From the IMG/VR virus record IMGVR_UViG_3300047547_000167, positions 28,928-92,927 of that record: a stretch of DNA of 64,000 nucleotides. One strand, written 5' to 3'. A model generated the notes under the pieces. It was not told the origin of the DNA and made no database searches. It was given only the letters and a program-made list of their open reading frames with translations. The position numbers and the translations under genes were made by a program. Positions within the stretch are counted from its first letter, which is position 1. Each line of letters begins with the position of its first letter. This document shows, one piece after another, positions 1 through 64,000 of the stretch. Source of the DNA: a virus.

Positions 1-9
1 GAAGGCGAC

Positions 10-369
10 ATGGATGCCTTCGGTGAATTCAGCCCAACCGGCGAAGTGGCCATGGCCAACGCCGCGCGCCACAAGCTGACCGTCAAGGCCGACACGCTGG
101 CTGCCGCCACGGACGCCCTGATCGAAGCCATCAAGCGCGGGTACAGCGTCACGTCGATCCGCCTGGCCCACGGCTGCTGCACCTTCCGCTTGACCTCCGA
201 CTTCCACCTGCGCGGCATCGACATCCCGCGCGAGGAAAACCCGGTGGGCAACGACTGGGAGCACGAAGCCGCGTGGGAGATGACCAACGTCGTCGCGGTG
301 ATGAACGACCTCTGCGCCATGTTTGCCTACAAGGCGCCCGAAGGTGCCGAGGAAGGCGGTGAGGCATGA
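10..369 (+). CDS. hypothetical phage protein
   Basis: 119-aa ORF; its stop overlaps the next start (ATGA), consistent with an operon. Confidence 0.6.
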   Translation: MDAFGEFSPTGEVAMANAARHKLTVKADTLAAATDALIEAIKRGYSVTSIRLAHGCCTFRLTSDFHLRGIDIPREENPVGNDWEHEAAWEMTNVVAVMNDLCAMFAYKAPEGAEEGGEA

Positions 370-593
370 CCAACCAGGAAACCGTCATGCAGCTGGCCGA
401 GCTGCTGCTGATGCGGGCCGCCGAGCTGGGAATGAACGTCACCATCACCCGCGTCCCCAACCACCCACTGGCCATGGGCAACATGCGCGACGTGATCGAG
501 GTGTGGCCCATCCGCCAGCTGGCGGAGCCCATCCGCCGCGCCCCCACCGTCCAGCACCTGCCCGCCGACGACACGGAAGGCGGTGAGCTGTGA
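366..593 (+). CDS. hypothetical phage protein
   Basis: 75-aa ORF coupled on both sides (ATGA, GTGA); C-terminal 'PADDTEGGE'. Confidence 0.65.
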   Translation: MTNQETVMQLAELLLMRAAELGMNVTITRVPNHPLAMGNMRDVIEVWPIRQLAEPIRRAPTVQHLPADDTEGGEL

Positions 594-1387
594 AGCAATA
601 CACCGACCTCGTGAAACACGTGATCGACAACGGCGAGATGCGCACCGACCGCACGGGCGTGGGCACGCTGAGCGTCTTCGGCGGCATGCTTGAGTTCGAC
701 CTGCGCGAGCGCTTCCCGCTGGTGCAGGCGAAGGAAACGCGCTGGCGCACGGCGTTTCTGGAAATGCTGTGGTTCCTGCGCGGCGAGGACAACACCGACT
801 GGCTGCGCGCCAACGACTGCAAGTTGTGGGATGCGTGGACGGACGACGACGGGTACCTTGGGCCGGTTTACGGCGTGCAGTGGCGCAGCTGGCCAGCCAA
901 CGAAGGCCCATGGCACGACCAGATCAAAGCCATGATCGAAGGCCTGCGCAACAACCCCACCAGCCGCCGGCACATCGTCACAGCGTGGAACGTGGCCGAC
1001 CTGAACGACATGGCCCTGCCACCCTGCCACTGGGCCCACCAGTGCTACGTCGCAAACGGCTGGCTGGACATGATCGTGCACCAGCGCAGCTGGGACTTGG
1101 GTCTGGGTGCACCCTTCAACATCGCCCAGTACGCCCTGCTCCAGCACCTGTACGCCCGCGCCGCTGGCCTGAAGCCCCGGCACATGAAGTTTGCCTACGG
1201 CGACGCCCACGTCTACCTGAACCACGTCGGTGCCCTGGAGGAAATGCTGGGCCGCCAGTACCAGCCAGACAGCGCCAGCCTGGTGTTCAAAGCCGACAAC
1301 ACCGACATCGACGGCTACAAGCCCGGCGACTTCGACATCGAGGGCTACGAGCCGCAGCCGTTCATCAAGCTGGAGGTGGCCCTGTGA
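590..1387 (+). CDS. thyA: thymidylate synthase
   Basis: DRTGVGT, GPVYGVQWR, catalytic LPPCH, HQRSWD, PFNIAQY and GDAHVY motifs. Confidence 0.96.
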   Translation: MKQYTDLVKHVIDNGEMRTDRTGVGTLSVFGGMLEFDLRERFPLVQAKETRWRTAFLEMLWFLRGEDNTDWLRANDCKLWDAWTDDDGYLGPVYGVQWRSWPANEGPWHDQIKAMIEGLRNNPTSRRHIVTAWNVADLNDMALPPCHWAHQCYVANGWLDMIVHQRSWDLGLGAPFNIAQYALLQHLYARAAGLKPRHMKFAYGDAHVYLNHVGALEEMLGRQYQPDSASLVFKADNTDIDGYKPGDFDIEGYEPQPFIKLEVAL

Positions 1388-1680
1388 ACCCGCCAACCCA
1401 CCCAGGCCAACGCTGCCGCGTCATCGGCGGCCGCATGGCCTTCAACGGCGAGGGCCAGGGGCCCAACCAGGGCAAAGAGGTCATCACCGTCTTCATGCAC
1501 GATGAGAAGGCGGGCGTGGAGCAGGAGAACGTCTGGCGCTGCCGAGCGGCCAGCGGGCACGCGCTCCAGACCTACTACGGGGCGGGCACCGAGGCTGACT
1601 TTTTGGAGTGCTGGCTGGAAATCGTTGAGCCGCCAAAGCAGGTGAACACGACCACCACCGAGCGCGAGGTCAAAGCCTGA
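1384..1680 (+). CDS. hypothetical phage protein
   Basis: GTG at 1384 overlaps the thyA stop; 3' part of ORF 769..1680 (NPPTHPGQRCRVIGG...). Confidence 0.6.
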   Translation: MNPPTHPGQRCRVIGGRMAFNGEGQGPNQGKEVITVFMHDEKAGVEQENVWRCRAASGHALQTYYGAGTEADFLECWLEIVEPPKQVNTTTTEREVKA

Positions 1681-2000
1681 TGGCACAAGTCCGGGTAAAC
1701 GCGCTTTCGTTCGCAATGATGGTCCGGGCCTTGTATGACGGCCCCAAGACCCTGCACCAGCTCTGCGAGATCACGGGCCTCCACGTTTGGACGGCCCGTC
1801 ATTACGTCAAGGCGATGCAAAAGCAGGAGGTGGTGCACATCACCGGCTGGACGAAGGACAGCATGGGCCGCGACGCCATCGCCCACTACGCCCTCGGCAT
1901 GGGCTTGGACATGCCGCGCGAGTGCAAGACAGGCGCACAGAAGCAGCAGGCACTGAGGGCCCGCAGGCGGGCTGCCGTCGAGGCCGCGAACAACTCCTGA
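1680..2000 (+). CDS. putative winged-HTH DNA-binding protein
   Basis: KTLHQLCEITGLHVWTARHYVKAM resembles an HTH followed by a wing; basic C-terminus. Confidence 0.6.
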   Translation: MAQVRVNALSFAMMVRALYDGPKTLHQLCEITGLHVWTARHYVKAMQKQEVVHITGWTKDSMGRDAIAHYALGMGLDMPRECKTGAQKQQALRARRRAAVEAANNS

Positions 2001-2020
2001 CACCAGGGTGGCCTGGGCAC

Positions 2021-2045
2021 AAAAAAACCGCCAGATGGCGGTTTT
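2021..2045. terminator. bidirectional intrinsic terminator
   Basis: AAAACCGCC-agat-GGCGGTTTT with A/T tails, between convergent genes. Confidence 0.85.
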
Positions 2046-2062
2046 GTCGTTTGGGCAGCTGG

Positions 2063-4852
2063 TCAGATTGGGGGCTCGTCGTCGTCCAGGACCAGGGACA
2101 GCGGAACGGTGATGACCTTGCTGTTGGTGCCCGCGTACTTCCGCGTCCGGTTCCCGTAGTTGGTCGCGCCAGGCAGGCGTGACAGCTGGCCGCGAAGGTC
2201 TGTCACGTAGGCCGTGTCCTTCACCAGCGCATTCAGGTTGGTCGAGCGCACGCCGAACAGGATGGCCTTGTCCTCGATCATCATCCCGTTTCGGCGCAGG
2301 ATATCCATGCAAAGTGGGCCGCCAATCGAGGTCGAGCTGACCTGGCGGCCAACCGCCTCGGACAGAATCTCGTGCACGGTCACGTCGGAGTTCGCCACGC
2401 GAATCTTGGCCTCCATGATGGCAGCCAGGGCCTTCTCTGGATCGCCAGGCCCGCCGGACACGTCGGTGTGGTCCGTCCAGTCGTAGCTGTTGATCATGGC
2501 CAGCGCCTCGGCTTCGCTTGCCACCTTGCTGGACGTCAGGCACCACGTACCGGCCAGCAGCGTGCCGTACTGGTCACCCTGGCGCTGCGTCCCAAACCGA
2601 GCGGCAGCGACCCGGCAGAACACCTCGACGTTGGCGATGACAGTGGGCAGCAGCCAGAGGCCGCGAGCCAGGATGCGGGCAGGCCAGGTGCCGTCGCGCT
2701 TGATCTTGTGGAGCGACTCCTCCAGCTTTTGCCACTGGTCGTCCGACGCGCCCGACTTGGCCGCAGGCCTCAGCACCAAGGGCGTGATGCGAGACTGGTC
2801 CGAGTCCTTGTCGAGCATGGTGTTGATCGAGGCCACGCAAAACATCGACCGGATGTGGAACCGCATGGAGTCGCCAGAAACCGTGCCCTTGGCCGTCTGG
2901 TGCGCGCCTTCGGATGACGACTGGCGCATCAGCATCATGATGGACTTCATGCGTTTGCGGTCGCCCTCGTCGTTGGGCTCGAACTCGTCAATCAGCGCGG
3001 GAACAGCGTCCGCCCGCAGGGTTTGCCGGATGCCGGGCTCGGTGGAATCGCCCTGGAACGGCTCCGAGATGCCAGACAGCAGCGCCTGAACGTAGTCACT
3101 CTGGATTGTGGACTTGCCGGACCCGGCCGCGCCAGTGATCCAGACGTGGGGCCGCCAATTCAGCGCGCCACCAATCGGGCTCAGGAACACCCAGCCCGCC
3201 AGCAGCGCAGCGGAGCCGGGCCGCGTCCAGCGCGCCATCTTCGCCACTTCGAGCATGTGCTGGCCATCCTCGTCGGACAGCGGCGTCTCGGCAGGCGGCG
3301 TCATGGTCCGCGACATGGGATAGACCCAGCGCGACTCGATATCGGTTATGTCCGTCCGCACGCCATCGACGGACAGGTAGTCGCCGTGGTGGAAGACCGC
3401 CCGGCCATTGTCGCGCCAGGCGCCACGGCCGCGTACATTCCGGGGGTCGTACACGCCACGCTTGTGAGCAATTGCCATGATCCACTCGAAGGCCTGCACG
3501 CGGTTGACGCCGCCTTTGTCGCCCGGGAAATGCATCTCCCACCAGTTCGTGGGGGCCAGCTCCGCCAACCCCATGTCGCTGAAGTCCTGCCGCGAGCGGT
3601 GGAGCACCATCCGCTTGGCGCGGTGGAAAAAATAGTAGTAGTCGCCGTCGTAGCCCAGGATGGCAAAGTGCCCGTGGTCGAGAAGCGCCTCGTCTTCGCC
3701 ATCCAGCGCCGGGATTGAAGGCTGGCCTTCCGGTGGGGGCTCATCGGGCGAGGCGGGCTCCCCCTCCCAAGGCGGCAAATCATCAGGCGGCACCGGCGCA
3801 GGCGCAGGAGCCAGCGCGGCATCAATGACGCCGGCCACGGCCTCCAGCCCCTCGGACTGCTGCAAGTCGTTGAAGTCGCCAGGAGGCGGCACGGCCACCA
3901 GGCCGCCGACGGCATCGGCCGCCTTGCGCGCAGCGGTCACGCCAGGGTTGCCCGCCGTCTGGGTGTCGTTGTCGGCAGCGAACAGGATGATGGCGTCGGG
4001 CTTGGCCGCGCGCAGCTTCTCGGCCACGCGCAACAGGTTCGAGGTGTCGAAGCACACCAGCACCAGGTGGCCGGTGGCCGCGTGCACGCTGGCACACGTG
4101 GCGTAGCCCTCGCCCAGCACGTAGACCACCCGGCCGTCGTGCTGCCGGGGCTTGCCGATTGGGAAGAAGTTGCCCGACTTGGCCCCGTCTTTGAAAAAGC
4201 GCTTCTTGCCACCTTCCTCTGGGTCGATGCCCTGAAGGCTCCAGAGCTTGCCCTTGTTGTCCTTGATCGGGATGAGCAGAGACTGCTGCGTGACCACGAA
4301 CACCTCGCCGGTGTCGGGGTCCACGCGCTCCCAGGTGCCCACACGCAAGCCGTAGGACGAAACGCCCTTGCGGGCGAGGTAGGGATGGGCGCCGCCAGGC
4401 GAAGCCGCGTCCCAGATTTGCTGGGCACGCACGGCGCGCTCTTCATGGAGCGCCGCCTCTTCAGCGGCGGCCTGGGCGGCACGCTCAGCAGCCCGAGCGC
4501 GGTCGGCGTCGATCTCGGCCTTGGAGCGCTTCTTGTGGGTGCCAGCGTCCACCCAGCCCGCCGACTTGGCGTCGTAGAACAGGCTGGCAATGGTCAGCTT
4601 GCCCGCCGTCTTGATCGACTTCCACACCGACTTGGCCGCGCCAGCGCTGTAGCTGTCGCACTGGGAGCCCCACTGGTCCCAAATTTCAAAGCCCTCGTCG
4701 GGAAACTCGCTCTTGATGCAGGTCGCGGCGCGAACCCAAACCTCACGGCTCGCCGGGTTGAGGTAGCTCAGCGCAGACCGGACACGCTCAATGCTGGTGG
4801 CGTCATGCATAGACGCCCCTGAAGAAAGATGAAGACAAACCGCACTCCCCAC
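2063..4852 (-). CDS. primase-helicase (PriCT-2-like N-terminus, TOPRIM, P-loop helicase)
   Basis: TOPRIM GEGYAT...AADND; Walker A GAAGSGKS; Walker B LIDEFE. Start is GTG 4852 (SD GGGGAGGA) or ATG 4810. Confidence 0.88.
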   Translation of the reverse strand: MGSAVCLHLSSGASMHDATSIERVRSALSYLNPASREVWVRAATCIKSEFPDEGFEIWDQWGSQCDSYSAGAAKSVWKSIKTAGKLTIASLFYDAKSAGWVDAGTHKKRSKAEIDADRARAAERAAQAAAEEAALHEERAVRAQQIWDAASPGGAHPYLARKGVSSYGLRVGTWERVDPDTGEVFVVTQQSLLIPIKDNKGKLWSLQGIDPEEGGKKRFFKDGAKSGNFFPIGKPRQHDGRVVYVLGEGYATCASVHAATGHLVLVCFDTSNLLRVAEKLRAAKPDAIILFAADNDTQTAGNPGVTAARKAADAVGGLVAVPPPGDFNDLQQSEGLEAVAGVIDAALAPAPAPVPPDDLPPWEGEPASPDEPPPEGQPSIPALDGEDEALLDHGHFAILGYDGDYYYFFHRAKRMVLHRSRQDFSDMGLAELAPTNWWEMHFPGDKGGVNRVQAFEWIMAIAHKRGVYDPRNVRGRGAWRDNGRAVFHHGDYLSVDGVRTDITDIESRWVYPMSRTMTPPAETPLSDEDGQHMLEVAKMARWTRPGSAALLAGWVFLSPIGGALNWRPHVWITGAAGSGKSTIQSDYVQALLSGISEPFQGDSTEPGIRQTLRADAVPALIDEFEPNDEGDRKRMKSIMMLMRQSSSEGAHQTAKGTVSGDSMRFHIRSMFCVASINTMLDKDSDQSRITPLVLRPAAKSGASDDQWQKLEESLHKIKRDGTWPARILARGLWLLPTVIANVEVFCRVAAARFGTQRQGDQYGTLLAGTWCLTSSKVASEAEALAMINSYDWTDHTDVSGGPGDPEKALAAIMEAKIRVANSDVTVHEILSEAVGRQVSSTSIGGPLCMDILRRNGMMIEDKAILFGVRSTNLNALVKDTAYVTDLRGQLSRLPGATNYGNRTRKYAGTNSKVITVPLSLVLDDDEPPI

Positions 4853-4856
4853 GGAA

Positions 4857-4941
4857 TCCTCCCCGACAAGTAAAGGTGGGCGGCGCGCACAGGGGGAGGA
4901 CTGCGCGCGCCTTTTCAGCCGGTAGCTAACCGGCGTAGCCC
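4857..4941 (-). promoter_or_regulatory. structured 5' leader of the primase gene; anti-SD loop complementary to its RBS
   Basis: GGGC..GCCC closes two hairpins (GCCGGT-tagct-ACCGGC and GGCGCGCGCAG-TCCTCCCC-CTGTGCGCGCC); the loop is complementary to GGGGAGGA at 4864-4857. Confidence 0.65.
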
Positions 4942-5011
4942 AAAAACGATTGTGGCCACACGGCGACCGAGTCGCTGACGTGAAGCCGGGAATTCGTGTG
5001 AAGGCTGCATC

Positions 5012-5455
5012 TTACAGCGGATCGGGGGCGCTCCCACGCCGCCATGCTGCAATAATTTCAACAGCCTGCTCGGGCGAGCTGGCAAACCCAGCGATCCCGC
5101 CAGCGCGGTGCATCTGCTGCACGAAGTTGATCTGCGCGTCGCGTTTGCGACCGCCGCCGCTGGCCTTGCACTCCACGCCAGTGAAGACGGGGATGGTTCG
5201 GCCCACCATGTCTGGGGTGATGACCACAGGGGTCCAGCCTATGAGGTCGGGCGCCCCTTGGAGCGGGTCACCAGTCGGAAGCGCAAGACCCAAAGCCACA
5301 GGGCGACTGCCAGGCGGCAGAACAACGGAGCCGTCGTTAAGCCGCCTGACCTCGCCATGACACACCCAGCCCTTGCCAGTATTCAACCTGAACAGGCGAC
5401 TGACCGGCCCGAGGGCCAGCCACACCTGGCGCATGACGGTGGACTCGGTAGCCAT
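5012..5455 (-). CDS. VRR-NUC family nuclease (putative Holliday junction resolvase)
   Basis: GAPDLIG...FTGVECKA...Q..F PD-(D/E)xK signature; ATG at 5455. Confidence 0.82.
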   Translation of the reverse strand: MATESTVMRQVWLALGPVSRLFRLNTGKGWVCHGEVRRLNDGSVVLPPGSRPVALGLALPTGDPLQGAPDLIGWTPVVITPDMVGRTIPVFTGVECKASGGGRKRDAQINFVQQMHRAGGIAGFASSPEQAVEIIAAWRRGSAPDPL

Positions 5456-5976
5456 CAGCGGGGCACCACGCGGTAGGCGATCACGTCGCTGGGGAGGCCT
5501 CGATGCTCCCAGATGAAAATCGAGGCGCGCCCCATGCGGGGAATCTTGCCACGGCGCTGGCACTCAACGACCACGCTGGGGCCAACGGGGGCCGTCCCAC
5601 CACTCCACTTGATCCACCAGCCAGTAGTATCCACCACCGCCCCAGCAAACGCCACGCTGTCCGGGTCGTACTCAGGCGGCGGCGGGATGACCACGGCGTC
5701 GGCAGCGGCATCCTCGTCCAGCATTTCCAGCCGACGCGTCAGCGTGTCGATGGCTTCCTGCACGTCGCGCCTGAAGTCCTTGCCAGCGCCACGGCCACCA
5801 GGGGCGACCAGCTTCTTGATGGCGTGCCCCAGGGCCTGGTCGGTGACGCCGAACAGGTCCAGCATGCGGTAGATGTCAATCTCGCTCAGGTGGGCTACCG
5901 AGCGGAAGTAGTGGGCGTGTTTACGTGCGCCAGCCTGGTTTTTGCTTTGGGTTGTGGACGTCATGGTAGTGGTCAT
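5455..5976 (-). CDS. hypothetical phage protein (DUF3310-like N-terminal region)
   Basis: HYFR...IDIYRMLDLF...HAIKKL...GGRGAGKD...DVQEAI pattern, common in phages. Confidence 0.6.
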   Translation of the reverse strand: MTTTMTSTTQSKNQAGARKHAHYFRSVAHLSEIDIYRMLDLFGVTDQALGHAIKKLVAPGGRGAGKDFRRDVQEAIDTLTRRLEMLDEDAAADAVVIPPPPEYDPDSVAFAGAVVDTTGWWIKWSGGTAPVGPSVVVECQRRGKIPRMGRASIFIWEHRGLPSDVIAYRVVPR

Positions 5977-6394
5977 CGGGGTAAGCCAAGTGAATCTCTC
6001 TGTGGTGAGGTGGACAAAGCCAGATCACATCAAGGGGGCGGGAGTAGTCAGGGTGGTGCGCCTCAACGTCCGCAGCGCCACAGCACGCGCAAGGCTGCTT
6101 TGCCAGCCTGCCGGTCTTCAAGGCGGCGGCCACTGCGCCGTTTGCTTTGTAGCGATCAGGAAACCGACGCCGGTATTCCGCCGTTCTCTCATGGCCGAGG
6201 TGGACACGGTGCGGGAGTTTTGACCGCTCACGGTCATAAGCGCGTATCGCGTCGCCGTTGGCGCGACGATGCTCAAGCATGTCGCGCTTTGTGCACGCCT
6301 TGCATTTGTTGAGGTGTCCATCCGCCATCATTTTGTGCCGGTAGAACTCCGACAGCGGCTGGCAAACACCACACTTGAAGCACGCTTTCACCAA
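5921..6394 (-). CDS. HNH-type endonuclease with Zn fingers
   Basis: CxxC...CxxC N-terminus; CACCG...EAHHPDYSRPLDVIWLCPPHH. Confidence 0.75.
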   Translation of the reverse strand: MVKACFKCGVCQPLSEFYRHKMMADGHLNKCKACTKRDMLEHRRANGDAIRAYDRERSKLPHRVHLGHERTAEYRRRFPDRYKANGAVAAALKTGRLAKQPCACCGAADVEAHHPDYSRPLDVIWLCPPHHREIHLAYPDDHYHDVHNPKQKPGWRT

Positions 6395-6846
6395 GGCCCC
6401 CGCATCGGAGCGAATGGGATGTCGTCATCCATTGCGCCATACCCACCACCAGCAGGCGCGGCAGCCGGTGCACGCGCTGGCGCGGGAGCAGGAGCTGGTG
6501 CGCCGCCTTCAGGCTTTGCCCCCAGCAACTGGAAGTCCTGGCCCCGCACCTCGGTGACGTACTTCTCGGCCCCGTCCTTGTCGGTGTACTTGCGCACCGA
6601 GAACTCGCCGTTCGCCCGCATCTGCGAGCCCTTCTTGGCGTACTGGCCAATCAGCTCGGCGGTCTTCCCAAAGAACGAGAACGGCACCCAGGTGGTCTGC
6701 TCCTTCATTTCACCGGTGGCCTTGTCCTTCCACTTTTTGCCCACCGCCAGCGAGATGTTCACCGCCGCGTCGCCGTTGGGCATGCGGCGCACCTCGGGAT
6801 CACGCCCCAGGCGTCCGATGACGCAAACCAAATTCAAATCAGCCAT
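6388..6846 (-). CDS. ssb: single-stranded DNA-binding protein
   Basis: LNLVCVIGRLGRDPEVR OB fold; acidic tail DDDIPF. Confidence 0.95.
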   Translation of the reverse strand: MADLNLVCVIGRLGRDPEVRRMPNGDAAVNISLAVGKKWKDKATGEMKEQTTWVPFSFFGKTAELIGQYAKKGSQMRANGEFSVRKYTDKDGAEKYVTEVRGQDFQLLGAKPEGGAPAPAPAPARAPAAAPAGGGYGAMDDDIPFAPMRGPW

Positions 6847-6873
6847 AACGAATACCCTTTCAAAAACTCACGG

Positions 6874-8484
6874 TTAGAAGGCCCGTGATTTGCCCGAATT
6901 CTTGCGCTGCCGCGCGTTCCACAAGTGTTGCGCCCACCCCCGGGAATAACCACGCTGGGCCGCGATCTTCTCCAGCTCCTCCAGCGTTTTCGCCCCCGCC
7001 ACCTCGACCTTCTTCTGTCGCTTCAACGCTTCCTCCATTTCCGGGGTGATCTCGGCCAGCTCGCCGTCCACGTGCTCGGGGCCCTTGCGGACGCGCCCTG
7101 GGATGGCGTGCCCGCAATTGGGGCAGACGTGCTCCTGGCCAGCGGGCCGGTCCTTGGGGTCGAAAACCGAGTAGCACTGGGGGCACTGCGTGAGGTCGAT
7201 CTTGGGCTCGTCGTCCTTCTTCTTGCCCTTCTTCTTTTTGATGCCGTCCAAGTCCCACTCGCGCTCGGCGTCGGCGAAGCCGTGCTTCTGCCAGAGCCCG
7301 CAGTGGTCGATGACAAAGCACTTGCGCCCCTTGGGGCCGGCGTCGATGGCCGCAAAGCGCTGCTCCGCAGTGTCCAGCGGCATGCCGGGCGCGAAGATGG
7401 GGCGCAGTCCGCGCCCGATGGTTTGCAGGTAGGACGACAGGCTCATGGTGAGCCGCAGCAGGATGACGGCGCCGATGGCCGGGCAGTCCACGCCTTCCAC
7501 TAGGAGCATGGCGAACGTGATCAGCTTCAGACGGCCGTCGGACAGCATCTGGAGCGCGCGGTCGCGTTCCTCGCTGGTGTTCTCGCCCGACAGCGCCAGC
7601 GCCGGGATACCGGCGGCGTTGAACTCCTCTGCGACGTGCCGGGCGTGGGCCACGTTGGTGCACCAGGCCACAGCTGGAACACCGGGGCAGATTTTCTTGT
7701 ATTCAGCGATGGCGCTCCCGGTGATGACGGGCTTGTCCATCAGGTCGGCCATGGCGTCGGCGTCGTAGTCGCCGCCCACCTTCTTCACGCCAGACAGGTC
7801 GATTTGCTGCTTGGAGGCGAACACGGCGGGCTTCACAAGATAGCCGTTGGCTATCAACTCCTTGATGCTGATACCCTGCACCATGGTGTCAAAGCAGCCG
7901 CCAGCGTGGCGACCCAGGCCCTTGCCGTCCAGGCGCACCGGGGAGCCGGTCACACCCAGCACGCGGGCCTGGGGCCACGCGGCCAGGATGTCCATGTAGG
8001 ACTTGGCGGCGCTGAGGTGGCACTCATCGATGACGATCAGGTCGAAGCCCACGCCCACCGCCTTCATTTTGTCGATGCGGCGCACCAGCGTCTGCACGCT
8101 GGCCACTTGCACCAGGCGGCGAGGGTTGGGGGTGAACCCGGCCATGATGATGCCGTGCTGCACGCCGTTGTCGTCCAGCTTGCGGCTGGCCTGTTTGATG
8201 AGCTGGTCGCGGTGCGCCAGGATGAGCACGCGAGAGCCTTTAGCGGCGGCCGACTTGGCGATGTAGCTGAACACGACCGTTTTGCCGGCACCGGTTGCAG
8301 CCACCAGCAGGACGGCCTTATGCCCGTTGCGGTACTCGATGCGGACCTTGTCCACGAAGTCGTGCTGGTAATCGCGCAGGCTCACAGTCGGCGCAGGCGC
8401 GGCTGGTCGAGCAGCAGGCGCGGGCCTTGGAGCGGCTGCATTGATGGCGGCAGCCAGGCGCCCGGGTTGATGGGGAGCGTTCAT
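6874..8484 (-). CDS. SF2 (DEAH) helicase with C-terminal Zn finger
   Basis: LRDYQ, ATGAGKT, DECH, TGSP, EGVD, QTIGRGLR; CPQC/CPNC. Confidence 0.93.
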   Translation of the reverse strand: MNAPHQPGRLAAAINAAAPRPAPAARPAAPAPTVSLRDYQHDFVDKVRIEYRNGHKAVLLVAATGAGKTVVFSYIAKSAAAKGSRVLILAHRDQLIKQASRKLDDNGVQHGIIMAGFTPNPRRLVQVASVQTLVRRIDKMKAVGVGFDLIVIDECHLSAAKSYMDILAAWPQARVLGVTGSPVRLDGKGLGRHAGGCFDTMVQGISIKELIANGYLVKPAVFASKQQIDLSGVKKVGGDYDADAMADLMDKPVITGSAIAEYKKICPGVPAVAWCTNVAHARHVAEEFNAAGIPALALSGENTSEERDRALQMLSDGRLKLITFAMLLVEGVDCPAIGAVILLRLTMSLSSYLQTIGRGLRPIFAPGMPLDTAEQRFAAIDAGPKGRKCFVIDHCGLWQKHGFADAEREWDLDGIKKKKGKKKDDEPKIDLTQCPQCYSVFDPKDRPAGQEHVCPNCGHAIPGRVRKGPEHVDGELAEITPEMEEALKRQKKVEVAGAKTLEELEKIAAQRGYSRGWAQHLWNARQRKNSGKSRAF

Positions 8485-8534
8485 GAAGTAAAGCGCGGCA
8501 TCAGTAAAAGTCCGCGTTCAAAAAGAGTGGAAGA

Positions 8535-8843
8535 TCAGGACGGCTGCTCGGCCCCGTCCAGGATGATGACGCGCATCCCCAACTCGACGGCTACCTTGTG
8601 CTCCAGAGTCGCGCCACGCGATGCCGACCAGCCAGGCAACAGGGCGATGGTGTCGCACGTCACCAGCTGGGCCAGAGCCATCCTCATGTACGCAGCCCAG
8701 GTGCCACAGGCAGGCACCGGGTTCTCGGCTGGGTTTTCCACGTGCGCACCGGTTGCTCGAAGGCGAGCCGCCGCCGCGTGGAAAGCCGGGTAGTTAAAGG
8801 CTGGCAAACCGGACATCGGGCCAGCCAGGTACGTGCGGTCCAT
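8535..8843 (-). CDS. DUF4406 family (nucleoside deoxyribosyltransferase-like) protein
   Basis: YLAGPMSGLPAFNYPAF...NPAE...LPGWSASRGATLE. Confidence 0.85.
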   Translation of the reverse strand: MDRTYLAGPMSGLPAFNYPAFHAAAARLRATGAHVENPAENPVPACGTWAAYMRMALAQLVTCDTIALLPGWSASRGATLEHKVAVELGMRVIILDGAEQPS

Positions 8844-9070
8844 CAGGAGCCCGCAGCGGCCGCAGCCTTTTCGGCCTCCAGGCGCACCACCTCGGCCTCC
8901 AGCTCGTCAACCTTCGACACAGACTGGGGAGCGCGGTAGCGCCAGCGTTCGACCGTGGCGCGGGCGATGCCGGTCTTCTTGCAGATTTGCGTGAGATTGC
9001 TGCCCGTCGCCTTGGCGCGGGCTTCGATGGATTGCAGGCGGCTCTGCAGCTCTGCGGCGAAAGTGGACAT
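8843..9070 (-). CDS. Cro-like HTH regulator
   Basis: 75 aa, NLTQICKKTGIARATVERW HTH; first gene of the leftward operon. Confidence 0.7.
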   Translation of the reverse strand: MSTFAAELQSRLQSIEARAKATGSNLTQICKKTGIARATVERWRYRAPQSVSKVDELEAEVVRLEAEKAAAAAGS

Positions 9071-9234
9071 AGGTACTCCGTTGAAAAGATGGCGGAGTTT
9101 ACATTAAAAACGCTGCATCCCGCAAAAATGTTTTACAATAAAGCCGTGACGCAGCGGGAAATTCCGGTAATTCCGGGGTTTTTACATTGCAGGTTACTGA
9201 CGGTTTGTTTCAAAATTTTTGAGAAAGGTGATTC
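9071..9234. promoter_or_regulatory. divergent early control region
   Basis: AT-rich gap between divergent operons; three TTTACA hexamers; TCCCGC/GCGGGA inverted half-sites. Confidence 0.6.
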
Positions 9235-10092
9235 ATGATCCAAGCAGCGCAGCAGACATCAGGAGTTATCGCCAGAGAGGAAGCGGGCGCTGCCGGGTAC
9301 AAGCGCTACTTCACCGGCGTGCCGTGCATGAGGGGGCATGTCGCCGAGCGACTCGTGACCAACACGCGATGCGTCCAGTGCCACAGGGAGAAAGCCAAGG
9401 TGCAGCGGGCCGCCGATCCGAGGTTGGCGGCCAGGCTGGAGGCGGCCGCGTCCGCAGCAATAGCGGCCGGGAAAAATCTGCTGTCGCGCCAGGAGGCCAT
9501 CGCACTTGGCGCGAGGCACTTTTTCACGGGGGTGGCATGTATTCGAGGACACATCTCCGAACGACTTGTCAGCGATCACTCATGCAAAGAATGCAACAGG
9601 GCGAAGGCCGCACAAGAGCGCGCACTCAATCCCGAACTGGTCAGGCGCAGGGTTCGGCAAAGCTATCAACGCCACATCGAAAAGCAGCGCGAACAATCTC
9701 GTCAGTACATGAATGCCAAGTACGCATCCAACCCAGAGGCATTTCGAGATAGGCTGCGTCAACGACGTGCAAGCGACCCAGTTTTTGCCTTTAACCACCG
9801 CGCTCGACAGATGGTCCGATCAGCGTTGATGAGGACTGGATTCAGAAAGGCCAACAAGACAGAGGCCCTTCTGGGTTGCTCCCTGGCTGAATTTAGAGGG
9901 CACATCCAGCGTCAATTCTTGCCCGGTATGGGATGGCACAACATGAGAGCTTGGGAAATCGACCACATCGTCCCGATCTCAACAGCAAAAACCAAGGAGG
10001 AAGCCGAAGCCCTCAACCACTTCACCAACCTGCGACCGCTCTGGAAGATCGACAACAGAAGCAAGCACAGCAAGACCACGCACCTGATTTGA
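9235..10092 (+). CDS. HNH endonuclease with two FTGxxCxRGH-CxxC repeats
   Basis: YFTGVPCMRGH..CVQC and FFTGVACIRGH..CKEC; WEIDHIVP...NHFTNLRPLW..DN. Confidence 0.8.
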   Translation: MIQAAQQTSGVIAREEAGAAGYKRYFTGVPCMRGHVAERLVTNTRCVQCHREKAKVQRAADPRLAARLEAAASAAIAAGKNLLSRQEAIALGARHFFTGVACIRGHISERLVSDHSCKECNRAKAAQERALNPELVRRRVRQSYQRHIEKQREQSRQYMNAKYASNPEAFRDRLRQRRASDPVFAFNHRARQMVRSALMRTGFRKANKTEALLGCSLAEFRGHIQRQFLPGMGWHNMRAWEIDHIVPISTAKTKEEAEALNHFTNLRPLWKIDNRSKHSKTTHLI

Positions 10093-10100
10093 GCACCAGC

Positions 10101-10934
10101 ATGACTACAGAACCAAAGAAACTCGGTCTCGTGATCGAAACCAATGACGAATACCACTCCCACACGGAGTCGATCAGCAAGAGCCACCTGGACACGATAG
10201 CGTCCGGGTCTCCCCGCCATTACTGGTGGAAATACTTGGCGCCTAACCGCGAGCGCCAAGAGCCCACCGCCGCCATGATCATGGGTACAGCGGTGCACTC
10301 GGCCATCCTGGAGCCCGACCTTTTCACCACGGAGATCATCGAATCGCCGGACTTCGACCGCCGCACCAAGGTGGGCAAGGCCGAGTACGAGGCATTCCAG
10401 CAGGCGAACAAAGGCAAGATCGTCCTCGCCCCCGAAGACTTCGCCACCTGCCTGGCCATCCGCGATGCCGTGCACGCCCACCCGGTGGCCGCAGGCCTGC
10501 TCCAGGGCGGGCGTGCAGAACAATCGTTCTACGCCATCGACCGCGAGACGGGCGAACTCATCAAGTGCCGCACCGACTACATGCACGACAGCGGCGCGAT
10601 GATCGTGGACGTGAAGACGACCGAGGACGCCAGCCCCAACGGGTTCGGCAAGTCGGCGGCGAACTTCCGGTACCCCATCCAGACAGCCTGGTACAACGGC
10701 GTGCTGGATGCCGCGTTTGGGGAGCACCCGAACACCTGGGTGTTTCTCGCGGTCGAGAAGAAGCCACCCTACGCGGTCGGCATCTACTTCATGGACGACG
10801 ACACGCTGGCCCGCGCAGAGATCGCCGCGCGCCGGGACTTCCTGCGCATCGTGGAGTGCAGGCGGTCGGGCGAATGGCCCGATTACGGCATGCAGCCGAT
10901 GCCGCTGGCCCTGCCGGGCTGGAGCAAGCTCTGA
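10101..10934 (+). CDS. exonuclease VIII-like PD-(D/E)xK nuclease (RecE-like)
   Basis: EYH...ISKSHLD, GTAVHSAILEP, KCRTD, VDVKTT, Y..Q.AWY. Confidence 0.88.
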   Translation: MTTEPKKLGLVIETNDEYHSHTESISKSHLDTIASGSPRHYWWKYLAPNRERQEPTAAMIMGTAVHSAILEPDLFTTEIIESPDFDRRTKVGKAEYEAFQQANKGKIVLAPEDFATCLAIRDAVHAHPVAAGLLQGGRAEQSFYAIDRETGELIKCRTDYMHDSGAMIVDVKTTEDASPNGFGKSAANFRYPIQTAWYNGVLDAAFGEHPNTWVFLAVEKKPPYAVGIYFMDDDTLARAEIAARRDFLRIVECRRSGEWPDYGMQPMPLALPGWSKL

Positions 10935-10960
10935 TTTCTCACCTCACGAAAACGACCACC

Positions 10961-12280
10961 ATGAAAATCTCATTCGTCAAAATCTCCAACATCCTCGGCA
11001 TCGACCACCTCGAATTCAGCCCCGAGGGCTTCACGCAGATCACCGGGCCCAACGGCCAGGGCAAGACCAGCGTGCTCGAAGCCATCAAGGCCGCCACAGG
11101 GCAAGGCCACGACGCCACGCTGCTGCGCAAGGGGGCCGACAAGGGCGAGGTAGTGCTCGTGCTGGACGACGGCACCGAAATCCAGCAGCGCGTCACCGCC
11201 AGCCGCACGACCCGCGATGTGGTGCGCGACGGCAAGAAGGTCACGAAGCCGGGCGACGCCATCAAGGCGCTCACCGACGCGCTGAGCGTGAACCCGGTCG
11301 AGTTCCTGACCGCCCGCCCCAAGGACCGCGTGCAGGTGCTGCTGGAGAGCATGCCCATCGAGCTGGACGCCGCCAGGCTGTCCCAGGCCTCCGGCCTGCC
11401 CGTCACCCCCACGGCAGGCGCCCACGCCCTGGCCATCATCGACCACGTGCGAAAGCAGGTCTTTGATGACCGCACGGGCACCAACCGGGCGGTGAAGGAG
11501 AAGGACGCGACGATCAACCAGCTGCGCATCGCCATGCCCGACGCGCCAGGTGGCGTCGAGGGCGACGAAGACAGCCTGCGCGCCCAACTGGAGCAGGCGC
11601 GAGTCACGCTCGACACCGAGCAGCAGCGCATCGACACCAAGCTCTCCACCATCCGCGCCGAGAGCGTGGCGCGTACCCAGGCCTTGAAAGATGAGGCCCG
11701 CGCCAAGATCGACGCCATCCAAGCGGAGCTGGCCGCAGCCATCGACGCCGAGCGCACCACGCTGGCCGACACAGAGGCCAAGGCCGGGCGCGTGCGCAGC
11801 AAGGCCGGTCAGACGTACCACGAAACGGCCAACCCGCTGGAAGCCGCCATTGCAGCCATCGCCGCCAACCGCGACGCCGCCGCCAAGCGCAAGGCCACCG
11901 CCGACACCATCGCCATGATGACCACCGAGCTGGCCGAGCTGCAAGCCGACGCCGCGCGCCAGACCAAGGCGCTGGACGACATCGACGCCTACAAGGCCGA
12001 GCTGCTGGCCAACCTGCCCATCCCCGACCTGGAAGTGATCGACGGCGAGGTCTACCGCAAGGGCGTGCCATTCGACCGCCTGAACACAGCCCAGCGCGTC
12101 GGCATCGCCTTCGAGATCGCCAAGCTGCGCGCGGGCGAACTGAAGGCGGTGTGCCTCGACGGCTGCGAGCTGCTGGACGACGAGCACCTGAAGGAACTGG
12201 AGCGCAACGCAGAAGAAAGCGGCATCCAGGTCTTCATCACGCGGGTCACCGGCAAAGAATTTGCGGTAGAAACCAAGTAA
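10961..12280 (+). CDS. SMC/Rad50-like ABC ATPase with coiled coil
   Basis: Walker A GPNGQGKTS; long coiled coil; LNTAQ signature-like motif; CLDGCELLD Walker B region. Confidence 0.85.
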   Translation: MKISFVKISNILGIDHLEFSPEGFTQITGPNGQGKTSVLEAIKAATGQGHDATLLRKGADKGEVVLVLDDGTEIQQRVTASRTTRDVVRDGKKVTKPGDAIKALTDALSVNPVEFLTARPKDRVQVLLESMPIELDAARLSQASGLPVTPTAGAHALAIIDHVRKQVFDDRTGTNRAVKEKDATINQLRIAMPDAPGGVEGDEDSLRAQLEQARVTLDTEQQRIDTKLSTIRAESVARTQALKDEARAKIDAIQAELAAAIDAERTTLADTEAKAGRVRSKAGQTYHETANPLEAAIAAIAANRDAAAKRKATADTIAMMTTELAELQADAARQTKALDDIDAYKAELLANLPIPDLEVIDGEVYRKGVPFDRLNTAQRVGIAFEIAKLRAGELKAVCLDGCELLDDEHLKELERNAEESGIQVFITRVTGKEFAVETK

Positions 12281-12348
12281 TCGCGGGAAATTGCGTTAAA
12301 ATTAGTGCATCACAACCGCCCCATCGGGGGCTTCAACCAGGAGAATTC

Positions 12349-12621
12349 ATGAAACCCAAATCAACCAAAGCGCCCGCGAGCGCAAAACCCAAAGCAACCA
12401 CAGAGCCCGCAAGCGCACCAGGCCCGACGATCCAAGGCCCGACGATCCAAAATTGCAGCATCGTGAACACGAGCGCCGCCAACGAGCACACACGCGCCGC
12501 AGTCGAAGCACTGGCTGCAGCCGTCAAAGCTAACGCCGAGGCGATCACAGCTATCGCCAACGGCCTCAAAGGTTCACCGGCCACGATGCAGTCCGGCATT
12601 CACCTGCAGGGCCTGCAATGA
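12349..12621 (+). CDS. hypothetical protein
   Basis: ATG with SD AGGAG; contains a GPTIQ tandem duplication. Confidence 0.6.
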   Translation: MKPKSTKAPASAKPKATTEPASAPGPTIQGPTIQNCSIVNTSAANEHTRAAVEALAAAVKANAEAITAIANGLKGSPATMQSGIHLQGLQ

Positions 12622-12680
12622 CCTCCGTGCGCCTACACCGCGCCCACGCCTGATCACACCCCGCAACTACGAAAGAAACC

Positions 12681-13691
12681 ATGAGTCAAGAACTCGTCAC
12701 CCAGCAGCACCAGTCTGCACCGTTCGCGCAGGGCCGCGCGCTGGCAGCCAGCGTGAACGCCGGCGCCGTAAGCGTGGAACAGGAGCGCGCGGTCGCGGAA
12801 GCCCAGGGCCAGCTCGTGCTGGCAAAGAAATTTCCCCGCGACAACAGCGCGTCCTACGCGGAGCTGATGGAGTCCTGCAAAATGCCCGCATTCGCAGCGG
12901 TCGCGTTTTACAGCGTCCCTCGCGGCGGCGGGAAGGTAACAGGCCCCAGCATTCGGCTGGCTGAAGAAATCGCCCGCTGCTACGGGAACTTCAGTTATGG
13001 GCACCGCGAGCTGTCACGAAGCGCCGGAAAGTCCGAGGTGGAGGTTTACGCCTGGGACATGGAGAAGAACAACCGCCGCATCCGGCAGATCACGGTCGAG
13101 CACGTCATCGACACGCGCGACGGCCCCAAGAAGATGCGCGACAGCAAGGAAATCGACGACAAGATCAGCAACGTGGCGAGCAAGCAGGTGCGCGGCCTGA
13201 TGCTGGCCTTGATGCCAAAATGGATGGTGGAGAGCGCCATCGAGGAATGCCGCAAGACACTGGCCGGCAACAACGACGAGCCGATCAGTGTGCGGGTTCG
13301 CAAAATGACCCAGGCATTCGCCCGGTTCGGCGTGACCACAGAGCACTTGGAGCGCCACCTCGGCCACAAACTGGACGATGTGCTGGCTGACGAGCTGGTG
13401 GACCTGATGGGGGTTTTCAACAGCCTGAAGGAAGGCACCCCAGCATCCGAGTTCTTCGGCCAGCAGGAAGCCGCCGAGGCCGTGGCCAACACCGCCGAGG
13501 CGATCAAGGCCACGGCAGCCGCCGCGCCACGAAAGGCAGCCGCAGCGAAGCCCGAACCCGCCCCCGCTGCAGCGCAGCAAGAAAGCAAGGCTGTGACAAA
13601 ACCGAGCAATCCGGTGAAAGAACAGCCAGCCCAGGCAGAGGTACAGGAGCCCACCGCATCCCCCGCAGACGATGGAGCTGACGTCTTCTAA
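12681..13691 (+). CDS. putative recombination/DNA-annealing protein
   Basis: FYSVPRGGGKVTGPSIRLAEEIAR..GN motif; follows the exonuclease and ATPase; acidic C-tail ending DVF. Confidence 0.55.
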   Translation: MSQELVTQQHQSAPFAQGRALAASVNAGAVSVEQERAVAEAQGQLVLAKKFPRDNSASYAELMESCKMPAFAAVAFYSVPRGGGKVTGPSIRLAEEIARCYGNFSYGHRELSRSAGKSEVEVYAWDMEKNNRRIRQITVEHVIDTRDGPKKMRDSKEIDDKISNVASKQVRGLMLALMPKWMVESAIEECRKTLAGNNDEPISVRVRKMTQAFARFGVTTEHLERHLGHKLDDVLADELVDLMGVFNSLKEGTPASEFFGQQEAAEAVANTAEAIKATAAAAPRKAAAAKPEPAPAAAQQESKAVTKPSNPVKEQPAQAEVQEPTASPADDGADVF

Positions 13692-13909
13692 TGAGCACCG
13701 CACGATTTCTGAGCGCGCAGGAAGTCTCAGATCGCTACGACGGCAAGATCAGCGTGAGAACGCTGGCCAACTGGCGAAACCTGGGCTCCGGCCCGCCATA
13801 TTCAAAAATTGGAGGCCGCGTGCTGTACCCATCAGAGAAGCTGGTGGAATGGGAACAGCGCAACACAGTCAAATCCACCAGCGAATACTCAAGAGGTAAC
13901 ACAGCATGA
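13691..13909 (+). CDS. excisionase/AlpA-like HTH protein
   Basis: FLSAQEV...ISVRTLANWR..GSGPPYSKIGGRVLYP...EW. Confidence 0.8.
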   Translation: MSTARFLSAQEVSDRYDGKISVRTLANWRNLGSGPPYSKIGGRVLYPSEKLVEWEQRNTVKSTSEYSRGNTA

Positions 13910-14181
13910 TGAAAAAAGCAGAACTGGCTAAGGCCATCGCAGAAAAAGTAGGCATCACCAACGTCAAGGCGCACGAGTGCCTGGATGCATTGGCCGCCGT
14001 CACCAGTGAGCAGCTGGCAGAAGGCCAGGAGATCTCTCTCCCTGGCATCGGCAAGCTCAGCACCACGGCGCGCCCCGAGCGCCCTGGGCGCAACGTGAAG
14101 ACCGGCGAGAGCATCACCATCAAGGCGTCGACCGGGGTGAAGTTCAAAGTAGCGTCATCCCTCAAGGACGCGGTTCAATAA
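13906..14181 (+). CDS. HU family DNA-binding protein
   Basis: MKKAELAKAIAEK...LPGIGKL...RPGRNVKTGESITIKA...KFK. Confidence 0.92.
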   Translation: MMKKAELAKAIAEKVGITNVKAHECLDALAAVTSEQLAEGQEISLPGIGKLSTTARPERPGRNVKTGESITIKASTGVKFKVASSLKDAVQ

Positions 14182-14207
14182 AAAAACGGGGCCTTCGGGC
14201 CCCGGTT
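14180..14207. terminator. intrinsic terminator-like hairpin
   Basis: A-run then CGGGGCC-TTCG-GGCCCCG. Confidence 0.75.
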
Positions 14208-14223
14208 CATTCTCGGGAGGTGT

Positions 14224-14949
14224 ATGAGTTGTTTGCACGTTAGACCTGTCGCATACCATGTCACTTTGATGGATGGAAGGTGGTGCATTGCCTACGCGCT
14301 GCACAACGCGACCGCTAAAAATCGCGGAGCAAAATCACTTGGCGAGAAAAAAGGAAACGTCGCGTCATGCGTTCGGTTTCCAGAGCTTGACGCCGCTGCA
14401 CCAGACGAATCCTCACTGGCGCAAAAGCGTGGGCGCCCACTGCCTCCTGGCGCTCACGATGCCGAGAAAGCAGACCAGAACATCAGGTGTTGCACCACAT
14501 GCGGCAGCATGAAGCAAAAGTCAGAATTCAACATCTTGTCAAAAGCGTCTAACCAACTCACACGCGAGTGCAAGCAATGCAGGTCTGAGAGATGGAAGAA
14601 GCTGGAGCCTGAAGACAGGATAAATCAGATGCTCTCAATGGCGAGGCATCGCGCAAAGAAGATGAAAATACCATTCAACTTAAAGCCATCTGACATTAAG
14701 ATACCGGCGCTTTGCCCCGTCCTTGGTATACCAATTCAATTTAGCGATTTGCAGAATCGCCACAACTCTCCAAGCCTCGACAGAATAATTCCCGAGCTCG
14801 GCTACACACCAAGCAACGTGATTGTTGTTTCATGGCTTGCAAACGACATTCGGCGCAACTTTAGACCTGACGACATCGTGACGGTTGGGGCGTTTTACAA
14901 AAAAATTGCCGTGACCCGGGCGGCGGAAAGGGTGACGGTGGTGGTATGA
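14224..14949 (+). CDS. HNH-like (His-Me) endonuclease
   Basis: CTTC..CKQC; CPVLGIP...SPSLDRIIPELGYTPSNV; lower GC than neighbours; start uncertain. Confidence 0.72.
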   Translation: MSCLHVRPVAYHVTLMDGRWCIAYALHNATAKNRGAKSLGEKKGNVASCVRFPELDAAAPDESSLAQKRGRPLPPGAHDAEKADQNIRCCTTCGSMKQKSEFNILSKASNQLTRECKQCRSERWKKLEPEDRINQMLSMARHRAKKMKIPFNLKPSDIKIPALCPVLGIPIQFSDLQNRHNSPSLDRIIPELGYTPSNVIVVSWLANDIRRNFRPDDIVTVGAFYKKIAVTRAAERVTVVV

Positions 14950-15173
14950 GCTACTACACCCCAATACAAACACTGGTCGCCCGCAAGGAGCACCGCTGCA
15001 CTAATTGCGGCGAGTCAATTAACGCGGGCGACGCCTACAAACGCTGGTCCAGCGTGGAGAATGTCTGGTTTACCAGCAAGATGCACCCCGAGTGCCTCCA
15101 GTGGCTCCTGGACGATGCCGATGGCGGAGAATTCGAGTACACGCCATACGATGGCGAGAGGCCCAAGCCATGA
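14946..15173 (+). CDS. small Zn-finger-like protein
   Basis: ARKEHRCTNCGESINAGDAY...HPEC. Confidence 0.7.
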   Translation: MSYYTPIQTLVARKEHRCTNCGESINAGDAYKRWSSVENVWFTSKMHPECLQWLLDDADGGEFEYTPYDGERPKP

Positions 15174-15436
15174 CCCCCCAACACAAAACCCACATCGCCG
15201 CCGAACCCGGCCAGGTCTTCTGGCGCCACGGGCGGTGCCCGCATCGAGGCTCCAAGGTGCTGCTGCTGACCATCGGCGGAATCTGCGTCACCGGCAGCTG
15301 GTATGGCGAGCCGGGGCAGTATTTCTCCGCCTGGTCGCCCATGCCGAAGACGGGATCGCCGCCGCCGGACATCCGCAGCGCCTCGCTGTGGGAGCGCATC
15401 AAGTACGCCGTCAGGCTGGTGATGGGGTGGGCGTGA
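15170..15436 (+). CDS. hypothetical protein
   Basis: ATGA-coupled start at 15170; CPHRGSKVLLLTIGG...AWSPMPK. Confidence 0.6.
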   Translation: MTPQHKTHIAAEPGQVFWRHGRCPHRGSKVLLLTIGGICVTGSWYGEPGQYFSAWSPMPKTGSPPPDIRSASLWERIKYAVRLVMGWA

Positions 15437-15726
15437 AGCGCACCGGGTGGTACCGGCCGGATCAGGTTCCAGCCAGGCGCGGCTGGTACGAGCGCGACCA
15501 CCGCCAGGTGCCGTACCAGAACCGGGAAGACCGGCGAATCAGCCTCGACCTATGGGAGCCGGTGCGTGACCGCCGAAGCATCCTGTACCCGGGTGTGTGG
15601 TACGTCCAGGGCACGCCGTACTGGTACACGTGCGGGCGCACCGGGCAGCGCGTGCTGGCGGACAACATCAACGACGCCAGCCACCAGAACCTGCCGTGGC
15701 GGGGGGTGGTGGGGCCTGCGCCCTAG
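15433..15726 (+). CDS. hypothetical protein
   Basis: GTGA-coupled start; TGWY...P.RRGWYER...QNLPWRG. Confidence 0.6.
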   Translation: MKRTGWYRPDQVPARRGWYERDHRQVPYQNREDRRISLDLWEPVRDRRSILYPGVWYVQGTPYWYTCGRTGQRVLADNINDASHQNLPWRGVVGPAP

Positions 15727-15803
15727 TTGCGCCCTTACTCCTGAGCTTGCGCCTCAATAATTTTGTGGCATACTCGTAAGTGCTTGGTTTTCAAGGGCTT
15801 TGA

Positions 15804-15849
<46 letters not shown>

Positions 15850-16037
15850 GGTGAAAATCAAGCATCCCGCAAATACACGGAGATGCCGAAAACCGCGCAA
15901 TTTCAACCGATTACCCGAATCCACACTTCCCGAAAACCCCCATAAATTCCCCGCACATCCCGGCGATTTGCGCCCTACCAGCGCCCCAACTTCTGGAGCG
16001 CGGCGCAAGCCGGGAGAAAAGGGCGCAAGAGGACAAC

Positions 16038-17201
16038 ATGCCAAAACTCACCAAGACCACCATCGACAACCTGAAGCCCGCCGCCACCGAGCAGTGGGTC
16101 TGGTGCTCCGAGCTCCCCGGCTTTGGGGTGCGCTGCCAACCCAGCGGCAACAAGACCTACATCGCCCGCTACCGCACCCAGGACGGCACCCAGCGCAAGC
16201 AAAAGATCGCCCGCACCTGCGACATGCCACCGGACAAAGCCCGCGACCTGGCGCGCAAGGTCTTCGCCGCCGTAGCCGAAGGCAAAGACCCCAAGCAGGA
16301 CCAGCGCGACGCCAAAGCCGCGCCAACGGTCGCCGAAATGTCGGCCCGCTACATGAAGGAACACGCCGAGCCCTTCAAGAAGGACGCCAGCGTGCGCAGC
16401 GACGCCAACAACTGGCGCCTCCACATCCTGCCAGCCATGGGCAGCAAAAAGGTGCGCGCCATCACCAAAGCCGACGTGCTCAGCCTCATGGGCAAGATGA
16501 CCGACAAACAAGCCGCAGCCAACCAGGTGGTGGCCCTGCTCAGCAAGTCCTTCAACCTCGCCGAAGACTGGGGCTGGCGAGACGCCAACAGCAACCCCTG
16601 CCGCCGCATCAAAAAGTACAAGATCGCCGAAAAAGAGCTGATCCTCAGCCCCGCCGAAATCGGCACGCTCGACAAGACCATGACCGACATGGTGGGCAGC
16701 GGCACCCTGCGCCCCGAGTTCGCGTCCTTCATCCGCCTGCTCATGCTCACCGGCTGCCGCAAGAGCGAAGTCATGCTGGCCCGCTGCGAGTGGATCGACC
16801 TGGAACGCGGACTCCTGCTCCTGCCCGACTCCAAGGTCGGCCAGCGCAAGATCGCCATGTCGCCAGCAGCCATCCAGATCGCCAAGGCGCTCATGGCCAA
16901 CGGCGGCGAATGGCTCATCCCCGGGCGGCGCGTCGGCAAGCCGCTCCAGACCCCGTACAAGGTGTGGAAGGCCGTGAAGGAAGCCGCAGGCCTGCCCATC
17001 GAACTGCGCCTCCACGACCTGCGCCACAGCGCCGGGTCACTGGCACACATGGCCGGCGCCAGCCAGAAGCAGGTGGCCACCATGCTGGGCCACAGCCAGC
17101 TCAGCACCACCGAGCGATACCTGCACGGCCTGACCGGCGACGCGGCCGCCACAGCGGCCAAAATCGGCGACGTGATAACGAAGGCATGGGCCACGGCGTG
17201 A
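16038..17201 (+). CDS. int: tyrosine integrase with arm-binding domain
   Basis: W..ELPGFGVR...KTY arm domain; TGCRKSE, HDLRH, LGHSQLSTTERY catalytic residues. Confidence 0.95.
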   Translation: MPKLTKTTIDNLKPAATEQWVWCSELPGFGVRCQPSGNKTYIARYRTQDGTQRKQKIARTCDMPPDKARDLARKVFAAVAEGKDPKQDQRDAKAAPTVAEMSARYMKEHAEPFKKDASVRSDANNWRLHILPAMGSKKVRAITKADVLSLMGKMTDKQAAANQVVALLSKSFNLAEDWGWRDANSNPCRRIKKYKIAEKELILSPAEIGTLDKTMTDMVGSGTLRPEFASFIRLLMLTGCRKSEVMLARCEWIDLERGLLLLPDSKVGQRKIAMSPAAIQIAKALMANGGEWLIPGRRVGKPLQTPYKVWKAVKEAAGLPIELRLHDLRHSAGSLAHMAGASQKQVATMLGHSQLSTTERYLHGLTGDAAATAAKIGDVITKAWATA

Positions 17202-17210
17202 TGCCACAAT
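17195..17210 (+). promoter_or_regulatory. putative late promoter motif (variant)
   Basis: GGCGTGATGCCACAAT, upstream of the TraR/DksA-like gene. Confidence 0.55.
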
Positions 17211-17213
17211 ACC

Positions 17214-17236
17214 AGCGGCCCCAATCCGGGGCCGCT
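17214..17236. terminator. hairpin downstream of the integrase
   Basis: AGCGGCCCC-aatcc-GGGGCCGCT; no clear U tail. Confidence 0.45.
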
Positions 17237-17253
17237 ATCACGTCGAGAACAGA

Positions 17254-17481
17254 ATGAGCCTTGAAGACAACGCCCAAGACTACGAAGCCAAGGAATGGGC
17301 GGCCAGGAACGCACCACGGCCAGAGCGCCCAACATACGCTCCAGGCGACGCCGGGTATGGCCCCGAGGAATGCGATCAGTGCGACGGAGCCGTGCACCCC
17401 GTGCGCCGAGCCAACGGCTGGAGGCTGTGCACGTCGTGCCAGTCGGCACGCGAGATCGTTACTGCCCGGCTGGCGCGCTGA
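17254..17481 (+). CDS. TraR/DksA-like C4 zinc-finger protein
   Basis: N-terminal LEDNAQDYE; CDQC...RR...LCTSCQ..RE. Confidence 0.8.
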   Translation: MSLEDNAQDYEAKEWAARNAPRPERPTYAPGDAGYGPEECDQCDGAVHPVRRANGWRLCTSCQSAREIVTARLAR

Positions 17482-17773
17482 GAGCCTCCACGACCTGCCG
17501 GTGGCGGTCCTGGCAGTCGCGGTACATCCGCGCCGTGTTCACACCCCAGCGCAGCACGGCGCCAGCAGTCCCGTCCACGGGCTCACCGAGATCAGGGCAC
17601 GGCTGGCGAAGGCTTGCCGGAATCGTTGTGGCCTCCGTGGATGGCATCGGAGAGGACGCGCAGCCCATCAGGATCGAGGCAGACATTGCGGTAAACAGGC
17701 CGCTCCACAATCCGGTCCACCGTCTCGGTGATGACTTGGTACACGACACGCTCGCGCTCCTTGAAAACTTCAT
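17459..17773 (-). CDS. o-spanin (Rz1-like lipoprotein)
   Basis: lipobox ILMGC, Pro-rich, later Cys residues; overlaps the i-spanin in another frame; start uncertain. Confidence 0.75.
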   Translation of the reverse strand: MKFSRSASVSCTKSSPRRWTGLWSGLFTAMSASILMGCASSPMPSTEATTIPASLRQPCPDLGEPVDGTAGAVLRWGVNTARMYRDCQDRHRQVVEALSAPAGQ

Positions 17774-17948
17774 GGGTGGCCGCCGCCGTGTCGGCCTTGC
17801 GGGCACGCAGGCGCACCAGCTCGGCAGCATCCTCGCGCCGCTCCAGCTCGGCAGAATCGCGTCGCCAGCCCTGAGCCTTCCAGCCCGCGCCAAATGCCAC
17901 AGCAGCCGCCACAGCGGCGACAACCAGGTGCGACTGGAACGGGATCAC
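17592..17948 (-). CDS. i-spanin (Rz-like)
   Basis: N-terminal TM, GWKAQGWR, coiled coil, VYRNVC. Confidence 0.8.
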   Translation of the reverse strand: MIPFQSHLVVAAVAAAVAFGAGWKAQGWRRDSAELERREDAAELVRLRARKADTAAATHEVFKERERVVYQVITETVDRIVERPVYRNVCLDPDGLRVLSDAIHGGHNDSGKPSPAVP

Positions 17949-18568
17949 GCCAGCGCTCGGTCGGCGGCCAGCGTCACCTCGGCGCGGTGCTCAATACCCA
18001 CCGTGCCGCCATTCACGCGGCGCGTGACCTTCACGATGTTGTCCATGATGGAGTCCGGCAGGTTGCCCTCCCACCACGCCACGGATGCGCGCAGCGCGCA
18101 CTCAGGCTGCGCCAGGAGGTCGGGGTTGCCCGTCAGGTCCACACCAATGGCGCGGCCCACGGCGGTGTAGTTGTCCCGGCCGGTGACCTGGAGCAGACCG
18201 CGACCCCGGAAGCGGAAGCCGTCGCCATGCTGCATGTTGCCCATGCGGCCGCTGTAGACGTAGTTCGCCAGGCCCTCGGGGTTGCGCACGTAGGGAGCCG
18301 CGTCGGCCGGCGTGCGGAACCGGCGCGGCCACACTTTGCACAGGCGGTCGGCGCTGGTGTACGTGAGGCCTTCCTCGACGCGCTCCAGCATGCCGGACTC
18401 GTGGAGCACCTGACCCAGGAAGTCGCCCAGCTCGGACGCGCCAGCGCTGAAAGAGCCGTCTGTGATGACGGCAGAGAATACGGGGGCCCAGCGGGTTGCC
18501 GTGGCGCGCTTGACGCCGCAGCGCGTGAGAATTTCAGTCCACTGGGCGGGAGTCTTGGAAATCGTCAT
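17945..18568 (-). CDS. endolysin, glycoside hydrolase family 19
   Basis: FLGQVLHES, ANYVYSGRMGN, GDGFRFRGRGLLQVTGRDNY, TRRVNGG. Confidence 0.92.
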   Translation of the reverse strand: MTISKTPAQWTEILTRCGVKRATATRWAPVFSAVITDGSFSAGASELGDFLGQVLHESGMLERVEEGLTYTSADRLCKVWPRRFRTPADAAPYVRNPEGLANYVYSGRMGNMQHGDGFRFRGRGLLQVTGRDNYTAVGRAIGVDLTGNPDLLAQPECALRASVAWWEGNLPDSIMDNIVKVTRRVNGGTVGIEHRAEVTLAADRALA

Positions 18569-18848
18569 CGGGGTTCTCGCGGAAGGCAAACGGCACGCCG
18601 TGGCGCCAGTGGAATGCCGTCACGGCCTGCAGAGCGAGGATCGCAAACAGCATGAAGATCGAGTCAGGTGTCGCCCGCCAATCCGGGACGACGAGGGGGG
18701 CGAAAAGCGAAAAGACCACCGCCGCCGTGAGCAAGTAGAAGGCCAGGAGAATCGGCAGCTTGGTGCTGCCGTCCGTCTTCACCGCCCTGCAAAACTGGGA
18801 GTAAAGCAGGGCCAATGACAGGGCGATGTGGAGGTCTGTGAGGCTCAT
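18534..18848 (-). CDS. membrane protein, putative holin/antiholin
   Basis: three hydrophobic segments; within the lysis cassette; ATG at 18848. Confidence 0.65.
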   Translation of the reverse strand: MSLTDLHIALSLALLYSQFCRAVKTDGSTKLPILLAFYLLTAAVVFSLFAPLVVPDWRATPDSIFMLFAILALQAVTAFHWRHGVPFAFRENPDDDFQDSRPVD

Positions 18849-19231
18849 TTCTGGTCCCCGGAAGATGCGCCGCCAATACCGCGAGCCAGTGCGGCCAGCC
18901 CTTGCTTCAGCGCGTTGAGCACCGTCGTCCAACCGTTGCCCATCGCTCCAATCGCAAACGCCACCACGGCCATGCCGTGGATCGCCGGGAAGCCGTAACT
19001 GGTCTCAAGGTGCCAGGCGGTCGGGATGGTCAGGATCAGTGCGGCAGTGATGATCCTGAAAAGGAAAAAGGCACCGCCAATCTTGGTGGTGCCGTGCATC
19101 GTTGACAGAGGCCACATCGCGCCCAGCAGGGAGCCCATGACGATGACCGCGTAGGGGCCAGCAAGGGGCCCGAGAAAGGCGGTCAGCAAGACAATGAGCG
19201 TGACGCCGCTGGTGGAAGTTGGTTCTGCCAT
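18845..19231 (-). CDS. putative holin
   Basis: MAEPTSTSG start, 3-4 TM segments, first gene of the lysis cassette. Confidence 0.72.
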   Translation of the reverse strand: MAEPTSTSGVTLIVLLTAFLGPLAGPYAVIVMGSLLGAMWPLSTMHGTTKIGGAFFLFRIITAALILTIPTAWHLETSYGFPAIHGMAVVAFAIGAMGNGWTTVLNALKQGLAALARGIGGASSGDQK

Positions 19232-19261
19232 TTTTCGGATCGTTTGGGTGTGACTGGGCAG

Positions 19262-19277
19262 ATTCTGGCGTCACGAC
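19262..19277 (-). promoter_or_regulatory. putative late promoter motif
   Basis: GTCGTGACGCCAGAAT upstream of the lysis cassette. Confidence 0.75.
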
Positions 19278-19286
19278 GACCGGGTG

Positions 19287-19846
19287 TCAGGCCGAGATTT
19301 CGCGCACGGTCAGCGTGGACGCGATGAGGCCGCCGAGGTTGATGTCCTGGTGGGTCTTGTTGAGAGTCATGGCCCCAGTGTTGTGCCCACCCGGACGTTG
19401 AACGTGGTGGCCGCAGTGGAGCCAGCCACAACCCGGTAGCGGATCAACGCAGAGCCGCTGGTGAGGTGGTTCCCGCCGCCGTTCATGCCACCCACGAAGC
19501 TGGCCGCCACGGCGTCAGCCCCAGAGTCGCGGAACAGCGCGGCCAGGATAGAGTCGCCCACGTTGGTCAGCTCAGAGCCGTGCACCACGGCCTCAACATC
19601 CAGCAGACTGCCGGCAGAGGTTGGAGTGATGGTCGCCGTCAGCACCTGGGTGCCTTCGGTGTTTTGCGGGATGGTCGAATCGGCGGGTATCGTGGCCGAG
19701 ATCACGGTGTTGTCGGTATTCGACTGGAACACCGACTGCACCACCTGACCGCTGCGCGCCACGAATGGCGCAGCCCCAACGCTCAGCAGCTGGGAGAGGT
19801 AGTTTTGCAGGCCGGAGAGCTGGGCAATTTTGACGGCAAGGCTCAT
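19287..19846 (-). pseudogene. fibre-tip-like protein with an apparent 1-nt frameshift near 19380
   Basis: ORF stops at 19367, but a plausible C-terminus (MTLNKTHQDINLGGLIASTLTVREISA) continues in another frame to 19287. Confidence 0.55.
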
Positions 19847-19882
19847 AAAACTCCAATGAAGCGGTCAGACACCGCGCAAAAA

Positions 19883-20512
19883 TCAGTACAGCCAGCGACG
19901 GAAGCGCAGCTTGTCCGTTGTCGCGGCTCCGACGGTCAAAACAACCGACACGCCGCTGCTCGCCGTGAAATCGTCGCCTTCGCCGAAAAGCATGGAGCCA
20001 TTCAGGTACACGTCAATTTTGCCAACGGTGTACCCACCGGTGATCGTGAACAGCGTCTGCCCCTCAGTGCTTGGCACCACGATCTCATCGGAGAACAGGG
20101 CGCCGACCGCAGCCTTGGCGCGGGCGTTCGTGAAGTAGAGGTTTGTCGAGCCTTCGGTGACTTCATCCGTGGAGCCGGGCGAGCCGACGATCTCCACGTA
20201 GGCCGAACCCCCCCAGCGATACTGGGCGTTGTCGTTCAACGTGATGTAAACCTTGCCGGACTCACCTGTCCCGGGCAGCGAGGCAAAGTCGGCGACCTCA
20301 ATCACATCGTCCACAAACGAGGGTAACTGGGCCGAAGGCACCTTGCCGCCCACCAGGTCGGCCTTGATCGCCAGCGTCTGGTCTTGAGCGTTGAGGGCCG
20401 AGTCCACGCTGGTCAGGGCCTCGCGCAGCCGCGCCACGTCATCCTTCAGGACGTTGCTCTGGTTGGGCAGCGCCAGGTTGTAGTGCGGGGTTCGGTCATT
20501 GATGATGGGCAT
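19883..20512 (-). CDS. tail fibre-associated structural protein
   Basis: DRTPHYNLALP..N.LKDDV.RLR, KADLVGGKVPSAQLPSFVDDV, TDEVTEGSTNLYFT. Confidence 0.7.
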   Translation of the reverse strand: MPIINDRTPHYNLALPNQSNVLKDDVARLREALTSVDSALNAQDQTLAIKADLVGGKVPSAQLPSFVDDVIEVADFASLPGTGESGKVYITLNDNAQYRWGGSAYVEIVGSPGSTDEVTEGSTNLYFTNARAKAAVGALFSDEIVVPSTEGQTLFTITGGYTVGKIDVYLNGSMLFGEGDDFTASSGVSVVLTVGAATTDKLRFRRWLY

Positions 20513-20525
20513 TCAGGGCTCCGGG

Positions 20526-23500
20526 TTACAGGACAAACACCCGCAGGTCGCGCACAACAGGCCGGAAGGCCGTGCCGCCGGACAGCACCAGCTTGATCTG
20601 CACCGCTGTCTCGTTGATGCCGGTGGCCGAGTGAACAAACTCCACGAAGCCGTCGTCCACGTTGCGGGTGGTGGGGCTGGTGATTTCGGCCCACACGTCG
20701 CCGCCGTCGATGCCCTTCCAGTAAGCCTGGACGGTGGCACCGCTCGGGATGATGGCCTCGTAGATGATCTTCACGGCAACGCTGGCCCCGCCAGGGATGG
20801 CGCGGGTCACGTAGTCGCCGGTGGCCGCGACCTGGCCGGCCACAAGCTGGGTGCCGGGGTGCAGCACAGCCGACCAATCGGCGGTGCCGTTGATCTTCGC
20901 GGACACGGCCACTGTACCCGTGACTGCAGATGGCAACCGGATCGACTGACCATCCGATGCCGACACGGTGGACGCATCGGGCAGGGTCAACAGGTACTCC
21001 ACGCCGGTGGCGCTGGCTGGCGTCTCTGCGTAGGACATGAGCAACAGGTCGGTCGCCGCCGTGACGTTTGCGGAGCCCAGCGCCACAGTGCGGGTGGTCT
21101 GGGTGAAGGCCGCCGAGAGCAGGCGAAACGCCATGTCGCGGTCTTGGTGCGGCGTCCAAGTGCTGGCGTTGCTGGACGACAGCAGCACACCCACGGTGTA
21201 CGGCTGGCTGGTGATCCAGCGCTGCGCGTTGCTGTCGAACTTGCCCAGCTCAGCCACGGACAAGGCACCCACATCGTCGTCGCACAGCACCACCAGGGCG
21301 TATTCGACGCCGCCCAGCAGCGTGACAGGAGATGGGAACACCACCCGCGTGTGGCTTCCGTTGGTGACGATGGAGCCACTCGGAATCACCACGTTGGCGA
21401 TCACGGTCTGGTTAGGCAGCCCTGTATCGGTGGCCCGCACCTGGAGCCGCACGGGCGTGGTTGGCGCAGCCGTGAACCAGAGGTCCACCGCCGTCGCCTG
21501 GGTGCCGGACACGAGGGTGAAGGTTTGAGCCAGGGGGTCGCTGCCGCCGCCTTCAAACACCACAGCGGGAGCCGGGGGTGGCGGCGACTGCCAGCGGCGC
21601 TCGTTGATCGTCGTCTGGCTCTGCCAAGTCTGACGTTCCAGCGTGCCCTGGCCTGAATACACCGCGCTTCCCGAGCTTCCACCGGCACCCGTGAAGACAA
21701 CCGACTTGCTGCCCGACGGCACGCCGCTGGGCACCGTGAATGTGCCAGTGACCACGCCGCCGCCGTTGGCCACAGCGCCGCCAGTGGGCAGGCTCAAGCC
21801 GTCAAACGTCAGCGACTGGAGCACCTCGCCGCCGCCGAAGCCAGACACGCTGTACGACACCGTCGTCTGGCGCAGCGTCTCCACCGCGCTGAAAGACGTG
21901 TTAATCAGGGCGGTACGCGTGCTGGACGACGTGTCGGACTGATCTCCCCAGCCGAAAGTGAAGCGCTGCGTCAGAGGCCCAGCCCAGTCGGACTGAACCA
22001 CCGTCCAGCGGTCAACCGATGGCGTCAGCGTGACCTGCGCGGGCACCGGGGCAAACGACAGATACGGGTTGATCTTCATGGAGCCCGTTCGCAGGGACTG
22101 CTCCAAGGTGATCACGTCGGTGTATGTCAGCGTCGTGGGCGTCGCCACATCGGCGGACATCTGCAACACCACGCCAGTGATGGGCAGCATGAGCAATCCG
22201 CTAACAATCGCGGCAGACTGCACAGTCCCGGCGTCGCGCTGGCTGTCATCTAGGAACGGGTCAACGAACAGCCCTTTCTTCGTGCCACCCTCGCGGGTGT
22301 GGATGCTCGACTCCAGGCGCTGCTGTGCGATCAGCTGGGCCAGCAGGTCCATGCGGCCATCAATCGCGGCCAGCGTGGGCATGGGCACCACGCGCACGCC
22401 GTCATTGATGACGCGGCGCGCAGAAGTCCAGGTCTGATAGACCGTGGAAATGGACAGCAGGTCGCCGGGAACAGTGGGGAATTGCGGATTGGCGTCCGAC
22501 GACACGCCGTGCAGCCACACAATCGCGCCGGACTGGTCCAGGCACAGCTTGTCGTAGCGTGGCAGCATCTGGCTGTAGGTCAGCAGGATCAGGGTGCCGG
22601 TGACGGCGCCGGTGACCGTGAGGCCCGTTTCATCGACCAGCGTGGGCGTCACCAGGGTGATGTAGCGGTAGGTGCACGAGTACGTGCTGCCGGGGGCGGG
22701 CTCTGCGCCAGGCGGCGTCCAGTCCACCTTGCCAGCGGTCAGGACGTAGTCCGTGCCCTGGGTGTAAATCGTGGCACCCTGGGACACCTCCATGATCTGG
22801 AGCACCGACGTGTCGGGGAGCTGGTCCTGAGCGCCGGTGAACACGCCGTGCGTGAGCGTCACCGTCTTCTCGGCTGTGATCGAAACGGCGGTAACAGCGG
22901 TGCCCGGCGCGCGGTCGAAGTTGACGCGCTGCGCAGCGGTGCCCGTGGATAGGTGCGGCTCGTTGGTGATCAGCTTCAGGTCCGGGTCGGAAGCCAGCGT
23001 CAGGCGTCGCCCGGTGGGGTGCTCCACACTGAAGCCGAACACGCGCGCCCGGCCCTCGGACAGCGAGTAAACCTGATTGCCACCGACATCGGGCAGCGCC
23101 TTCAAGTTGAAGCCAGACACCACATAAGCGCCGCCCGCGCTGTCACGGTCGTAGCGGGCCAGCGCCTGGTTCACGCCGTCCAGATTGGGCGGCGGCTCTT
23201 TGGACTGCGCGAAGCCGTTGGACACCTCGTAGACGGGGTAGAACTCCCCCGTGGTCACGCCGTCGCCCGACCAGCCCCAGGCGGCATCCACGCGCAGGCG
23301 CTCGGCACCCGGCGAGTTGTAGTTGCGCGTTCCAGTTGCAGGGTCACGCAGGTCTGGGTCTTGGAGCGATGTGACAACGCTCTCGGTCAGCCGGACGCCG
23401 ATGGCAATCGTGCCTGTGGTGGGCACGGTGAAGGCCGCCGGGGGCACGCCACGCACGGCCCCACGGATGTAGACGGCACCGGACGCGCACTGCACGGCAC

Positions 23501-23717
23501 CGGTGATCTCGTCCACCACAACACCGGCATCGCGGATGATGTCGCCGTCCTTGAAGATGGCATCGGCCAGCCCCTTGGTGCGGTACGCGGCCGTCTTCTG
23601 CACCTCGTTCAGCTCTGCGGACTGAAGGGCCCTGCCAGCAATGAACAGGTGCTCGTCGTAGTTGTCGGCCGGGTCAAACCGGCTGTAATACTGGCTCGGC
23701 ATCGTGGCCATAGTCAT
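20526..23717 (-). CDS. large baseplate/tail protein (DUF4815-like)
   Basis: YYSRFD...LFIAGRALQSAELNEVQ, KGLFVDPF, DPLAQTF. Confidence 0.8.
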   Translation of the reverse strand: MTMATMPSQYYSRFDPADNYDEHLFIAGRALQSAELNEVQKTAAYRTKGLADAIFKDGDIIRDAGVVVDEITGAVQCASGAVYIRGAVRGVPPAAFTVPTTGTIAIGVRLTESVVTSLQDPDLRDPATGTRNYNSPGAERLRVDAAWGWSGDGVTTGEFYPVYEVSNGFAQSKEPPPNLDGVNQALARYDRDSAGGAYVVSGFNLKALPDVGGNQVYSLSEGRARVFGFSVEHPTGRRLTLASDPDLKLITNEPHLSTGTAAQRVNFDRAPGTAVTAVSITAEKTVTLTHGVFTGAQDQLPDTSVLQIMEVSQGATIYTQGTDYVLTAGKVDWTPPGAEPAPGSTYSCTYRYITLVTPTLVDETGLTVTGAVTGTLILLTYSQMLPRYDKLCLDQSGAIVWLHGVSSDANPQFPTVPGDLLSISTVYQTWTSARRVINDGVRVVPMPTLAAIDGRMDLLAQLIAQQRLESSIHTREGGTKKGLFVDPFLDDSQRDAGTVQSAAIVSGLLMLPITGVVLQMSADVATPTTLTYTDVITLEQSLRTGSMKINPYLSFAPVPAQVTLTPSVDRWTVVQSDWAGPLTQRFTFGWGDQSDTSSSTRTALINTSFSAVETLRQTTVSYSVSGFGGGEVLQSLTFDGLSLPTGGAVANGGGVVTGTFTVPSGVPSGSKSVVFTGAGGSSGSAVYSGQGTLERQTWQSQTTINERRWQSPPPPAPAVVFEGGGSDPLAQTFTLVSGTQATAVDLWFTAAPTTPVRLQVRATDTGLPNQTVIANVVIPSGSIVTNGSHTRVVFPSPVTLLGGVEYALVVLCDDDVGALSVAELGKFDSNAQRWITSQPYTVGVLLSSSNASTWTPHQDRDMAFRLLSAAFTQTTRTVALGSANVTAATDLLLMSYAETPASATGVEYLLTLPDASTVSASDGQSIRLPSAVTGTVAVSAKINGTADWSAVLHPGTQLVAGQVAATGDYVTRAIPGGASVAVKIIYEAIIPSGATVQAYWKGIDGGDVWAEITSPTTRNVDDGFVEFVHSATGINETAVQIKLVLSGGTAFRPVVRDLRVFVL

Positions 23718-23719
23718 CC

Positions 23720-24202
23720 TCAGAAAGTGATCACAACTTCAAAGCTCTCGCGGATGGCCGGTGAGCGGTAGATGGGCCCGATGTTCTCCAGGGACAGCAT
23801 GCGGCCGGGGCTGGAAACCTGGGCGGGGGTGAAATACTCCTGCCCAGGTGGCAGGCCACCCACCGTGACGGTGCCCACGAAAACCGCGATTTCACGGATG
23901 ACCTCGGACAGGCCGTCCTCGAAGTCGAAGGCTGTGCGGATGTAGAGGTGGTTGGTAGGTGTCACCGACCGGCTGAATGTTGCGTCGTTTGGCAGCACAA
24001 TGTTGCCGCCAGCGTCAGGCACCACGAAGGCAACCTCGGTAGCGGTCCGACGCCCGATCTCAGCCTGCAGGGCTGTTGCAACCAGGGATTCGGCGGGTGG
24101 TGTGACCCACGCGCCATCGCCGCTACCCCAAGCCAGGTGTATGGCGCGCAGGGCGATGGACTCGGCGATAGATACGCGGCCAGCGTCAACAAGGATAGAC
24201 AT
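23720..24202 (-). CDS. baseplate/fibre-attachment protein
   Basis: HLAWGSGD..W...L..EIGRR, IREIAVF. Confidence 0.7.
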   Translation of the reverse strand: MSILVDAGRVSIAESIALRAIHLAWGSGDGAWVTPPAESLVATALQAEIGRRTATEVAFVVPDAGGNIVLPNDATFSRSVTPTNHLYIRTAFDFEDGLSEVIREIAVFVGTVTVGGLPPGQEYFTPAQVSSPGRMLSLENIGPIYRSPAIRESFEVVITF

Positions 24203-24226
24203 CGGTGCTCCAAATTTCCTGGGGCC

Positions 24227-24242
24227 ATTGTCGCGTCACGAC
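24227..24242 (-). promoter_or_regulatory. putative late promoter motif
   Basis: GTCGTGACGCGACAAT. Confidence 0.75.
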
Positions 24243-24273
24243 GAGCCGCGTCGGTCTGAGATCACGCGGCCGA

Positions 24274-24561
24274 TTACACCAGCCCGGAGGCGTCCAGCAA
24301 TCCGGCGACCGCTAGGGTGGCCACAGCAGGCAAGGCCCAATCGAGGATGGCCTTTTGGTTCCAGGCCCTAGCCTGTCGAAGCGGCGCGAACGCGGGCATG
24401 CTGGACCGCTTGCCACCGTAGTAGTGCTCAATCAAACGGTACTCGGCCTGGGCGTATTCGCGCCCCACGAAGTACCAAGCCCCCGCAGCTGCTCCAACCC
24501 ACCATCCGAAGACTGGGGCTGTGCAGAGCTGGATAAAGATGGCGAGCGGGACGTGGTGCAT
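24274..24561 (-). CDS. small membrane protein
   Basis: hydrophobic; GREYAQAEYR...DW..P. Confidence 0.65.
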   Translation of the reverse strand: MHHVPLAIFIQLCTAPVFGWWVGAAAGAWYFVGREYAQAEYRLIEHYYGGKRSSMPAFAPLRQARAWNQKAILDWALPAVATLAVAGLLDASGLV

Positions 24562-24783
24562 TTACTCACCGTTTTGCTGATGTGTTTTTGGACAGATCAC
24601 ATCTTGATTTGTCATGACCCGCGCCTTAGCAGTCTCCGCATGCGGAGACTGGCTAGATTTGCCAATCTCTGAGTTGATGTGGGCAAACAATGGCGCTGCA
24701 AGGTGATAAGGCAGTTGCTGCAACGCCTTATCAATGATTGCGAGTTGGTCCTGCGTGAATGTAATGTTCATTTCTTTCCTCAT
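24562..24783 (-). CDS. hypothetical protein (fibre-associated)
   Basis: LAIIDKALQQLPYHLAAPL; AT-rich. Confidence 0.6.
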   Translation of the reverse strand: MRKEMNITFTQDQLAIIDKALQQLPYHLAAPLFAHINSEIGKSSQSPHAETAKARVMTNQDVICPKTHQQNGE

Positions 24784-24820
24784 GCGTTGTAAATTGATAC
24801 TTTGATAGTGTACTATTAAT

Positions 24821-24846
24821 TTTTAGTGTTGCATCACGACGAGGTT
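24821..24846. repeat. 26-bp direct repeat, copy 1 (contains the late motif at 24825-24840)
   Basis: TTTTAGTGTTGCATCACGACGAGGTT, identical to 26259-26284. Confidence 0.9.
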
Positions 24847-26236
24847 AGCCGGTTGTGCCGTTGTTGATGAGGCCCATGTCTGCGAGCGCGGCAAGCAGGT
24901 CAGACAGCGCAGCGTTACCACCTCGTGACCCCGTGATTGTAGGCTTGGAAACGGGAGTCGCGCCGAAAAAGCCGATGCCAGTGGTATTGATCCGAATTTG
25001 TTGAGCTGTGCTCCCGGCGGACAGAACAACGCCACCCCCACCCTTGCCTCGCAGAACAAGGTCAATGTCGGTATCTGCGCCATCAGCAATCAAGTGTGGG
25101 TTGCCCCCAACCCCGAATGCAATTGCCCGGATGTGGTTTACAGGCGACCCAAAGCTAGCGTCTTCGACGCGAAGCGTAAGCCCGCCATTTGAGATAAGCT
25201 GGGTCTCATGGTTAGCGAAAACGATCTGCTGATGGGCGTTGGCTGCGTTTACATCCGAGCGGATTGCTGCGCCCAGGTAAGCCCCAGTTTTCCACTGGAT
25301 GACATGGCCCTTCGCCATCTCCATGGCAATGCCTAATCCAGTGATGCCATCAGTCCCGGCAATCGCATTGGCGCCAAATACGATGCCCTTTGCATATCTA
25401 TTGCCAGCTGCCGCAGACTCAGAGTTGATGATGCCGATGCAGCAAGAAACGTTTTGCAGCAGCGCGCCCTGGCCGTTCGCCTGCAAGCCCTGGGCGGTTT
25501 CTCCACCAACCCCAAACCAAGCCGTTGCAGTTGTGCCATTAGCCCCGGTCAAGTACGGGTTGACCTCGACCGCCGGCTGCAAGCTGCACACATCCAGCTC
25601 AATCGCCGTTGTAAAAAAGTTCGACTGCTCGTGGGCGGCGTGTCCGTAGATCGCCCAGGCCGACTTTGCTAAAGCTGGATTCGTGTTGTCATTCTTCGCG
25701 AAGAATGCCCCGCCTATGGTGTTGAGCTCCTCGGGCAGTCCATCCGATGTGCGAGAGGCCCCGGCAATACCGATTCCGCCGATTGACGAAAATGAGGCAA
25801 AACTGCCACGCGTCTCAAAGTACGTCATGTACCCATTGGCCGAGTACCCAACCCACGATTTTTGAGAGCCTCCAGCCTTTGTTCCAGCCCCCTCCGTGGC
25901 AGCGTCGTCAACAAACACGCGGCGCCCCATGCGGAAAAGACGCCCAGGCGTTGGGTCATCATCCCAAAACCCGGCGGGTGCGGATGCGGTCGCCGCAACA
26001 CGGGCGGCCTCGGGCGTGCTGTAGTCCTGCGTTGCGATAACGCTCCGCATCTTGCCCTGAGCACTCGTAGGAACAGCGCCCGCACCTGCCGGGAGGTAGC
26101 CAGGATACGTTCCCAACACCCAATCAGCCAACGCCGACAGCGGCGAGCGCCGCGTCACCACGTTCTGCACCAGGGGGACGATCTCAGCCCCGGTAAGCGG
26201 GAGCGCGGGGTCGAGTTCGGTGATTTTCTTGGTCAT
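24845..26236 (-). CDS. tail fibre/spike protein (paralogue 1)
   Basis: KITELDPA N-terminus, LADWVLGTYPGY, DTDIDLVLRGKG; Gly-rich. Confidence 0.75.
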   Translation of the reverse strand: MTKKITELDPALPLTGAEIVPLVQNVVTRRSPLSALADWVLGTYPGYLPAGAGAVPTSAQGKMRSVIATQDYSTPEAARVAATASAPAGFWDDDPTPGRLFRMGRRVFVDDAATEGAGTKAGGSQKSWVGYSANGYMTYFETRGSFASFSSIGGIGIAGASRTSDGLPEELNTIGGAFFAKNDNTNPALAKSAWAIYGHAAHEQSNFFTTAIELDVCSLQPAVEVNPYLTGANGTTATAWFGVGGETAQGLQANGQGALLQNVSCCIGIINSESAAAGNRYAKGIVFGANAIAGTDGITGLGIAMEMAKGHVIQWKTGAYLGAAIRSDVNAANAHQQIVFANHETQLISNGGLTLRVEDASFGSPVNHIRAIAFGVGGNPHLIADGADTDIDLVLRGKGGGGVVLSAGSTAQQIRINTTGIGFFGATPVSKPTITGSRGGNAALSDLLAALADMGLINNGTTG

Positions 26237-26262
26237 GGTTTTATTTTCTTGGTCATGGTTTT
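26223..26262. repeat. perfect 20-bp tandem duplication over the start codon
   Basis: ATTTTCTTGGTCATGGTTTT x2. Confidence 0.9.
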
Positions 26263-26284
26263 AGTGTTGCATCACGACGAGGTT
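26259..26284. repeat. 26-bp direct repeat, copy 2 (contains the late motif at 26263-26278)
   Basis: identical to 24821-24846; minus strand GTCGTGATGCAACACT. Confidence 0.9.
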
Positions 26285-26378
26285 GGGTGACACGCCGCTG
26301 CGCTGATTCACCACGCTGAAGACGTGGATGTCGCCAACTTGAACCAACGCAATACAGCGAGACGCCCTATCACACACG

Positions 26379-27797
26379 TCAATCAATGATTGCCAGTTTT
26401 CTCTGATTACCAAGAGAATCTTTTATGACAATGAACCCGGTAATTAAAGAATCCACCGTGGCCGCATGAATACCAAAACGCACCAACCCGCTACCTTTAC
26501 CCAGCAAAGTGAGGTCTATATTTGCATCCACACCCTGGGGTAGAATCACAGGCCCATTTCCGGGGCCGCCACCGTAGATGTTGATGCCGCATGTGCTGGC
26601 GCTGTCACTGGTCAGCGTAAACAGTGCGTTCTCGCCGCGCCTCAAAGACATTTCGGCAGTGTTTGCTAACATTCCCCACTTGATTGCGGATGTGTTGGCG
26701 CCAACAATTTCAAACGCTGTGTTGCCCGCCGCGTTGTACCATCGGATTGCGTGGGCACCACCGATGCCCTCACTTGACATAGCGATAGCTTCGCCGCTTG
26801 TCAGAGAGTTACGCATAAAAACGATGCCACTGTTCCAGGTGTTGAACGCGGAGCTTTCCCCCGCAAGCACGACCATCGCAGCGGTGGCCGGTGCGGTTGG
26901 CGATCCAGCAAAGCGCTCATCTCCACCAGCTGCATACCAAGAGCCGTACATGCCCACAACTTGCGCGTTTGGCGTCAGGACTGCGTTGTTGCCTTTGTTC
27001 TTGGCTCCGATCTCAATGCCGTAGACTGATGCATCACTGATCTCCCGCTGCATCTCAAAAATAGAACCCCAGGCGTAAGAGCCTGGTCGATTTGCGATTA
27101 CGTTTACACCTAGGCCAATCGCTTCCTGGTTCGTGTCTGAAGTTCTAACTCCTGCGACGAACATGTACGGCACATCGTCATAATCCGGGGTGCTCGAAAC
27201 AACAACCTTGCCGTTTCGAGCCAAGTAGTGCGCAGATATGCCGGCGTCAGCAAACCAGCTCGTCCCCGCATTCGCGGTGTCTTCTCCAGACAACTTAGCT
27301 GCCGCATCCCCAATAAACACCCGGTCGGCAAATCGCCAGATGTTCTGCCCATCCGCCCAATTCGGCCTTCCGCCTCGCAAAATACTCAATTTTCCAGAAT
27401 CGGTTAAAGCCTCCCAGCGAGCGGCGGGATCGAGAAAAAATGCCACTTTTTTTGGGGTAATTGGCGCGGCAAATTTATAGCTGGACACCGGGCGCCCAAC
27501 AAAAGTGTAAATGCCGTTTTCTGCTGCAGCCAAAAACGCATCCGAGTCATCCCCGCTACCGCTACCTGATCCGCCATAGTCTTTGACGCTGCTGGCCATT
27601 TCGCGCAGCTTTTCCTGCAGGCTTCTGCGAACGCCGCCCAAACCCAACGGGATGTAACCAGGGTATGTACCAACCACCCAGTCAGCCAAGCCACCCAGCA
27701 AGGTCTTCTTGGTAGCGCCAGCGTTGACGACCGGCAGAGCGTCCGCCGAGGACAGCTCTGAAGCCTGAGTCATTTCCGAAATTTTGATGATTGACAT
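26379..27797 (-). CDS. tail fibre/spike protein (paralogue 2)
   Basis: KISEMTQA N-terminus, LADWVVGTYPGY, DANIDLTLLGKG; visibly lower GC. Confidence 0.75.
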   Translation of the reverse strand: MSIIKISEMTQASELSSADALPVVNAGATKKTLLGGLADWVVGTYPGYIPLGLGGVRRSLQEKLREMASSVKDYGGSGSGSGDDSDAFLAAAENGIYTFVGRPVSSYKFAAPITPKKVAFFLDPAARWEALTDSGKLSILRGGRPNWADGQNIWRFADRVFIGDAAAKLSGEDTANAGTSWFADAGISAHYLARNGKVVVSSTPDYDDVPYMFVAGVRTSDTNQEAIGLGVNVIANRPGSYAWGSIFEMQREISDASVYGIEIGAKNKGNNAVLTPNAQVVGMYGSWYAAGGDERFAGSPTAPATAAMVVLAGESSAFNTWNSGIVFMRNSLTSGEAIAMSSEGIGGAHAIRWYNAAGNTAFEIVGANTSAIKWGMLANTAEMSLRRGENALFTLTSDSASTCGINIYGGGPGNGPVILPQGVDANIDLTLLGKGSGLVRFGIHAATVDSLITGFIVIKDSLGNQRKLAIID

Positions 27798-27828
27798 TGC
27801 GTTACTCCATTTTTTTAACTGGCCGCGA

Positions 27829-29199
27829 TCATTCTTCAGCCCCCAGCAGGCGTCCGCTTTCGGTCAGGATGTAGAACTCGCTCTCCGCGACCACAGCGGT
27901 ATCTGGCGAGACAAGCGCGGCCAACAGCTCGTCGCTCTCGGTTGTGAGGTACTCGGACGCCTCGGTGAGCAGCAGCTCCTCGGGGGTGAGCAGGCGTGTG
28001 ACCTCGCTGCGCACCGCCGGGCCAATTGCCGCCCAGGTCTCGATGTCGCTCCACGCGGATGGCCGCTCCCAGCTCTGCTGGTACTCCACCCGTGCGTAGT
28101 GGGTGCGGTAGTCGCGGACGTGCAGTGCGGCCCGGACGATGTACTGGAAGCCAGCCCACGTCTCGGCGCCCCACGGCAGGTCCACCCAGGCTTGGGACGG
28201 CACGACCACGTGCGCGAGCCCCCGGCGGACCTCGCGCACGTTGAACAGCGCGGGGTGATTGAGCACGATGCCGGTGCCGTCGCTCAGCACCAGGGTGTTG
28301 TCCAGCGTCTGGCCGCCTTCCATCAGCGCCACACCAGACCTCTGCCGCAGCACACCCAGGCGGGCCACGTGACCGGCAGACCCGTCCACGCCTGACGTGT
28401 GGGTGATGAGCGGTGGCAGGCTGATAACGCCAGCGGCGCGGTTGCGCTCGATGACGGCATTCACGGCATCCCATTCAACCGTGGAGCGCGCCACGGGCTG
28501 GATCAGGTGGTGCCCTACCCGTTGGCCGTCCTGAAACTTGGCCGACCCCGACAGCTCGGAGTTGTCCAGCTGGAAAATCTCGCGCCAGGGCTCCTCGATG
28601 CGGACATCAAACCCGGTGGCGTCGAGGATGGCCAGCTCGATGGCGCGGGCGTTGTTGCGGGCGCGGAAGGCCTCGCGCGGGATGCGTATGCGCAGAGCGG
28701 CATCCGCCTCGCCGGGCAGGCGTGGCACGCCGTACAGGGCAGCCCAGAGGTCGAGCCATTCGCCTTCGGCGGTGCCAATGACCATTTGCAGCAGCGCCTG
28801 GCGCACCTGCTCCTTGGCCCCCAGCACCTCGTCGGCGTAGCCGCTCAGCAGCACCCACAGCAGGGAGGTGAAGCCCGTGATGTGGTCGCCATTGGACTGC
28901 GCCTGGTCGCCCGAGCCCTCCACCAGCACCACGGCGGACAGGCCGGAGAATTTCGTGGACAGCGACTCGACGGTGAACCCGTCGGCAACCAGCGCGGCGG
29001 CCAGCCCACCCACGGTGTACTGCCGCAGGTCGTGGGTGACGGACAGCATGCCAGCGGTGGCCGTGAGCACGCGGTCTGCAATTTCCCAGGACGCGCCATC
29101 GGCGTGACTGAGCCGGAACGCCAGCTCAGCCGCAGGCGCAGCGTCAAACACCGCAGCATGCGGGTATTTGAGCAGCCGCTGGAGCGCCGTCTGGGTCAT
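27829..29199 (-). CDS. baseplate wedge protein
   Basis: AEGEWLDLWAALYGVPRLPGEAD..LR.RI motif; follows the baseplate J-like gene. Confidence 0.75.
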   Translation of the reverse strand: MTQTALQRLLKYPHAAVFDAAPAAELAFRLSHADGASWEIADRVLTATAGMLSVTHDLRQYTVGGLAAALVADGFTVESLSTKFSGLSAVVLVEGSGDQAQSNGDHITGFTSLLWVLLSGYADEVLGAKEQVRQALLQMVIGTAEGEWLDLWAALYGVPRLPGEADAALRIRIPREAFRARNNARAIELAILDATGFDVRIEEPWREIFQLDNSELSGSAKFQDGQRVGHHLIQPVARSTVEWDAVNAVIERNRAAGVISLPPLITHTSGVDGSAGHVARLGVLRQRSGVALMEGGQTLDNTLVLSDGTGIVLNHPALFNVREVRRGLAHVVVPSQAWVDLPWGAETWAGFQYIVRAALHVRDYRTHYARVEYQQSWERPSAWSDIETWAAIGPAVRSEVTRLLTPEELLLTEASEYLTTESDELLAALVSPDTAVVAESEFYILTESGRLLGAEE

Positions 29200-30290
29200 A
29201 GCGCCGTGACAGTCAGCGCGCCAGCCACCAGCGCCTCACTGGGGCCGCATACGATGTTGGCCGTGGAGCCGGGCACGATGGACGCCACGCCGGGCGCGGC
29301 CAGCATGGACTCGACCAGCGAGCCCAGGTACAGCGTGGCCCCGGGCGGGACGGCGGCAAGCTCTGCGGCCATGATGTCCCCCAGGCGCTGCTCCACGGTG
29401 CTGTTGAGCGTGTAGCCGTCGAACATGCCGACCTGCACGGCCAGTGGCACGGCACGCTCCACCATGGGGAGCACCTGAATCTCGACCCCGGCAGATCGGT
29501 ACCCGGGCGTGATGACGCCCAGCTGGTCGTCGCGGCTGCCTTCGAGCAGTGCTTGGGCGGCCTCCAAAATCTCTGAAGATGGCTCGCCACGGTTGGTGTA
29601 GAGGTAAATCCGAACCAGGCCAGGCTGCTCATCGAGCCCGGCGCGGGTGACGTATTCGAAGACGTTGCCGTCGGCATCCAGCACCACAGGCGACCGTGCG
29701 GCATAGAGGCACGCATACACGGTGCCGCGCGACAGCGCGCCGACAAACTCGGCGAACCGCGCCTCGCGCTCGGCGTCGGTCTCTGGGTCGCGCCCGGTGG
29801 TGATCGCCGGATTGCTGACGGTGTAGCCGTCGCCGAACGCCGACGATACCGTGATGAGCCCGGCTGCGATGTTGCCCACCAGGCCGGGTGTGCCAAACGA
29901 CACGGGCACGCGCACCACGGTCTGGCTTGCTGCCCAGGTGACGGCTGCCGTGGACTCGTAGACGCGGCCATCCACGGCGGTGAACACCGTGCCAATCGGG
30001 ATGGCCAGCGGCGACACCACGGGGGCCGGGCGGGAGATGCTGACGAACCCGGAGGCGCGCGCCGCCGGTAGCTTGGTGAAGCCGAACGACTGGAACGTGG
30101 CCACCGGAATGGCGTCGCGCAACCCCAGGAACATCTGGAGGTAAAGCTCCTCCATTTCCACGGCTGGGGCTTCCATGAGCGTGCGCGCCACAGAGCCCGG
30201 CTGGAAGTCGGTGATCTTGGTGGTGACGCTGCGCGCGTGGTTGATCTGCGCGGCGACAATCGAAACAAAGTCCTTCAGCTGGAACGGCAC
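29196..30290 (-). CDS. baseplate J-like protein
   Basis: ITDFQPGSVARTLMEA, GRDPETDAER. Confidence 0.88.
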   Translation of the reverse strand: MPFQLKDFVSIVAAQINHARSVTTKITDFQPGSVARTLMEAPAVEMEELYLQMFLGLRDAIPVATFQSFGFTKLPAARASGFVSISRPAPVVSPLAIPIGTVFTAVDGRVYESTAAVTWAASQTVVRVPVSFGTPGLVGNIAAGLITVSSAFGDGYTVSNPAITTGRDPETDAEREARFAEFVGALSRGTVYACLYAARSPVVLDADGNVFEYVTRAGLDEQPGLVRIYLYTNRGEPSSEILEAAQALLEGSRDDQLGVITPGYRSAGVEIQVLPMVERAVPLAVQVGMFDGYTLNSTVEQRLGDIMAAELAAVPPGATLYLGSLVESMLAAPGVASIVPGSTANIVCGPSEALVAGALTVTAL

Positions 30291-30298
30291 AGGAATCC

Positions 30299-30916
30299 TT
30301 AATCGCTGACCACGAGGTCAACGGAGCTACCCTCAATCGCCACCGCGCGAGCGGTGACCTTGACGGCATCAAACTGCACATCGGCGCGCGAGGAATCGAC
30401 GCTCGCCACCCTGTAGTCGGCCTCCAGCGCGGACTTCACGTACTGGGCACCCAGCAGGCCCGCCACGGGGCCGTTCATGGAGCCCAGGAGCCGCCAAACC
30501 CGGCAGCCGTACTCCGGGTGCCGACGGGCCTGCCCGGTGGGCGTGATGAGCCTGTGCTCCAGCTGCTGCCGCAGGTTGTCCAGCCCGGCGCGCACCATGA
30601 TGTCGCCCGCGCCGTCGTCCTGAAGCTGCCGCCCCACCATGGCGCAATCCCGCTCGTAGACCTGCCCGCGCTCGGCATCGTCGGTCCACACCCCAACCGG
30701 CGCCGGAACCTTCAGGGCCGCCCCGCTGAGCACCACGCCCGGCGCGACACGCTGCGGGTCGTCGGTGATGTAGGGCCACACCAGCTTGTTCAACCAAACC
30801 AGCTCCACCCATCGGTTTGCGTCGCCCAGCTCTCGCGCGGCAACGGACTGCAGGTCGTCGCCGCGATGGGTTTCCACCAGGCGGTAATTGGGCTCGCCGC
30901 GCTCAAACTCGCTCAC
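30299..30916 (-). CDS. baseplate wedge protein (LysM-like plus gp25-like)
   Basis: GDDLQSVAARELGDANRW; NLRQQL..RL.TP.G...HPEYG. Confidence 0.8.
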   Translation of the reverse strand: MSEFERGEPNYRLVETHRGDDLQSVAARELGDANRWVELVWLNKLVWPYITDDPQRVAPGVVLSGAALKVPAPVGVWTDDAERGQVYERDCAMVGRQLQDDGAGDIMVRAGLDNLRQQLEHRLITPTGQARRHPEYGCRVWRLLGSMNGPVAGLLGAQYVKSALEADYRVASVDSSRADVQFDAVKVTARAVAIEGSSVDLVVSD

Positions 30917-32100
30917 GCCGCCACCTCCACACCGCCAGAGATGATTGAGGTGAGGCGCCCGATTTCAGGCATGGGCACAGGAGCCAGCACGGGGTCCATG
31001 CCAACCAGCGTCGAGATGCCGCCCAGAGCCGCACTGCTTACCGAGACGGGCCCCTTTTCGGGCGTCATCAGCTCAAAGACGTTGAGGTTGGCATACGGGC
31101 TGTAAGGGCGGCCACCGGTCGTACTGGAGCAGTTCGATGCCCCGTAGAGCCCCGTGTACTGCTCGTAGACTTTGCGAGGCCGCAGGCTGTTGGCGAAGAT
31201 GCACAAGGCCTCGTTGTAGGCCGCCGCCACGTTGGAAATTTTGGAGCGAATGTCGCCAGGCAGGCCAGCAATCGAACTCACGACGCGAAACACATTGAGC
31301 CCCACACTGGCCAGGCTGCTGGCGACCGAGATCAGGCGGTTGCCGACACCGGTGGCCAGGTTTTTTGCGTCGCGCAGCACGCTGAGCACGGAACTGAGCA
31401 CGCCGTTTGTCATGGACACGAATCCGGTGATGGCCTCCGAGACGCCCGCAAACACCCCGTCGAGCGCACCCAGCGCATCATCCAGCCAGCTCTTGACGCT
31501 GGGCTGGTAGGACGCCAGGCGGCCGACCGTGCGATCAAGCGCGACCACGCCGTTGGCCGGGCTCCCGTACCCTGGCCCAAGTTTCACGGAGGCCTCCACC
31601 GAGGTGCTGACGGCCTGCAATGTGATGTTGTACTGCCAGAGCAGAGGCCGAGACTTTGAGCGGCGCAGCACGAACTGCATGGGCACCACGGACCACGCGA
31701 AGCCGTCCAGCGTGTCGATGAACAACAGCTTCACCATGGCGGGGTCCATCCCGCGATCAATCGCCGCCTGCTTGGCATTGTGGTAGTCGTGCACCACTAG
31801 CTGATTCAGGGCGTCAAACGCCTGCGCGCCGTCCATGCCGGTGCCAAGGGCCTGGCGCCAGCCGGTGTGCCCGGAGATCGTGACCGAAGGCATCCCGGCG
31901 CCAAAGTTGTCCACCCAGCCCTTGATGTCGCCATGCGCCAGCGTCTGGTGCACGGCAGAGCGCGATGGCTCGTTGCGGGTCAGGTCTTCCGGGCGAATGT
32001 TGAGGCTGACAGCGCGACCAACGGAGCCCACGTTGTCCAGCGCGAACGCAATCGGACGAACTCCGGCTCGCTGTTCTGTGGGCGCAGGGCGGTCAATCAT
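30913..32100 (-). CDS. tail/baseplate protein (tube initiator-like)
   Basis: IRPEDL...WVDNFG...ISGHTGW...RSKSRPLL.QY; position in the module. Confidence 0.6.
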   Translation of the reverse strand: MIDRPAPTEQRAGVRPIAFALDNVGSVGRAVSLNIRPEDLTRNEPSRSAVHQTLAHGDIKGWVDNFGAGMPSVTISGHTGWRQALGTGMDGAQAFDALNQLVVHDYHNAKQAAIDRGMDPAMVKLLFIDTLDGFAWSVVPMQFVLRRSKSRPLLWQYNITLQAVSTSVEASVKLGPGYGSPANGVVALDRTVGRLASYQPSVKSWLDDALGALDGVFAGVSEAITGFVSMTNGVLSSVLSVLRDAKNLATGVGNRLISVASSLASVGLNVFRVVSSIAGLPGDIRSKISNVAAAYNEALCIFANSLRPRKVYEQYTGLYGASNCSSTTGGRPYSPYANLNVFELMTPEKGPVSVSSAALGGISTLVGMDPVLAPVPMPEIGRLTSIISGGVEVAA

Positions 32101-32106
32101 GCCGCC

Positions 32107-32122
32107 ATTCTTGCGTCACGAC
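32107..32122 (-). promoter_or_regulatory. putative late promoter motif, 6 nt before ATG
   Basis: GTCGTGACGCAAGAAT-GGCGGC-ATG. Confidence 0.8.
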
Positions 32123-32131
32123 GACGGCGGA

Positions 32132-32875
32132 TCAGCCGACGGGTGGGTCGGTGTTGTCCGGGCCGCGCAGAATGCCGCTGTGCACGTGCTCCAGGAAGCT
32201 GATGCCGTCGATGGTCACATCGCCATCCACCACCACTGGGCCGGTGATGTGGGTGCTGGGCGTGTCGAGCGTGACTGATGGGGCCTTGATGGTGAGCGCC
32301 TCGGCGAATTCAAGCGCCCCGCCCTTGGCCACCGTCACACTGAGCGCGCCGTCTGGTGTCAGGCTCAGGTCGAAGGCGCCAGGCACGAACACGCGCACGC
32401 CGATGTTGCGCTCGGTGTTGCGGTCGAGCGCCAGGTTCTTGTCCACGTTCTTGCCGCCCAGGTCTTCGTGCTCCAGGCTTTCGGCGAACCGGACGAATGC
32501 GCCGCTGGGGTGGTGCAGCTCCATGTTGCCGTTGGCGTCCACGGTCGAATAAACGTCCGATGTGTGCCGCGTGAAAGCGCGGTCCTGCTCCTTGAACGTC
32601 ATCTGGGAAATCTGCGGGAACAGGTAGCCCACAACCACGGGGTTGTTGCGGATAAACCCCACGATGGCGATCTGGTCCTGCCCGTTTCGCTTGGTGATAT
32701 CCCACTTGTCCTTGCGCGCCGGCACGCTCGGCATGTTGACCGAACCCGAGCGGGCGCTGCCGTTTGACGTGAGCACCTGCACGCCGATCATGCGGGAGCC
32801 GTCGTCCATCATGACCAGATCGACGGAGTGATCCTCCGGGTGAACGTCCACCACGATACCTTGACGCATGTTCAT
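32132..32875 (-). CDS. baseplate spike (gpV-like)
   Basis: OB-like N-terminus, beta-helix, C-terminal HVH metal site; ATG at 32875. Confidence 0.85.
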   Translation of the reverse strand: MNMRQGIVVDVHPEDHSVDLVMMDDGSRMIGVQVLTSNGSARSGSVNMPSVPARKDKWDITKRNGQDQIAIVGFIRNNPVVVGYLFPQISQMTFKEQDRAFTRHTSDVYSTVDANGNMELHHPSGAFVRFAESLEHEDLGGKNVDKNLALDRNTERNIGVRVFVPGAFDLSLTPDGALSVTVAKGGALEFAEALTIKAPSVTLDTPSTHITGPVVVDGDVTIDGISFLEHVHSGILRGPDNTDPPVG

Positions 32876-34428
32876 GGCAGCACCCCTTGGCGGCTGGACT
32901 GTTCCACGAGCCACGGAGACGACGACAGGCCCTCCATGGATGTGCGCAGGGCAAAGCCCTCCCCGCGCTCGAATGTGAGCGTGGTCACGTAGCCCTGGTA
33001 CGGAATGAACTCATGGTCCACCTGGACGATGTAGGCGTCCCACACCATGCGCCCGAGCACGAAACGGGCGTAGTCGCCAGCCTTCAACATCTCGGCGCCA
33101 TCTGGGCGCATGAGGCCGCCCTTGATGCGGGCGGTACCGCGCTCCAGCACGACGTTGTCCCGGTTCATCTCCACCATGTGGCGGCGGCGGCGCTCGATCC
33201 ACGCCTCCTGCTTGACGGACCGCTCGTCCTGTTCCTTTTCGGGCTGCCCGCTTTGCTGGTTGGTGATCTCGTCCCCGGCCTGCTGCGTCTCGGCATACAT
33301 GGGCCGCACGCCGTAATACTTCACAGCGGTGTTTGGGTACTCGCGGGTGGAGACGGTCTCGCTGTTTTCAGCGATAGCCGACAGCTTGCGCTGCATGTCA
33401 TCAATCAGGTCGAAGCGGCTGTTGTTGACCCAGTAGAAGTTGGCCACCGTGGCGTCGGTCCGCATCACGGACATGCTCACGATCTGCTCATCCAGCACCG
33501 GTACGTAAACGGGGTCTGGCGCGTCATCCTGAATCTTGCGGTCGGTGGAGCCATCCGGGGCTGTGAGGTGCAACGCCGGGATGGCACGGTACACGCAGTG
33601 CACACCGTCCTCGCGGTCCTCCACGTAAAGCTCGTTCCAGACACCAACATCGCCGTGCAGCCGCATGATCTCGTAGAGCGACCCCTGCATGGACTGGAAC
33701 GACTGGTTCACCGAGCCGTGCTTGACCGAGATGCTGTCGCCGGTCTGTATTTCCTTCGGAATGTCGGACGGCAGCGTGTCCGGCAGGAACCCAGCCAGGT
33801 GCGGATTGATGATCTTCTCGACCATCTGCCGAATGAACTCGCCAGCTGGCAGCGCCGCAACCACGCTGACACCGAAAAGCTCGGACAGGTTGAAGCTGGT
33901 GAGCAACGCTTTGCCCTCAACATAAGACGGTAGGTGCAGCACCTGGAACGTCTGCCAGATTTTCCCGTAGTCCTGCCCGGTGATGGCCACTTGCCGCTGC
34001 GGCGTTCCGTCCTGGCTCATGCTCTGGCTGCGGTGCACCTCGGACACGAAGCCCCGCATGACGATGGGGTACTTGCCGCCAGGCGGAGCGGAGCCAACCC
34101 CGCTCCACATGCGAATCTCGATCACGTCCATCGGCTCCACGAGGCCGTAGACGGTTTCCAACGACTGGAAGCCGGGCGGCGTGAAGTTTGACACCCAGTC
34201 CTTCTGGGCTGCGTCCATGAAGGTGATGGACCAGCCGCCTGCTGGCTCGCGCACGGACTTGCTTGTCCGCACGGATGAGCCATCCCCAAGAAATGGGGTC
34301 AGATCAATGTAGGGGTCTTTGCCCTGGTACCGCGTTGACACGCCGGATTTGCCATCAATGGTCCGGCGGTCGATGGTTTTGAAAAGCCAGACCGCGCAGC
34401 GTGGGGTTGCGTCTTGAAGCGTTGCCAT
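32872..34428 (-). CDS. baseplate hub protein
   Basis: ITGQDYGK, WNELYVED; lies between tape measure and spike. Confidence 0.7.
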   Translation of the reverse strand: MATLQDATPRCAVWLFKTIDRRTIDGKSGVSTRYQGKDPYIDLTPFLGDGSSVRTSKSVREPAGGWSITFMDAAQKDWVSNFTPPGFQSLETVYGLVEPMDVIEIRMWSGVGSAPPGGKYPIVMRGFVSEVHRSQSMSQDGTPQRQVAITGQDYGKIWQTFQVLHLPSYVEGKALLTSFNLSELFGVSVVAALPAGEFIRQMVEKIINPHLAGFLPDTLPSDIPKEIQTGDSISVKHGSVNQSFQSMQGSLYEIMRLHGDVGVWNELYVEDREDGVHCVYRAIPALHLTAPDGSTDRKIQDDAPDPVYVPVLDEQIVSMSVMRTDATVANFYWVNNSRFDLIDDMQRKLSAIAENSETVSTREYPNTAVKYYGVRPMYAETQQAGDEITNQQSGQPEKEQDERSVKQEAWIERRRRHMVEMNRDNVVLERGTARIKGGLMRPDGAEMLKAGDYARFVLGRMVWDAYIVQVDHEFIPYQGYVTTLTFERGEGFALRTSMEGLSSSPWLVEQSSRQGVLP

Positions 34429-34433
34429 GACCG

Positions 34434-37295
34434 TCAGTATCCCATGGATGGCCGCCAGTTTGACTGGACGCGGGTCTGGACCTGCTGGGGCGCCCCCATG
34501 GGCCGTCCATTGGCATCCACCACGCGCACAGTGATGTCGTCGGCGCTGATGTTGTAAGACGGGGTGGCGCCGCGACTCGACCCAGCGCCAGGCGGCAGCG
34601 GAGTCCCCTCCCCGATCTTGGTTCCATCAACGCGGGCCATGATATCGGCGGCATAGGCCTCGGCGGCGGGGCCCGAGCCGTTGTAGGCACGAACACCGGA
34701 GCGCACGCTGCCCGTCCGCTGAATGTTGTTCTTGAGCAGCTTCGCAGCCTCTTCAATCGACCGCTCGGGATTGCGCCAGTCGTCGGTCAGCCCGCGCTCG
34801 GCCAGGAAGGCGGAGTTGTGTTGCATCAACCCGTAGTCCCGGGTGCCGTTGCGGTTGACGCCGCCCACCGCGCCAGGGCGCATGTTGGACTCCTTCATGG
34901 CGATGGCCTTCAGGATGCGCGGGTCCACGCCGTACTGCTTGCCGTACTTCACGAACAGGTCGTCAAACGTGCCAGGCGCCTCTGCGCCGCCGCTCGACGT
35001 GTAGCTGCGCCCGCCTCCACCTGCGGCTGCCGGAGCATTCCCCATCCGGCCCAGCCGCGCACTCTCTGCTGCCGACTGGTTGATGCTGCCGGTGATTTCG
35101 GGCTGGATGTCCGCCATCGCGCGAACTTCGGCGTCCTTTTCCATGCGCTTTATTTCAGCGTCGCGGCGTTGGTTTTCCTTCTTCAGCAGCTCAGACTTTT
35201 CATCTTCGAGCGCCTTGATTTTCTCCTCAACCTCGACCAGCTCTCGCTGCACATCCACGCGCTCCTTCAACTTCTGCGCAAGCACCTCCGGCTTGTCGCG
35301 GTAGGTGTGCGCCAGCGCCACGGGGTCGAGCGAGCGCGCCTTGTTTCGCAGGTGGCTTGCTCGTTCTTCAAGCGGGTCGATTTTCCCGGCGTACTGGTTC
35401 TGGATCGACTTCGAACGACCCTCCGAGTCTGCGTTTGCGACCTCGCGCATGATGTCCATCGAGGTCTTGCCTTTTCCGACGCCAGCCAGGTGCATGATGC
35501 CGTGGCGCATCTGGTCAACATAGGGCACCAGCTTGTCGGCCAGGCTGGTCTTGATGTTGTCCAGGGCGTTCTTGCTGTCGCGGATATCCGAGCCTTGGGT
35601 GCGCTCTTGGTCGTACTGGGCGGTGAGCTTGGCCAGCGTTTCGCGCTCCATGGGGGTGCCCAGCGAGCGGCGCAGCTCCTCCTTGTCGGCCCCGCTGACA
35701 TCCGAGCGCCCCAGCAGGGTGTCAGTCACCCCTTTGCGGTCGGCGTCGGAGCCATACAGGGACTTGGACAAGTTGGCGATACCGTTCCCCGTCAGCTTCG
35801 ACAGGTCGCCATACTTCTGCATTTCCCCGATCTGGTTGGGGTCCACGGACAGAATGCCCATGGCTTGCCGCATGCTGATGCCCAGGTGGTTTGCCGTGGC
35901 CATGGCCAGCATGCCATTGTTCTTCCCGTACTGGCCGCGCAGCTTATCGAGCGACGACTGCAGCAATGTCTTGTCGCCACTAGGGCCGCTGATGCCGAAG
36001 CGCTTGGCGACGCTGCCCTCGCCAAAGGCCTCGTCGTTGGTTGCGAACGCACCGCCCTCGCGCAGAATCTGGGTCTGGAACGGGTCGAGCCCCATTCCGG
36101 CGCCAACCATGGAAGTGAAGAACTGCGAGGCCTCACCCTTGGCGCCACCTGCCGACAGGGAGCCATTGATGCGCCCCAGCAGACTGGCTGCGCCGGCCGG
36201 GTCCATGCCGGGGATGCCCGAGCCAACCATGCTGGAAAACATGCCAGCGTAGCCCGCCACGTTGGCCACACCCATGTTGCTGCGGGTCTGGGCGGCGGCG
36301 TACCCACCCAGGGCGTCCATGACCTCCTCAGCCTTGGCAAACGCCCCGGCCTTGCCAATCGTCTCGCCAATCAACAACGCGAACCGACGACTCTCCTGCG
36401 TGTTGCTGGTGACGCCCAGGCCGCGCATCTGGCCCATGACGCCCACCCCCTGGGACGGGTCGAGGCCGAAGGCGCGGGACATACCCACCCCCACGTCCAG
36501 CTCGTCGCTGATGGTTTTGTACTGGTCAGTGGTGACGTTCCCCAGCTTCGTGAACTGCGTGGCCAGGCGCCCGGCCTCGTCATAGGTGATCTTCAGGTTG
36601 TCGGCGCTGCCGTGCACCACGGCTTTCAACGCGGCAAACGACACGTTCACGTCGCCCAGCGTGCGCTTCAGGGTGTCGAGCCCGATGTTGTTGCGCTCGG
36701 CCTGGTCGATCTTCTCCATGACCCCGCTCACCAGCTTGCCGACACCAAGGGCCAGCATGCCGCCCATGAGGCCCGACAGGCCCGCGCCGAAGCCTGCGGA
36801 CATGCCGGTGCCAAATGCGTTGGCTGCAACGCCTCCAGCGGGCCCTGCGGCCCCCAGACCGGTCTGCGCAACACGCTGCCATGTCGGCGCGACGTGAGGG
36901 CCGCCAGGGGCCCCAGGATGCGGGGTGGTGGGCTGAGAGCCTGCGGGCTGCGCACCGCCGCCAGTAAAGGCGGCACCAGTCGAATACTCGAAGGCCTTGC
37001 GCATCTGCCTGGCGCGGGAATTGGGGTCTGCATAGAGCCTCTCCCAGTCCACATTCAGCAGACTCGCGCCGCCCTGGTTCGTGTCCTTCATGCGCTTATT
37101 CAGGTCGCCCTGAATTTTGCGCAGCTGCTCGAACTGCCGGACGATCTTGTCAAGGTCGGCCTTGGTCGTGCCAGAGAATGGCGTGAACTGCACCTTGTTT
37201 GCGGCGGCGATCTTCTGCCCCAAGGCGTTGATCTTCTGCTCAATACCCGAGGCGTCGAATTCCGCCTTGATGCCAATCCCAACCTTGTTCGTCAT
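34434..37295 (-). CDS. tape measure protein with C-terminal lytic transglycosylase (SLT)
   Basis: 953 aa, helical; YGVDPRILKAIAMKES...DYGLMQ...AYNG. Confidence 0.88.
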   Translation of the reverse strand: MTNKVGIGIKAEFDASGIEQKINALGQKIAAANKVQFTPFSGTTKADLDKIVRQFEQLRKIQGDLNKRMKDTNQGGASLLNVDWERLYADPNSRARQMRKAFEYSTGAAFTGGGAQPAGSQPTTPHPGAPGGPHVAPTWQRVAQTGLGAAGPAGGVAANAFGTGMSAGFGAGLSGLMGGMLALGVGKLVSGVMEKIDQAERNNIGLDTLKRTLGDVNVSFAALKAVVHGSADNLKITYDEAGRLATQFTKLGNVTTDQYKTISDELDVGVGMSRAFGLDPSQGVGVMGQMRGLGVTSNTQESRRFALLIGETIGKAGAFAKAEEVMDALGGYAAAQTRSNMGVANVAGYAGMFSSMVGSGIPGMDPAGAASLLGRINGSLSAGGAKGEASQFFTSMVGAGMGLDPFQTQILREGGAFATNDEAFGEGSVAKRFGISGPSGDKTLLQSSLDKLRGQYGKNNGMLAMATANHLGISMRQAMGILSVDPNQIGEMQKYGDLSKLTGNGIANLSKSLYGSDADRKGVTDTLLGRSDVSGADKEELRRSLGTPMERETLAKLTAQYDQERTQGSDIRDSKNALDNIKTSLADKLVPYVDQMRHGIMHLAGVGKGKTSMDIMREVANADSEGRSKSIQNQYAGKIDPLEERASHLRNKARSLDPVALAHTYRDKPEVLAQKLKERVDVQRELVEVEEKIKALEDEKSELLKKENQRRDAEIKRMEKDAEVRAMADIQPEITGSINQSAAESARLGRMGNAPAAAGGGGRSYTSSGGAEAPGTFDDLFVKYGKQYGVDPRILKAIAMKESNMRPGAVGGVNRNGTRDYGLMQHNSAFLAERGLTDDWRNPERSIEEAAKLLKNNIQRTGSVRSGVRAYNGSGPAAEAYAADIMARVDGTKIGEGTPLPPGAGSSRGATPSYNISADDITVRVVDANGRPMGAPQQVQTRVQSNWRPSMGY

Positions 37296-37561
37296 AAAGT
37301 CTCCCAGTCATCCGGGTTGTTGGCCCCGATCAGCGCTGCCACGTCGTCAGGGTTGAAATCATCATCCTCCACGTCCTCAAGCGATTTCGGGTCGTCATGG
37401 AACATGTGGGCGTAGTAGTCGGCCAGCATTTCCTCGGCGGTGACGTCCAGAAAGCGCGGGTCAGTGACCGGAAGGCTGTACTTTTTACGGTACCAAAACT
37501 CCACCGTCTTGACCCGATGCCGCGCCAGCTCCTTTGCTTCCGCCGTTCTTCTGGCGACGAA
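37292..37561 (-). CDS. tail assembly chaperone extension (T-like), probably reached by +1 frameshift
   Basis: FWYRKKYSLPVTDPRF; overlaps the chaperone in the +1 frame; no good RBS of its own. Confidence 0.65.
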   Translation of the reverse strand, partial: FVARRTAEAKELARHRVKTVEFWYRKKYSLPVTDPRFLDVTAEEMLADYYAHMFHDDPKSLEDVEDDDFNPDDVAALIGANNPDDWETL

Positions 37562-37862
37562 AAGAGCGCTCCTGTTCGGCCAGGGCGTCGTAGACCTTGC
37601 CCATCGTGGCATACGTCTCGTCGTCCAGCGGGTCCAGATCGTCCACGCTGAACCCGGCGGGGGCTCGAACGGTGAGCACGCGCAACGTGGACATCCAGCC
37701 GCCCACGGTCTGCAGCCACGCCGTGGGCTCCACACCGTCGATGATGCGGGCGAACTCCACCTGGATGGCGATCTCGTCGCGCATGGTGCGTTTGCCAAAC
37801 GTGAAAGCGCCAACGCCTTCGACCTTCACAACAAAATCGGTATCCTGGGGTGTGCGTGCCAT
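37485..37862 (-). CDS. tail assembly chaperone (G-like)
   Basis: between tube and tape measure; ATG at 37862. Confidence 0.75.
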   Translation of the reverse strand: MARTPQDTDFVVKVEGVGAFTFGKRTMRDEIAIQVEFARIIDGVEPTAWLQTVGGWMSTLRVLTVRAPAGFSVDDLDPLDDETYATMGKVYDALAEQERSFRRQKNGGSKGAGAASGQDGGVLVP

Positions 37863-37878
37863 TTTGAGTCCATTCATG

Positions 37879-37912
37879 AAAAAGCCGCCCGCTCCACCAT
37901 TGGAGGGGCGGC
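37879..37912 (-). terminator. intrinsic terminator after the tail tube gene
   Basis: GCCGCCCCTCCA-atgg-TGGAGCGGGCGGC then TTTTT on the minus strand. Confidence 0.7.
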
Positions 37913-37929
37913 CTGATTATCGGGCAGGA

Positions 37930-38352
37930 TCAGGCTGCAGTGCCGACCACATCCAGCGCGTTGAACTGGCCGCTGGCCACGATGATCTGGTGGGCGTTGA
38001 TGTCGATGTCGCCGGAGGCGTAAGACACGCCAACGTACTTGCGCAACAGCTTGCCGTCGTCCTTGGAGTACCACTCCAGGTCGAACACCAGGCCCTGCAG
38101 CATGGCGTCGCCGTTTTCAGCGGCAATCCCTGCCTCAAGCATGGCGCCCTTGATCAGCACCATCTGGGACACGCTGATGGAGTGCCGCGCCATGGTTGGC
38201 ACGTACTCCTGGACGTGAATGTCGCCGATGCCGGATGCAGGCTCGGGGCTGTAGTCGTCGTTCAAGCGAACCGAGCGGACCATGCCGATCTGCTTGCCAT
38301 CGAACACGACAACAACGCGGTTGCCGCTGCGGGTTTTGATGTTTTGTTTCAT
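37930..38352 (-). CDS. tail tube protein
   Basis: 140 aa directly after the sheath; SGNRVVVVFDGKQIG...GIGD...E.VP. Confidence 0.82.
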   Translation of the reverse strand: MKQNIKTRSGNRVVVVFDGKQIGMVRSVRLNDDYSPEPASGIGDIHVQEYVPTMARHSISVSQMVLIKGAMLEAGIAAENGDAMLQGLVFDLEWYSKDDGKLLRKYVGVSYASGDIDINAHQIIVASGQFNALDVVGTAA

Positions 38353-38363
38353 TCAGGTTCTCC

Positions 38364-40082
38364 TTATGCCGCAGTGGCAGAGCCGCTGAACGGCACGGCA
38401 AACACGGTCACCAGCACATAGTTGACGGGGATCACGGGCGAGCACTCGAACTCAACCCGCAGCACATCGCCCTCAAGCGTGGCCTTGATATTGCGGTAGG
38501 CCGGGCTTTCGGTGTTGCCAGCCAGCACGCCGGGGCCCTGGGGCTCTTCGCGGGCCAGCTCGCGCAGTGTGGACTCGGCGATGCTGATGGCGCGGGACAG
38601 CACCAAGGGGTTGCCCTTGGCGCCGCGCAGCACGTCCAACGCCTCGCGGATGTTGCGGTTGGTGAAGTCGAGGGCCACACCGCAGGACTGCTCCACGCGG
38701 TTGTAGTTGTCGTTCACCAGCCAGGTGCTGATGGACTTGACCACCTTGTAGCCGCTGGCCGTGTTTTCCAGGCACAGCACGCCGCCGGTGATCAGCACGT
38801 CGGTGTCGATGGGGTTGCGGAGGTCGCGCTCCAGGCCCTGCACGGCAATCGTCTTGTTGGTCAGCGGGGTGCCTGGGTTGACGCCGGCAAAGGCGCCAGC
38901 GATCAGGGCCGCAGAGATGTAGGCGGGGTACAGCGTCAGCACACCGGCCGCGTTGTATTTATAGTGCCCGAGGTGCACCAGTGACGTGCGGTCGCTGTTG
39001 AGCGCCTTCGCGGCCGCTACAGCGGCTGCGTCGGTGCTGCTCAAGCCCATGCCGACGATGGCGCGGCGCTCCATGCGGGCCACGTTGCTCATGTAGACGG
39101 CGTGGGCGTCGGCCATGGCGTGAATCGATGCATCGCCGGTAACCGGGCAAATCCACTGCGCGTCAACCGTCTGCAGCACCTCGAAGGCGTCAGCCCAGTC
39201 GTTTGTGGTGGTCGAGCCATTCGAGCCGCCGGACAGGAACGCAAAGGCGGACACTGCGGGCGTCTTTCCGACGGATGCCACACGGGTTGCGCGTACAAAG
39301 TCCTGCTGCGCGCCGTTGAACCAATCCACCAGAGCCTGGAGGTCGGCCTTCACGGTGTAGGGCGTGGTCTTCACGTTCTGGGCCGTGATGTAGTCCAGTC
39401 CATTCAGCGCGACCTTGGAGTAGTTGCCGTCGCCAACGGTGGCGGAGAACCCAGCCACCAGATTGATGCGATCCACCACGTCCTGAATGGTCGTGTACAG
39501 CGTCATGTCGATGGTCGCCACCGTGGTGCCAGTTGGGGCCTGCAGGACCACGCTGGTACCGTTGATGGTTGCCACTGCGGTGGCTTCCGCGCCGGTGTAG
39601 ACCAGCGAGAACGCGTTGCGGGTCAGGTTGTCGATGGTGTAGTAGGCGTCGTCCTTCTGCACCGTGGGGCGCAGACCGGTCACGCTGCCAGCCTCGATCT
39701 TGACCTTGATCTTGTTCTCGTTCACGCCGTAGCCGATGGACGTGAGGTTGATCACGTCGGCGGCGGTGGAGTCCCTCAGGACGCCGGTGGCCTGCAGGGC
39801 GGGGTTCACGCGGACTGCGATCACCTGGCTGGGGCCGTTGGTTTCCCGGCTGGGGTCAAACGCAGCCAACACGGCATCCAGCAGCTCGCCAGACTCCAGC
39901 GTGCGCTGGGCTTCCTGGGGGCTGCCAAAGCGCAGCGCCGTCTTGGGCGTGCCGCCAGCGGACGAGCCAACTATTGCGACGACGTTGCCGACGCTGAGGT
40001 TCTGGTTGCGCATCGCGTCGTCGTTAACGACAGACGCGGTGGTTGGAGTGATGAGCAGGCGCCCATTGAAGAATACAGACAT
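38364..40082 (-). CDS. tail sheath protein
   Basis: 572 aa; LSGGSNG, PLTNKTI, C-terminal PVIPVNYVLVT. Confidence 0.9.
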   Translation of the reverse strand: MSVFFNGRLLITPTTASVVNDDAMRNQNLSVGNVVAIVGSSAGGTPKTALRFGSPQEAQRTLESGELLDAVLAAFDPSRETNGPSQVIAVRVNPALQATGVLRDSTAADVINLTSIGYGVNENKIKVKIEAGSVTGLRPTVQKDDAYYTIDNLTRNAFSLVYTGAEATAVATINGTSVVLQAPTGTTVATIDMTLYTTIQDVVDRINLVAGFSATVGDGNYSKVALNGLDYITAQNVKTTPYTVKADLQALVDWFNGAQQDFVRATRVASVGKTPAVSAFAFLSGGSNGSTTTNDWADAFEVLQTVDAQWICPVTGDASIHAMADAHAVYMSNVARMERRAIVGMGLSSTDAAAVAAAKALNSDRTSLVHLGHYKYNAAGVLTLYPAYISAALIAGAFAGVNPGTPLTNKTIAVQGLERDLRNPIDTDVLITGGVLCLENTASGYKVVKSISTWLVNDNYNRVEQSCGVALDFTNRNIREALDVLRGAKGNPLVLSRAISIAESTLRELAREEPQGPGVLAGNTESPAYRNIKATLEGDVLRVEFECSPVIPVNYVLVTVFAVPFSGSATAA

Positions 40083-40094
40083 GCTGGGCCTCGC

Positions 40095-40310
40095 TTAAAC
40101 AGGCTTGTTGCGGAATGCGTCGAACCGAGCCTTAAACTCGGACTCGGTGGCGCTCACACGCCCACCGGTGCGCTCGTGGTGCTCAAAGGCACCGATCAGC
40201 TCCGGGCGCTTTACGGTCGCCGACAGGCGAGCGCAAAACTCATTCAGATGCTGCGGAAGTTCCGGCGTCGCGGGCTGCGCCGACGCTTCAGCGGTGGCTA
40301 ACTTGCTCAA
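40095..40310 (-). CDS. hypothetical virion-associated protein
   Basis: 71 aa, TTG start, in the structural operon. Confidence 0.6.
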   Translation of the reverse strand: MSKLATAEASAQPATPELPQHLNEFCARLSATVKRPELIGAFEHHERTGGRVSATESEFKARFDAFRNKPV

Positions 40311-41143
40311 TTGGTGCTCCTTGAAATGACTTCGTTGATGACGCTGTTCACGCGACCGGCAACGCGAACCGGGGCCAGGCAGGTAAACGTGTTCATCACC
40401 TGATAGATGTGAGCGGGATACTCGCCATTGACCGCGTCAATGTCCTGCTGCGACAGGTTGCACTGCTGCCAACCCTCGTCGGCAAACACGGGCAGGTTGG
40501 CAACGATGATCCGCCTGATGGCCTTGCGAAGCTCCAGGCGCTCATCGCTGTTCAAGCTCCAGCCGATCAGGGTCACGCTGACATTCGCCAGCCACCCCTC
40601 GGATTCGGACCAGTCGCCACCGATCTCGTCGAACTGGTCGCCGATCATGTCCTCGCCCAAGAACCGCTCGCCGGGCTCCTCGTTTTCGAGGTGCACGGTC
40701 ACCAGCGGCATGGCGAGGTCACGCTCCAGCGAAGGTGACGCGGTGTAGACCTGGACGTAGCCCAAATCGGTGGCGAAGTTGCCGCGCTGGCACTCCACCA
40801 ACAGGCCGGACTCGATGCGCTGACGCAGCACCGACAACACGTCGGTGGATAGGTCTTCAAAGATTGCCGCAGGCGTTCCGCTGGCCGTTGGGCCCGCCGT
40901 CCACACGATGCCGTCGGCTGTGTAGTACGGGCGGTAGAACGCCATGACCTGATTCTGCAGGAAGGAAGAATCGACGGTTATGCGCTCGTCGCCTTCGTAA
41001 GCCACGACCGCAGATGCGTCGTCGTGGCCAGAAAATGTATCGGACCCCTTGCGGAGCACCTTCCACCGGGCGGCCCCGACTGGCGGCTCAATAAAGAGCC
41101 GCAGAGCGTTTCCGACGTGGAGTGGTTGCACCATGGAGATCAC
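40307..41143 (-). CDS. putative tail terminator/neck protein
   Basis: position upstream of the sheath; MPLVTVHLENE. Confidence 0.55.
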   Translation of the reverse strand: MISMVQPLHVGNALRLFIEPPVGAARWKVLRKGSDTFSGHDDASAVVAYEGDERITVDSSFLQNQVMAFYRPYYTADGIVWTAGPTASGTPAAIFEDLSTDVLSVLRQRIESGLLVECQRGNFATDLGYVQVYTASPSLERDLAMPLVTVHLENEEPGERFLGEDMIGDQFDEIGGDWSESEGWLANVSVTLIGWSLNSDERLELRKAIRRIIVANLPVFADEGWQQCNLSQQDIDAVNGEYPAHIYQVMNTFTCLAPVRVAGRVNSVINEVISRSTN

Positions 41144-41149
41144 ACCGGA

Positions 41150-41165
41150 ATTCTGACATCACGAC
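41150..41165 (-). promoter_or_regulatory. putative late promoter motif, 6 nt before GTG
   Basis: GTCGTGATGTCAGAAT-TCCGGT-GTG. Confidence 0.8.
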
Positions 41166-41167
41166 CG

Positions 41168-41183
41168 GACGTGACGACACAAT
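41168..41183 (+). promoter_or_regulatory. putative late promoter motif, 6 nt before ATG
   Basis: GACGTGACGACACAAT-CAGCGC-ATG. Confidence 0.75.
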
Positions 41184-41189
41184 CAGCGC

Positions 41190-42050
41190 ATGAGCGCACT
41201 CAGTTACAAGATCACGTTCTCCGCCGGGGCACTGCTTGACCTCTCGGCAGGCATCAACGCCAAGGTGGCGCCGCTGCTCAACAAGACGGTGCGCGCGGTG
41301 GCCCAGCAAACCGTCATCGACTGGCATAAGGCCGTGAACCAGGCCAAGCTGTGGAGCGGCGAGAAGGAAGCCTACATCCAGAGCATCAAGTGGGAGATGA
41401 CGGGCGACTTCAGTGCCATGGTCGAAGCCGACTACAAGCACGCCGCCGAGATCGAAACGGGGCGCGGGCCCCGCGACCTGAAGAAGATGCTCGACACCAG
41501 CAGCAAGGTCAGGCGCACCAAGGACGGGCGCCGGTTTCTGGTTATTCCCATGCGACACAACACGCCAAACAACACCGCGCACGCGAGCGCGATGCCCGGC
41601 GCCGTGCACAACCTGGCGTCAGCCATGGCGCCGTCGCGGGTGGTTTCCACTGGTCAGCGCCCCAGCGGCGAGGTCACCAACCTGTCCCCGAAATCCGGCA
41701 TGTCAGCGGCCAGCAAGCAGAGCCCGTACCTGAGCAACCCCAAGACCAAGCAGGCCTCCATGGTGGCTTCGCAGAAGTACGCATGGGGCGGCCGGTTGAC
41801 GATGGGGGCGCTCAAGGGTGCGGGGCTGGATGCCGCGACCGCCCGCCGCTACGCGGGCATGGTCAAGTTCCCGGACGGGTCGGGCGGCCACAGCCATGTG
41901 ACGTTCCGCGTGATGATGGAGGGCGCGACCGGCAAGTGGGTCATCCCAGCTCAGCCGGGCAAGTTCCTCGCCCGAAACGTGGCCCAGGCCATGCAGCCGA
42001 AGGCCGAGGCGGCATTTGCAGCCGCCGTGAAAAAGACCGTCAGCGGCTGA
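41190..42050 (+). CDS. putative neck/tail-completion protein (inverted orientation)
   Basis: A.EIE.G..PRDLK.ML...K.R..KDG.RFLVIP, TFRVM...W..P; basic protein. Confidence 0.65.
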   Translation: MSALSYKITFSAGALLDLSAGINAKVAPLLNKTVRAVAQQTVIDWHKAVNQAKLWSGEKEAYIQSIKWEMTGDFSAMVEADYKHAAEIETGRGPRDLKKMLDTSSKVRRTKDGRRFLVIPMRHNTPNNTAHASAMPGAVHNLASAMAPSRVVSTGQRPSGEVTNLSPKSGMSAASKQSPYLSNPKTKQASMVASQKYAWGGRLTMGALKGAGLDAATARRYAGMVKFPDGSGGHSHVTFRVMMEGATGKWVIPAQPGKFLARNVAQAMQPKAEAAFAAAVKKTVSG

Positions 42051-42681
42051 ACAAGTCCCACTTGCGGGCGACCACCTTCTTGGGCAGGCGCATGCCGCTG
42101 TGCATGTTCCGGTTGCTGGGCAAAGCGCCCCACACGAAATACTCCAGGTACCGCGTCCCGGTCAGCGAGTAGCTGGTGCCAGCGGGCGGCTCGCCCACGC
42201 CACCAGGCCACGTGGGGCGGCCATCGGCGCCGATCACCGGCAGCCCGCCCTCCACCACCAGGCGGGTGGTCGGGCGCAGCCAGAAGCACCGCGTGATGGT
42301 GGCCACAGCGAAAATCAGGCGCTCTGCCGGGGCCCCGCGCAGCAGCGGCTGCGAGAACACATCGCTGGCGTTGAGCATGACCACGCGGTCGAACTGGCCG
42401 GCGTCCCACAGGGGGCTGGCAGCCGGGATGCTGAGCACGGTGTCGCCGGATTCCCACAAACCGGACTGAGCCCACTCTGCGATCGTTTCCTGGCCAGCGA
42501 TACCGGTCACCGTCCGCACGGGGTCGTCCCACAGGCGCCCCTTGCCGGAGCACAGGGCGTGCTTGGAATCTGCCGCGCCGGATTGCGGGTTGACGCACGC
42601 GCAGGCATACGAGCGCCGCCAATCCACGGACTGCCCGATGTTGGCGAGGTGGCGATCAAACGCCGCTGAATTGAACCGCAT
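42040..42681 (-). CDS. putative head-tail connector (stopper-like)
   Basis: GQ.V.WRR...CAC...C.GKG; position in the module. Confidence 0.6.
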   Translation of the reverse strand: MRFNSAAFDRHLANIGQSVDWRRSYACACVNPQSGAADSKHALCSGKGRLWDDPVRTVTGIAGQETIAEWAQSGLWESGDTVLSIPAASPLWDAGQFDRVVMLNASDVFSQPLLRGAPAERLIFAVATITRCFWLRPTTRLVVEGGLPVIGADGRPTWPGGVGEPPAGTSYSLTGTRYLEYFVWGALPSNRNMHSGMRLPKKVVARKWDLFSR

Positions 42682-43760
42682 CAGATCACCACCATTCGCA
42701 CGCCATGAATGCGCGCCATGAGCCCGCCATTCGAGCCAGCCGGCCCGTTGAGGATGGTGTCAACGGCATCGTGGTACTTGCCGGCATCCACGGACAGGCT
42801 CTGCGAAAGGCCGTCGGCGCTGATTGACCCGGACTGCGGCATGAAGCCGTCCTCCACGACCTTGACCACGGCCATCTTTTGCACGGCGTCGATCAGGTCG
42901 GGGTAGTCGCGGGCGGCGTTGACCAGACCAGCGGTGTATTCCATTTCGATGGTGAACGGGAGCTGGCGGCCACCTGAAAACTGGCTGAGGAACATGCCAC
43001 CCAGCAGCGTCTGGTACGCCGTGCCCGTGGGCACGATCTGCACCTGGCCGTACCTGCCGTCATGGCGCACCCAGTCGGCTGGCACTTCCATGATTGTCTG
43101 CGTCGGCGTCGGATAGACGAACTTCATGCCGACGATGGACTGGATGGGCTTCTGGCGAGCGACGATCATCCCCCACTTGTCCCCGGTGTAGTTTGCCGGG
43201 TCGTAGTCATAGGCGGGGTCGATGTCCCACGGCATGCCCGCTGGCAGGGCCGCAATCTGCTCGGTGGTGGGGGCACGCGGAAAGAACCGGGTCGGCGCCA
43301 GAGGCACGCGCAGAGCGTGCGCCACGTGGGCCTCTGCCGCGAGAAGCTTCTCCCACAGGTACTGGTCGCTCACCTTCAGGTCGGGCATGATCGAATTGGC
43401 CAGCAGCATGAGCCGGTCGGCACGAATCTTGTCGATGGCCACGTCCTGAATGAACAGCGCAGAGCGCACGATTTGACCCAGCGCCACGGACGTGACCGCA
43501 AAGCGCTTCACGCCATGCGACCAGGCCACCGCCAGGAGCGCGTCACCAGCCGGGATGGCGAGGGTTTCCGCCTCGGTCAGATCGACCGACACGGCACCAG
43601 CGTCAGGGCCCAGCGTGGCGGCCTTTGAGGGCACGTAGACGGTGCCGCCATCGATGGAGATGACCGACGCCGTCACCGCGCCAGTGATGGGCACGGCAGC
43701 GCCACTGGCCGTGACGAGGACGGCCAGCGTGGCCGGCAGGTTCTGTGTGGTCGTGAGCAT
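42681..43760 (-). CDS. putative head-tail adaptor
   Basis: MEYTAG...PDL...SISADGLSQS; ATG at 43760. Confidence 0.65.
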   Translation of the reverse strand: MLTTTQNLPATLAVLVTASGAAVPITGAVTASVISIDGGTVYVPSKAATLGPDAGAVSVDLTEAETLAIPAGDALLAVAWSHGVKRFAVTSVALGQIVRSALFIQDVAIDKIRADRLMLLANSIMPDLKVSDQYLWEKLLAAEAHVAHALRVPLAPTRFFPRAPTTEQIAALPAGMPWDIDPAYDYDPANYTGDKWGMIVARQKPIQSIVGMKFVYPTPTQTIMEVPADWVRHDGRYGQVQIVPTGTAYQTLLGGMFLSQFSGGRQLPFTIEMEYTAGLVNAARDYPDLIDAVQKMAVVKVVEDGFMPQSGSISADGLSQSLSVDAGKYHDAVDTILNGPAGSNGGLMARIHGVRMVVI

Positions 43761-43770
43761 GATGGCGGCA

Positions 43771-43786
43771 ATCATCGCATCACGAC
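43771..43786 (-). promoter_or_regulatory. putative late promoter motif
   Basis: GTCGTGATGCGATGAT, directly after a terminator. Confidence 0.7.
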
Positions 43787-43787
43787 G

Positions 43788-43810
43788 AAAAAAGCCGCCC
43801 GGAGGCGGCT
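43788..43810 (-). terminator. intrinsic terminator
   Basis: AGCCGCC-tccg-GGCGGCTTTTTT. Confidence 0.85.
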
Positions 43811-43830
43811 GGGTCACTCTGGAGCGATGG

Positions 43831-44208
43831 TCAGAAGGTGGTGTCGTCGTCCGCTGCGTCGGCCTTGGCGGGCTTGACGGCTTTCACGGGGGCGGGGGCG
43901 GGCGCGGCTGCCTTGGCTGCCACGGCCTTGATTGCCGCCGCATCGGCGTCCTGGCGAGCCTTGGCAGCGGCTGCAGCCTTTGCTGTGGCCTCGTCGGCTT
44001 CGCGCTGGGCCTGGGCTGCAATCTCGGCCTTGCGGCGGGCTTCTGCCTCGGGGTCTTCCTTGTGCTCCGCGTAGCCTGGGATGGCCAGGAATGATTCGGC
44101 CTGCTCGGCGGAGACTTCATCGGACAGCATGCCGCCCTCGACCAGAGAGAACTTCACGCCGTTGATTTCGGCGGCGGCGTTCGGGAGGGTGCAAATGACT
44201 TTTGGCAT
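43831..44208 (-). CDS. hypothetical protein, Ala/Lys-rich tail
   Basis: VICTLPNA...INGVKF...FLAIPGY; SD AGGAG. Confidence 0.7.
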   Translation of the reverse strand: MPKVICTLPNAAAEINGVKFSLVEGGMLSDEVSAEQAESFLAIPGYAEHKEDPEAEARRKAEIAAQAQREADEATAKAAAAAKARQDADAAAIKAVAAKAAAPAPAPVKAVKPAKADAADDDTTF

Positions 44209-44229
44209 AGAAAACTCCTAAGTTGGATG

Positions 44230-44256
44230 AAAACAAGCGCCCGGAGGCGCTTGTTT
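44230..44256. terminator. terminator-like hairpin after the major capsid gene
   Basis: AAACAAGCGCC-cgga-GGCGCTTGTTT. Confidence 0.75.
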
Positions 44257-44274
44257 ATTTTCACCGATCAGCGA

Positions 44275-45783
44275 TCAGGCAAACGGCTTCCAGGTGCTGT
44301 TCCGGGGCAGAATGTTCTTGATGTAACCGTGATGCTTCGGCTTGGTCACGCGGAGGTAGCCAAACAAGAACTGGAACCAGCTCACAACCGGCACGCCACC
44401 CACACCGAAAGGCAGGGGAATCTTGGTCATGGGCTGGAACTGGCGCCAACCGATGGCGTCAGCCGACTGGGCCAGGTTCAACACGGGCACCTTGCAGGTA
44501 CCAGGGATGTCGCGGTTCAAGTCGGTGTACACGGTGCTGGCACCGGTGCGGGGGATGATGCACATCAGGCGCAGGTCGCTGGTGCCGTCGGTGCCGTTCT
44601 GGCGGCCGCGATAGATCGCGTAGCCAGTCTCGGTGCCAGAGGCCGACACGGTGATGGTCACGACAGCCTTCTTGCCTGCGGCCACGGCGATCTGGCCGGA
44701 CTTCAGGATGGTGGACTGACCCTGACCAGCGCCACCCACGCCAGCGACGGCGTAGTAGTAGTTACCGGCGCGAGGTGCGGTGAACTGGCTGGCTGCATCG
44801 CTGGTGGCGGCATCCACAGCCACGGCAGCGGGCTTGAAGCTGTTGTTGGTTGTGGCCAACGCGGGCTGAGACAGCTCGAATGGCTTGGACATCACGAAGT
44901 CGCCGTGCTGCAGGAAGGTGTCGATGTTGGTCTTCAACACGCCTTCAGTCAGACGGATACCGGAGACGTGCGCACCGATTGCCATGTTCTGGTTGCCACC
45001 ATCGGGGCTCCAGCGGAAGGCGGGGTCCAGGCCCATGTTCAAGTCGGTCTGAACAGCGGTAGGCATGAACACGTCGGTGATGCGACCCCACGAACCGTAA
45101 TCAAACACCGAGGCGTTGATCTTGGTGAAGGGCTCCACGGTGTCCAGGGGCAGAGCGCCCATGTCGATCACGTTGCCTTCGGACATGCCGCCGGCGGCGA
45201 TCTCTTTGTCGATCTGCGCGAAGATGCCGTCGAACTCGGTGGGGCATGCAGCGGCGTTGCCGTAGAACAGCAGGTATTCAGCGTCGGTCATCAGCTGCAG
45301 GGCGCCGTTGCGCTCTTCCACAGCGGTGGCTTCCACGATGTTCTTGCCGATGTTCAGCACGTAGCCGACCTGGCGCAAGGTCATCAGGAATTTGACCAGA
45401 CCCACTTCACGGCTGTACTCGCCCTGAGCAGCGCGGACCACACCCATCTGGGAGTTGGTCGAGCCGCCGAGGAAGCCACCGATGCCGGTCTGGCGGGTGT
45501 ATTCGTCAACGATGTTGCTGGCGCTGGTCTGCTGCAGGCGCTTGAACAACACGAAGTGTTCCTGCTCCTGAATGGTGGTCTTCATGGCGGTGTCCAAAGA
45601 CTGCACGCCCAGAGCGCCACCACCGGTCAGGGTGGAAACGTCGGTCTGGTACGAGCTGGCTTCGAGGGCCTTCTTCAGATCGCCCATGGCGTCCAAAGAG
45701 CCGCCCATAGAGGCGCCGAGGGAGGGATTGCTGCCGCCGGGGGCCATGCCCGCAAACTGCTGCATCAAGGTTTGAGCGTCCAT
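44275..45783 (-). CDS. major capsid protein
   Basis: 502 aa; GGALGVQSLD, E..LFYGN...EFDGI; follows protease and scaffold. Confidence 0.85.
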   Translation of the reverse strand: MDAQTLMQQFAGMAPGGSNPSLGASMGGSLDAMGDLKKALEASSYQTDVSTLTGGGALGVQSLDTAMKTTIQEQEHFVLFKRLQQTSASNIVDEYTRQTGIGGFLGGSTNSQMGVVRAAQGEYSREVGLVKFLMTLRQVGYVLNIGKNIVEATAVEERNGALQLMTDAEYLLFYGNAAACPTEFDGIFAQIDKEIAAGGMSEGNVIDMGALPLDTVEPFTKINASVFDYGSWGRITDVFMPTAVQTDLNMGLDPAFRWSPDGGNQNMAIGAHVSGIRLTEGVLKTNIDTFLQHGDFVMSKPFELSQPALATTNNSFKPAAVAVDAATSDAASQFTAPRAGNYYYAVAGVGGAGQGQSTILKSGQIAVAAGKKAVVTITVSASGTETGYAIYRGRQNGTDGTSDLRLMCIIPRTGASTVYTDLNRDIPGTCKVPVLNLAQSADAIGWRQFQPMTKIPLPFGVGGVPVVSWFQFLFGYLRVTKPKHHGYIKNILPRNSTWKPFA

Positions 45784-45821
45784 TGCTGTGTCCTTAAAAG
45801 TGAAAGTTGATGAGGCCGCGA

Positions 45822-46466
45822 TCAGGCGAGGGCGATCTTCTGGATCAAGCCCGGCTCAATGGGGTGATTGCCGCGCAAGCTGACGCTCACCACATTGAGT
45901 TCTTTGCCGCTGATCTTCCCGGCATCGAAAGCTGCATTGGCCTTGGCGAAGAACTGCTCGGGGGTGACACCCGCGTCAGCATTGGCCTTGGCCATCGTGT
46001 CGCCGATGGCGGGCTTCTCAACCACGGTCAGCATGGCTTTGCGGCCGCGACCCTGGGACGAGAGCTGCGCCACTTGGGCGGACAGCGACTTGATCATGTC
46101 GCCCTGCTTGCGCACGACGGTATTGAAAGAGTCCAGCGCCTTGGCCAGCACCTCTTCGGACTGGCCCTGGCGTGCCATCAGCGACTTCACCAGATCGGTG
46201 GCATCCACGGCTTCATGGGTTGCGCCAGACTCGTCGGTGAACGCGAAAGACTTGCCGAAGTCGGGCTTGTCGCCAGCGGCGGGCGCGGCATCGGCGGGGG
46301 CTGCGCCACCATCGGCGGCAGCGGCGGCGATTGCGGCGTCGTCGCCATCCTCGTCGTCGTCGTCCTCGGCGGGCGCAGGTGGCTCGGCGATAGCCTTGGC
46401 CATCGTGTCGGTTTCGGTGCCAATAGCACCCAGCTCCTCAAGGAGCGCTTCAAAGTTCTTGCTCAT
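45822..46466 (-). CDS. putative scaffold protein
   Basis: acidic, Ala-rich, coiled coil; seven hydrophobic-x-K-[A/S] motifs; directly upstream of the capsid gene. Confidence 0.65.
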   Translation of the reverse strand: MSKNFEALLEELGAIGTETDTMAKAIAEPPAPAEDDDDEDGDDAAIAAAAADGGAAPADAAPAAGDKPDFGKSFAFTDESGATHEAVDATDLVKSLMARQGQSEEVLAKALDSFNTVVRKQGDMIKSLSAQVAQLSSQGRGRKAMLTVVEKPAIGDTMAKANADAGVTPEQFFAKANAAFDAGKISGKELNVVSVSLRGNHPIEPGLIQKIALA

Positions 46467-47371
46467 TTAATTCTCCGGTTTTTGGAAAGACCTGATTTCA
46501 GATCGCTCAGAAAGCGATCCACCCACTCGGCCGACTCATCGAGCGAGAGCACGAAGGCTTCTGCGCTGTAGTGCATCAGGCCATTCGCAGACGTGTCGCT
46601 GACCTTGCCGCTTTTGACGGCGGCCGCGAGACGCTCACGAAAGTCGAAGTATGACTTCGGGGAGCGCGCCCCACTGTCCAAGGACTGAGTGGTCAGCGCG
46701 GCTCCGCCGGTTTTTGCCGTGGCGTCGGTGGCATAGGAGGCTTCGAGGGCTTTGGTCATGTCAAAGCCGCCCGCGCCCCAGGACTTCGCCAGGACGCCGA
46801 AAGGGATCGTAGACACACCACCAACGGTCTGATTCACCGGGTGCTGGCTGAGCGCAATGTTTGTCCAGCGCACGCCGCTGACGACGCCCACGCGGTCACC
46901 GGTATCGGGGTCGATGCGGGTGGACTTGGCCAACACCTTGCCACCCACGCTGGGGTACCACTTGCGGGGCGGGTGCAGCTTGGTCATGCTGTCCCAAACC
47001 TCGTTGGCGCGCTGAGCGAGGGGTGTATCGCCGGTAAATAGCTGGGCCTTCACGAAGGTCGAGGCACCGCTGACGCGAACATCAACAGGCGTGCCGATTT
47101 CCCAGTGCTCAGGGTTGTCTATGCCGTACATCTTGGCGACGGCAGGCATGGATTTGTGGTCGAGGTCGATGTTGCCGAACTTGAGGTAGTGCCCGGCTGA
47201 CTCTTCAAGAGCCTTTGCCAGCACGATCTCGTTCTGCTGGTCGCGTGCCTCGCGGGAGGCTTCCAGATAGACGAAGCGACCCGCGCCTTCCTGAGCAGGC
47301 GTGGCCTTCAGCATCATTTCGATACTGAGGTAATCGGGGAGGCCCGCAATCAGCTGCGCTTCGCTGGTCAT
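46463..47371 (-). CDS. putative prohead protease
   Basis: EAS.EARDQQNE, IDLDH, WYPSVGG, IALSQHPVN pattern of HK97-type maturation proteases. Confidence 0.7.
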   Translation of the reverse strand: MTSEAQLIAGLPDYLSIEMMLKATPAQEGAGRFVYLEASREARDQQNEIVLAKALEESAGHYLKFGNIDLDHKSMPAVAKMYGIDNPEHWEIGTPVDVRVSGASTFVKAQLFTGDTPLAQRANEVWDSMTKLHPPRKWYPSVGGKVLAKSTRIDPDTGDRVGVVSGVRWTNIALSQHPVNQTVGGVSTIPFGVLAKSWGAGGFDMTKALEASYATDATAKTGGAALTTQSLDSGARSPKSYFDFRERLAAAVKSGKVSDTSANGLMHYSAEAFVLSLDESAEWVDRFLSDLKSGLSKNRRIK

Positions 47372-47377
47372 GAGCGA

Positions 47378-47393
47378 ATTCTTGCGTCACGAC
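47378..47393 (-). promoter_or_regulatory. putative late promoter motif, 6 nt before ATG
   Basis: GTCGTGACGCAAGAAT-TCGCTC-ATG. Confidence 0.8.
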
Positions 47394-47419
47394 TGAGCGC
47401 GTGGGCTGGCCACCTGGAT

Positions 47420-47677
47420 TTACTCGCCCAGCGCCTGCCGCGCCTTCGCAATGACGGTGGCGAGCTGGCCGCGTTCGGTGATCAGGGATAGATAGCGGTC
47501 CTGCGACGCGCCAGGGGCCGTCTCCACTCCCGGGCGCAGCCGCTCGATGGCCGCATTCACCTCATCCAGCCTGGCGGTGGCCCGCTCCAGGATGCGGCGC
47601 TCGGCGGCTTCGGTTTTGGCGGCCAGGCCGTGCAGCTCGCCCAGGTGGGCGCGGGTGTTCTCGATGTGGCGTTTCAC
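47420..47677 (-). CDS. hypothetical coiled-coil protein
   Basis: 85 aa, GTGA-coupled start. Confidence 0.6.
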   Translation of the reverse strand: MKRHIENTRAHLGELHGLAAKTEAAERRILERATARLDEVNAAIERLRPGVETAPGASQDRYLSLITERGQLATVIAKARQALGE

Positions 47678-47886
47678 TTGCGCACCTCAGCCAAGCACTG
47701 GGCACGCAGGTCGGGGCGCTGGATGCTGTAGCACTGACCAGGGTCGCGGCGAGCGCGCGCCAGGCACATGGTGCGGGCATCGGCGTTCTGGATGTTGTAG
47801 CAGGCGCTGGTGTTGGCGATTGAGCCCGTTGCTGCGTGGCAGGCGCCAGCGGCAAATAAAAGGAGCAGTGCGGCAATGGTTTTCAT
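47674..47886 (-). CDS. small secreted Cys-rich repeat protein
   Basis: signal peptide plus 2x CYxIQxxDxRxxCLA. Confidence 0.75.
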   Translation of the reverse strand: MKTIAALLLLFAAGACHAATGSIANTSACYNIQNADARTMCLARARRDPGQCYSIQRPDLRAQCLAEVRK

Positions 47887-47900
47887 GGCGCGAGGTTACC

Positions 47901-48452
47901 TCAAACGCTGGGGCGCGACTTGAGGAACAGTCGGATGGGTGGAGTGGCGGATTTTGTCATGGGGGCTGGGCACCCCCAGACAAGAACGACCTCGGCATCG
48001 CTTAGAAGCACCTCTCCGGGGTCTTCCCCCGCGCCCCGGCTGTCTCCGCGAACGAGCGCCACTTGTGCGCCAACGTACCCGCCTTGGTTCAAAACCTTGA
48101 TTGCACGCTCAACACTTCCGTTTGCGCGAATTCCAATTGTTGATGTGCCATCCAGCTCTTCGTCCGTCTGCTCGCCGTCATCCCACCGGTAGCTTGGTGG
48201 CAATTCGTCGCCTTCGTTGACCGGATGGTCATGAGGAATAACGCGCAAACCCCAATCCGCATGCGGGTCGTCTTCGATGGCTTCTTTGATCTGATTAACA
48301 ACCGTGTCGCCGCCCCATACATGCCCGGCAGGCTCATTGTCATGGCGCGCCACCCGCTTATCCTCATGCGCCGCAACAAACGTGCCGTCCTTCTTGGTAT
48401 AGGCGGCAACGTGCGACTTGTAAAAATCAGCGGAAACGAAAAGTATCTTCAT
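47901..48452 (-). CDS. putative capsid-packaged accessory protein
   Basis: N-terminal FYKSHVAAYTKKDGTFVAAH; acidic core; C-terminal LFLKS; lower GC. Confidence 0.65.
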   Translation of the reverse strand: MKILFVSADFYKSHVAAYTKKDGTFVAAHEDKRVARHDNEPAGHVWGGDTVVNQIKEAIEDDPHADWGLRVIPHDHPVNEGDELPPSYRWDDGEQTDEELDGTSTIGIRANGSVERAIKVLNQGGYVGAQVALVRGDSRGAGEDPGEVLLSDAEVVLVWGCPAPMTKSATPPIRLFLKSRPSV

Positions 48453-48460
48453 GGAAACTC

Positions 48461-51400
48461 CTAAAACAAACCCTGTTGATCAGACTGCGCAGCAGCACGG
48501 CGCGCAGCAATTGCGCCAGCCACACCGGTGTCATCCAGGCCGTCCAGCGGTGAAGCCATCATATTCTTGAGCCCGTACTTGCGGTCGAGGCGCTCGCGGC
48601 TGCGGCGTTCCTCCGGGTGGTCACCCTGCAGGTCGATCAGCTCCACGCCCTTCTTCTGTCCCAGCCGGTGAATGCGGGCATTCCGCTGGCTGTGAGTTTT
48701 TGCGGTTTGGCTGATGTCGTGCTGGATCAGGAACTGGCCCGATTGAAGGTTCATACCCACGGCACCAGCGTCGGACGCAATCAGCACGTCGGCCTGCGCC
48801 TCGCCCTGTTCCGGGTTGAACATGCGGCGCTTGGCATCCTTCTCCTTGGCGCTGTCCGCCCCCGTGATGACCACGACGCGCCGCCCGGCCTTCTCCATGG
48901 CTGCCTTGTACTGGTTCACGGCCTCGCGGTTGCGGGCAAAGATCACGCCTTGCTTGCCCGGCCGAGCCTGCACCATCTCCACCGCACGCTGCACCTTGGC
49001 GTTGTCGGGGTGGGTGTTGATGACGCGGTTCACCGCCGACGACTTGAGCATGCCCACGGCTTTCTGGAGCTTGGAGGCCACGGCCTCGTGCTCCGCCTCG
49101 GGCACGCCATCAAACGAGCCAGGCGAAATGTGGCGCACGGCCTCCACGTCCACCTTGCCAGCGCGCTGCGCCAGGCGCGCGCGGGCCAGGTGCTTGTCGA
49201 GCTCGCCCAGCGCCTGCTGCTGCCCCTTGGACAGCGGCACGGTCTCCGTGCTGCGGCTGACAGCCACGTCGGGCGTGATGGAGGTCGGGAAGACGTAGCG
49301 GGCCATTTCCCGCTGCAGCGCCTCCTTGCTGGCAATGGTGTCGGCGCCGTAGCGACGCATGAAGGCCGCCCTGTCGCCGTACCGCTGCGGGTCCATCTTT
49401 TGCAGCATCGAGTGAATCTCGCTGGCGTCGTTCTTCACGGGGTCGCCTGACGAAAGCACGTGGTACGGGGTGTGGTGGCCGACCGCCTCGATGACGTTGG
49501 CCAGGCTGGAATTTTCCTTTCCAGCGCGATTCAGGGTGTCGTGGGACTCGTCCACAAACGAGGCGTCGAAGTTGATACCCTCCTTGGCCATCACACCGGC
49601 CACCCACTCGCGCCGCTGGTCGGTGCTCATGCCCTGCAGCTTCGCCGTCATGGCGCCCTCGTCAATCCCGGCATGCTTGGCCCCGAGGTGCACCATGTCG
49701 TCGCGGAAGGATTGGTGGGTCATAACGCAGATGTGCGTGCCGGCATCCTTGTAGGCCGCGATGCGCTCGGACTGGCTCGCGCCGGGCTGAATGTGGGTCT
49801 TGAACTTGCCGGGCTCCAGCAGGCGCAGGGCCTCGCCGGAGAACTGCCCCTGCACGATGGACGGCACCATCATGATCGACCGCTTGACCTTGCCCATGCC
49901 GGACAGGTGCGCGTGGGCACCCAGCATCATGTTGGTCTTCCCCGACCCCGCCCCGGCGGCCAGCATGGCGCGCTTGTTGGCGGCCACCAGCTTGATCGCG
50001 CGCTGCTGGGCGGCGTACTTGCCCGACATGGACACGCCCCACAGCTTCGTGGGCTGGCCGGGTTTGAAGTTCTCGCCCACGTGGCCAACCATGGCCGCAA
50101 TCTGCCGCTCGGCGGCGTGCCCCAGGGTGTGGCGCTCGTCGGCCCCAAGCGGCGCAGGAGCGCCATCCTGGCCAGGCCCTGCGGCCTCCGGCGCATCCTC
50201 GGACGAGAAGAACCCCATCTGCGCCTGCTCGAACGCGGCCTGCTCCTGCTTGGCGGCGTCGATCTTGTCCGCCACCGAGCCGCTGGAATACTTGCCGCCC
50301 ACCCGGTTGCGCAGCCGGTCCACCAACTCCTTGTCCTTCGCCAGCCGGGCCTCGCGGGCCGCAGGGTCCACGGCGTCCAGGTGGTTGAGGTTGTTTCGGA
50401 TGGTGCGCTTGCCCAGCTTCATGGGCGCGTCGGGGTTGAGCTTGTTGTGAGCCTCCACAAACGAGCTGGCCATCTTCGAGCGAATGACGTCCTGCACTGC
50501 CTCGTAGGCGCGCTCGTTGCCGCCCATGGTCTTCAGGTACTTGGACCACGTGAGGCTGCTGGCATTGAGCTTGGCGGCCAGGCCGTCGCGGTGCGCCTTC
50601 CAGTCCTGCCAGTCGGGATTCGGCACGGTGTCCCCGAACATATCGGTGGACTCCTTCTCGGGCTCGCTGGCGACGTGTTCCTCCAACTCCTTGCGCATGG
50701 CGCCAGCGGCGGCATCCTCGCGGGCGATGTGGCGGTAGAAGTGATCGCGCAGGGCGGCCTGGTCCTTGTTGGTCAGCTCGCCGATTTGCTTGTAGGCGGC
50801 GGTGCCCTCCGGGGTTTCAGCCAGGGCGCGGTGGAGCGCGTCCACCGATTGCTGGTCAATCTGGAATTTCTGCCGATTGAGCGTGGTGCGCTCGCCCCCC
50901 AGGGCGGCCACGTGGTCGTCGGCGTACTTGTCGAAGGTGTCGGCCAGCGCCTCGGCGCGCTGCTGCTTGCCGTCCGCGCCCTTCAGTGGGGCCACGGCAT
51001 CCAGCGCCGCCCGGTATTCCTCCGCGCGCCCCGCCCCGACCTTTTGGAAGAAGTCGGCGGATTGCACGTCGGACAGGATATCGGCTGGCGCATCGCCGTC
51101 GGCGGCACGCGCCCCAATGTAGGTCTTCAGGCTTGCCTTCAGGTCTTCACCGGCCTGGAACGGCTGCGCCATGCGCTCGGCCACGCCCGGCTTCACGTCC
51201 ATGACCATGTCGGGGCGATTGGCAACCCCCATGGGCAGCCAGCCATCCTCGTCGTGGTCGCCGCGCATGATCGCCAGGTTGCGCCGCACCTGGGCAATGT
51301 CTTCGCGCGCAACGGGCCTGGCCAGGCGCGACATGCCCGCAGGCGTGACCGTGAGGAACGTGTCGCCACCGACCTTCTCCAACTCGTAGTCGCCGGGCTG

Positions 51401-53011
51401 GAGCCCAATGGCGCGAACCTGTGTGATCGCAGCCTCGGGCGACGTGTTCCCCAGGGAAACCTGGAAGTCGCCCGACCCGGGGCCCTTCATGGCCACCACG
51501 AGCGCGGCGTTGGCCTCCATCTCGCCCAGGGCTTGCCCCAGGATGCGCTGGGCATCCCCGACGGCGGCACGACGGCGCGAATTCAGCTCCTGCGCCACGG
51601 CCAGGTCCGCCCCGGTTTTGGCCTCGTCGGAGAGGTCGATGGCGGCGGCCGCGTCGGTCAGCTCCCGCGCCTGCTTCAGCGCCTTGGTGCTGGTGGTCAT
51701 GTAGTGGTTGACGTGCCAGTCCTGGATGCCCTCGGCAACGTGCTGCACCTCGTCGGGGTTGAGGTCGGCGTGCAGGCGACGCGCCAGCACCTGGGCGGCA
51801 CCGGCCACCCCCAGCACGTCCACAACGGAGCGATCCACCAGGGCGTCGCCCCCCACGGCCATGGCCAGGGCGTTGATGCTGTTGTAAGCGCCAACCCCCA
51901 TGTGCCCCCCCAGGGTCTCGTTCGGCTGAGCCCCGGCGATCTTGCCGACCTCGGACAAGAACGCCCGCGTCTGGGCGGTGCGCAGGTCGTTCTTCAAGTC
52001 TTCCTGCACCGAGGCGTCCACATCGTCCGTGGTTTCCAGGACGAAGGCCTTGGGCTCCACGGGTGACTTGTCCACATCGGCATTGGCCTCGCGGGCGGCC
52101 TTTTCGATGAGGGCCAGCTTCTTGCCCTCCTTCACCAGATCGAGTGCGTCCTTGGCCGACAACAGGCTGGCGTCGGCTTTTGGGGCTGCGGGCTCTTTGA
52201 TGCCCGCCAGCTCCTGCTTGATCAGTTTGGCCGCGTCGCCCTTGGCCAGCGCCTTCTGCCGTTGCTCGGGTGTCATGCCGCCGGTTTTGACCTCCGACGC
52301 CTCGGCTTCGAGTTTGTCCTGCGACAGCCCAGCGGCCTCGGCGCGGCCCTTGTAGTCGGCCTGGAACCCCAGCCCGGCGCCAGGCGGGCGAACGGGGTCA
52401 AGGTCAGCGGCGGCAATCTCGTCGGGCGAATCGGAGAACAGCGGCACCTCGCCCACGCCTGCCTCTTCGCGCGCGGCGGGGCTTATCACCAGCATTTGAC
52501 GGCTCTGCTGGATCACTTCCTTGGCTTTGCTGAGCAGGTCGCGGTGGAACTTCGAGCGCACCTTGTCGCGTGCGGATTCGGACAAGTGCTCGTAGTCGGC
52601 CTCGGGGAACTCCAGCTCTTCCGGCGCCCATCCGGCCTTTTTCGCCACAGCGTTGATGACCGATTGCTCGGCCTTTTTGCGCTGCTCGGCAATGTCCTTG
52701 CGGACCTGCTCCTTGGCGCCATGGATGCCAGCGGCCTTGTCGGCGGCGATCTGCTCCTTGCGGGCCGCACGCTTGTCTGCGGCCTTTTTCCCAGCCTCAG
52801 CCTTGTAATCCGAGTGCGACTTGACCCCGCGCAGCTTGAGGTAATTCAGGCTCCCTCCAGCGCCGCCAATGACGCGAGCGGAGCCGTCCGGGTGCGGCTG
52901 GATGAGCACAGCCTGACCCTTCGACCCCGGCCCGTTGGGATGGACTGTTATCCAATGGGCGTCAGCCGGAATTGCGTCGGCCTTGATGAGAAGTCGTGGG
53001 ATTTGCCGCAT
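48461..53011 (-). CDS. large SNF2-type helicase protein (DarB-like, putative internal virion protein)
   Basis: AGAGSGKT, FVDESH, SDAGAVGMNLQ, QRNARIHRLGQ; located in the head module. Confidence 0.78.
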   Translation of the reverse strand: MRQIPRLLIKADAIPADAHWITVHPNGPGSKGQAVLIQPHPDGSARVIGGAGGSLNYLKLRGVKSHSDYKAEAGKKAADKRAARKEQIAADKAAGIHGAKEQVRKDIAEQRKKAEQSVINAVAKKAGWAPEELEFPEADYEHLSESARDKVRSKFHRDLLSKAKEVIQQSRQMLVISPAAREEAGVGEVPLFSDSPDEIAAADLDPVRPPGAGLGFQADYKGRAEAAGLSQDKLEAEASEVKTGGMTPEQRQKALAKGDAAKLIKQELAGIKEPAAPKADASLLSAKDALDLVKEGKKLALIEKAAREANADVDKSPVEPKAFVLETTDDVDASVQEDLKNDLRTAQTRAFLSEVGKIAGAQPNETLGGHMGVGAYNSINALAMAVGGDALVDRSVVDVLGVAGAAQVLARRLHADLNPDEVQHVAEGIQDWHVNHYMTTSTKALKQARELTDAAAAIDLSDEAKTGADLAVAQELNSRRRAAVGDAQRILGQALGEMEANAALVVAMKGPGSGDFQVSLGNTSPEAAITQVRAIGLQPGDYELEKVGGDTFLTVTPAGMSRLARPVAREDIAQVRRNLAIMRGDHDEDGWLPMGVANRPDMVMDVKPGVAERMAQPFQAGEDLKASLKTYIGARAADGDAPADILSDVQSADFFQKVGAGRAEEYRAALDAVAPLKGADGKQQRAEALADTFDKYADDHVAALGGERTTLNRQKFQIDQQSVDALHRALAETPEGTAAYKQIGELTNKDQAALRDHFYRHIAREDAAAGAMRKELEEHVASEPEKESTDMFGDTVPNPDWQDWKAHRDGLAAKLNASSLTWSKYLKTMGGNERAYEAVQDVIRSKMASSFVEAHNKLNPDAPMKLGKRTIRNNLNHLDAVDPAAREARLAKDKELVDRLRNRVGGKYSSGSVADKIDAAKQEQAAFEQAQMGFFSSEDAPEAAGPGQDGAPAPLGADERHTLGHAAERQIAAMVGHVGENFKPGQPTKLWGVSMSGKYAAQQRAIKLVAANKRAMLAAGAGSGKTNMMLGAHAHLSGMGKVKRSIMMVPSIVQGQFSGEALRLLEPGKFKTHIQPGASQSERIAAYKDAGTHICVMTHQSFRDDMVHLGAKHAGIDEGAMTAKLQGMSTDQRREWVAGVMAKEGINFDASFVDESHDTLNRAGKENSSLANVIEAVGHHTPYHVLSSGDPVKNDASEIHSMLQKMDPQRYGDRAAFMRRYGADTIASKEALQREMARYVFPTSITPDVAVSRSTETVPLSKGQQQALGELDKHLARARLAQRAGKVDVEAVRHISPGSFDGVPEAEHEAVASKLQKAVGMLKSSAVNRVINTHPDNAKVQRAVEMVQARPGKQGVIFARNREAVNQYKAAMEKAGRRVVVITGADSAKEKDAKRRMFNPEQGEAQADVLIASDAGAVGMNLQSGQFLIQHDISQTAKTHSQRNARIHRLGQKKGVELIDLQGDHPEERRSRERLDRKYGLKNMMASPLDGLDDTGVAGAIAARRAAAQSDQQGLF

Positions 53012-53017
53012 CGTCAG

Positions 53018-53033
53018 AGAATACGGTCACGAC
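53018..53033 (-). promoter_or_regulatory. putative late promoter motif, 6 nt before ATG
   Basis: GTCGTGACCGTATTCT-CTGACG-ATG. Confidence 0.75.
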
Positions 53034-53064
53034 ACCCCTGATTCTTTTGGATGAGAGACTTGCC

Positions 53065-53448
53065 ATGAATTGTGTGCTCTTACGCTGCGCCGCACAAGAA
53101 CAGGGGGGGCAAAGGGTGGGGAACGACAATCGCGCTCGGATTGAGCGCGCCGAGAGGTATGCAAAGTCGGACGAGGGGGTGAACGCGAGCCTTGGTGAGA
53201 TGGCGGAATGCGCATGCATGAGCCGCTTTCACTTCGCCCGCGTTTTTCGTGACGTTACAGGCAAGACTCCGATGGAGTACGTGCTCGAACAGAAGATCGA
53301 GTGCGCCAAGAGGCGGCTGGCCACGGGGCGCTGCAGTATCGCAGCCGTCGCGGCGTTGTGTGGGTTTTCAGACCAGTCCCACATGACGCGGGTGTTTAGG
53401 CGCAACCAGGGAGAAACCCCGGCGCAATTCAAGCGCCGCCAAGAATAG
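53065..53448 (+). CDS. stand-alone AraC/XylS-family HTH regulator
   Basis: SLGEMAECACMSRFHFARVFR..TG.TP.EY...IAAVAALCGFSDQSH.TRVFR...G.TP..F; start at 53065 or 53116. Confidence 0.88.
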   Translation: MNCVLLRCAAQEQGGQRVGNDNRARIERAERYAKSDEGVNASLGEMAECACMSRFHFARVFRDVTGKTPMEYVLEQKIECAKRRLATGRCSIAAVAALCGFSDQSHMTRVFRRNQGETPAQFKRRQE

Positions 53449-54586
53449 CGCGAAGCTCATCCCCGAACGCCGGATCGTCGCCGGGGGCGTCCTCGATCAC
53501 GGGCACCCAACGGCCACGGCAGTGCGGGTGGGCCAGCCCGGCTGGGATTTGCCACATCTCGTCAGGCTCGCGGTCCACCAGCACGTCGCCGACGCGCTTC
53601 TTCGGAGAGGCAGAACGGCCCACGTTGTTCTTTCCCGGCCAGATCATGGTGTCGGGGTTTTTGTCCGGGCGGTCGGCGGCGACAACCGTGACCACGCGGC
53701 CATCGATGCTGCGGCAGAAGGCGCACGCGCCCTCGTACCGCTCCACGCGCTGGACCTTGGTGCCGGGCTTCAGGCTGGCGATGTAGCCCTGCAGCTGGGC
53801 CTCGCCCGCCTCGGTGACGGCGATGCGCCGCCAGTCCCGATTGAGGGCGCCGAACTCGTCCAGCAGCTTGGTCTCCAGGCTGCTGGTGCCCGGCGGCAGG
53901 TTGCCCAGAGCCCGCTGCTCCAGATCGGCGACTACCACGGCGCGCAGGCGGTGGCGGGTGTTGTCGGACAGGGCCTGAACGTGCTCGGCTGCGCGGGCGC
54001 GGGCGAACGTGAGCACGGCCTGGGTGGCTGCCGACAACGCGGTGGCCTGCGCAGCCGACGAAGGCAGTGCCGCCAGGATGGCGTCGGCCTGCTTGGCGGT
54101 TGGCGTCTTGCCTTCGAGATTGGCCTGCACCTTCCCCATCATCGTGGCCTTTGTGGCGAGCCAGTCGGCCTCGGCCACCAGCTCGCCAGCGGGCAGGTGT
54201 CGCTGCACCACGTACTCGATGGCGAGAAGGTGGTCGTCCAGCGTCCAGACGGCGGGCGGCAGGCTTTCCAGGTACAGGCGGGCCAGGGACAGCTCGGCCT
54301 CGTTCCAGCGGGAAAGCATGCCGGGCGGTGTGGGCTGGATGGATGCGGTGGGGGTGTGATTCGCGCCAGACTGCCAGGCCAGCAGCTGCTGGTGCACGGC
54401 ATCCAAGCGGGCCAGGCCGCGCTCGGTAAACAGCTCGATCAGGCGGCGCACCAGGGGGGAATCGTGGGGCTTCCAGATGCCGTCCTTCCCGTGGTCGTGG
54501 CCGTCGGAAAGCGCTTTGTAGAGCCCCTCCAGCATGTCGTTGGTGGCGCGGATCGGGACGTGCAGCAGGTCGAGGAATAAGCCCAT
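53429..54586 (-). CDS. head morphogenesis protein (SPP1 gp7/Mu gpF-like)
   Basis: RDWRRIAVTE, ACAFC, HPHCRG. Confidence 0.82.
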   Translation of the reverse strand: MGLFLDLLHVPIRATNDMLEGLYKALSDGHDHGKDGIWKPHDSPLVRRLIELFTERGLARLDAVHQQLLAWQSGANHTPTASIQPTPPGMLSRWNEAELSLARLYLESLPPAVWTLDDHLLAIEYVVQRHLPAGELVAEADWLATKATMMGKVQANLEGKTPTAKQADAILAALPSSAAQATALSAATQAVLTFARARAAEHVQALSDNTRHRLRAVVVADLEQRALGNLPPGTSSLETKLLDEFGALNRDWRRIAVTEAGEAQLQGYIASLKPGTKVQRVERYEGACAFCRSIDGRVVTVVAADRPDKNPDTMIWPGKNNVGRSASPKKRVGDVLVDREPDEMWQIPAGLAHPHCRGRWVPVIEDAPGDDPAFGDELRAILGGA

Positions 54587-54592
54587 CCGGGC

Positions 54593-54608
54593 AGTGTCGC
54601 GTCACGAC
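54593..54608 (-). promoter_or_regulatory. putative late promoter motif, 6 nt before ATG
   Basis: GTCGTGACGCGACACT-GCCCGG-ATG, directly after a terminator. Confidence 0.8.
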
Positions 54609-54636
54609 AAAAAAAAACCCGGCGCAAGGCCGGGTT
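54609..54636 (-). terminator. intrinsic terminator
   Basis: AACCCGGC-cttgc-GCCGGG followed by T9. Confidence 0.9.
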
Positions 54637-54868
54637 CAAAACTCCGGCCCAGGGAGGAAAGGCCGGCCACCTGTAGAGTGGAAGGTCGGCAGCCTGCCGC
54701 ACGGGGCATGGAGCCCACTACGGCGGCAGTGCGTGCCAGATTTGGCACCGGGAGCCTTTCACCCAGTTGGCTTGTCGCGGCTCTCACGCGCATCAGCCGG
54801 GAAACCCCAGCCTGCCGGTTACGCTATCCGGCCCCGTGACGAGCAACTGAACTGCTCGCTGGTCGGCG
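54609..54868 (-). ncRNA. candidate structured ncRNA (~260 nt)
   Basis: about nine consecutive stems; TATAGT -10-like box at 54880-54875; terminators on both sides; no credible ORF. Confidence 0.55.
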
Positions 54869-54913
54869 GAACGAACTATACAACAACTTTATCGGCGCGG
54901 TGCGTCCACCACG

Positions 54914-54948
54914 AAAAAATGGTGGCGTGCTACCAACACGCCACCATT
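54914..54948 (-). terminator. intrinsic terminator
   Basis: AATGGTGGCGTG-ttggtag-CACGCCACCATTTTTT. Confidence 0.85.
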
Positions 54949-55100
54949 CTCACCCACCATTCGACTACGGGCGAACCCGCTGGCGGGAGCGTTTTCAGCG
55001 CATCTGCCTCCGACTGTTACCAGCCGAGGAACCCGGCTGCGCGGGTTGAAAGTTCTCCCGGCGGCTTAGCCCCCGCCGGACCTGCCAGACTTCAGGCGTT

Positions 55101-55322
55101 CTAGGGCGTGCTGCTGATTCCAAGGAGCATCAAAATGAGCGCCTCTTCCTCCTGTTGCCGGCGCTTTCGCGCCAGCGATGTGCTGCTGATTCCGGTGCTC
55201 GACGTGCTTGTTGGGCCCCAGTCGTAAACGGTCGCGGGCGGCAGCGGCTCTGGCACGGCCAGCATCCGGCCAAATGAATTGCCGAATGCCTTGCCAAACG
55301 ACAGGCCCCATGCTGAAGCCAT
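55101..55322 (-). CDS. hypothetical protein
   Basis: MASAWGLSFGKAFGNSFG; adjacent to the upstream stop codon. Confidence 0.65.
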   Translation of the reverse strand: MASAWGLSFGKAFGNSFGRMLAVPEPLPPATVYDWGPTSTSSTGISSTSLARKRRQQEEEALILMLLGISSTP

Positions 55323-55952
55323 TTAAGCACCCGGGCCCCAGGGGTCCGTGTCGCTACCCGTCCCACCCAGCTCCTGTCCTCTGACTTGCACCATGTTGAC
55401 CGGCAGCGGTGCCGCCTGCAGGGCCGCAACCACGGCAGCGACGATCTGCACCAGGCCAGGGTCGAGGCTTTCCGTGAGGCTGCGCTGCGCAGCACTCCAC
55501 ACGGCAGAGGCTGTCTGCTCCGGCGTGAGCGCCGTGCCCGTGACCACGTTCTGATAGCTCACCGAGTTGTTCACCAGCGCCGAAACCGTGGCTGGGTAGA
55601 TGGGCTGGCCATCGGCGGCCCAGTACGCGGTCTCGTAGTCGTCCGAATAGAGCACGCCGGTCACGCGAACCTTGTTCATGTCGATGATCAGCTTCCAGCC
55701 GTTCTGCAGGAAGTAGATCAGGCCCGAGCGACCGCCAGGAATGGAGTCGTAGCCCGTGCGGCGCATGGCCAGCGTGTGGTAGTCGTTCCCGGGCAGCGCA
55801 GCCCAATCCACCCAACGCGACCACACATCGGTCTGGAGGTTGAGGGTGGTCACGTCGCTGTTGACGGTGATCGTGCGCGCCAGGCCGTTGAAGGCGACCT
55901 TTTTGTTTTGCGCCCACTCGGCCCCCCAGGCGCCCCAGACTAGAGCGGCCAT
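55323..55952 (-). CDS. hypothetical virion structural protein
   Basis: 209 aa; YFLQNGWK, ASAVWSAAQRSLT. Confidence 0.65.
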   Translation of the reverse strand: MAALVWGAWGAEWAQNKKVAFNGLARTITVNSDVTTLNLQTDVWSRWVDWAALPGNDYHTLAMRRTGYDSIPGGRSGLIYFLQNGWKLIIDMNKVRVTGVLYSDDYETAYWAADGQPIYPATVSALVNNSVSYQNVVTGTALTPEQTASAVWSAAQRSLTESLDPGLVQIVAAVVAALQAAPLPVNMVQVRGQELGGTGSDTDPWGPGA

Positions 55953-55955
55953 CGA

Positions 55956-57317
55956 TTACCAAAGCTCCTTGTAGCCCAGGTTCAAGCTGGCGTTGGTGGC
56001 GCTCGTCGTCAGACGGGTTACCAGCACCGACCACACCTCCGGCTGGCCGTTCGCGGCCGTCATGATGCCCTCGTCGTTCTTCTCGAAATACTGGTCCAGG
56101 TCGAAAGCCTTGGCGCCCGCGCCAAAGTAGATCGTCTTGAACCGCTGCGCAGCCGAGGCATCGACCGCGCCGGTGTAGTTGACCTCGCAGGCCGAAGCCA
56201 GCGCATCCCACGTGCCGCCCGTGACCACGGTGTTCTGCCACAGCGTCACGGCCACCGGCTGGTCGCACCAGGCGTTGAGTGTCTCGGGGTACACCACCAC
56301 GCTGTTGTGCTTGCCGTTGTAGGTGGCCAGCGTGCGAATGCTGAAGGCGACGGTATCGGCGGTCACGCCGGTCAGTGAGCGATCCACGTCGGCAAAGCGC
56401 CAGAAGGCGTAATCCGCGAAGTCGCCCTCGGTGTAGACCGCAGCGCAAACGGAGCGAAGCTCGCTCGAAGAACCCGTGGCGCCGGTGTTGACGTTCTCCA
56501 GCGCGACCGGCAGCGTCCCTGTTCGCATGTACGGCAGGGGGTTTGCCCCCGCGTTCTGGAAGGTGTGGCACGTCACGCGGGAGCCGTCGGGGGCGAAGAC
56601 GCCAAAGCGCACTCGGCCCGCGCCAAGCCACTGGTAGTCGATCCAGTAGACGTTGATCCCCGTCAGGTTCACGGCGTAGCCACTCAGGCCAGTACCGTCG
56701 AGCCGGTCGCCGCTCCACGCGGTGCTGGGGACGCGAGTCTCCACCACCGAACCGCTGGTGCTGTTGCGGATCACGGCATTCAGGGTGGTGCCCTGCAGCT
56801 CGAAGAACACGCCGTCGTTGTCATCGAAGCCGCCCCAGCGGCGCGTGTTGTTCGCCTTGCCCACATCGCCCAGGGCAATGGTCATCTTGAACAGGTTGCT
56901 GGAGCCCGGCAGGTAGTAGTGGTACCGGTTGGTGACCAGCAGCGCGCGGCTACCGGCCACCGAAGTGGTGGACAGCACCTGGCTCGATTCGGCGGGGGTG
57001 TAACTCGATGCGCCACCGTTTGCCGTGACCGTCGAGAACAGCGCGTCGTAGGTGTCCAGCGACCCCTCGTAGACGCCCAGCGCGCGGGCGGCGCTGACCT
57101 TCAGCGAGCCGAAGCCGGACAGCGTGGGCTGCCCCTCCGCAAACCGCACCGAGGCCGAGCCCTGAACGTCCACGGCAATCATGTTGCCAGGCGCATCCGG
57201 GTCAGCCAGGTGCATAACCTGGGCCTGCACGGTGTCGGCGCCAACAGAATGCTGCTGCGAGTAGAGCTTCTTGCCCGTGCTGTCAGGGGGTACCTGAACG
57301 AATGAATCCGTGCCCAT
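55956..57317 (-). CDS. putative virion structural protein (beta-rich)
   Basis: VQVPPDSTGKK, YWIDYQWLGAGRVRFG. Confidence 0.7.
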   Translation of the reverse strand: MGTDSFVQVPPDSTGKKLYSQQHSVGADTVQAQVMHLADPDAPGNMIAVDVQGSASVRFAEGQPTLSGFGSLKVSAARALGVYEGSLDTYDALFSTVTANGGASSYTPAESSQVLSTTSVAGSRALLVTNRYHYYLPGSSNLFKMTIALGDVGKANNTRRWGGFDDNDGVFFELQGTTLNAVIRNSTSGSVVETRVPSTAWSGDRLDGTGLSGYAVNLTGINVYWIDYQWLGAGRVRFGVFAPDGSRVTCHTFQNAGANPLPYMRTGTLPVALENVNTGATGSSSELRSVCAAVYTEGDFADYAFWRFADVDRSLTGVTADTVAFSIRTLATYNGKHNSVVVYPETLNAWCDQPVAVTLWQNTVVTGGTWDALASACEVNYTGAVDASAAQRFKTIYFGAGAKAFDLDQYFEKNDEGIMTAANGQPEVWSVLVTRLTTSATNASLNLGYKELW

Positions 57318-57330
57318 CGGTTACTCCAAT

Positions 57331-58923
57331 TTAAGCGGCTGTGTAGGACGGGTCTGCCGTCGGACTGATGGCCACACCCATGTTGGCTGGGCCCAACGTG
57401 AAAGCCGTGTTCTCGGGCTCGATGAAGCCGGGACGGTTCCAGGTCAGGCGCAGCGGGATCGGTGTGTTCGGTGGGTGGCCGCCGTTATTGTAAGTTGAGT
57501 AAGCAACCACAATGTCCTGCGACGCCGCGATGGTGATGTCCTTCTGGTCGGTGCCAGCTTCGTTCTTCAGGTACACGGGTGTCGCGGTGCCGAAGGTGTC
57601 CTCGTGGATGAGCGAGAACGTGCCGCCGACGGCCAGGGAAGGCGCCGTGGGGGTCAGCGTATAGATGGCGGGCCAGGCGCGGTTGTTGCCGCCAGAATCG
57701 ACCAGCGTCAGGTTGTTACGCTGGCTGGCCTTGTAGTCCAGCAGGTACGCCTTGACGGTGAAAGCGTCACCCGAGAACACGGTGAGCGGCCACTGCTTGT
57801 CGCCGCGCTTGGTGGCGCCGGTGCCGTCGCTGTTGACGTTGGTCGGCTGGCGCCACAGGTAGTTGATCTTCTGGTGGACGGCTTCGTTGGTCTGCAGGTC
57901 GCCATCAACATACCCGGCGAAGTTGTAGTTGCTGCCATCGACGTTGCCGGAGTAGATGCCGTCCACGTCCAGGTTGTAGGTGATGTTGGCAAAGATGCCG
58001 CCAGCAGCGATGGTCGCATCCGCGACGATCAACTTTGGGTCGATGGCGTTGGCGGCTGAAATTGGGATAATTTCAGCGTAGTTCAACGCGTGCTGTTCCA
58101 TGATGATGGTCTTGCCTTCGATGGCAAGGCGCGTGTACCAGGTGCCGCGCTTATCAATCGGGGTGCCGCTGTTGTAGTCGTACAACAGCACCAACTGGTT
58201 GGCGTAGCCAGTCATCACGAAGTCGTTGGGGGCGGTCAGCTCGGCATCGCCGCCATACCAGTAGGTGATCTGGTCGGTGGGGGCGTGCGCGTTGCTGGTG
58301 GAGCGCAGCAGAGCGTAAATCTTGGTCGCGGCAGCGGTCTTGCTGGGGCGAATTTCCAGAGCGGTATCGCGCACCGCGTTGGTGGTGCTGATATCGTGCG
58401 GCTCCCACCCGTTGATCGAGGCAATCGACTTGGCGCGAGGTTCGATAGACGTGAAGGCGGGGTCGTACTTGTCCAGGTCGCTGGTGTCCCACAAATCGAC
58501 CATCTTGGATGCCAGGATGATACCCTGCACGCCGTCAATGAACGACAGGCCGCCAGCCGCCAGGAACTGGTAGGTTTTCTTGATGGCCACGATGTTGATG
58601 TCGGCCCCGGCGGTTTCTGTTGCGCCAGTGCCGCTGACGATGGTGGCCGTGATGCTGGTCGCGCTCACAGCGGACACCGTTGCGGTCAGGCCCTCGTTGG
58701 AGGCGTTGCCGGTGTTGCTGAGCTTGATCACGTCACCGATGGCAATCGCCCGGTTCACCACGCCAGCGGTCTCGCTGGAGCCGGTGAAGTTCGCAGCTGT
58801 GGTGGTGATCGTCAGGGTCGCGCCAGACTTTGCAATCGCAATGTCAGTGCCGCTTTTGTCGGCAATGTGAAACTTCAGGTTTGTGCCAAGCGTCAGCCCA
58901 GCTTTGGTAGTGATTTTTGCCAT
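57331..58923 (-). CDS. putative virion structural protein
   Basis: 530 aa, Thr/Ala/Gly-rich; SD AGGAG; ends DPSYTAA. Confidence 0.7.
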   Translation of the reverse strand: MAKITTKAGLTLGTNLKFHIADKSGTDIAIAKSGATLTITTTAANFTGSSETAGVVNRAIAIGDVIKLSNTGNASNEGLTATVSAVSATSITATIVSGTGATETAGADINIVAIKKTYQFLAAGGLSFIDGVQGIILASKMVDLWDTSDLDKYDPAFTSIEPRAKSIASINGWEPHDISTTNAVRDTALEIRPSKTAAATKIYALLRSTSNAHAPTDQITYWYGGDAELTAPNDFVMTGYANQLVLLYDYNSGTPIDKRGTWYTRLAIEGKTIIMEQHALNYAEIIPISAANAIDPKLIVADATIAAGGIFANITYNLDVDGIYSGNVDGSNYNFAGYVDGDLQTNEAVHQKINYLWRQPTNVNSDGTGATKRGDKQWPLTVFSGDAFTVKAYLLDYKASQRNNLTLVDSGGNNRAWPAIYTLTPTAPSLAVGGTFSLIHEDTFGTATPVYLKNEAGTDQKDITIAASQDIVVAYSTYNNGGHPPNTPIPLRLTWNRPGFIEPENTAFTLGPANMGVAISPTADPSYTAA

Positions 58924-58935
58924 TGTGGGCTCCTA

Positions 58936-60471
58936 TCAGGTTGCAGAATACGAAGGGTCCGGCGCCGATGTGACCGGCAGCTCTTGGTTGGTGGCGTTCA
59001 ATGTGACGGTGATGTCCTCGAACACGGTCCCGGGCAGCGTGAACTGTACCGTCACGGGCTTGTCGTCGGGCGTGTAGCTGAAAATGTAAGTGCCGGTGGT
59101 GACGTTGCCATCGACGGCCAAGGTCTTGCTGCCACGGCGCACGCGCACCTCGGTGCCGACCGGCAGGCCGGTGAACGTCTTGGTGGCGGAGCTGACAACG
59201 ACAACCGTGGCGCCAGCCGTGCGATAGGTTGGCGTGCTGCCGCCGCTGATGTTGATCGTGACGGTGCCGCTGGCGATGTTGACGAAAACCGCCTCGTTGC
59301 CCGTGCTGCCATTGGTGCCCGCGTAGCCGGTGAAGCCGACGTTGGTTAGCGTCAGGCTGGTCGCCGTCCCGGTGATCTCAATGGCGTGGCCAGTGCCATC
59401 GCTCACGAACTGGGTGTTTGTCACGAGCGCACACTGCGCCGGCGTGCCGGTGACGGCGGTGGAGCCGGATGGACGGTCAAACGTGCAGCCGTCATAGGAC
59501 GCGCCGCCCAGCGTGACGATCCCGCAGCGGCGGAACGTGGTGTCGATCAGGGAGCTGCTGCTCTGGAACGCGAAGGTGTCCATGCCGGTGAACGAGCAGG
59601 CGTCGATGGTGACGGCGGCGTTGTCCACCACTTGCAGGCGGCCCTTGGCAACGGAGCCCAGGGCGAGAAACGAAATACCGGTCCAGTCCACGCGGCTGGA
59701 GGCGTTGCGAATTTCAATCCGGTTGAAGTTGGCGCTGACCTTGGTGGTGTTGTCGATCAGGATTTGCGTGTTGCTGTCCCGGAAGTCCACCGCGCTGGTG
59801 TAGCCCAGCACCATCAAGCCCTTGAACAGATACCCGCCTGGCACCGCTTCGATGAGGCCCCAGCGGTTGCTGACGTTGTCGTTCTGCGCAGCGTAACCCG
59901 CGAAGGTGGCATAACCGTTGGCCAGGTCGCCACCGTTGAACCGCGACTCGCAGCGCCCATACCGCAGGGCCCCGGCTGCAAACGGGTTGCCCTTGGTCAC
60001 CGGGTTGCTGTTGTTGGCCGCCCACCCGAAGGTCAGCAGCGTAGCGGTAGGCGAACCAACGGTGTAGTCGGCGGTAAGGCTCGGGTCCACCGCCAGGTTC
60101 TGCCAGAGCTTGCCGGTGTGCACGTCCGAGCCGCCCAGGTTCCACGCCTTGAAGGCCGTGGTTCCAGAGCCGACGATCAGCCGGATGCCGCCGTTTGCGC
60201 CGGTGGCCAGGGCGTTCTGGCAGCTGAAATACTGCCACGCCAGAAACGCACCGTCGGTCGGAATGGTCACCCCAGCACCAGCGGTGTAGACCAATCCACC
60301 CAGGCCGGTGGCGTTATAGGTCTTCGAGATGCAGCTCGTGCCGTTGATGAAGTAATCGGTCTCCAGCGCGGGAGTCTGGCCAGCAGTCCAGGTGCCCGGC
60401 TCCGTCCACCCTGTCGTGGCTTGCGCCGTGGACAGGGTGGACAGGTCGGTCGTGTAGCTGGCAGCGGCCAT
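58936..60471 (-). CDS. putative virion structural protein (beta-helix-like)
   Basis: 511 aa; ends DPSYSAT, like the adjacent protein. Confidence 0.7.
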   Translation of the reverse strand: MAAASYTTDLSTLSTAQATTGWTEPGTWTAGQTPALETDYFINGTSCISKTYNATGLGGLVYTAGAGVTIPTDGAFLAWQYFSCQNALATGANGGIRLIVGSGTTAFKAWNLGGSDVHTGKLWQNLAVDPSLTADYTVGSPTATLLTFGWAANNSNPVTKGNPFAAGALRYGRCESRFNGGDLANGYATFAGYAAQNDNVSNRWGLIEAVPGGYLFKGLMVLGYTSAVDFRDSNTQILIDNTTKVSANFNRIEIRNASSRVDWTGISFLALGSVAKGRLQVVDNAAVTIDACSFTGMDTFAFQSSSSLIDTTFRRCGIVTLGGASYDGCTFDRPSGSTAVTGTPAQCALVTNTQFVSDGTGHAIEITGTATSLTLTNVGFTGYAGTNGSTGNEAVFVNIASGTVTINISGGSTPTYRTAGATVVVVSSATKTFTGLPVGTEVRVRRGSKTLAVDGNVTTGTYIFSYTPDDKPVTVQFTLPGTVFEDITVTLNATNQELPVTSAPDPSYSAT

Positions 60472-63400
60472 TAAGCAGTCACCTCGGCGGCACGCTCAGG
60501 TGTGATCAGTCCGACCTGAGCGAAGTAAGCCACCGAGTCGATGGTGAGCTGCTCCTGCAGGTTGATGTACCGGAGCACGTCAATCCGGGCCATGATGTCC
60601 TTCACCACCTGGTCAGTGCTGGCGCGGATCGCAGCCAGCTCCGCCACGGTGAAGCGGGCCAGGAAAGCCACCCGCGTGGGCAGGCTGCTCTTGAACTGGT
60701 CCAGCCCGTAGTCCCACACGTTGAAGTTGAGGTCTGGCACCTGCCCCGACATTTGAGCGATGGAGTAGCCCTCCGGCCACTCAATGTCGGTGGGGTCGTC
60801 CGTGGTGACGCCGATCAGCTGGTTGCCGTTGCGCGTGATCACGTACCACTGCTTGTTAGGGTCGTAGGCGTCGAACATCTGATTGGAGAGGCGCGCGTCA
60901 ATCGCGGCGAAGTCATCCAGCAGGCGCGCCTGCACGGCGGCAGCAATGTCGGCGGTGGCCCCGGTCTCGGGCACGACCTCGGCGGCCACAGACTCCTGCT
61001 GATTGACCGGAATCAGGATGTGCTGCGCGTATGGCACCGCCAGGGTTTCGGTGTGATACCCAGCCTTGGTGACGGTGACCACGCAGTCACTCGCATCCCG
61101 AGCCGGGTAGCTGATCGTGGCCGAAGCGGTGACGCTGGAGCCGGTGAACACGGTGACGCCGTCCAGCGCCACGGTGATGTGGCTGCCAAACTGGAGGCCG
61201 GTCAGGGCGAGGGACGCCAGGGGCACGTCGATGGGGTACAGCGCGGCATTCTGCGCCTGCAGCGTCGTGACGCCATCGACACGCACGCTGGTGATCTGGT
61301 TGCTGTAGTTGCTGGCCGTGCAGACCACGCGAATGCTCAGCCGGAAACCAGCGGGGGAGATTTGCTCGGCGGCCAGGCGCGCGTTCGTCATCTCCTGGTA
61401 CGCGCCACTGAAGCCAGTCCCACGGTCAATGTCGTACTCGATCCGGTGGTGCGCGGTGTTGTTGCCCGTCACGGCGAAGGACGTCAGGCCGGTCCACCCC
61501 AGGATGGGCGCCGGGCTTGTCCAGACCGCCGCGTCACCAATCGACATGACGATGCCACCAGCCCCGGTGAATTGCGGGTTGCCGGACTGCAGGGTGTACA
61601 CACCGTCGCTGGTCAGCGGCTCAGTCATGGCGACGACCAGGCGTGCCGTGGTGTCGCCGGTGAAGGCGTCCCAGAAAGGGGTGCCATAGGTGCCGGCGTA
61701 GCTGGTGGGCACGGCGCCGCCATTGTGCCGGTTGCCACGGCTGATGGCCCGGCACTGCGTGGGGGCCTGCGTTTTGCTGGCGTCGGTGGTGTAGCAGTTT
61801 TCCTGCCGGTGGCCGGTGGACGAGCTGTTGGGCAGCACAAGCCCGGAGCGCAGGGCCGTGACCCAGCATCGGCGCAGCCACGTGTCCACGTTGTTGCCGC
61901 CGTCGCTCATGATCTGGCCCATCACGTTGACGGTGCCAGCGTTGTAGGGGGCGGACTCCGACCCAACATGACCCGCGATCAGTTTGCGGGTTGTGCTGGC
62001 GAATACGAGGCCGTTGTATGGATGCACGTTGGCCACACCGGGCCAATTGCGGGTGTCCAGCACCTCGCAGTCTGCGGCACCCAGCACCTCGACCGCGTGG
62101 GAGGCCGCCGTGGTGAGCGTGGTGCCCTTGACGTTGTCGGCGTAGGTGTGGCGCTTGACGCGGACCTTGCCGCCGTTGTTCACCAGCACGCGCTTGCCGA
62201 CGGTCTCCGCCTCCATGACCGTCACGTCTTCGCAGGCATTGAAGAACGCGGACCCAGCGACGGCAGTGCAATCGCTGGCGAACGTCGCGCGCAGCTTACC
62301 GAATGTCCACGCGCCAGCCAGGTTGCCGAAATAGGCGGAGTAGTGGCTGGGGCCGGTGCAATCAGCGCGAACACCGCTCATGCGCCCCACGATGCCGCCA
62401 GCCGCGCATTGCGTGATGCTGATTGGGCTGACTGCGGCAAACGTGTTCTTGGTGGACAGGCCCACATGCAAGCCGTCGATTTCAGGGCGCGTCGCGCAGC
62501 GGCTCATGGCGAACTGGTCGCACGTGTGCATGTCGTTGATGATCACGCTGTGCGCCTGGGCCAGCGTCCAGTACCAGGCGCCAGTGCTGCCGCCGTGGCG
62601 GATATTGCCACCCGAGGCAAACGAGGTCTTGAAGCGATTGGACAGCGTGTCGCTGGGCTCGCTGTTCTGCGCCCTGTTGCCGCCGCAGCTCTGCAGCACG
62701 AGGTTGGGCACACGCACCGCGCAGCCGGCCACAGGCAGGTCGCCCGCATTCTGGTTGTCCAGGCCGCGCCCCAGCGTCACGACGCCGGAGGCGCTGATGT
62801 GCACGTACCGGCTGCGGCTGTCGTCGGAAATGTGGGTGCTTTTGAACTTATTGCCCACGTTTGGCCAGAAGTCGTACACACCAGAGCCGGGAGAGGTTTC
62901 GACCTCAATGCCGGGGTAGTGAGTGGCGCCGTCCGATGTGAAGTGCGGCAGATGGATGGTTTGACCACGCGCCCCGCTGGTGACGCCGACGGCAAACCAG
63001 ATGGTCGCGCCGTTGTTGATGTTGAGCAGCCCCCGGCGGCCCATGACGATGGACTTGCCCTCGGAGCCAACAACGACCATCCAGCCAGTCTCGTCGGGGC
63101 CCGTGGCGGTCGCCGCGATGCCACCCAGCGCGCCAGCAGCGAAACCGCCGCCTCGCACCTTGAGCCAGCCGGTGGCGGGCATGTTGCCGGTGTGCACGTC
63201 GCCACCGGTCCGGCTTGCCATCACGCACAGCAGCTCGGCGCTTACCGCGCCCTGCGTGATGATTGCGCCAGCATCGGGCACACGCCCGGAGCCGGCAGAA
63301 AATGGGATCAAGCGCACAGCGCTGGAATCGATAAACAGCTCGCCACCAAGGGTGCCGGAGCCGGTGACGTGCCCCAGAGGGCCGCCTGTTGCTGACTGGT

Positions 63401-63524
63401 TCGGACCGTGACGGCTGTCGCAATCAATCGTGAGCTTGCCACCGTTGATGCTGTAGCTGTCCGCTCCAGACTTGCCCGAGAGTTCGGTGATGCGCTGGGC
63501 GCTGGTGATAGTGAAATTACCCAT
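60471..63524 (-). CDS. large fibre/spike-like structural protein
   Basis: 1017 aa, Gly/Thr/Ala-rich, beta-helix-like; C-terminal FLARFT..E domain. Confidence 0.7.
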   Translation of the reverse strand: MGNFTITSAQRITELSGKSGADSYSINGGKLTIDCDSRHGPNQSATGGPLGHVTGSGTLGGELFIDSSAVRLIPFSAGSGRVPDAGAIITQGAVSAELLCVMASRTGGDVHTGNMPATGWLKVRGGGFAAGALGGIAATATGPDETGWMVVVGSEGKSIVMGRRGLLNINNGATIWFAVGVTSGARGQTIHLPHFTSDGATHYPGIEVETSPGSGVYDFWPNVGNKFKSTHISDDSRSRYVHISASGVVTLGRGLDNQNAGDLPVAGCAVRVPNLVLQSCGGNRAQNSEPSDTLSNRFKTSFASGGNIRHGGSTGAWYWTLAQAHSVIINDMHTCDQFAMSRCATRPEIDGLHVGLSTKNTFAAVSPISITQCAAGGIVGRMSGVRADCTGPSHYSAYFGNLAGAWTFGKLRATFASDCTAVAGSAFFNACEDVTVMEAETVGKRVLVNNGGKVRVKRHTYADNVKGTTLTTAASHAVEVLGAADCEVLDTRNWPGVANVHPYNGLVFASTTRKLIAGHVGSESAPYNAGTVNVMGQIMSDGGNNVDTWLRRCWVTALRSGLVLPNSSSTGHRQENCYTTDASKTQAPTQCRAISRGNRHNGGAVPTSYAGTYGTPFWDAFTGDTTARLVVAMTEPLTSDGVYTLQSGNPQFTGAGGIVMSIGDAAVWTSPAPILGWTGLTSFAVTGNNTAHHRIEYDIDRGTGFSGAYQEMTNARLAAEQISPAGFRLSIRVVCTASNYSNQITSVRVDGVTTLQAQNAALYPIDVPLASLALTGLQFGSHITVALDGVTVFTGSSVTASATISYPARDASDCVVTVTKAGYHTETLAVPYAQHILIPVNQQESVAAEVVPETGATADIAAAVQARLLDDFAAIDARLSNQMFDAYDPNKQWYVITRNGNQLIGVTTDDPTDIEWPEGYSIAQMSGQVPDLNFNVWDYGLDQFKSSLPTRVAFLARFTVAELAAIRASTDQVVKDIMARIDVLRYINLQEQLTIDSVAYFAQVGLITPERAAEVTA

Positions 63525-63706
63525 TATTCAGCCCATTTATTGAGGGGGCACCGAGTCTGCGGCAGCCAGGTCTTTGTCAGTATCGGGCAGGAGCAATCCC
63601 ACAGTTTACATCCCTCCACCCCCAGCTTCAGCGGGATGCGCTGATCGCAAGACTTGCACGTGGCCAGTCGTTGCAGCCGGACGGCGGAGATGCGAACCGG
63701 GTTCAT
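63524..63706 (-). CDS. small Cys-rich protein
   Basis: RLATCKSC...CKL..CSC....KT......CPLNKW. Confidence 0.7.
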   Translation of the reverse strand: MNPVRISAVRLQRLATCKSCDQRIPLKLGVEGCKLWDCSCPILTKTWLPQTRCPLNKWAE

Positions 63707-63723
63707 GCCCCTGCCATTATGGC

Positions 63724-64000
63724 TTAGTTGCCCTGGCCGTTACCGCCAGCCAGGCCGAACAAGCGGCCGCGCAAGGCAGTGCGGAAGGACTGGCCGTGCA
63801 CCACGCAGTTCACGTTCTTGATCATGTCCACGGTGATGAACGTGTCGTGGGCGGTGGCGTTGGATGCCTCCAGAGCGGCAACAGCAGCAGCAGCGCCAGC
63901 GGCCACGGTGCTGGCGTTGTTGGCGGTTGCCTGGGCAGCAGCAGCGGCAGCAGCAGCGGCAGCAGCGTCGGCTGCAGCAGCGTCGGCTGCAGCCGACGCT
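63724..64000 (-). CDS. Ala-rich protein, 5' end outside the window
   Basis: frame open from the window edge: ASAAADAAAADAAAA...NNASTVAAG...GGNGQGN. Confidence 0.65.
   Translation of the reverse strand, partial: ASAAADAAAADAAAAAAAAAAAQATANNASTVAAGAAAAVAALEASNATAHDTFITVDMIKNVNCVVHGQSFRTALRGRLFGLAGGNGQGN

Follow-up and report, generated by a model that had tools for sequence, protein, structure and literature searches.

The locus described here lies in a phage record of 92,927 bp (~92.9 kb; IMGVR_UViG_3300047547_000167) that encodes an integrase. The stretch of DNA that was analysed, called the window below, comprises 64,000 nt (positions 28,928 to 92,927 of the record), and the element of interest is on its minus strand. 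A structured leader occupies the space between a VRR-NUC gene and a primase gene, and its parts are collected in Table 1. There are nine distinct variants of the element, each located between a VRR-NUC gene and a member of one primase family, with primase amino acid identities of 48–88%; the position of the element relative to the boxes, the short upstream open reading frame (uORF) and the primase is constant across the variants. The host phages of the RNA are a small group, uncultured and temperate. The nearest relatives of the primase of this ~93-kb temperate phage are found in Burkholderiaceae genomes.

Table 1. Features of the primase leader and its surroundings (window coordinates)
Feature	Position	Strand	Basis
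TAAGAT, possible -10 promoter box overlapping the VRR-NUC stop codon	5009..5014	-	conservation
Upstream hairpin U, GGCU...GGCC, GCGACUC motif near the tip	4954..4987	-	folds
Three-way-junction RNA, 67 nt	4875..4941	-	fold and covariance models
Closing stem P1, GGGC / GCCC	4941-4938 / 4881-4878	-	sequence
Hairpin A, GCCGGT-TAGCT-ACCGGC	4934-4918	-	sequence
A-rich linker TGAAAA	4917-4912	-	sequence
Stem B, 11 bp, one G.U pair	4911-4901 / 4892-4882	-	sequence
Stem B loop, DNA letters TCCTCCCC	4900-4893	-	sequence
Anti-Shine-Dalgarno loop UCCUCCCC of stem B, 8 nt	4893..4900	-	invariant, complementary to boxes
ACC directly after stem P1	4877-4875	-	sequence
Box 1 GGGGAGGA, perfect 8-nt loop complement, Shine-Dalgarno-like	4857..4864	-	duplex energy, conservation
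Box 2 GGGGAG, second loop complement and Shine-Dalgarno sequence of the relay uORF	4845..4850	-	duplex energy, position
Relay uORF, TTG 4838, 11 codons, TGA 4805-4803 overlapping the primase ATG (ATGCATGA)	4803..4838	-	
Start hairpin GGCGUC-UAUGCAU-GACGCC, primase AUG in loop	4799..4817	-	predicted folds
Primase gene, PriCT_2 and Toprim, 915 aa from ATG 4810	2063..4810	-	Pfam and PHROG matches

The minimum free energy fold of positions 4950–4840 is exactly the three-way junction (-54.6 kcal/mol; z = -3.1 against dinucleotide shuffles, with 1 of 200 shuffles as good). Stem P1, hairpin A, the linker, stem B, its loop and the box complementary to it had already been described in the first-pass annotation of this DNA, and all of them are present where it placed them. 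Whenever stem B forms, its loop is predicted to be unpaired with a probability of 1.0, and the loop sequence is invariant in all variants, with one extra C in variant L008. The loop mimics the anti-Shine-Dalgarno sequence of 16S rRNA. The ends of the junction in the window read UUUUU-GGGC...GCCC-ACC-UUU, and GGGC...GCCC-ACC with a U-rich 5′ flank is present in all nine variants. When whole leaders are folded thermodynamically, stem P1 appears in just 5 of 10 variants. RNAalifold, when run on a MAFFT alignment of the whole leaders, puts a weak CC/ACC–box 1 pairing in its place; this pairing was set aside because the P1 columns are misaligned in that alignment.

Compensatory changes among the homologous leaders of the nine variants bear out the original reading of the primase leader as a structured RNA, and the RNA is conserved. 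Hairpins A and B both covary, with 10 of 21 pairs changed on both sides, and 97.9% of the cells are paired across the nine variants, which score 66–110 bits with covariance models R1 and R2. None of 500 shuffles reaches the observed covariation values, and slid controls fall to 36–58% paired. Because G.U cells number 16 versus at most 2 A.C cells, the structure is assigned to the sense RNA (the mRNA strand), and a DNA-level or antisense-strand reading was rejected on the same asymmetry. Little or no variation is seen in the loop, stem P1, the ACC, box 1 and TATGCATGA of leaders whose primase N-termini have diverged to 48% identity. Since stem P1 and the ACC never vary, covariation does not test either of them; likewise, the loop and boxes never vary, and thus no covariation proves their pairing. 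An IMG/VR search with a loop-independent pattern (stem P1, ACC and start motif) returned known contigs only and no loop variants. Two further observations apply to these invariant sequences: a mutation in a box alters pairing to 16S rRNA and pairing to the loop alike, and conservation of a CCUCC-like loop, as of GGAGG-like boxes, could in each case reflect binding to another partner.

The relationship of box 1 to the primase required revision. The loop was said to be the exact complement of GGGGAGGA (4864–4857), ending 4 nt before GTG 4852, and this was confirmed. The further proposals, that the box is the ribosome-binding site of the primase and that the GTG is its start, did not survive comparison with the relatives. 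All nine primase homologues begin with MH(D/E) at the ATG equivalent to 4810, and in six of nine variants (L007, L008, L019, L048, L096 and L139) the primase frame is stopped between box 1 and that ATG. An upstream start in the primase frame exists in the window only (GTG 4852), and it was rejected as a conserved start, since the homologues begin at the downstream ATG. Start codons behind box 1 are confined to the window and L007 (GTG) and to L018 (ATG, with a 5-codon ORF), each in a different frame; L008 and L048 have no start codon at all after the box. As judged from this sequence comparison, the primase start is corrected to ATG 4810.

A short uORF connects the boxes to the corrected start. 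In all ten leaders, it begins with TTG or GTG, spans 10–12 codons and has no internal stop. Its peptide is not conserved, it always ends at the same TGA, and its length varies only in steps of 3 nt; for example, the 3 nt inserted in L139 compared with L150 leave the frame intact. The relatives L199 and L207 have a 22-codon uORF that ends in ATGAATGA with the same stop/start overlap; they have the uORF relay without an anti-Shine-Dalgarno junction. Within the start region TATGCATGA does not vary, and the predicted start hairpin of L164, GCCUC...GAGGC, is a compensatory flip; by our own reading, the start hairpins of L018, L048 and L096 pair in a shifted register. Box 2 (4850–4845), the relay uORF (4838–4803) and the start-codon hairpin were not part of the first-pass annotation.

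The primase AUG appears to have a weak ribosome-binding site of its own or none, and would be held in the small hairpin. Ribosomes would probably reach it mainly by termination-reinitiation after translating the uORF, whose UGA lies in AUGCAUGA. We consider such a relay to the primase highly probable, and it is the best-supported step of the mechanism proposed here. Translation starting at ATG 4810 independently of the upstream Shine-Dalgarno sequence had been named as counting against the earlier reading: the start at 4810 holds, and the independence most likely does not, because a uORF ending on that ATG begins right behind the boxes.

Box 1 is conserved even though most variants have no start codon behind it. 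On both strands of the 92,927-bp phage, GGGGAGGA occurs twice, as box 1 and as the complement of the loop, where our own estimate from base composition gives a chance expectation of ~6 copies. The duplex of loop and box 1 has an energy of -15.2 to -17.7 kcal/mol in every variant, including L139, in which the box is GGGGGGGA and pairing is kept through G.U. The second-best target of the loop in every variant is box 2 (-11.3 to -17.7 kcal/mol), which precedes the uORF start by 4–6 nt. The two boxes are spaced by 11–14 nt and both lie within about 40 nt downstream of the junction; no further GGGGAGG box is present upstream of it. All eight bases of the loop can pair only if the top of stem B opens. 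When box 1 was masked in silico, the accessibility of box 2 and the uORF did not shift consistently, so these folds do not give the sign of regulation.

Searches for known families and additional relatives delimit the element. The Infernal/Rfam search suggested in the first-pass annotation matched no family, C4 included, whether run on the region, the bare element, five variant loci or the whole window. For C4 (RF01695; gathering threshold 45 bits), there was no match at E <= 10 in 901 nt or 86 nt of the window or at E <= 1 in the five variant loci, with phage P1 c4 scoring 68.8 bits as the positive control; in the reverse direction, model R2 gave phage P1 c4 1.5 bits. The Rfam model c4-a1b1, which represents the upstream target copies a1/b1, also gave no match. 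ARAGORN found no tRNA or tmRNA in positions 4000–6000, and Rfam gave no tRNA match. The only Rfam look-alikes were CcsR1, 6C and CC3664, all far below threshold (13–15 bits versus thresholds of 47–65; CcsR1, RF02791, 13.4 bits versus 65.3, and 6C, RF01066, 14.5 bits versus 47). The leader had no blastn match among GenBank phages. A covariance-model search of 151 genomes, taken from the family of an Acidovorax genome that holds a primase relative, gave one chance match only, upstream of an unrelated gene, and a search of remoter primase loci (8, then 61) gave no new variant, L198 being the known L096 contig. Other stretches fitting looser DNA patterns (107 viral and 72 metagenomic) had no convincing model score and were read as chance.

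The comparison with phage P1 C4 and P4 CI that was made at the outset proved apt, as the phage P1 record and the Rfam C4 consensus (uuuuAu-GG...CC-aCC-cuu) show the same layout. In the phage P1 record, C4 is 77 nt long (G8344-8420 of L264) and extends from a G+1 after U to ...CCACC. Its targets a2 and b2 lie in the 40 nt after C4, with b2 at the ribosome-binding site of icd, and icd overlaps ant1. Processing of a longer transcript yields C4, whose loop masks a ribosome-binding site (PMC5320573). The element shares with the C4 of P1/P7 (RF01695, clan CL00128) a three-way junction in the leader of the controlled transcript, a U-rich 5′ flank, a G+1 and an ACC right after the closing stem, two downstream boxes within ~40 nt of which the distal one is at the ribosome-binding site of a leader ORF, and an overlap between the end of that leader ORF and the start of the regulated gene. 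There are, however, clear differences. No covariance-model similarity exists in either direction; the closing stem here is 4 bp on an 11-bp arm rather than ~17 bp, and the junction strands are arranged otherwise. One generic anti-Shine-Dalgarno loop serves both boxes instead of a specificity sequence, a1/b1 copies are absent upstream, the leader ORF is 11 codons long as opposed to 73 aa, and the regulated gene is a primase rather than an antirepressor.

Other systems share parts of this organization. P4 CI pairs with seqA, which lies upstream, and with seqC, which lies downstream, and its effect is to terminate transcription prematurely; here both boxes are downstream, the leader has no predicted terminator better than those in shuffles, and initiation of translation on the relay uORF is the likely target. 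P4 CI is a short RNA processed from an untranslated leader that shuts off the P4 replication genes by pairing within the same transcript (PMC4825925). The likeness consists of an RNA in an untranslated leader, complementary sequences on the same transcript and, as proposed here, control of replication genes. R1, IncI and IncB plasmids use a countertranscript of the opposite strand as inhibitor, and an activating pseudoknot is needed in IncI and IncB; the putative inhibitor here is instead on the mRNA strand, and no antisense promoter was seen in our scan. For CopA/tap/repA of R1, Inc RNA/repY/repZ of IncI1-IncB and repR/repA of IncI2, synthesis of the replication protein needs translation of an overlapping leader ORF, and its level is set by RNA binding just upstream of the leader-ORF ribosome-binding site (PMC8053102). 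Common to these plasmids and the primase leader are a leader ORF that extends into the start of the replication gene and a start region in a hairpin, which is predicted here. In the ppe2 leader of Mycobacterium tuberculosis, a vitamin B12 riboswitch controls a uORF that is required downstream by termination-reinitiation (Kipkorir et al. 2024, PMC11260477). In the proposed mechanism a structured leader would likewise control a short uORF feeding a downstream gene, but no ligand pocket or alternative-fold switch is evident in the primase leader. CcsR1 (RF02791) and 6C (RF01066) resemble the junction in presenting a CCUCC-type loop on a GC-rich stem; they are free-standing genes rather than parts of a leader, and the scores are far below gathering.

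Taken on its sequence evidence, the primase-leader element is, we conclude, a real and uncatalogued regulatory RNA with a design known from the C4/CI type, and at the least a covariation-supported candidate for a new RNA family. Most likely it throttles the 11-codon uORF that passes ribosomes to the primase. The loop UCCUCCCC of the very stable 67-nt junction can pair with box 1 and with box 2, the Shine-Dalgarno sequence of the uORF, and such pairing should keep the 30S subunit off the uORF and thereby hold primase synthesis down. On balance we lean, by a little, toward a repressive role for this pairing. The junction has a G+1 after a U-rich flank and an ACC after the closing stem, as does mature phage P1 C4, and therefore it may be excised. 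Hairpin-like substrates other than tRNAs, C4 and P4 CI among them, are cut by RNase P via pairing with the substrate 3′ end (PMC5499578), which is the RCC(A)-L15 contact (PMC4919922). By analogy, the junction may be released by RNase P and 3′ trimming as a stable RNA of ~67 nt. The free RNA could then build up as transcripts and genome copies increase in number and act in trans on transcripts made later, and it is conceivable that this would curb replication by negative feedback and bring about silencing in the lysogen. We hold release by RNase P and action in trans only tentatively. It may be noted against the mechanism that every transcript bears its own inhibitor and that L199 and L207 have the relay but no such junction. 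For the explanation as a whole, in which a leader-embedded antisense module sets the amount of primase, we see an even chance that it is correct.

It is also possible, though we think it unlikely, that the junction is never released and is a purely cis-acting, constitutive damper, with the loop forming a pseudoknot with box 1 or invading box 2 and fixing low initiation on the uORF and primase. The A/U-rich linker of 9–13 nt between the ACC and box 1 is kept in length and not in sequence, and it fits a tether reaching back along a 15-bp coaxial helix; moreover, formation of stem B is predicted to leave the loop free, and inhibitor and target are one-to-one on each transcript. A damper of this kind would leave unexplained why the G+1 and ACC ends are invariant and, together with the U-rich flanks, mirror mature C4, as well as why two boxes are kept, and a weak Shine-Dalgarno sequence would by itself suffice for a fixed level.

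The location between two genes of one operon, and a junction whose ends are tRNA-like and which is flanked on either side by U/A-rich single strands, would also suit a processing or stability element. The junction and hairpin U would then be sites for RNase P, RNase E or RNase III, or else a structure protecting the 5′ end, and would set the primase message apart from the replication genes upstream of it; the complementarity of loop and boxes would be a by-product of a C-rich loop near strong Shine-Dalgarno sequences. Both mRNAs and operons are among the known substrates of RNase P (PMC4919922). We nevertheless regard this scenario as quite improbable, given an exact 8-nt complement that is unique in the genome and kept in all variants, and a box 1 that is conserved without serving a start codon. 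Less probable again is an operator at which an RNA-binding protein (the primase itself, SSB, or a protein of the ProQ/FinO or CsrA type) would bind the junction and/or the two GGA-containing boxes to repress the uORF. There is a precedent in IncI2 plasmids, where the protein PcnR binds a stem-loop in the rep leader-peptide mRNA (PMC8053102), and the invariant loops and junction strands, among them loop A with its AGCU and the A-rich linker, as well as the 11–14-nt spacing of the boxes, would fit; no candidate protein was identified, however, and perfect RNA-RNA complementarity would have no explanation. We give hardly any credence to a trans-acting anti-Shine-Dalgarno sRNA against host mRNAs in the style of CcsR or 'cuckoo' RNAs, with the leader boxes merely a cis sponge: its loop would match any strong host Shine-Dalgarno sequence and the sole Rfam look-alikes (CcsR1, 6C and CC3664) are C-rich-loop sRNAs, but these score 13–15 bits against gathering thresholds of 47–65, no promoter or terminator of its own was found, and the element is fixed in position relative to the boxes, uORF and primase.

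An implication of the proposed antisense module, should its mechanism hold, is that this control design arose more than once, and that phage replication control is linked to the leader-peptide and antisense circuits of plasmids; the leader would also be a compact, testable case of an rRNA-mimic loop acting in cis or in trans. To our knowledge, few C4/CI-type phage regulatory RNAs have been characterised, and those are from enterobacterial phages. The primase-leader element follows C4/CI logic, yet has a different fold, a generic loop against ribosome-binding sites, a position in front of a replication gene and no Rfam family. The furthest reading is that it stands for a second lineage, of independent origin, of antisense RNAs that RNase P releases with tRNA-like ends, with a generic 16S-mimic loop and no sequence relationship to C4/CI, which would give copy-number-linked feedback on phage replication via a relay uORF and serve as both a plasmid-style copy-number controller and an immunity factor. 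We consider that combination doubtful.

The sequences flanking the junction hold further candidate signals. In the leader, one terminator-like site was predicted (4854–4840), and it is no better than those in shuffles. The junction together with the U-rich tract after the ACC was set aside as an intrinsic terminator because the Us start 3 nt past the stem and are weak in several variants. At the end of the VRR-NUC gene, GGTA..AT is invariant in 10 of 10 aligned leaders (as TAAGAT or TATTAT), even where it lies beyond the stop codon, and L199 has TTGAGG-18 nt-CATAAT at this position. A sigma-70 scan found no full promoter on either strand in positions 4700–5200, and the -10 box is therefore tentative. 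Between this box and the junction, hairpin U folds in all ten variants with differing stem sequences, and RNAalifold reports pairs in it with changes on both sides.

The 200-nt gap between the VRR-NUC nuclease and primase genes contains every feature that the first-pass annotation had described, with all of its stems, hairpins, loop and complementary box present at 4941-4857. The three-way junction is the minimum-free-energy fold (-54.6 kcal/mol, z = -3.1), and GGGGAGGA occurs only twice in the whole phage, once as box 1 and once opposite the loop, on the other strand. An Infernal/Rfam search, which had been proposed as a check, gave no family for the element, and the only look-alikes were sub-threshold small RNAs with C-rich loops. 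We conclude that the element is a genuine regulatory RNA outside the Rfam families.

Coordinates of the element, its surrounding signals and the genes discussed
Feature	Position	Strand	Remarks
Tyrosine integrase	16038-17201		
SNF2-type helicase	6874-8484	minus	replication module near element
SSB	6388-6846	minus	replication module
Endonuclease-like ORF		minus	replication module
VRR-NUC nuclease	5012-5563	minus	replication module
GGTA..AT (TAAGAT or TATTAT; TAnnAT box)	5014-5009	minus	invariant in all leaders
Hairpin U	4954-4987	minus	12 nt upstream of junction; GCGACUC motif near tip
Closing stem P1	GGGC 4941-4938 with GCCC 4881-4878	minus	
Hairpin A	4934-4918	minus	
Linker UGAAAA		minus	directly 3′ of hairpin A
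Stem B	loop at 4900-4893	minus	11 bp; carries loop UCCUCCCC
Box 1, GGGGAGGA	4864-4857	minus	4 nt ahead of GTG 4852
Box 2, GGGGAG	4850-4845	minus	3-6 nt past box 1, 4-6 nt before TTG/GTG
PriCT_2 + Toprim primase	ends 2063	minus	915-929 aa; replication module

Relatives were sought by protein-guided and pattern-guided scans of IMG/VR and metagenomes, and then by searches with R1, a covariance model built here. There are nine distinct versions of the element, namely those of the window and of the fetched loci L007, L008, L018, L019, L048, L096, L139 (with L150 and L174) and L164. All nine stand between a VRR-NUC gene on one side and, on the other, a primase gene of one and the same family, and the relatives' primases are 48-88% identical to the window's over the N-terminal 270 residues. 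Covariation among these leaders, another check proposed at first pass, bears out the structure. In an alignment of the nine sequences that was fitted to the model, and is thus slightly biased towards structure, 97.9% of cells are paired, 10 of the 21 pairs show changes in both partners, and there are 24 additional pair types; none of 500 column shuffles attained any of these values, and pairing fell to 36-58% in a control in which the 3′ partners were slid. In L096 and L164 the whole of hairpin A has been exchanged for another sequence, and stem B of L139 carries three double changes. P1 is unvarying in all variants, and only this invariance and its stacking on stem B support it; it formed in five of 10 whole-leader thermodynamic folds. 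Because G.U cells number 16 and A.C cells at most two, the structure belongs to RNA of the primase strand, and a DNA structure or a countertranscript is ruled out.

The element is a trait of one phage lineage and not of the primase family, since it was not found in L001-L006 (the closest primase relatives in bacterial genomes), in the viral loci L011 and L012, in 60 of the 61 remoter viral primase loci (the sole match, L198, is the L096 contig again) or in 151 genomes of the family of an Acidovorax genome holding a primase relative. In L001, the closest primase relative found in bacterial genomes (a Burkholderiaceae MAG, 82% identical), a small AlpA-like gene immediately precedes the primase, which has an ordinary Shine-Dalgarno sequence and lacks a leader (2720-2985); this arrangement suggests a P4-like integrative element rather than the window's phage type. 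The phage itself, whose IMG/VR record is 92,927 bp, is temperate, given its tyrosine integrase gene. The VRR-NUC ORF as listed, from GTG 5563, shares ~109 nt with the 173-aa ORF before it (5455-5563, minus strand), and its Pfam match spans residues 102-160 only; its true start is probably further downstream.

The first-pass annotation misassigned the target of the loop, which it took to be the primase ribosome-binding site. GTG 4852 is rejected as the primase start: the window alone among all leaders has an upstream start in the primase frame, six variants have a stop codon between box 1 and the ATG, and all primase proteins start MH(D/E), so that we place the start at ATG 4810. In L007 and L008 the GTG behind the box is out of the primase frame and opens a short ORF ending at the TGA of ATGCATGA. 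A primase form 14 aa longer could be made from GTG 4852 in the window's phage. Besides the window, only L007 (GTG) and L018 (ATG, five-codon ORF) have a start codon behind box 1, each of the three in a different frame, with that of L007 in the uORF frame; none is found at the aligned place in L008, L019, L048 or L139. Box 1 and the loop are equally conserved, although a start codon is often missing behind the box.

Behind box 2, a TTG or GTG opens a uORF of 10-12 codons whose peptide is not conserved, whose length varies only by 3-nt steps (L139 versus L150) and whose stop is always a TGA overlapping the primase ATG. The first-pass annotation had held that a start at ATG 4810, independent of the Shine-Dalgarno sequence at box 1, would speak against its proposal; the start does lie there, but most likely not independently, as the relay uORF begins behind box 2 and ends on that ATG. 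The start motif TATGCATGA is invariant across variants, a small hairpin holds the primase ATG in its loop (L164 has a compensatory flip, and three variants pair in a shifted register), and by our reading a recognisable Shine-Dalgarno sequence is missing ahead of this ATG in several variants. L199 and L207, loci of a related phage lineage whose primases are 51-52% identical, lack the anti-SD junction and keep the promoter-like TTGAGG-18 nt-CATAAT at the place equivalent to the TAnnAT box (L199 1261-1300), together with both the upstream and the start hairpins and a uORF of 22 codons that ends in ATGAATGA. The uORF relay is therefore the most secure part of the proposed mechanism and older than the junction. 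Both loci have a possible three-way junction without an anti-SD loop, also followed by ACC (L199 1340-1510), whose fold is no more stable than those of shuffled sequences (z = -0.4).

Every variant offers the loop two sites further down its leader: box 1, at the 5′ edge of a 30S footprint on the uORF start (duplex -15.2 to -17.7 kcal/mol), and box 2, the uORF Shine-Dalgarno sequence (-11.3 to -17.7 kcal/mol). Box 1 of L139 is GGGGGGGA, and pairing is retained via G.U. In seven of the nine variants the top of stem B adds one or two bases to the complementarity; we read this top as the variable, G.U-rich end of the stem, as binding that opens the stem would lead one to expect. Loop-box pairing is beyond proof by covariation because the loop and boxes are unvarying and a loop-independent pattern search of IMG/VR gave no loop variants; a box mutation would alter pairing with 16S rRNA and with the loop alike. 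Since masking box 1 in silico had no consistent effect on box 2 accessibility, it is from position, and not from modelling, that we infer repression: loop-box pairing would block initiation of the uORF and hence of the primase. What comparative analysis does establish is the structure and the strand it belongs to, the conservation of loop and boxes, the uORF with its stop/start overlap, the hairpin at the start and the true start codon.

The likeness to P1 C4 and P4 CI, suggested at first pass, is a good one. In the P1 record, which was read and Rfam-scored as a positive control for C4, mature C4 is 77 nt long, with a G preceded by U as its first base and ...CCACC at its end; the next 40 nt hold its targets a2 and b2, with b2 at the ribosome-binding site of icd, which overlaps ant1. 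The Rfam C4 consensus is uuuuAu-GG...CC-aCC-cuu, and all nine variants of the element similarly have UUUUU-GGGC...GCCC-ACC-UUU, with two boxes and then a coupled leader ORF behind it. Its 3′ strand is unbroken from stem B into P1, making a 15-bp coaxial helix that resembles the T stem-acceptor stem continuity of tRNA and is followed by R-C-C. This is the contact used by RNase P (PMC4919922), also on hairpin-like substrates including C4 and P4 CI (PMC5499578), and P4 CI controls replication genes (PMC4825925). Together these points make a strong case for functional analogy with C4 and CI. Membership in C4, however, fails: the element and C4 covariance models each fail to recognise the other's RNA, the two RNAs differ in helix lengths and junction strands, here a single generic loop targets both boxes, and the upstream a1/b1 copy is absent. 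The circuit also resembles plasmid rep control via leader peptides (PMC8053102), although in the phage inhibitor and mRNA share a strand, and the riboswitch-to-uORF relay of M. tuberculosis ppe2 (PMC11260477). RNase P and 3′ trimming could free the junction as a ~67-nt RNA, which might then act in trans to give copy-number-like feedback or lysogenic silencing.

The TAnnAT box, coding or not, lies where the VRR-NUC gene ends or shortly beyond, and could serve the primase leader as an internal promoter; a sigma-70 scan of the window gave no promoter there. Hairpin U folds in 10 of 10 variants, with differing stems, and also in L199 and L207; it could be a site for processing or for protein binding, or stabilise the 5′ end. 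Finally, loop A (4924-4929, minus strand) bears the self-complementary UAGCUA, of which AGCU is present in seven of the nine variants and not kept in L096 or L164, and which could permit loop-loop dimerisation or a tertiary contact.

Follow-up and report, generated by a model that had tools for sequence, protein, structure and literature searches.

A putative phage-specific promoter element without a -35 box precedes virion, lysis and packaging genes in a clade of temperate myoviruses

The 64,000-nucleotide stretch of phage DNA that was analysed (the window) contains repeated copies of a 16–18-base element, (T)C-GTCGTGAY-GC-N-A-N-A-M-T, in the regions upstream of virion, lysis and packaging genes (Table 1). 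The first-pass annotation had recognised the element, and re-reading of the sequence showed that all 12 positions that it listed hold a copy in the orientation given; the element is real, but the consensus proposed at that time was too short and too loose, and the refined form is used here. The window contains 15 matches to GTCGTGAYGCNANAMT with at most two mismatches, seven of them exact, versus an expectation of 1.48 (s.d. 1.16) from 100 shuffles of the window, in which the largest count was five. Scanning all 92,927 bp of the genome with a weight matrix, a check that had been suggested, gave 17 sites. Sixteen of them are strong, with scores of at least 18.4, and the background scores do not exceed 15.1.

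Table 1 Copies of the element and associated features. Positions are in window coordinates unless marked as genome coordinates.
Feature	Position	Strand	Sequence	Remarks
Promoter copy	17195..17210	+	GGCGTGATGCCACAAT	Score 21.4
TraR/DksA-like zinc-finger gene	17254..17481	+		phrog_54, E=1e-7
Promoter copy	19262..19277	-	GTCGTGACGCCAGAAT	Exact match; 30 nt upstream of first gene of lysis cassette
Promoter copy	24227..24242	-	GTCGTGACGCGACAAT	Top score, 26.4; upstream of baseplate and tail-fibre genes
Promoter copy	24825..24840	-	GTCGTGATGCAACACT	41-nt AT-rich leader, then 73-aa gene
Promoter copy	26263..26278	-	GTCGTGATGCAACACT	ATG 6 nt downstream; low-GC 463-aa gene
Promoter copy	32107..32122	-	GTCGTGACGCAAGAAT	N6, then ATG of 395-aa baseplate gene; predicted leaderless
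Promoter copy	41150..41165	-	GTCGTGATGTCAGAAT	N6, then GTG of 278-aa adaptor gene
Promoter copy	41168..41183	+	GACGTGACGACACAAT	Score 18.8; N6, then ATG of conserved 286-aa gene
Promoter copy	43771..43786	-	GTCGTGATGCGATGAT	10 nt upstream of ATG of head-to-tail adaptor gene
Terminator-like hairpin and T6	43787..43809	-	GCCGCCTCCGGGCGGC	Directly upstream of copy 43771
Promoter copy	47378..47393	-	GTCGTGACGCAAGAAT	N6, then ATG of prohead protease gene; predicted leaderless
Promoter copy, weak	53018..53033	-	GTCGTGACCGTATTCT	Score 14.6; hexamer TATTCT; N6, then ATG
AraC-family HTH gene	53065..53448	+		HTH_18, E=4e-24
Promoter copy	54593..54608	-	GTCGTGACGCGACACT	N6, then ATG of 385-aa head-associated gene; predicted leaderless
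Terminator-like hairpin and T9	54609..54634	-	CCCGGCCTTGCGCCGGG	Directly upstream of copy 54593
p75, gene of 75-aa HTH protein	8843..9070	-		HTH_23, E=4e-5, below curated cut-off
Zn1, cysteine-rich, 169-188 aa	genome 21075-21641, outside window	-		Candidate reader
Zn2, cysteine-rich, 129 aa	genome 20693-21082, outside window	-		Candidate reader
Promoter copies beyond window	genome 4416, 9149, 14285, 18063, 18791	-		Weight-matrix scan

As had been claimed, the copies are oriented towards the next co-oriented gene, and this holds for all 17 sites of the genome. Equal frequency inside genes, which the annotation had considered a mark against a promoter, was not observed: 16 of the 17 sites lie entirely in non-coding DNA, which makes up 11% of the genome (binomial P ~1e-14). 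The copies at 43771 and 54593 directly follow a hairpin with a T-run, in agreement with the earlier description. The statement that no copies precede early genes was correct in that the early region lacks strong copies, with the exception of 17195(+), positioned ahead of the TraR-like gene. The best other matches in the early region have weight-matrix scores of 13–15 and are intragenic or antisense.

The exceptional copy 17195(+) overlaps the final seven bases of the integrase gene and is followed by a hairpin and, 43 nt away, by the TraR/DksA-like gene. The same GGCGTGA variant and a hairpin are found ahead of the TraR gene of the related phage Dolphis (site 38758-), and Bordetella phage PHB04 has a site upstream of its holin gene (90374-), as at the lysis-cassette copy 19262. 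The 24-nt leader behind copy 24227, the one leader that was checked by eye, contains a GGAG Shine-Dalgarno sequence. Copies 24825 and 26263 are identical over 24 bases, composed of CCTC, the 16-mer and AAAA, and the latter is followed by a second in-frame ATG within a 20-nt tandem duplication. Copies 41150(-) and 41168(+) form a back-to-back divergent pair. The weak copy 53018 precedes a 1516-aa helicase-domain gene, and a weak copy with a score of 10.5 likewise stands a few bases ahead of gp025, the PHB04 ortholog of this gene.

Related phages of Bordetella, Pseudomonas, Aeromonas, Yersinia, and E. coli, as well as many prophages, carry the motif in the same layout, and the motif is retained in relatives spanning 47% to 65% GC. 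There are 13 sites in PHB04, 13 in Dolphis, about ten in Touem01, six in the Yersinia phage fHe-Yen8-01 (47% GC), and five to six in a 41-kb piece of ST4. The E. coli phage ECML-606-1 has nine exact matches, all on the same strand, and the control has none. Of 119 stretches of IMG/VR that match the exact pattern, 95 encode homologs of proteins of this phage, and within IMG/VR the motif is almost confined to this clade. It marks a whole clade of Proteobacteria phages. The clade is temperate, with an integrase gene and prophages in bacterial chromosomes. The capsid protein shares ~31% identity with those of Thermus phages, a distant relationship. Neither a published description of the motif nor a paper on transcription in this clade was found in the literature.

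The anatomy of the element was derived from 49 sites pooled from four genomes. The box GTCGTGA, positioned at -22 to -16, is nearly invariant, and Y-G-C links it to the hexamer N-A-N-A-A/C-T. The A at -11 and T at -7, which had been noted as the fixed second and sixth bases of the hexamer, are present in all 17 genome sites and all 49 pooled sites, although the scoring matrix selects for these bases, which makes the invariance partly circular. In the pooled sites, C predominates at -1 and A at +1. The same sites contain no TTGACA-like -35 element, with no position between -45 and -25, a region outside the scoring matrix, exceeding 0.11 bit, and nothing is conserved upstream of -24. Among the pooled sites, G is at -14 in 76%, C at -15 in 65% (T in 35%), and C at -13 in 55%; C is also frequent at -8. 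Where Y is T, in about one-third of the sites, the hexamer-proximal half of the box supplies TG at -15/-14, so host sigma-70 could be reading part of the motif as an ordinary extended -10 element.

Ten of the 17 genome sites have a start codon (ATG or GTG) exactly 6 nt past the hexamer, and the remaining copies have leaders of 10–43 nt. Of the 49 pooled sites, 21 have an ATG at exactly 6 nt and 25 have one at 5–7 nt. The chance rate of an ATG is ~1% per position, and the count at exactly 6 nt is independent of the scoring matrix. In PHB04, the GenBank starts of the portal gene, the protease gene (gp022), gp015 (site 14013+), and gp030 sit exactly on the N6-ATG, and tblastn homology extends as far as these start codons. 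The site orthologous to 41150 is followed by N6-ATG or N7-ATG in PHB04, Dolphis, ST4, fHe-Yen8-01, and Touem01. For the 395-aa baseplate gene, the homology of the Dolphis ortholog begins one codon past Dolphis's own N6-ATG. Since the distance from the hexamer to the ATG equals the expected spacing between a -10 element and a start site, the mRNAs of these copies are predicted to be leaderless, with the bases ahead of the ATG taken up by the promoter itself. About half of the copies should thus start their mRNA exactly at the start codon, a feature that the first-pass annotation did not mention for this element.

The fixed distance to the ATG could in principle be an RNA-level signal for processing or translation. 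The phages encode several DNA methyltransferases, and the element might be a DNA site for methylation, a repressor, or packaging. Such non-promoter roles are highly improbable. About half of the copies are 10–43 nt from the start codon and are thus not tied to the ATG; an invariant A-11 and T-7 with free positions -12 and -10 is the pattern of a -10 hexamer; the copies behind terminators and the divergent pair 41150/41168 are promoter-like; and a methylation or packaging site would not show agreement of strand and gene orientation at 17 of 17 sites.

The element is very probably a phage-specific promoter without a -35 box. The original reading, in which the box replaces the -35 element and a phage factor confers specificity, fits the hexamer, the lack of conservation around -35, the ATG spacing, the terminators, the conservation, and the restriction to one clade. 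It is probable, judging from the sequence, that the element is the factor-dependent core promoter of the late units of a temperate myovirus, comprising virion, lysis, and packaging genes and a few accessory operons, where the putative label "late" is based solely on gene content. Host core RNA polymerase with a sigma-70-family factor would melt the hexamer, and the promoter would stay silent until a phage factor made earlier reads GTCGTGA and recruits or stabilises the polymerase. A poor hexamer and the missing -35 element would account for silence in the absence of the factor. At the N6-ATG copies, the first transcribed base would be the A of the ATG, giving leaderless mRNAs. Because the lysis cassette is positioned directly behind such a promoter and the clade is temperate, these promoters have to be inactive in the lysogenic state.

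This need for silence bears on the alternative that the host holoenzyme alone reads the element, either as an unusual extended -10 promoter of sigma-70 or as a promoter of an alternative host sigma factor such as RpoS, while something else, for instance a repressor or DNA replication, sets the timing. The hexamer bears the A-11/T-7 signature of the sigma-70 family, and the G at -14 (76%), T at -15 (35%), C at -13 (55%), and frequent C at -8 are in line with such recognition; RpoS favours C at -13. Furthermore, scans did not find a phage sigma factor or RNA polymerase. However, GTCGTGA, the most invariant part, reaches -22, past the known contacts of sigma-70 region 3.0, and the hexamers match TATAAT poorly, mostly lacking T at -12. 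The motif is almost limited to one clade across diverse hosts and GC contents, whereas a strong host promoter would be expected in other phages as well, and if all 17 promoters were constitutive, lysogens would be making holin and endolysin. Reading by the host holoenzyme alone is therefore unlikely.

The AraC-like, TraR-like, and winged-helix (wHTH) proteins that the annotation had named as possible activators are not conserved across the clade. No TraR/DksA-like protein was detected in fHe-Yen8-01 or Mecenats66, even with E-values up to 1 allowed, and the AraC-like protein is missing from the same two phages. Both are unlikely activators because fHe-Yen8-01 has the canonical motif. The TraR/DksA-like gene is a member of the regulon and not its universal activator. 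The wHTH protein (1680-2000) has no homolog in any relative, and relatives with the motif do not conserve the five large unannotated proteins encoded at 55323-63524. About 50 proteins were compared with Pfam and PHROG, and these scans, in which remote homologs could escape detection, did not find a phage sigma factor or RNA polymerase. A gp55-like family and sigma-70 regions 2/4 were absent from the early-region and large proteins in these scans, and the sole trace of a sigma factor is a Sigma70_r4_2 match in p75 (E=0.045).

The adjacent and conserved genes Zn1 and Zn2 are the first genes on the strand that bears the late units, and the pair is tentatively proposed as the most likely reader of the box. 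Zn1 was found in only nine phages, all belonging to this clade, in a tblastn search of 50,697 phage records. The 128 Zn1 loci (2.0 Mb) contain 161 motif matches, versus six in a reversed-sequence null, and 109 of the 140 distinct matches are on the strand of Zn1. Zn2 follows Zn1 in 99 of the 128 loci, and in distant prophages the Zn1 start is bordered by two canonical sites in divergent orientation. Mecenats66 contains both genes, yet has just two to three relaxed motif copies. The two proteins have invariant Cys/His sets and confident structure models (pLDDT 88 for Zn1 and 84.5 for Zn2), but similarity to known transcription factors was not detected. In fold comparisons, the best match of Zn1 has a Z-score of 2.7, and Zn2 matches only generic zinc ribbons (Z ≤4.8). 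The models suggest that Zn2 is a tandem zinc-ribbon protein, and no solved fold similar to modelled Zn1 was found. In Pfam, Zn1 has only a sub-threshold PHD-finger match and no match to Ogr_Delta or another regulator family. Zn1 adjoins an array of GGAACC repeats. It could equally bind these repeats in an origin or immunity function. A GTCGTGA box is present upstream of Zn1 in 23 of 103 distinct loci, and may merely mark Zn1 as a member of the regulon.

A second candidate reader is p75, whose gene heads the helicase-SSB-primase operon. It was found in only eight of the phages among the 50,697 records, those with the strong motif. It is thus clade-restricted like Zn1, which counts against singling out Zn1 and Zn2.

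Instead of an activator, a phage sigma-like factor or a non-canonical phage RNA polymerase might read the whole 16–18 bp as one element, as T4 gp55 does at TATAAATA and single-subunit polymerases do at promoters of ~20 bp. The motif is one contiguous block that ends ~7 nt before the start site and has no upstream element, and several conserved proteins are of unknown fold; Zn1 and Zn2 could be such a factor. We nevertheless regard this as quite unlikely, given that Pfam and PHROG scans of the early-region and large proteins reveal no sigma-70 region 2/4, gp55-like or polymerase domains, that the large proteins at 55323-63524 are not kept in motif-bearing relatives, and that the models of Zn1 and Zn2 show mixed or beta-rich zinc proteins, whereas sigma factors are helical.

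The factor-dependent promoter can be combined with the candidate reader into a broader proposal, which we hold possible rather than probable: in temperate myoviruses of ~90 kb and related prophages, Zn1/Zn2 would redirect the host polymerase to GTCGTGA and a weak -10 hexamer, with about half of the late operons translated from leaderless mRNAs. If this is true, the promoters represent an undescribed late system used across a widespread clade of phages and prophages of Alpha-, Beta-, and Gammaproteobacteria. It would also place leaderless late operons in hosts where translation of such mRNAs is considered rare.

Small zinc proteins also turn on the late operons of phages P2, 186, and P4 (Ogr, B, and Delta), a role for which Zn1 and Zn2 are candidates here, and those phages are likewise temperate, infect Proteobacteria, and use the host sigma-70 polymerase. 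The Ogr-type sites are dyads centred near -55, whereas nothing is conserved upstream of -24 in the element described here, and Zn1 lacks an Ogr_Delta match. The T4 late promoter, which depends on gp55, gp33, and the sliding clamp, is similarly compact, located near -10 and devoid of a -35 box, and in both systems the element serves all late genes. However, the present element is twice as long and GC-rich, and homologs of gp55 and gp33 were not detected in Pfam and PHROG scans of the phage proteins.

Extended -10 (TGn) promoters, among them the middle and late promoters of the Thermus phages P23-45 and phiYS40, also lack a -35 box and have recognition concentrated at about -17 to -7. Thermus phages produce many leaderless transcripts, and their proteins redirect the host polymerase to promoters without a -35 element. 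In contrast to the extended -10 class, TG at -15/-14 is present in just one-third or so of the sites here, and the invariant part is further upstream, where extended -10 promoters have no counterpart.

Lehnherr and Arber reportedly placed a conserved box around -22 in the late promoters of phage P1, whose late mRNAs are not known to be leaderless. The sequence of the box differs from that described here, in which only Y-G-C separates the box from the hexamer, and the structural genes of the two phages are unrelated. Compared by family annotation, none of the early-region proteins fell into a PHROG or Pfam family assigned to Lpa or to late promoter activators, and P1 is absent from the tblastn hits of Zn1 and p75, which cover this clade only. 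Nevertheless, both are temperate myoviruses of ~93 kb with many late operons, and their promoters share a -10 hexamer, the lack of a -35 box, and a conserved spacer box near -22 (here -22 to -16). The P1 late promoters require Lpa, a polymerase-binding factor (PMC8198154). The late operons of P1 need one early phage protein together with the host polymerase, and the same arrangement is proposed here.

It is well supported that a short element, GTCGTGAY-GC-N-A-N-A-M-T, often with TC in front, constitutes a real, strongly conserved, clade-specific promoter class, its function being predicted from sequence. The first-pass annotation had noted twelve copies, and the element is present in the orientation described there at all twelve positions; the consensus first proposed was looser than the actual one. 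The window contains 15 matches with at most two mismatches, seven of them exact, compared to 1.48 expected and a maximum of five in any shuffle. A whole-genome scan of the kind suggested at first pass, with a weight matrix built from the sites, identifies 16 sites scoring at least 18.4, separated by a gap from the next matches, which score 15.1 or less. Five strong sites are outside the window. Copy 53018 (copies are named by their window start) is weak, and the copy located just a few bases ahead of the homologous gene in the related phage PHB04 is weak as well.

After the starts of two over-extended ORFs were corrected, 16 of 17 sites are wholly within non-coding DNA, which forms 11.3% of the genome (P about 1e-14). 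Every one of the 17 points towards the next gene on its strand, as had been claimed for the first twelve, and copies 43771 and 54593 each come directly after a GC-rich hairpin with a T-run, in agreement with the earlier placement of two copies behind terminators. The statement that no copies precede early genes holds for the best other early-block matches, which score 13-15 and are intragenic or antisense, but not for the strong plus-strand copy 17195, which precedes a TraR/DksA-like gene. A stable hairpin, GGCCCC-AATCC-GGGGCC, is positioned immediately after this copy; phage Dolphis also has a hairpin in this place, and that of Touem01 includes a T-run. The hairpin could terminate integrase transcription, or it could act as an attenuator that transcripts from this promoter must read through.

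Coordinates of the features discussed (window positions unless marked as genome; L002:7179 corresponds to genome 22,179)
Feature	Position	Strand	Description
Late-strand block	17.6 kb to end, wrapping to genome 1-21.6 kb	minus	lysis, tail, baseplate, head, portal and terminase genes
Early block	genome 21.6-46.4 kb	mixed	thymidylate synthase, primase, helicase, SSB, RdgC and recombination genes; several homing-endonuclease-like genes; tyrosine integrase
Zn2	genome 20693-21082	minus	ORF immediately downstream of Zn1
Zn1	genome 21075-21641	minus	first gene of late-strand block, beside 550-bp intergenic region
Box and CATAAT hexamer upstream of Zn1	genome 21,650-21,675	minus	hairpin after the hexamer
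GGAACC/GGTTCC repeats	genome 21,641-22,190		550 bp from Zn1 to first rightward early gene; both orientations
121-aa protein gene	genome 22,179-22,544	plus	first rightward early gene; two DnaJ-type CxxCxGxG motifs
wHTH gene	1680-2000
Endonuclease VII/HNH-type genes	5921-6394, 9235-10092, 14224-14949, L002:8700-9293		dispersed in early region
p75	8843-9070		75-aa HTH protein; heads replication operon
tRNA-like segment	15,795-15,845	reverse	upstream of integrase gene; T-arm, acceptor stem, CCA
Hairpin	17,211-17,253		between copy 17195 and TraR-like gene
TraR-like gene	17254-17481
Low-GC island	24,800-27,800		56-58% GC vs 64%
286-aa protein gene	41,190-42,050	plus	opposite strand amid head-tail genes
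AraC-like gene	53065-53448
Five large genes in succession	55,323-63,524	minus	209, 453, 530, 511, 1017 aa

The source is a single contig of 92,927 bp with 64% GC, of which the window covers bases 28,928-92,927, and its major capsid protein places the phage among myoviruses with genomes of about 90-95 kb. Capsid relatives include Bordetella phage PHB04 (genus Phabquatrovirus), Aeromonas phage ST4, Pseudomonas phages Dolphis and Jeremy, Yersinia phage fHe-Yen8-01, E. coli phage ECML-606-1, and Enterobacter phage phiT5282EW; Pseudomonas phage Touem01 and Morganella phage Mecenats66 are more remote. The annotated relatives and this phage agree in gene order. The tyrosine integrase in the early block indicates that the phage is temperate, and related prophages are present in chromosomes of Microvirga, Cupriavidus, Paraburkholderia, Pseudomonas, and Methylobacterium. 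The sequence preceding the integrase gene resembles, on its reverse strand, the 3' end of a tRNA gene; ARAGORN detects no whole tRNA in the window. Integration probably takes place at a host tRNA gene, with this segment as the attP core. The endonuclease VII/HNH-type genes of the early region, at least four in number, lack counterparts in the relatives and are probably homing endonucleases.

The motif, the layout, and an ATG exactly 6 nt after the hexamer (N6-ATG) recur together across the relatives. PHB04 has 13 sites scoring at least 16, Dolphis 13, fHe-Yen8-01 (47% GC) six, Touem01, with a capsid protein only 41% identical, about ten, and a 41-kb piece of ST4 five to six. In ECML-606-1, nine exact matches share a strand, while the opposite strand and the control are devoid of any. 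Mecenats66 has 2-3 relaxed copies, for example TCGTGATGGGATAAT before the ortholog of the gene served by copy 41150. Orthologous site positions are retained before the portal, protease, baseplate, holin, ADP-ribosyltransferase, and TraR genes, and at the back-to-back pair of the adaptor gene and a gene for a 286-aa protein. The latter protein, which belongs to no Pfam family, is retained in every relative with 31-56% identity, and its gene has its own promoter copy, always back to back with that of the adaptor gene.

In a reverse test, the exact pattern GTCGTGAC-N3-ANAMT-N6-ATG was searched against 2.9 million IMG/VR contigs and matched at least 119 stretches. Homologs of proteins of this phage, mostly from the same head, portal, and baseplate modules, are encoded by 95 of the 119 stretches listed; many of the remaining 24 listed are just 1-5 kb long. 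Among the matches listed, the signal is thus almost diagnostic of a single phage lineage that spans Alpha-, Beta-, and Gammaproteobacteria. This argues for a phage-encoded reader, because a good general host promoter would serve other phages too. These promoters are not described in the literature retrieved for the phages, their genus, or the motif.

The most unusual feature of the promoter class is its identity as a predicted leaderless late regulon. Promoter anatomy was determined from 49 sites pooled from this genome, PHB04, Dolphis, and fHe-Yen8-01, with the last T of the hexamer set as -7. The box GTCGTGA occupies -22 to -16 and is followed by Y at -15, G at -14 (76%), and C at -13 (55%). 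A-11 and T-7 are invariant, as seen at first pass for hexamer positions 2 (A) and 6 (T); A-9 and A/C-8 are favoured, and -12 and -10 are the most variable. Frequencies within the motif are partly circular, since the matrix selected the sites, but the flanks are unselected. Information at -45 to -25 is at most 0.11 bit, indicating that the promoters have neither a -35 element nor an upstream activator site. The hexamers match TATAAT poorly, and T-12 is mostly missing. A hairpin-type promoter, as in phage N4, is suggested by near-palindromic copies in PHB04 (TTGTCGTGACACGACAAT); it was rejected, as most copies here cannot form the stem. Canonical sigma-70 promoters, sought by a simple scan of the early region, were no more frequent than in shuffles, with none at window 1-17600 and a single one at genome 21,000-30,000.

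Downstream of the hexamer, the pooled sites are enriched in C at -1, A at +1, T at +2, and G at +3. Of the 49 sites, 21 have an ATG beginning exactly 6 nt after the hexamer, and 25 have one at a distance of 5-7 nt, where chance would give about 1% per position; in this genome, N6-ATG or N6-GTG is present at 10 of 17 sites. The sigma-70 holoenzyme normally starts six bases after the hexamer. Given this normal start, transcripts from the N6 sites should begin with the start codon itself and are predicted to be leaderless. At the N6 sites, the space for a Shine-Dalgarno sequence is occupied by the promoter, and copy 24227, with a leader of 24 nt, has GGAG before the ATG. In the independent GenBank annotation of PHB04, the N6-ATG is precisely the start codon chosen for the portal gene, the protease gene, gp015, and gp030, and tblastn alignments extend to these codons, including one case in which the Dolphis annotation has a later start.

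The five large genes, part of a long operon downstream of the portal gene, have no Pfam match and no homolog in PHB04, fHe-Yen8-01, or Dolphis. PHB04 carries a 2097-aa methyltransferase gene and an anti-restriction gene at the matching position. The five genes may be variable cargo encoding anti-defence or virion-delivered proteins. The two genes of about 465 aa in the low-GC island also have no Pfam match and no homolog in the relatives. Copies 24825 and 26263 share 24 identical bases (CCTC, the 16-mer, and AAAA), and the start codon at 26263 is repeated by a 20-nt tandem duplication. The island looks like a host-range cassette that was acquired or duplicated recently.

A lysis cassette is positioned directly behind one motif promoter, and because the clade is temperate, the promoters must be off in the lysogen. 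Together with the poor hexamers mostly lacking T-12 and the absence of a -35 element, this indicates that a factor is needed. Searches of early-region, small, and large proteins with Pfam and PHROG found no phage sigma factor, gp55-like protein, or RNA polymerase. Conservation of the five large genes does not extend to relatives in which the motif is retained. The regulators put forward in the first-pass annotation fail as a universal factor: the AraC-like and TraR-like proteins are absent from fHe-Yen8-01 and Mecenats66 at E values up to 1, and the wHTH protein has a homolog in none of five relatives. When non-structural, non-replication genes conserved in all relatives are considered, two candidates stand out, the adjacent cysteine-rich proteins Zn1 and Zn2, and p75.

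Zn1, encoded outside the window, occurs in exactly nine of 50,697 phage records, those of this clade, and has 95 metagenomic homologs with 33-80% identity. It has no Pfam domain; residues C17, C29, C49, C52, H58, C75, C78, C91, and C94 are invariant. Its predicted structure is confident (pLDDT 88), but matches no solved fold (Foldseek E >1, VIA-align wide Z ≤2.7), and neither a PDB-sequence profile search nor the ESM Atlas gave anything useful. Zn2 is conserved, with 40-51% identity, in all five relatives compared as complete genomes, and at 99 of 128 loci it comes after Zn1; H36, C38, C41, C60, C63, C76, C78, and C95 are invariant. Its model is beta-rich (pLDDT 84.5), and a structure search retrieved only generic zinc ribbons, those of Elf1 (Z 4.8), TFIIS (Z 4.0), and Rpb9 (Z 3.5). 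Part of the Zn2 model bears a weak resemblance to zinc ribbons in polymerase-binding factors, which amounts to no more than a lead.

The 128 Zn1 loci (2.0 Mb) contain 161 motif matches, predominantly on the strand of Zn1, compared to six in a reversed-sequence null. Of 103 distinct loci, 23 have GTCGTGA no more than 250 nt upstream of Zn1; in many relatives, a (G)TCGTGAT-ACCATT-type variant is positioned 40-60 nt before Zn1, and distant prophages have canonical sites in a divergent pair that flanks the beginning of Zn1. In this phage, a perfect GTCGTGAC box upstream of Zn1 is 11 nt, not 2 nt, from its hexamer, and may be an autoregulatory site. The findings at the Zn1 loci fit an autoregulated activator and, equally well, a mere member of the regulon. 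The nearly invariant box leaves little scope for a test of co-variation with Zn1. Mecenats66, with the most divergent Zn1 (30%) and relaxed motif copies, fits co-variation but proves nothing, and de novo inspection of 35 Zn1 loci that lack strong matches was too noisy, revealing sub-threshold copies only. The Zn1/Zn2 pair is a tentative assignment as box reader, with somewhat less than an even chance of being correct. That p75, which is confined to the eight phages having the strong motif, reads the box is unlikely; the rest of the probability falls to something overlooked here.

The intergenic region beside Zn1 contains many GGAACC/GGTTCC repeats, and similar ones precede Zn1 in a relative with 48% Zn1 identity. 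The repeats could function as iterons of an origin or as operators for immunity. The 121-aa protein gene on the other side is preceded by TGGTAGAAT, which is extended -10-like.

If the reading as late promoters is true, one short sequence provides the late transcription map of a whole, little-studied clade, comprising phages of Bordetella, Pseudomonas, Aeromonas, Yersinia, and E. coli and prophages of soil- and plant-associated bacteria. Since several annotated starts miss the N6-ATG, the motif also corrects gene starts. A predicted largely leaderless late regulon is unusual in Proteobacteria and easily tested, and the retention of the motif in an E. coli phage opens the system to dissection with standard E. 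coli tools. The unstudied Zn1/Zn2 pair is a possible new kind of late activator, and a tight, factor-dependent, compact promoter could serve as an orthogonal expression switch.

Extended -10 promoters likewise function without a -35 element, but do not have the invariant -22 to -16 box of this motif. Late promoters of phage T4 are similarly compact, but use gp55, for which no counterpart was detected here. Zinc-finger activators of the Ogr type bind far upstream. The late promoters of phage P1 combine a -10 element with a spacer box and have no -35 element. They are the closest analogue of the promoters described here, although the two classes differ in phage lineage, in protein, and in the sequence of the box. 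At the P1 late promoters, one early phage protein, Lpa, acts with the host polymerase (PMC8198154).

Follow-up and report, generated by a model that had tools for sequence, protein, structure and literature searches.

A variable island of structured RNA modules in a phage genome ends in a candidate anti-Shine-Dalgarno small RNA

The DNA analysed here, which we refer to as the window, is a stretch of 64,000 nucleotides (bases 28928-92927) from the record of an uncultured virus, complete at 92,927 bp; the G+C content of the phage genome is 64%. The interval of interest lies on the minus strand of the window between phage structural genes. Downstream of it is a 385-aa head-morphogenesis-like gene (53429-54586, minus strand) which at the DNA level resembles phages of ~90-95 kb, for example Pseudomonas phages Jeremy and Dolphis and Bordetella phage PHB04; in phage Jeremy, a portal gene precedes the homologue of this gene. 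Upstream are genes for virion proteins and, farther on, for a SNF2-type helicase and a head protease. In some of the related phages an HD-domain protein is encoded just upstream of the corresponding site (L095 reverse strand 1-245, L069:883-1080; the prefix L marks the loci used for comparison), and the PHB04 homologue of this gene (L105:892-1470) is annotated as a (p)ppGpp synthetase/hydrolase. ARAGORN detected no tRNA gene either within the window or elsewhere in the genome, and there was no match to RF00005 in the region.

All of the elements named in the original prediction are present on the minus strand: two terminators, a TATAGT box, eight hairpins and a CU-rich loop, UUUCCUCCCUG. The upstream boundary of the unit is a terminator at 54914-54948, in which a 14-bp hairpin (-21.9 kcal/mol) precedes U6. 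A promoter-like box of the TTGnnGTAnAnT class, TTGTTGTATAGT, lies at 54875-54886 (with TATAGT at 54875-54880) and places the predicted start at ~54867-54872. It is followed by module M1, which consists of the hairpin CGAGCA-GUUCAGU-UGCUCG (54840-54858, -7.4 kcal/mol) and a second hairpin with the loop AUAGCGUAA (54814-54832), and then by the three hairpins of module M2, namely Ha (GGCUGGG-GUUU-CCCGGCU, 54795-54812), Hb (CGCG-UGAGAGC-CGCG, 54776-54790) and Hc (CUGGG-UGAAAGGCU-CCCGG, 54748-54766). A short window-specific hairpin, GUGCCA-AAUC-UGGCAC (54733-54748), leads into module M3, a long hairpin with bulges (54688-54737; -33 kcal/mol, z = -3.37 against shuffles) that takes in the predicted stem at 54694-54729. 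A further small hairpin, CCAC-UCUACAG-GUGG (54667-54681), sits directly 5' of the CU-loop hairpin of module M4. This last seed hairpin (54644-54666) carries the anti-Shine-Dalgarno loop UUUCCUCCCUG at 54650-54660, which is unpaired in both the minimum free energy and the centroid folds of 272-, 129- and 73-nt contexts. The U-rich spacer AGUUUUGA then precedes an intrinsic terminator with a 9-bp GC-rich stem and U9 (54609-54637), identified from the fold and by a terminator scan. The combination of a U-rich spacer and a long U tail is typical of Hfq-dependent sRNAs, and the module in the window has both.

The terminator at 54914-54948 is also the end of a conserved structured element of ~150 nt (window 54950-55105, minus strand) that starts right after the stop codon of the upstream ORF. 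This element is present in nearly all relatives, including those in which the downstream interval is empty, and in the cultured Pseudomonas phage Jeremy it lies between the portal gene and the next gene. Across its five helices 90.7% of cells are paired and 20 of the 27 pairs are changed on both sides; none of 500 shuffles matches these values and slid controls are at most 46% paired. The element has no match in Rfam and is the best-supported structured RNA of the neighbourhood.

Two classes of promoter-like sequence distinguish the interval from its surroundings. Directly after the U9 terminator, outside the RNA and at its downstream boundary, lies a late promoter, GTCGTGAC-gc-GACACT, separated by 6 nt from the ATG of the 385-aa gene (54584-54608, minus strand) and conserved before this gene in relatives. 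The minus strand of the genome has ~15 copies of the late motif, GTCGTGAY-N2-nAnnnT (for example at window 54608, 53033, 47393, 41165 and 32122), and the plus strand a few looser ones. Eight minus-strand copies and one plus-strand copy, nine in all, are positioned exactly 6 nt from the start codon of a long ORF, a spacing that fits leaderless mRNAs. The plus strand of the genome further contains four copies of a 19-nt sequence, AAAATTG-TTG(C/T)(A/G)GTAGAAT, and a fifth variant (genome positions 4469, 22136, 25452 and 28123, all before the window, and window position 12291). Three of the four copies read TTGCAGTAGAAT and one reads TTGTGGTAGAAT, and at least two are followed by AAGGAG-type ribosome-binding sites. 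These sequences, with which the box at 54875-54886 shares the TTGnnGTAnAnT class, probably represent the early promoter class of the phage. The TTGnnGTAnAnT-class box is found at the head of the interval not only in the window but also in L010, L013, L006, L069, L095 and L112. The prediction that the interval is transcribed independently thus has in its favour two bounding intrinsic terminators and a recurring promoter-like box, but a generic sigma-70 consensus scan returned no -35/-10 pair at 54875-54886, and TTGTTGTATAGT is best regarded as a putative promoter. As the class of this box is distinct from the late class that flanks it, the interval is probably a separate unit with a timing different from that of the surrounding genes.

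We compared the locus with 15 viral and seven metagenomic loci found via the downstream protein, and with L095, which was added via the loop motif; the metagenome scan provided three informative relatives (L063, L064 and L069). Among relatives the distance from the conserved upstream element to the gene start ranges from ~180 to ~1500 nt. The slot is without an island in L011, L012, L017, L067 and phage Jeremy, and contains one to five tRNA genes in L007, L010, L013, L014, L063, L064 and L069. L003, whose downstream protein is 98% identical, contains everything present in the window together with an insertion of 281 nt between 54743 and 54737, and L005 (97%) has the first 110 nt and last 65 nt in common with the window around a different filling of 355 nt. 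The three-hairpin module M2 is shared with L064 (86%) and L010 (66%), and only the last module, M4, with L006 (77%). In L063 and L064, M3 lies between tRNA-Pro and tRNA-Gly (or a tRNA-Gly remnant), with a U-run after it in L063, and in the 86-87% relatives tRNA-Pro and tRNA-Gly occupy the site of the anti-Shine-Dalgarno module of the window. Since the modules are common to relatives only piecemeal, and a 98% relative is interrupted in the middle by 281 nt, the ~260 nt are not the single conserved ncRNA that had been proposed. The interval is better described as an accessory 'stable-RNA island', a mosaic of separately inherited hairpin modules. The arrangement recalls the species 1 and 2 RNAs of phage T4, which are non-coding structured RNAs found among the phage tRNA genes and probably derived from a shared precursor. 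In relatives of our phage the same modules likewise lie between tRNAs, whereas this phage itself has no tRNA at all.

Individual modules within the slot are gained and lost. In L064, positions 1955-1990 are just the 3' end (…CCCGCUCCA) of a tRNA-Gly(UCC) which is intact in the near-identical L063 (1226-1299), which shows that a deletion has recently occurred inside the island. M4 is 92% identical at the nucleotide level between the window and L095 despite only 59% identity of the adjacent protein, which suggests that this module has been exchanged between phages. In L095, it is found between a CCAUCAACC junction and the late promoter, at a place that is empty in the similarly organised L069. 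M4 is missing from most relatives and is therefore dispensable. When a 16-mer from Ha was searched against viral contigs, only relatives already in the set and matches in coding sequence were recovered. A CU-rich loop, CUUUCCUCCUUUCU, is also present on a different stem (CCUGCUGG/CCAGCAGG) at another island position in L069 (1296-1325), so that such loops have more than one origin in these islands; in L013 the loop of the homologous hairpin (2717-2752) is not anti-Shine-Dalgarno.

At the position of the short 54733-54748 hairpin, relatives have long-stem cassettes of 70-180 nt (L003:2567-2642, L005:2551-2628, L010:1811-1932, L013:2753-2845, L063:724-902, L064:1461-1639 and L069:1326-1396), to which the window offers only a 16-nt stub as counterpart. 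The closing helix of these cassettes, 13-18 bp, always has CCAUCA at its start and UGAUGG at its end while the remainder of the helix covaries. The interiors vary, and one of them holds a T-arm-like GCGG-UUCGAUU-CCGC. The cassettes have no match in Rfam; an assignment to Y-RNA/YrlA or another known family was rejected as there was no Rfam support for it, and a hammerhead-like reading of CUGAUG...ACAA was dismissed on visual inspection, its core positions being different and also variable from one relative to another.

Certain short motifs recur throughout the islands. The loop AUAGCGUAA is found on a different stem (CCCGG/CCGGG) in L007, with related loops in L010 and L064. More generally, two sets of loops reappear on different stems, the first comprising AUAGCGUA(A) and related loops and the second UGAGAGC, UGAAAGC and UGAAAGGC; they are located at 54814-54832 and 54776-54790 in the window and in the islands of L007, L006, L010, L064 and L069. 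A junction motif, CCAUCAAC, recurs at module borders. Because the hairpins of the 5' 190 nt are conserved and their loop motifs recur, they may be protein-binding or processing signals. These same features could be taken as the marks of an RNA that works entirely in cis, by providing processing sites, protection from nucleases or put-like antitermination, with the CU-loop hairpin forming part of a compound terminator. Such a role would suit the conserved hairpins that, in several relatives, follow immediately after the promoter, the recurrence of AUAGCGUAA and of UGAGAGC/UGAAAGC, the junction motif at module borders and the sites consisting of an internal hairpin and U-run that stand ahead of tRNAs in the islands of relatives (L063). 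We nevertheless consider it quite unlikely, given that no match to a known cis element was found, that a separate promoter, located beyond the terminator, serves the downstream gene, and that the CU loop is conserved in sequence, not in structure alone, and matches a trans-acting sRNA family (see below).

The interval had been described as highly structured, and thermodynamically this is true only of its 3' 130 nt. Folding of the whole 272 nt gives a borderline z-score of -1.94 (3 of 200 shuffles were as stable). The 3' half (54609-54737, 129 nt) has z = -4.15, with none of 200 shuffles as stable, but the 5' half (54733-54872, 140 nt) is indistinguishable in this respect from its shuffles (z = -0.07; 86 of 200). 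Among relatives, compensatory changes back most of the small hairpins. In module M1, hairpin 1 of L005 reads CAAGCA/UGCUUG, a compensatory change of one G-C to A-U. Ha is kept in L003, L005, L010 and L064 with every cell paired across the relatives and a C-G to U-A change. The stem of Hb becomes CGGU/ACCG in L010 and CGUG/CACG in L064, so that two pairs are changed on both sides, and that of Hc, aligned by hand, becomes CCCGG/CCGGG in L010 and CCCGG/CUGGG in L064, with a G-C to C-G change. M3, which is common to the window, L003, L063 and L064, shows a C-G to A-U change. In M4 the seed stem CCGGCC/GGCCGG is replaced by CCGCGC/GCGCGG in L006 through two adjacent compensatory pairs, and the terminator of the same locus has an A-U to C-G change; the seed stem of L095 contains a G-U, and that of L003 a single G-A mismatch. 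The small hairpin at 54667-54681 is represented in L005, L095 and L006 by CAC-GCAA/ACAA-GUG. When Ha and Hb are taken jointly, all cells (100%) pair and both members of three pairs have changed; the covariation score is attained by 1 of 500 shuffles, and slid controls are 24-55% paired; this pair-count control was confined to Ha and Hb. The pairs of Hc and of the L006 CU-loop hairpin were tabulated by hand as MAFFT misregistered both. The covariation comes from few sequences but its signal is consistent.

Two of the predicted pairings did not survive this comparison. In place of a stem spanning 54752-83, the relatives support two other hairpins, Hb (54776-90) and Hc (54748-66). The 8-bp long-range complement is indeed present in the window, but L003 (CACGGAGC), the closest relative, has lost the pairing with no compensatory change, and its 3' partner is absent from L005; by our estimate roughly one such 8-mer pairing would be expected by chance in 260 GC-rich bases.

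It might be argued that the island is no more than the decaying remnant of an array of tRNAs and cassettes, in which the only function left is that of terminators insulating the late promoter. The heavy insertions and deletions between near-identical phages (the 281 nt of L003 and the 355 nt of L005) would be expected of such a remnant, as would the truncated tRNA-Gly of L064, the resemblance of the 54733-48 hairpin to the stub of a larger cassette, the z-score of the 5' half and the several relatives that do without the island. Decay of this kind is, however, hard to reconcile with the stems of Ha, Hb, Hc, M3 and M4, which hold their pairing by means of compensatory changes, with the loop motifs and CU loop, which are invariant in all five phage copies of M4 (window, L003, L005, L006 and L095), and with the disparity between M4 and the adjacent proteins in L095, which implies either selection or recent spread. 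We regard it as unlikely.

The interval does not appear to encode protein. Three ORFs overlap it, one on the minus strand (63 aa) and two on the plus strand (101 and 123 aa), and could in principle conceal a small protein gene or a leader peptide. None of them has a match in Pfam or PHROGs and none is conserved, in agreement with the earlier judgement that there is no credible ORF. The 63-aa ORF reads through the terminator and is interrupted in L003 by the 281-nt insertion, the length of which is not a multiple of three, and long spurious ORFs are to be expected at 64% G+C. A hidden coding function is hardly credible.

The 3' module is the part of the island for which a resemblance to known RNAs can be recognised. 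At gathering thresholds a search of the whole window against Rfam gave no match. At permissive thresholds only, the best match is to the anti-hemB family (RF02837), which extends over 54609-54669 on the minus strand and scores 45.5 bits (E ~1e-9), 4 bits under the gathering score of 49.5. The homologous copies in relatives score 50.6 (L006), 42.6 (L005), 40.5 (L095) and 40 bits (L003), so that the L006 copy, which is at the same position and keeps the middle segment of the family, passes the cut-off. Both structural hallmarks of the family are found in the window. Its 5' hairpin, with the loop UCuCCUCCCUGa, is represented by a paired stem and an identical UCCUCCCUG in the cmscan alignment, and the 3' rho-independent terminator, which defines the strand, is in place. 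The characteristic gene neighbour, hemB in Burkholderiales and Chromobacteriaceae, is replaced here by phage structural genes. Because the score falls under the cut-off, and because sub-threshold anti-hemB matches also occur in control genomes without the family, the window copy is best labelled anti-hemB-like and not a member of the family; the pairing of a CU-loop hairpin with a terminator could be convergent. Searching a collection of genomes for the exact seed hairpin and T-run recovered only one unrelated Syntrophaceae contig. When viral contigs were searched with the loop motif and T-run, most of the matches were antisense to ordinary Shine-Dalgarno and start regions beside terminators, and the only relevant matches were L095, with the same module, and L076. 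The latter (IMGVR_UViG_3300050150_000090), which has 62% G+C and falls outside the set of relatives, contains at 9435-9495 a hairpin with a UUUCCUCCCUG loop that scores 30.9 bits against anti-hemB.

The anti-hemB RNA was described in betaproteobacteria as a motif with a terminator at its end, and a non-coding RNA was the interpretation proposed for it (PMC1950547). It usually adjoins hemB in Burkholderiales and Chromobacteriaceae (PMC1950547; bioRxiv 10.64898/2026.09.01.748597), although a 2026 preprint reports copies away from hemB and suggests an action in trans (bioRxiv 10.64898/2026.09.01.748597). In Burkholderia cenocepacia J2315, ncS04 corresponds to anti-hemB and is seen as a 105-nt transcript on Northern blots that binds Hfq; the group to which it belongs has unpaired CU-rich stretches that are predicted to cover ribosome-binding sites, and overexpression of ncS27 slows growth (PMC5688073). 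The module in the window shares with anti-hemB/ncS04 the first hairpin loop UCCUCCCUG, the U-rich spacer and the rho-independent terminator with a long U tail, and a betaproteobacterial family (PMC1950547) would fit a phage of 64% G+C that is related to a Bordetella phage. It differs in being phage-borne and away from hemB, in lacking a middle segment of ~21 nt, and in having no promoter of its own but instead closing a longer non-coding unit at its 3' end. Moreover, ncS04 is a primary transcript of 105 nt that binds Hfq (PMC5688073), whereas the window copy is a predicted RNA.

The next Rfam matches are to other CU-rich sRNAs, namely mmgR, SorX and toxic sRNA. The betaproteobacterial toxic or double-hairpin sRNAs (RF02278; ncS03/05/27/62) and the Neisseria NmsRs are similarly short, have unpaired CU-rich stretches complementary to ribosome-binding sites and end in a terminator, but the window scores only 23.1 bits against RF02278 (cut-off 50) and has one CU-rich stretch where these RNAs have two. 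The alphaproteobacterial alpha-r8/MmgR (RF00519) and SorX (RF02784) have in common with the window a UUUCCUCCCU motif just ahead of the terminator. Here too the scores are below the cut-offs (27.1 against 41 bits and 21.9 against 46.6 bits, respectively), and the resemblance is likely to be one of design and not of descent.

As had been predicted, the loop UUUCCUCCCUG is complementary to the sequence GGGAGGA that stands 4 nt before the GTG of a 929-aa ORF ('primase') at window 4852. Among the start sites of the phage, complementarity of at least 7 nt to the loop is limited to this 929-aa gene and one small ORF. Nothing in excess of 7-8 nt of Shine-Dalgarno complementarity was found at phage start sites, and a crude ranking of duplexes was uninformative. 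The AAGGAG-type Shine-Dalgarno sequences of the early-class transcripts examined pair, as judged by eye, with only 4-5 nt of the loop. With so few phage start sites complementary to the loop and such poor pairing with AAGGAG, host mRNAs would be likelier targets than those of the phage. A further hairpin whose loop is CU-rich, GGCGCGCGCAG-UCCUCCCCCUG-UGCGCGCC, is located at window ~4880-4915 (minus strand), immediately ahead of the ribosome-binding site (GGGGAGGA) of the 929-aa ORF; the whole-genome search gave no anti-hemB-like match to it.

The original prediction went further and envisaged a partnership between the RNA and leaderless late transcripts. In its full form, this would have one ~260-nt ncRNA act as a whole to silence host and early mRNAs that are led by a Shine-Dalgarno sequence, leaving the ribosomes to the leaderless late mRNAs. 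Several aspects of the genome are in keeping with the proposal: the nine late-promoter copies with their exact 6-nt spacing lack a Shine-Dalgarno sequence, the sRNA unit has a different and probably earlier class of promoter, UUUCCUCCCUG is a good anti-Shine-Dalgarno sequence, and the region upstream of the 929-aa gene has another CU-rich loop, UCCUCCCCCU. The arrangement of late promoter and leaderless start is real and a link between it and the sRNA is possible, but the partnership is not required. L007, L010, L013, L063 and L064 all keep the leaderless arrangement before the 385-aa gene with no sRNA at the locus, and the complete genome of L010 contains no anti-hemB-like match anywhere, from which it follows that leaderless starts and the sRNA are not obligately coupled. 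The 260 nt are, in addition, not kept as a unit, and the early-class transcripts examined have the AAGGAG-type sequences that pair so briefly with the loop. A single sRNA is also unlikely to titrate all mRNAs led by a Shine-Dalgarno sequence. We consider silencing on this scale very unlikely. A related and more far-reaching proposal is that the island serves as an exchangeable toolkit of RNA modules, in which an early-class sRNA shuts down GGGAGG-led host translation from which leaderless late mRNAs escape, and in which the 5' hairpins (Ha, Hb, Hc and M3) and the CCAUCA cassettes of relatives constitute RNA families not yet catalogued, subject to processing or binding by factors of the phage or the host. 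This is in our view a long shot.

The reading that we favour, with a probability of roughly 0.55, is that the island is an early-class unit of exchangeable modules which ends in an Hfq-type anti-Shine-Dalgarno sRNA of the anti-hemB/ncS04 type. The ~260 nt would probably be transcribed as a single unit from the TTGnnGTAnAnT-class promoter to the U9 terminator, within a slot that in relatives may be filled by tRNA genes, by long-stem cassettes or by nothing, and whose modules are inherited, and probably exchanged, independently. Its 3' 61-73 nt would then constitute a compact sRNA made up of the UUUCCUCCCUG hairpin, the U-rich spacer and the terminator with its long U tail. The loop would most likely pair with GGGAGG-type Shine-Dalgarno sequences of host mRNAs, and possibly of a few phage mRNAs, such that initiation of translation is blocked, and the sRNA would be likely to have the help of Hfq in doing so.

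CU-rich anti-Shine-Dalgarno sRNAs are established bacterial regulators, and the finding is not far removed from existing knowledge of sRNAs in bacteria and in other phages. On present evidence the module is a new, phage-borne and putative example of this known kind of regulator, set in a fast-rearranging island of hairpins that are not catalogued. If this is correct, a copy exchanged among large virulent-type phages would add RNA-based translational interference to the means by which host translation is redirected, and the poorly understood anti-hemB/ncS04 family would gain a testable function, namely which ribosome-binding sites are masked. The cassette-like turnover of structured RNAs in this slot offers, in its own right, a useful handle on the evolution of phage tRNA islands.
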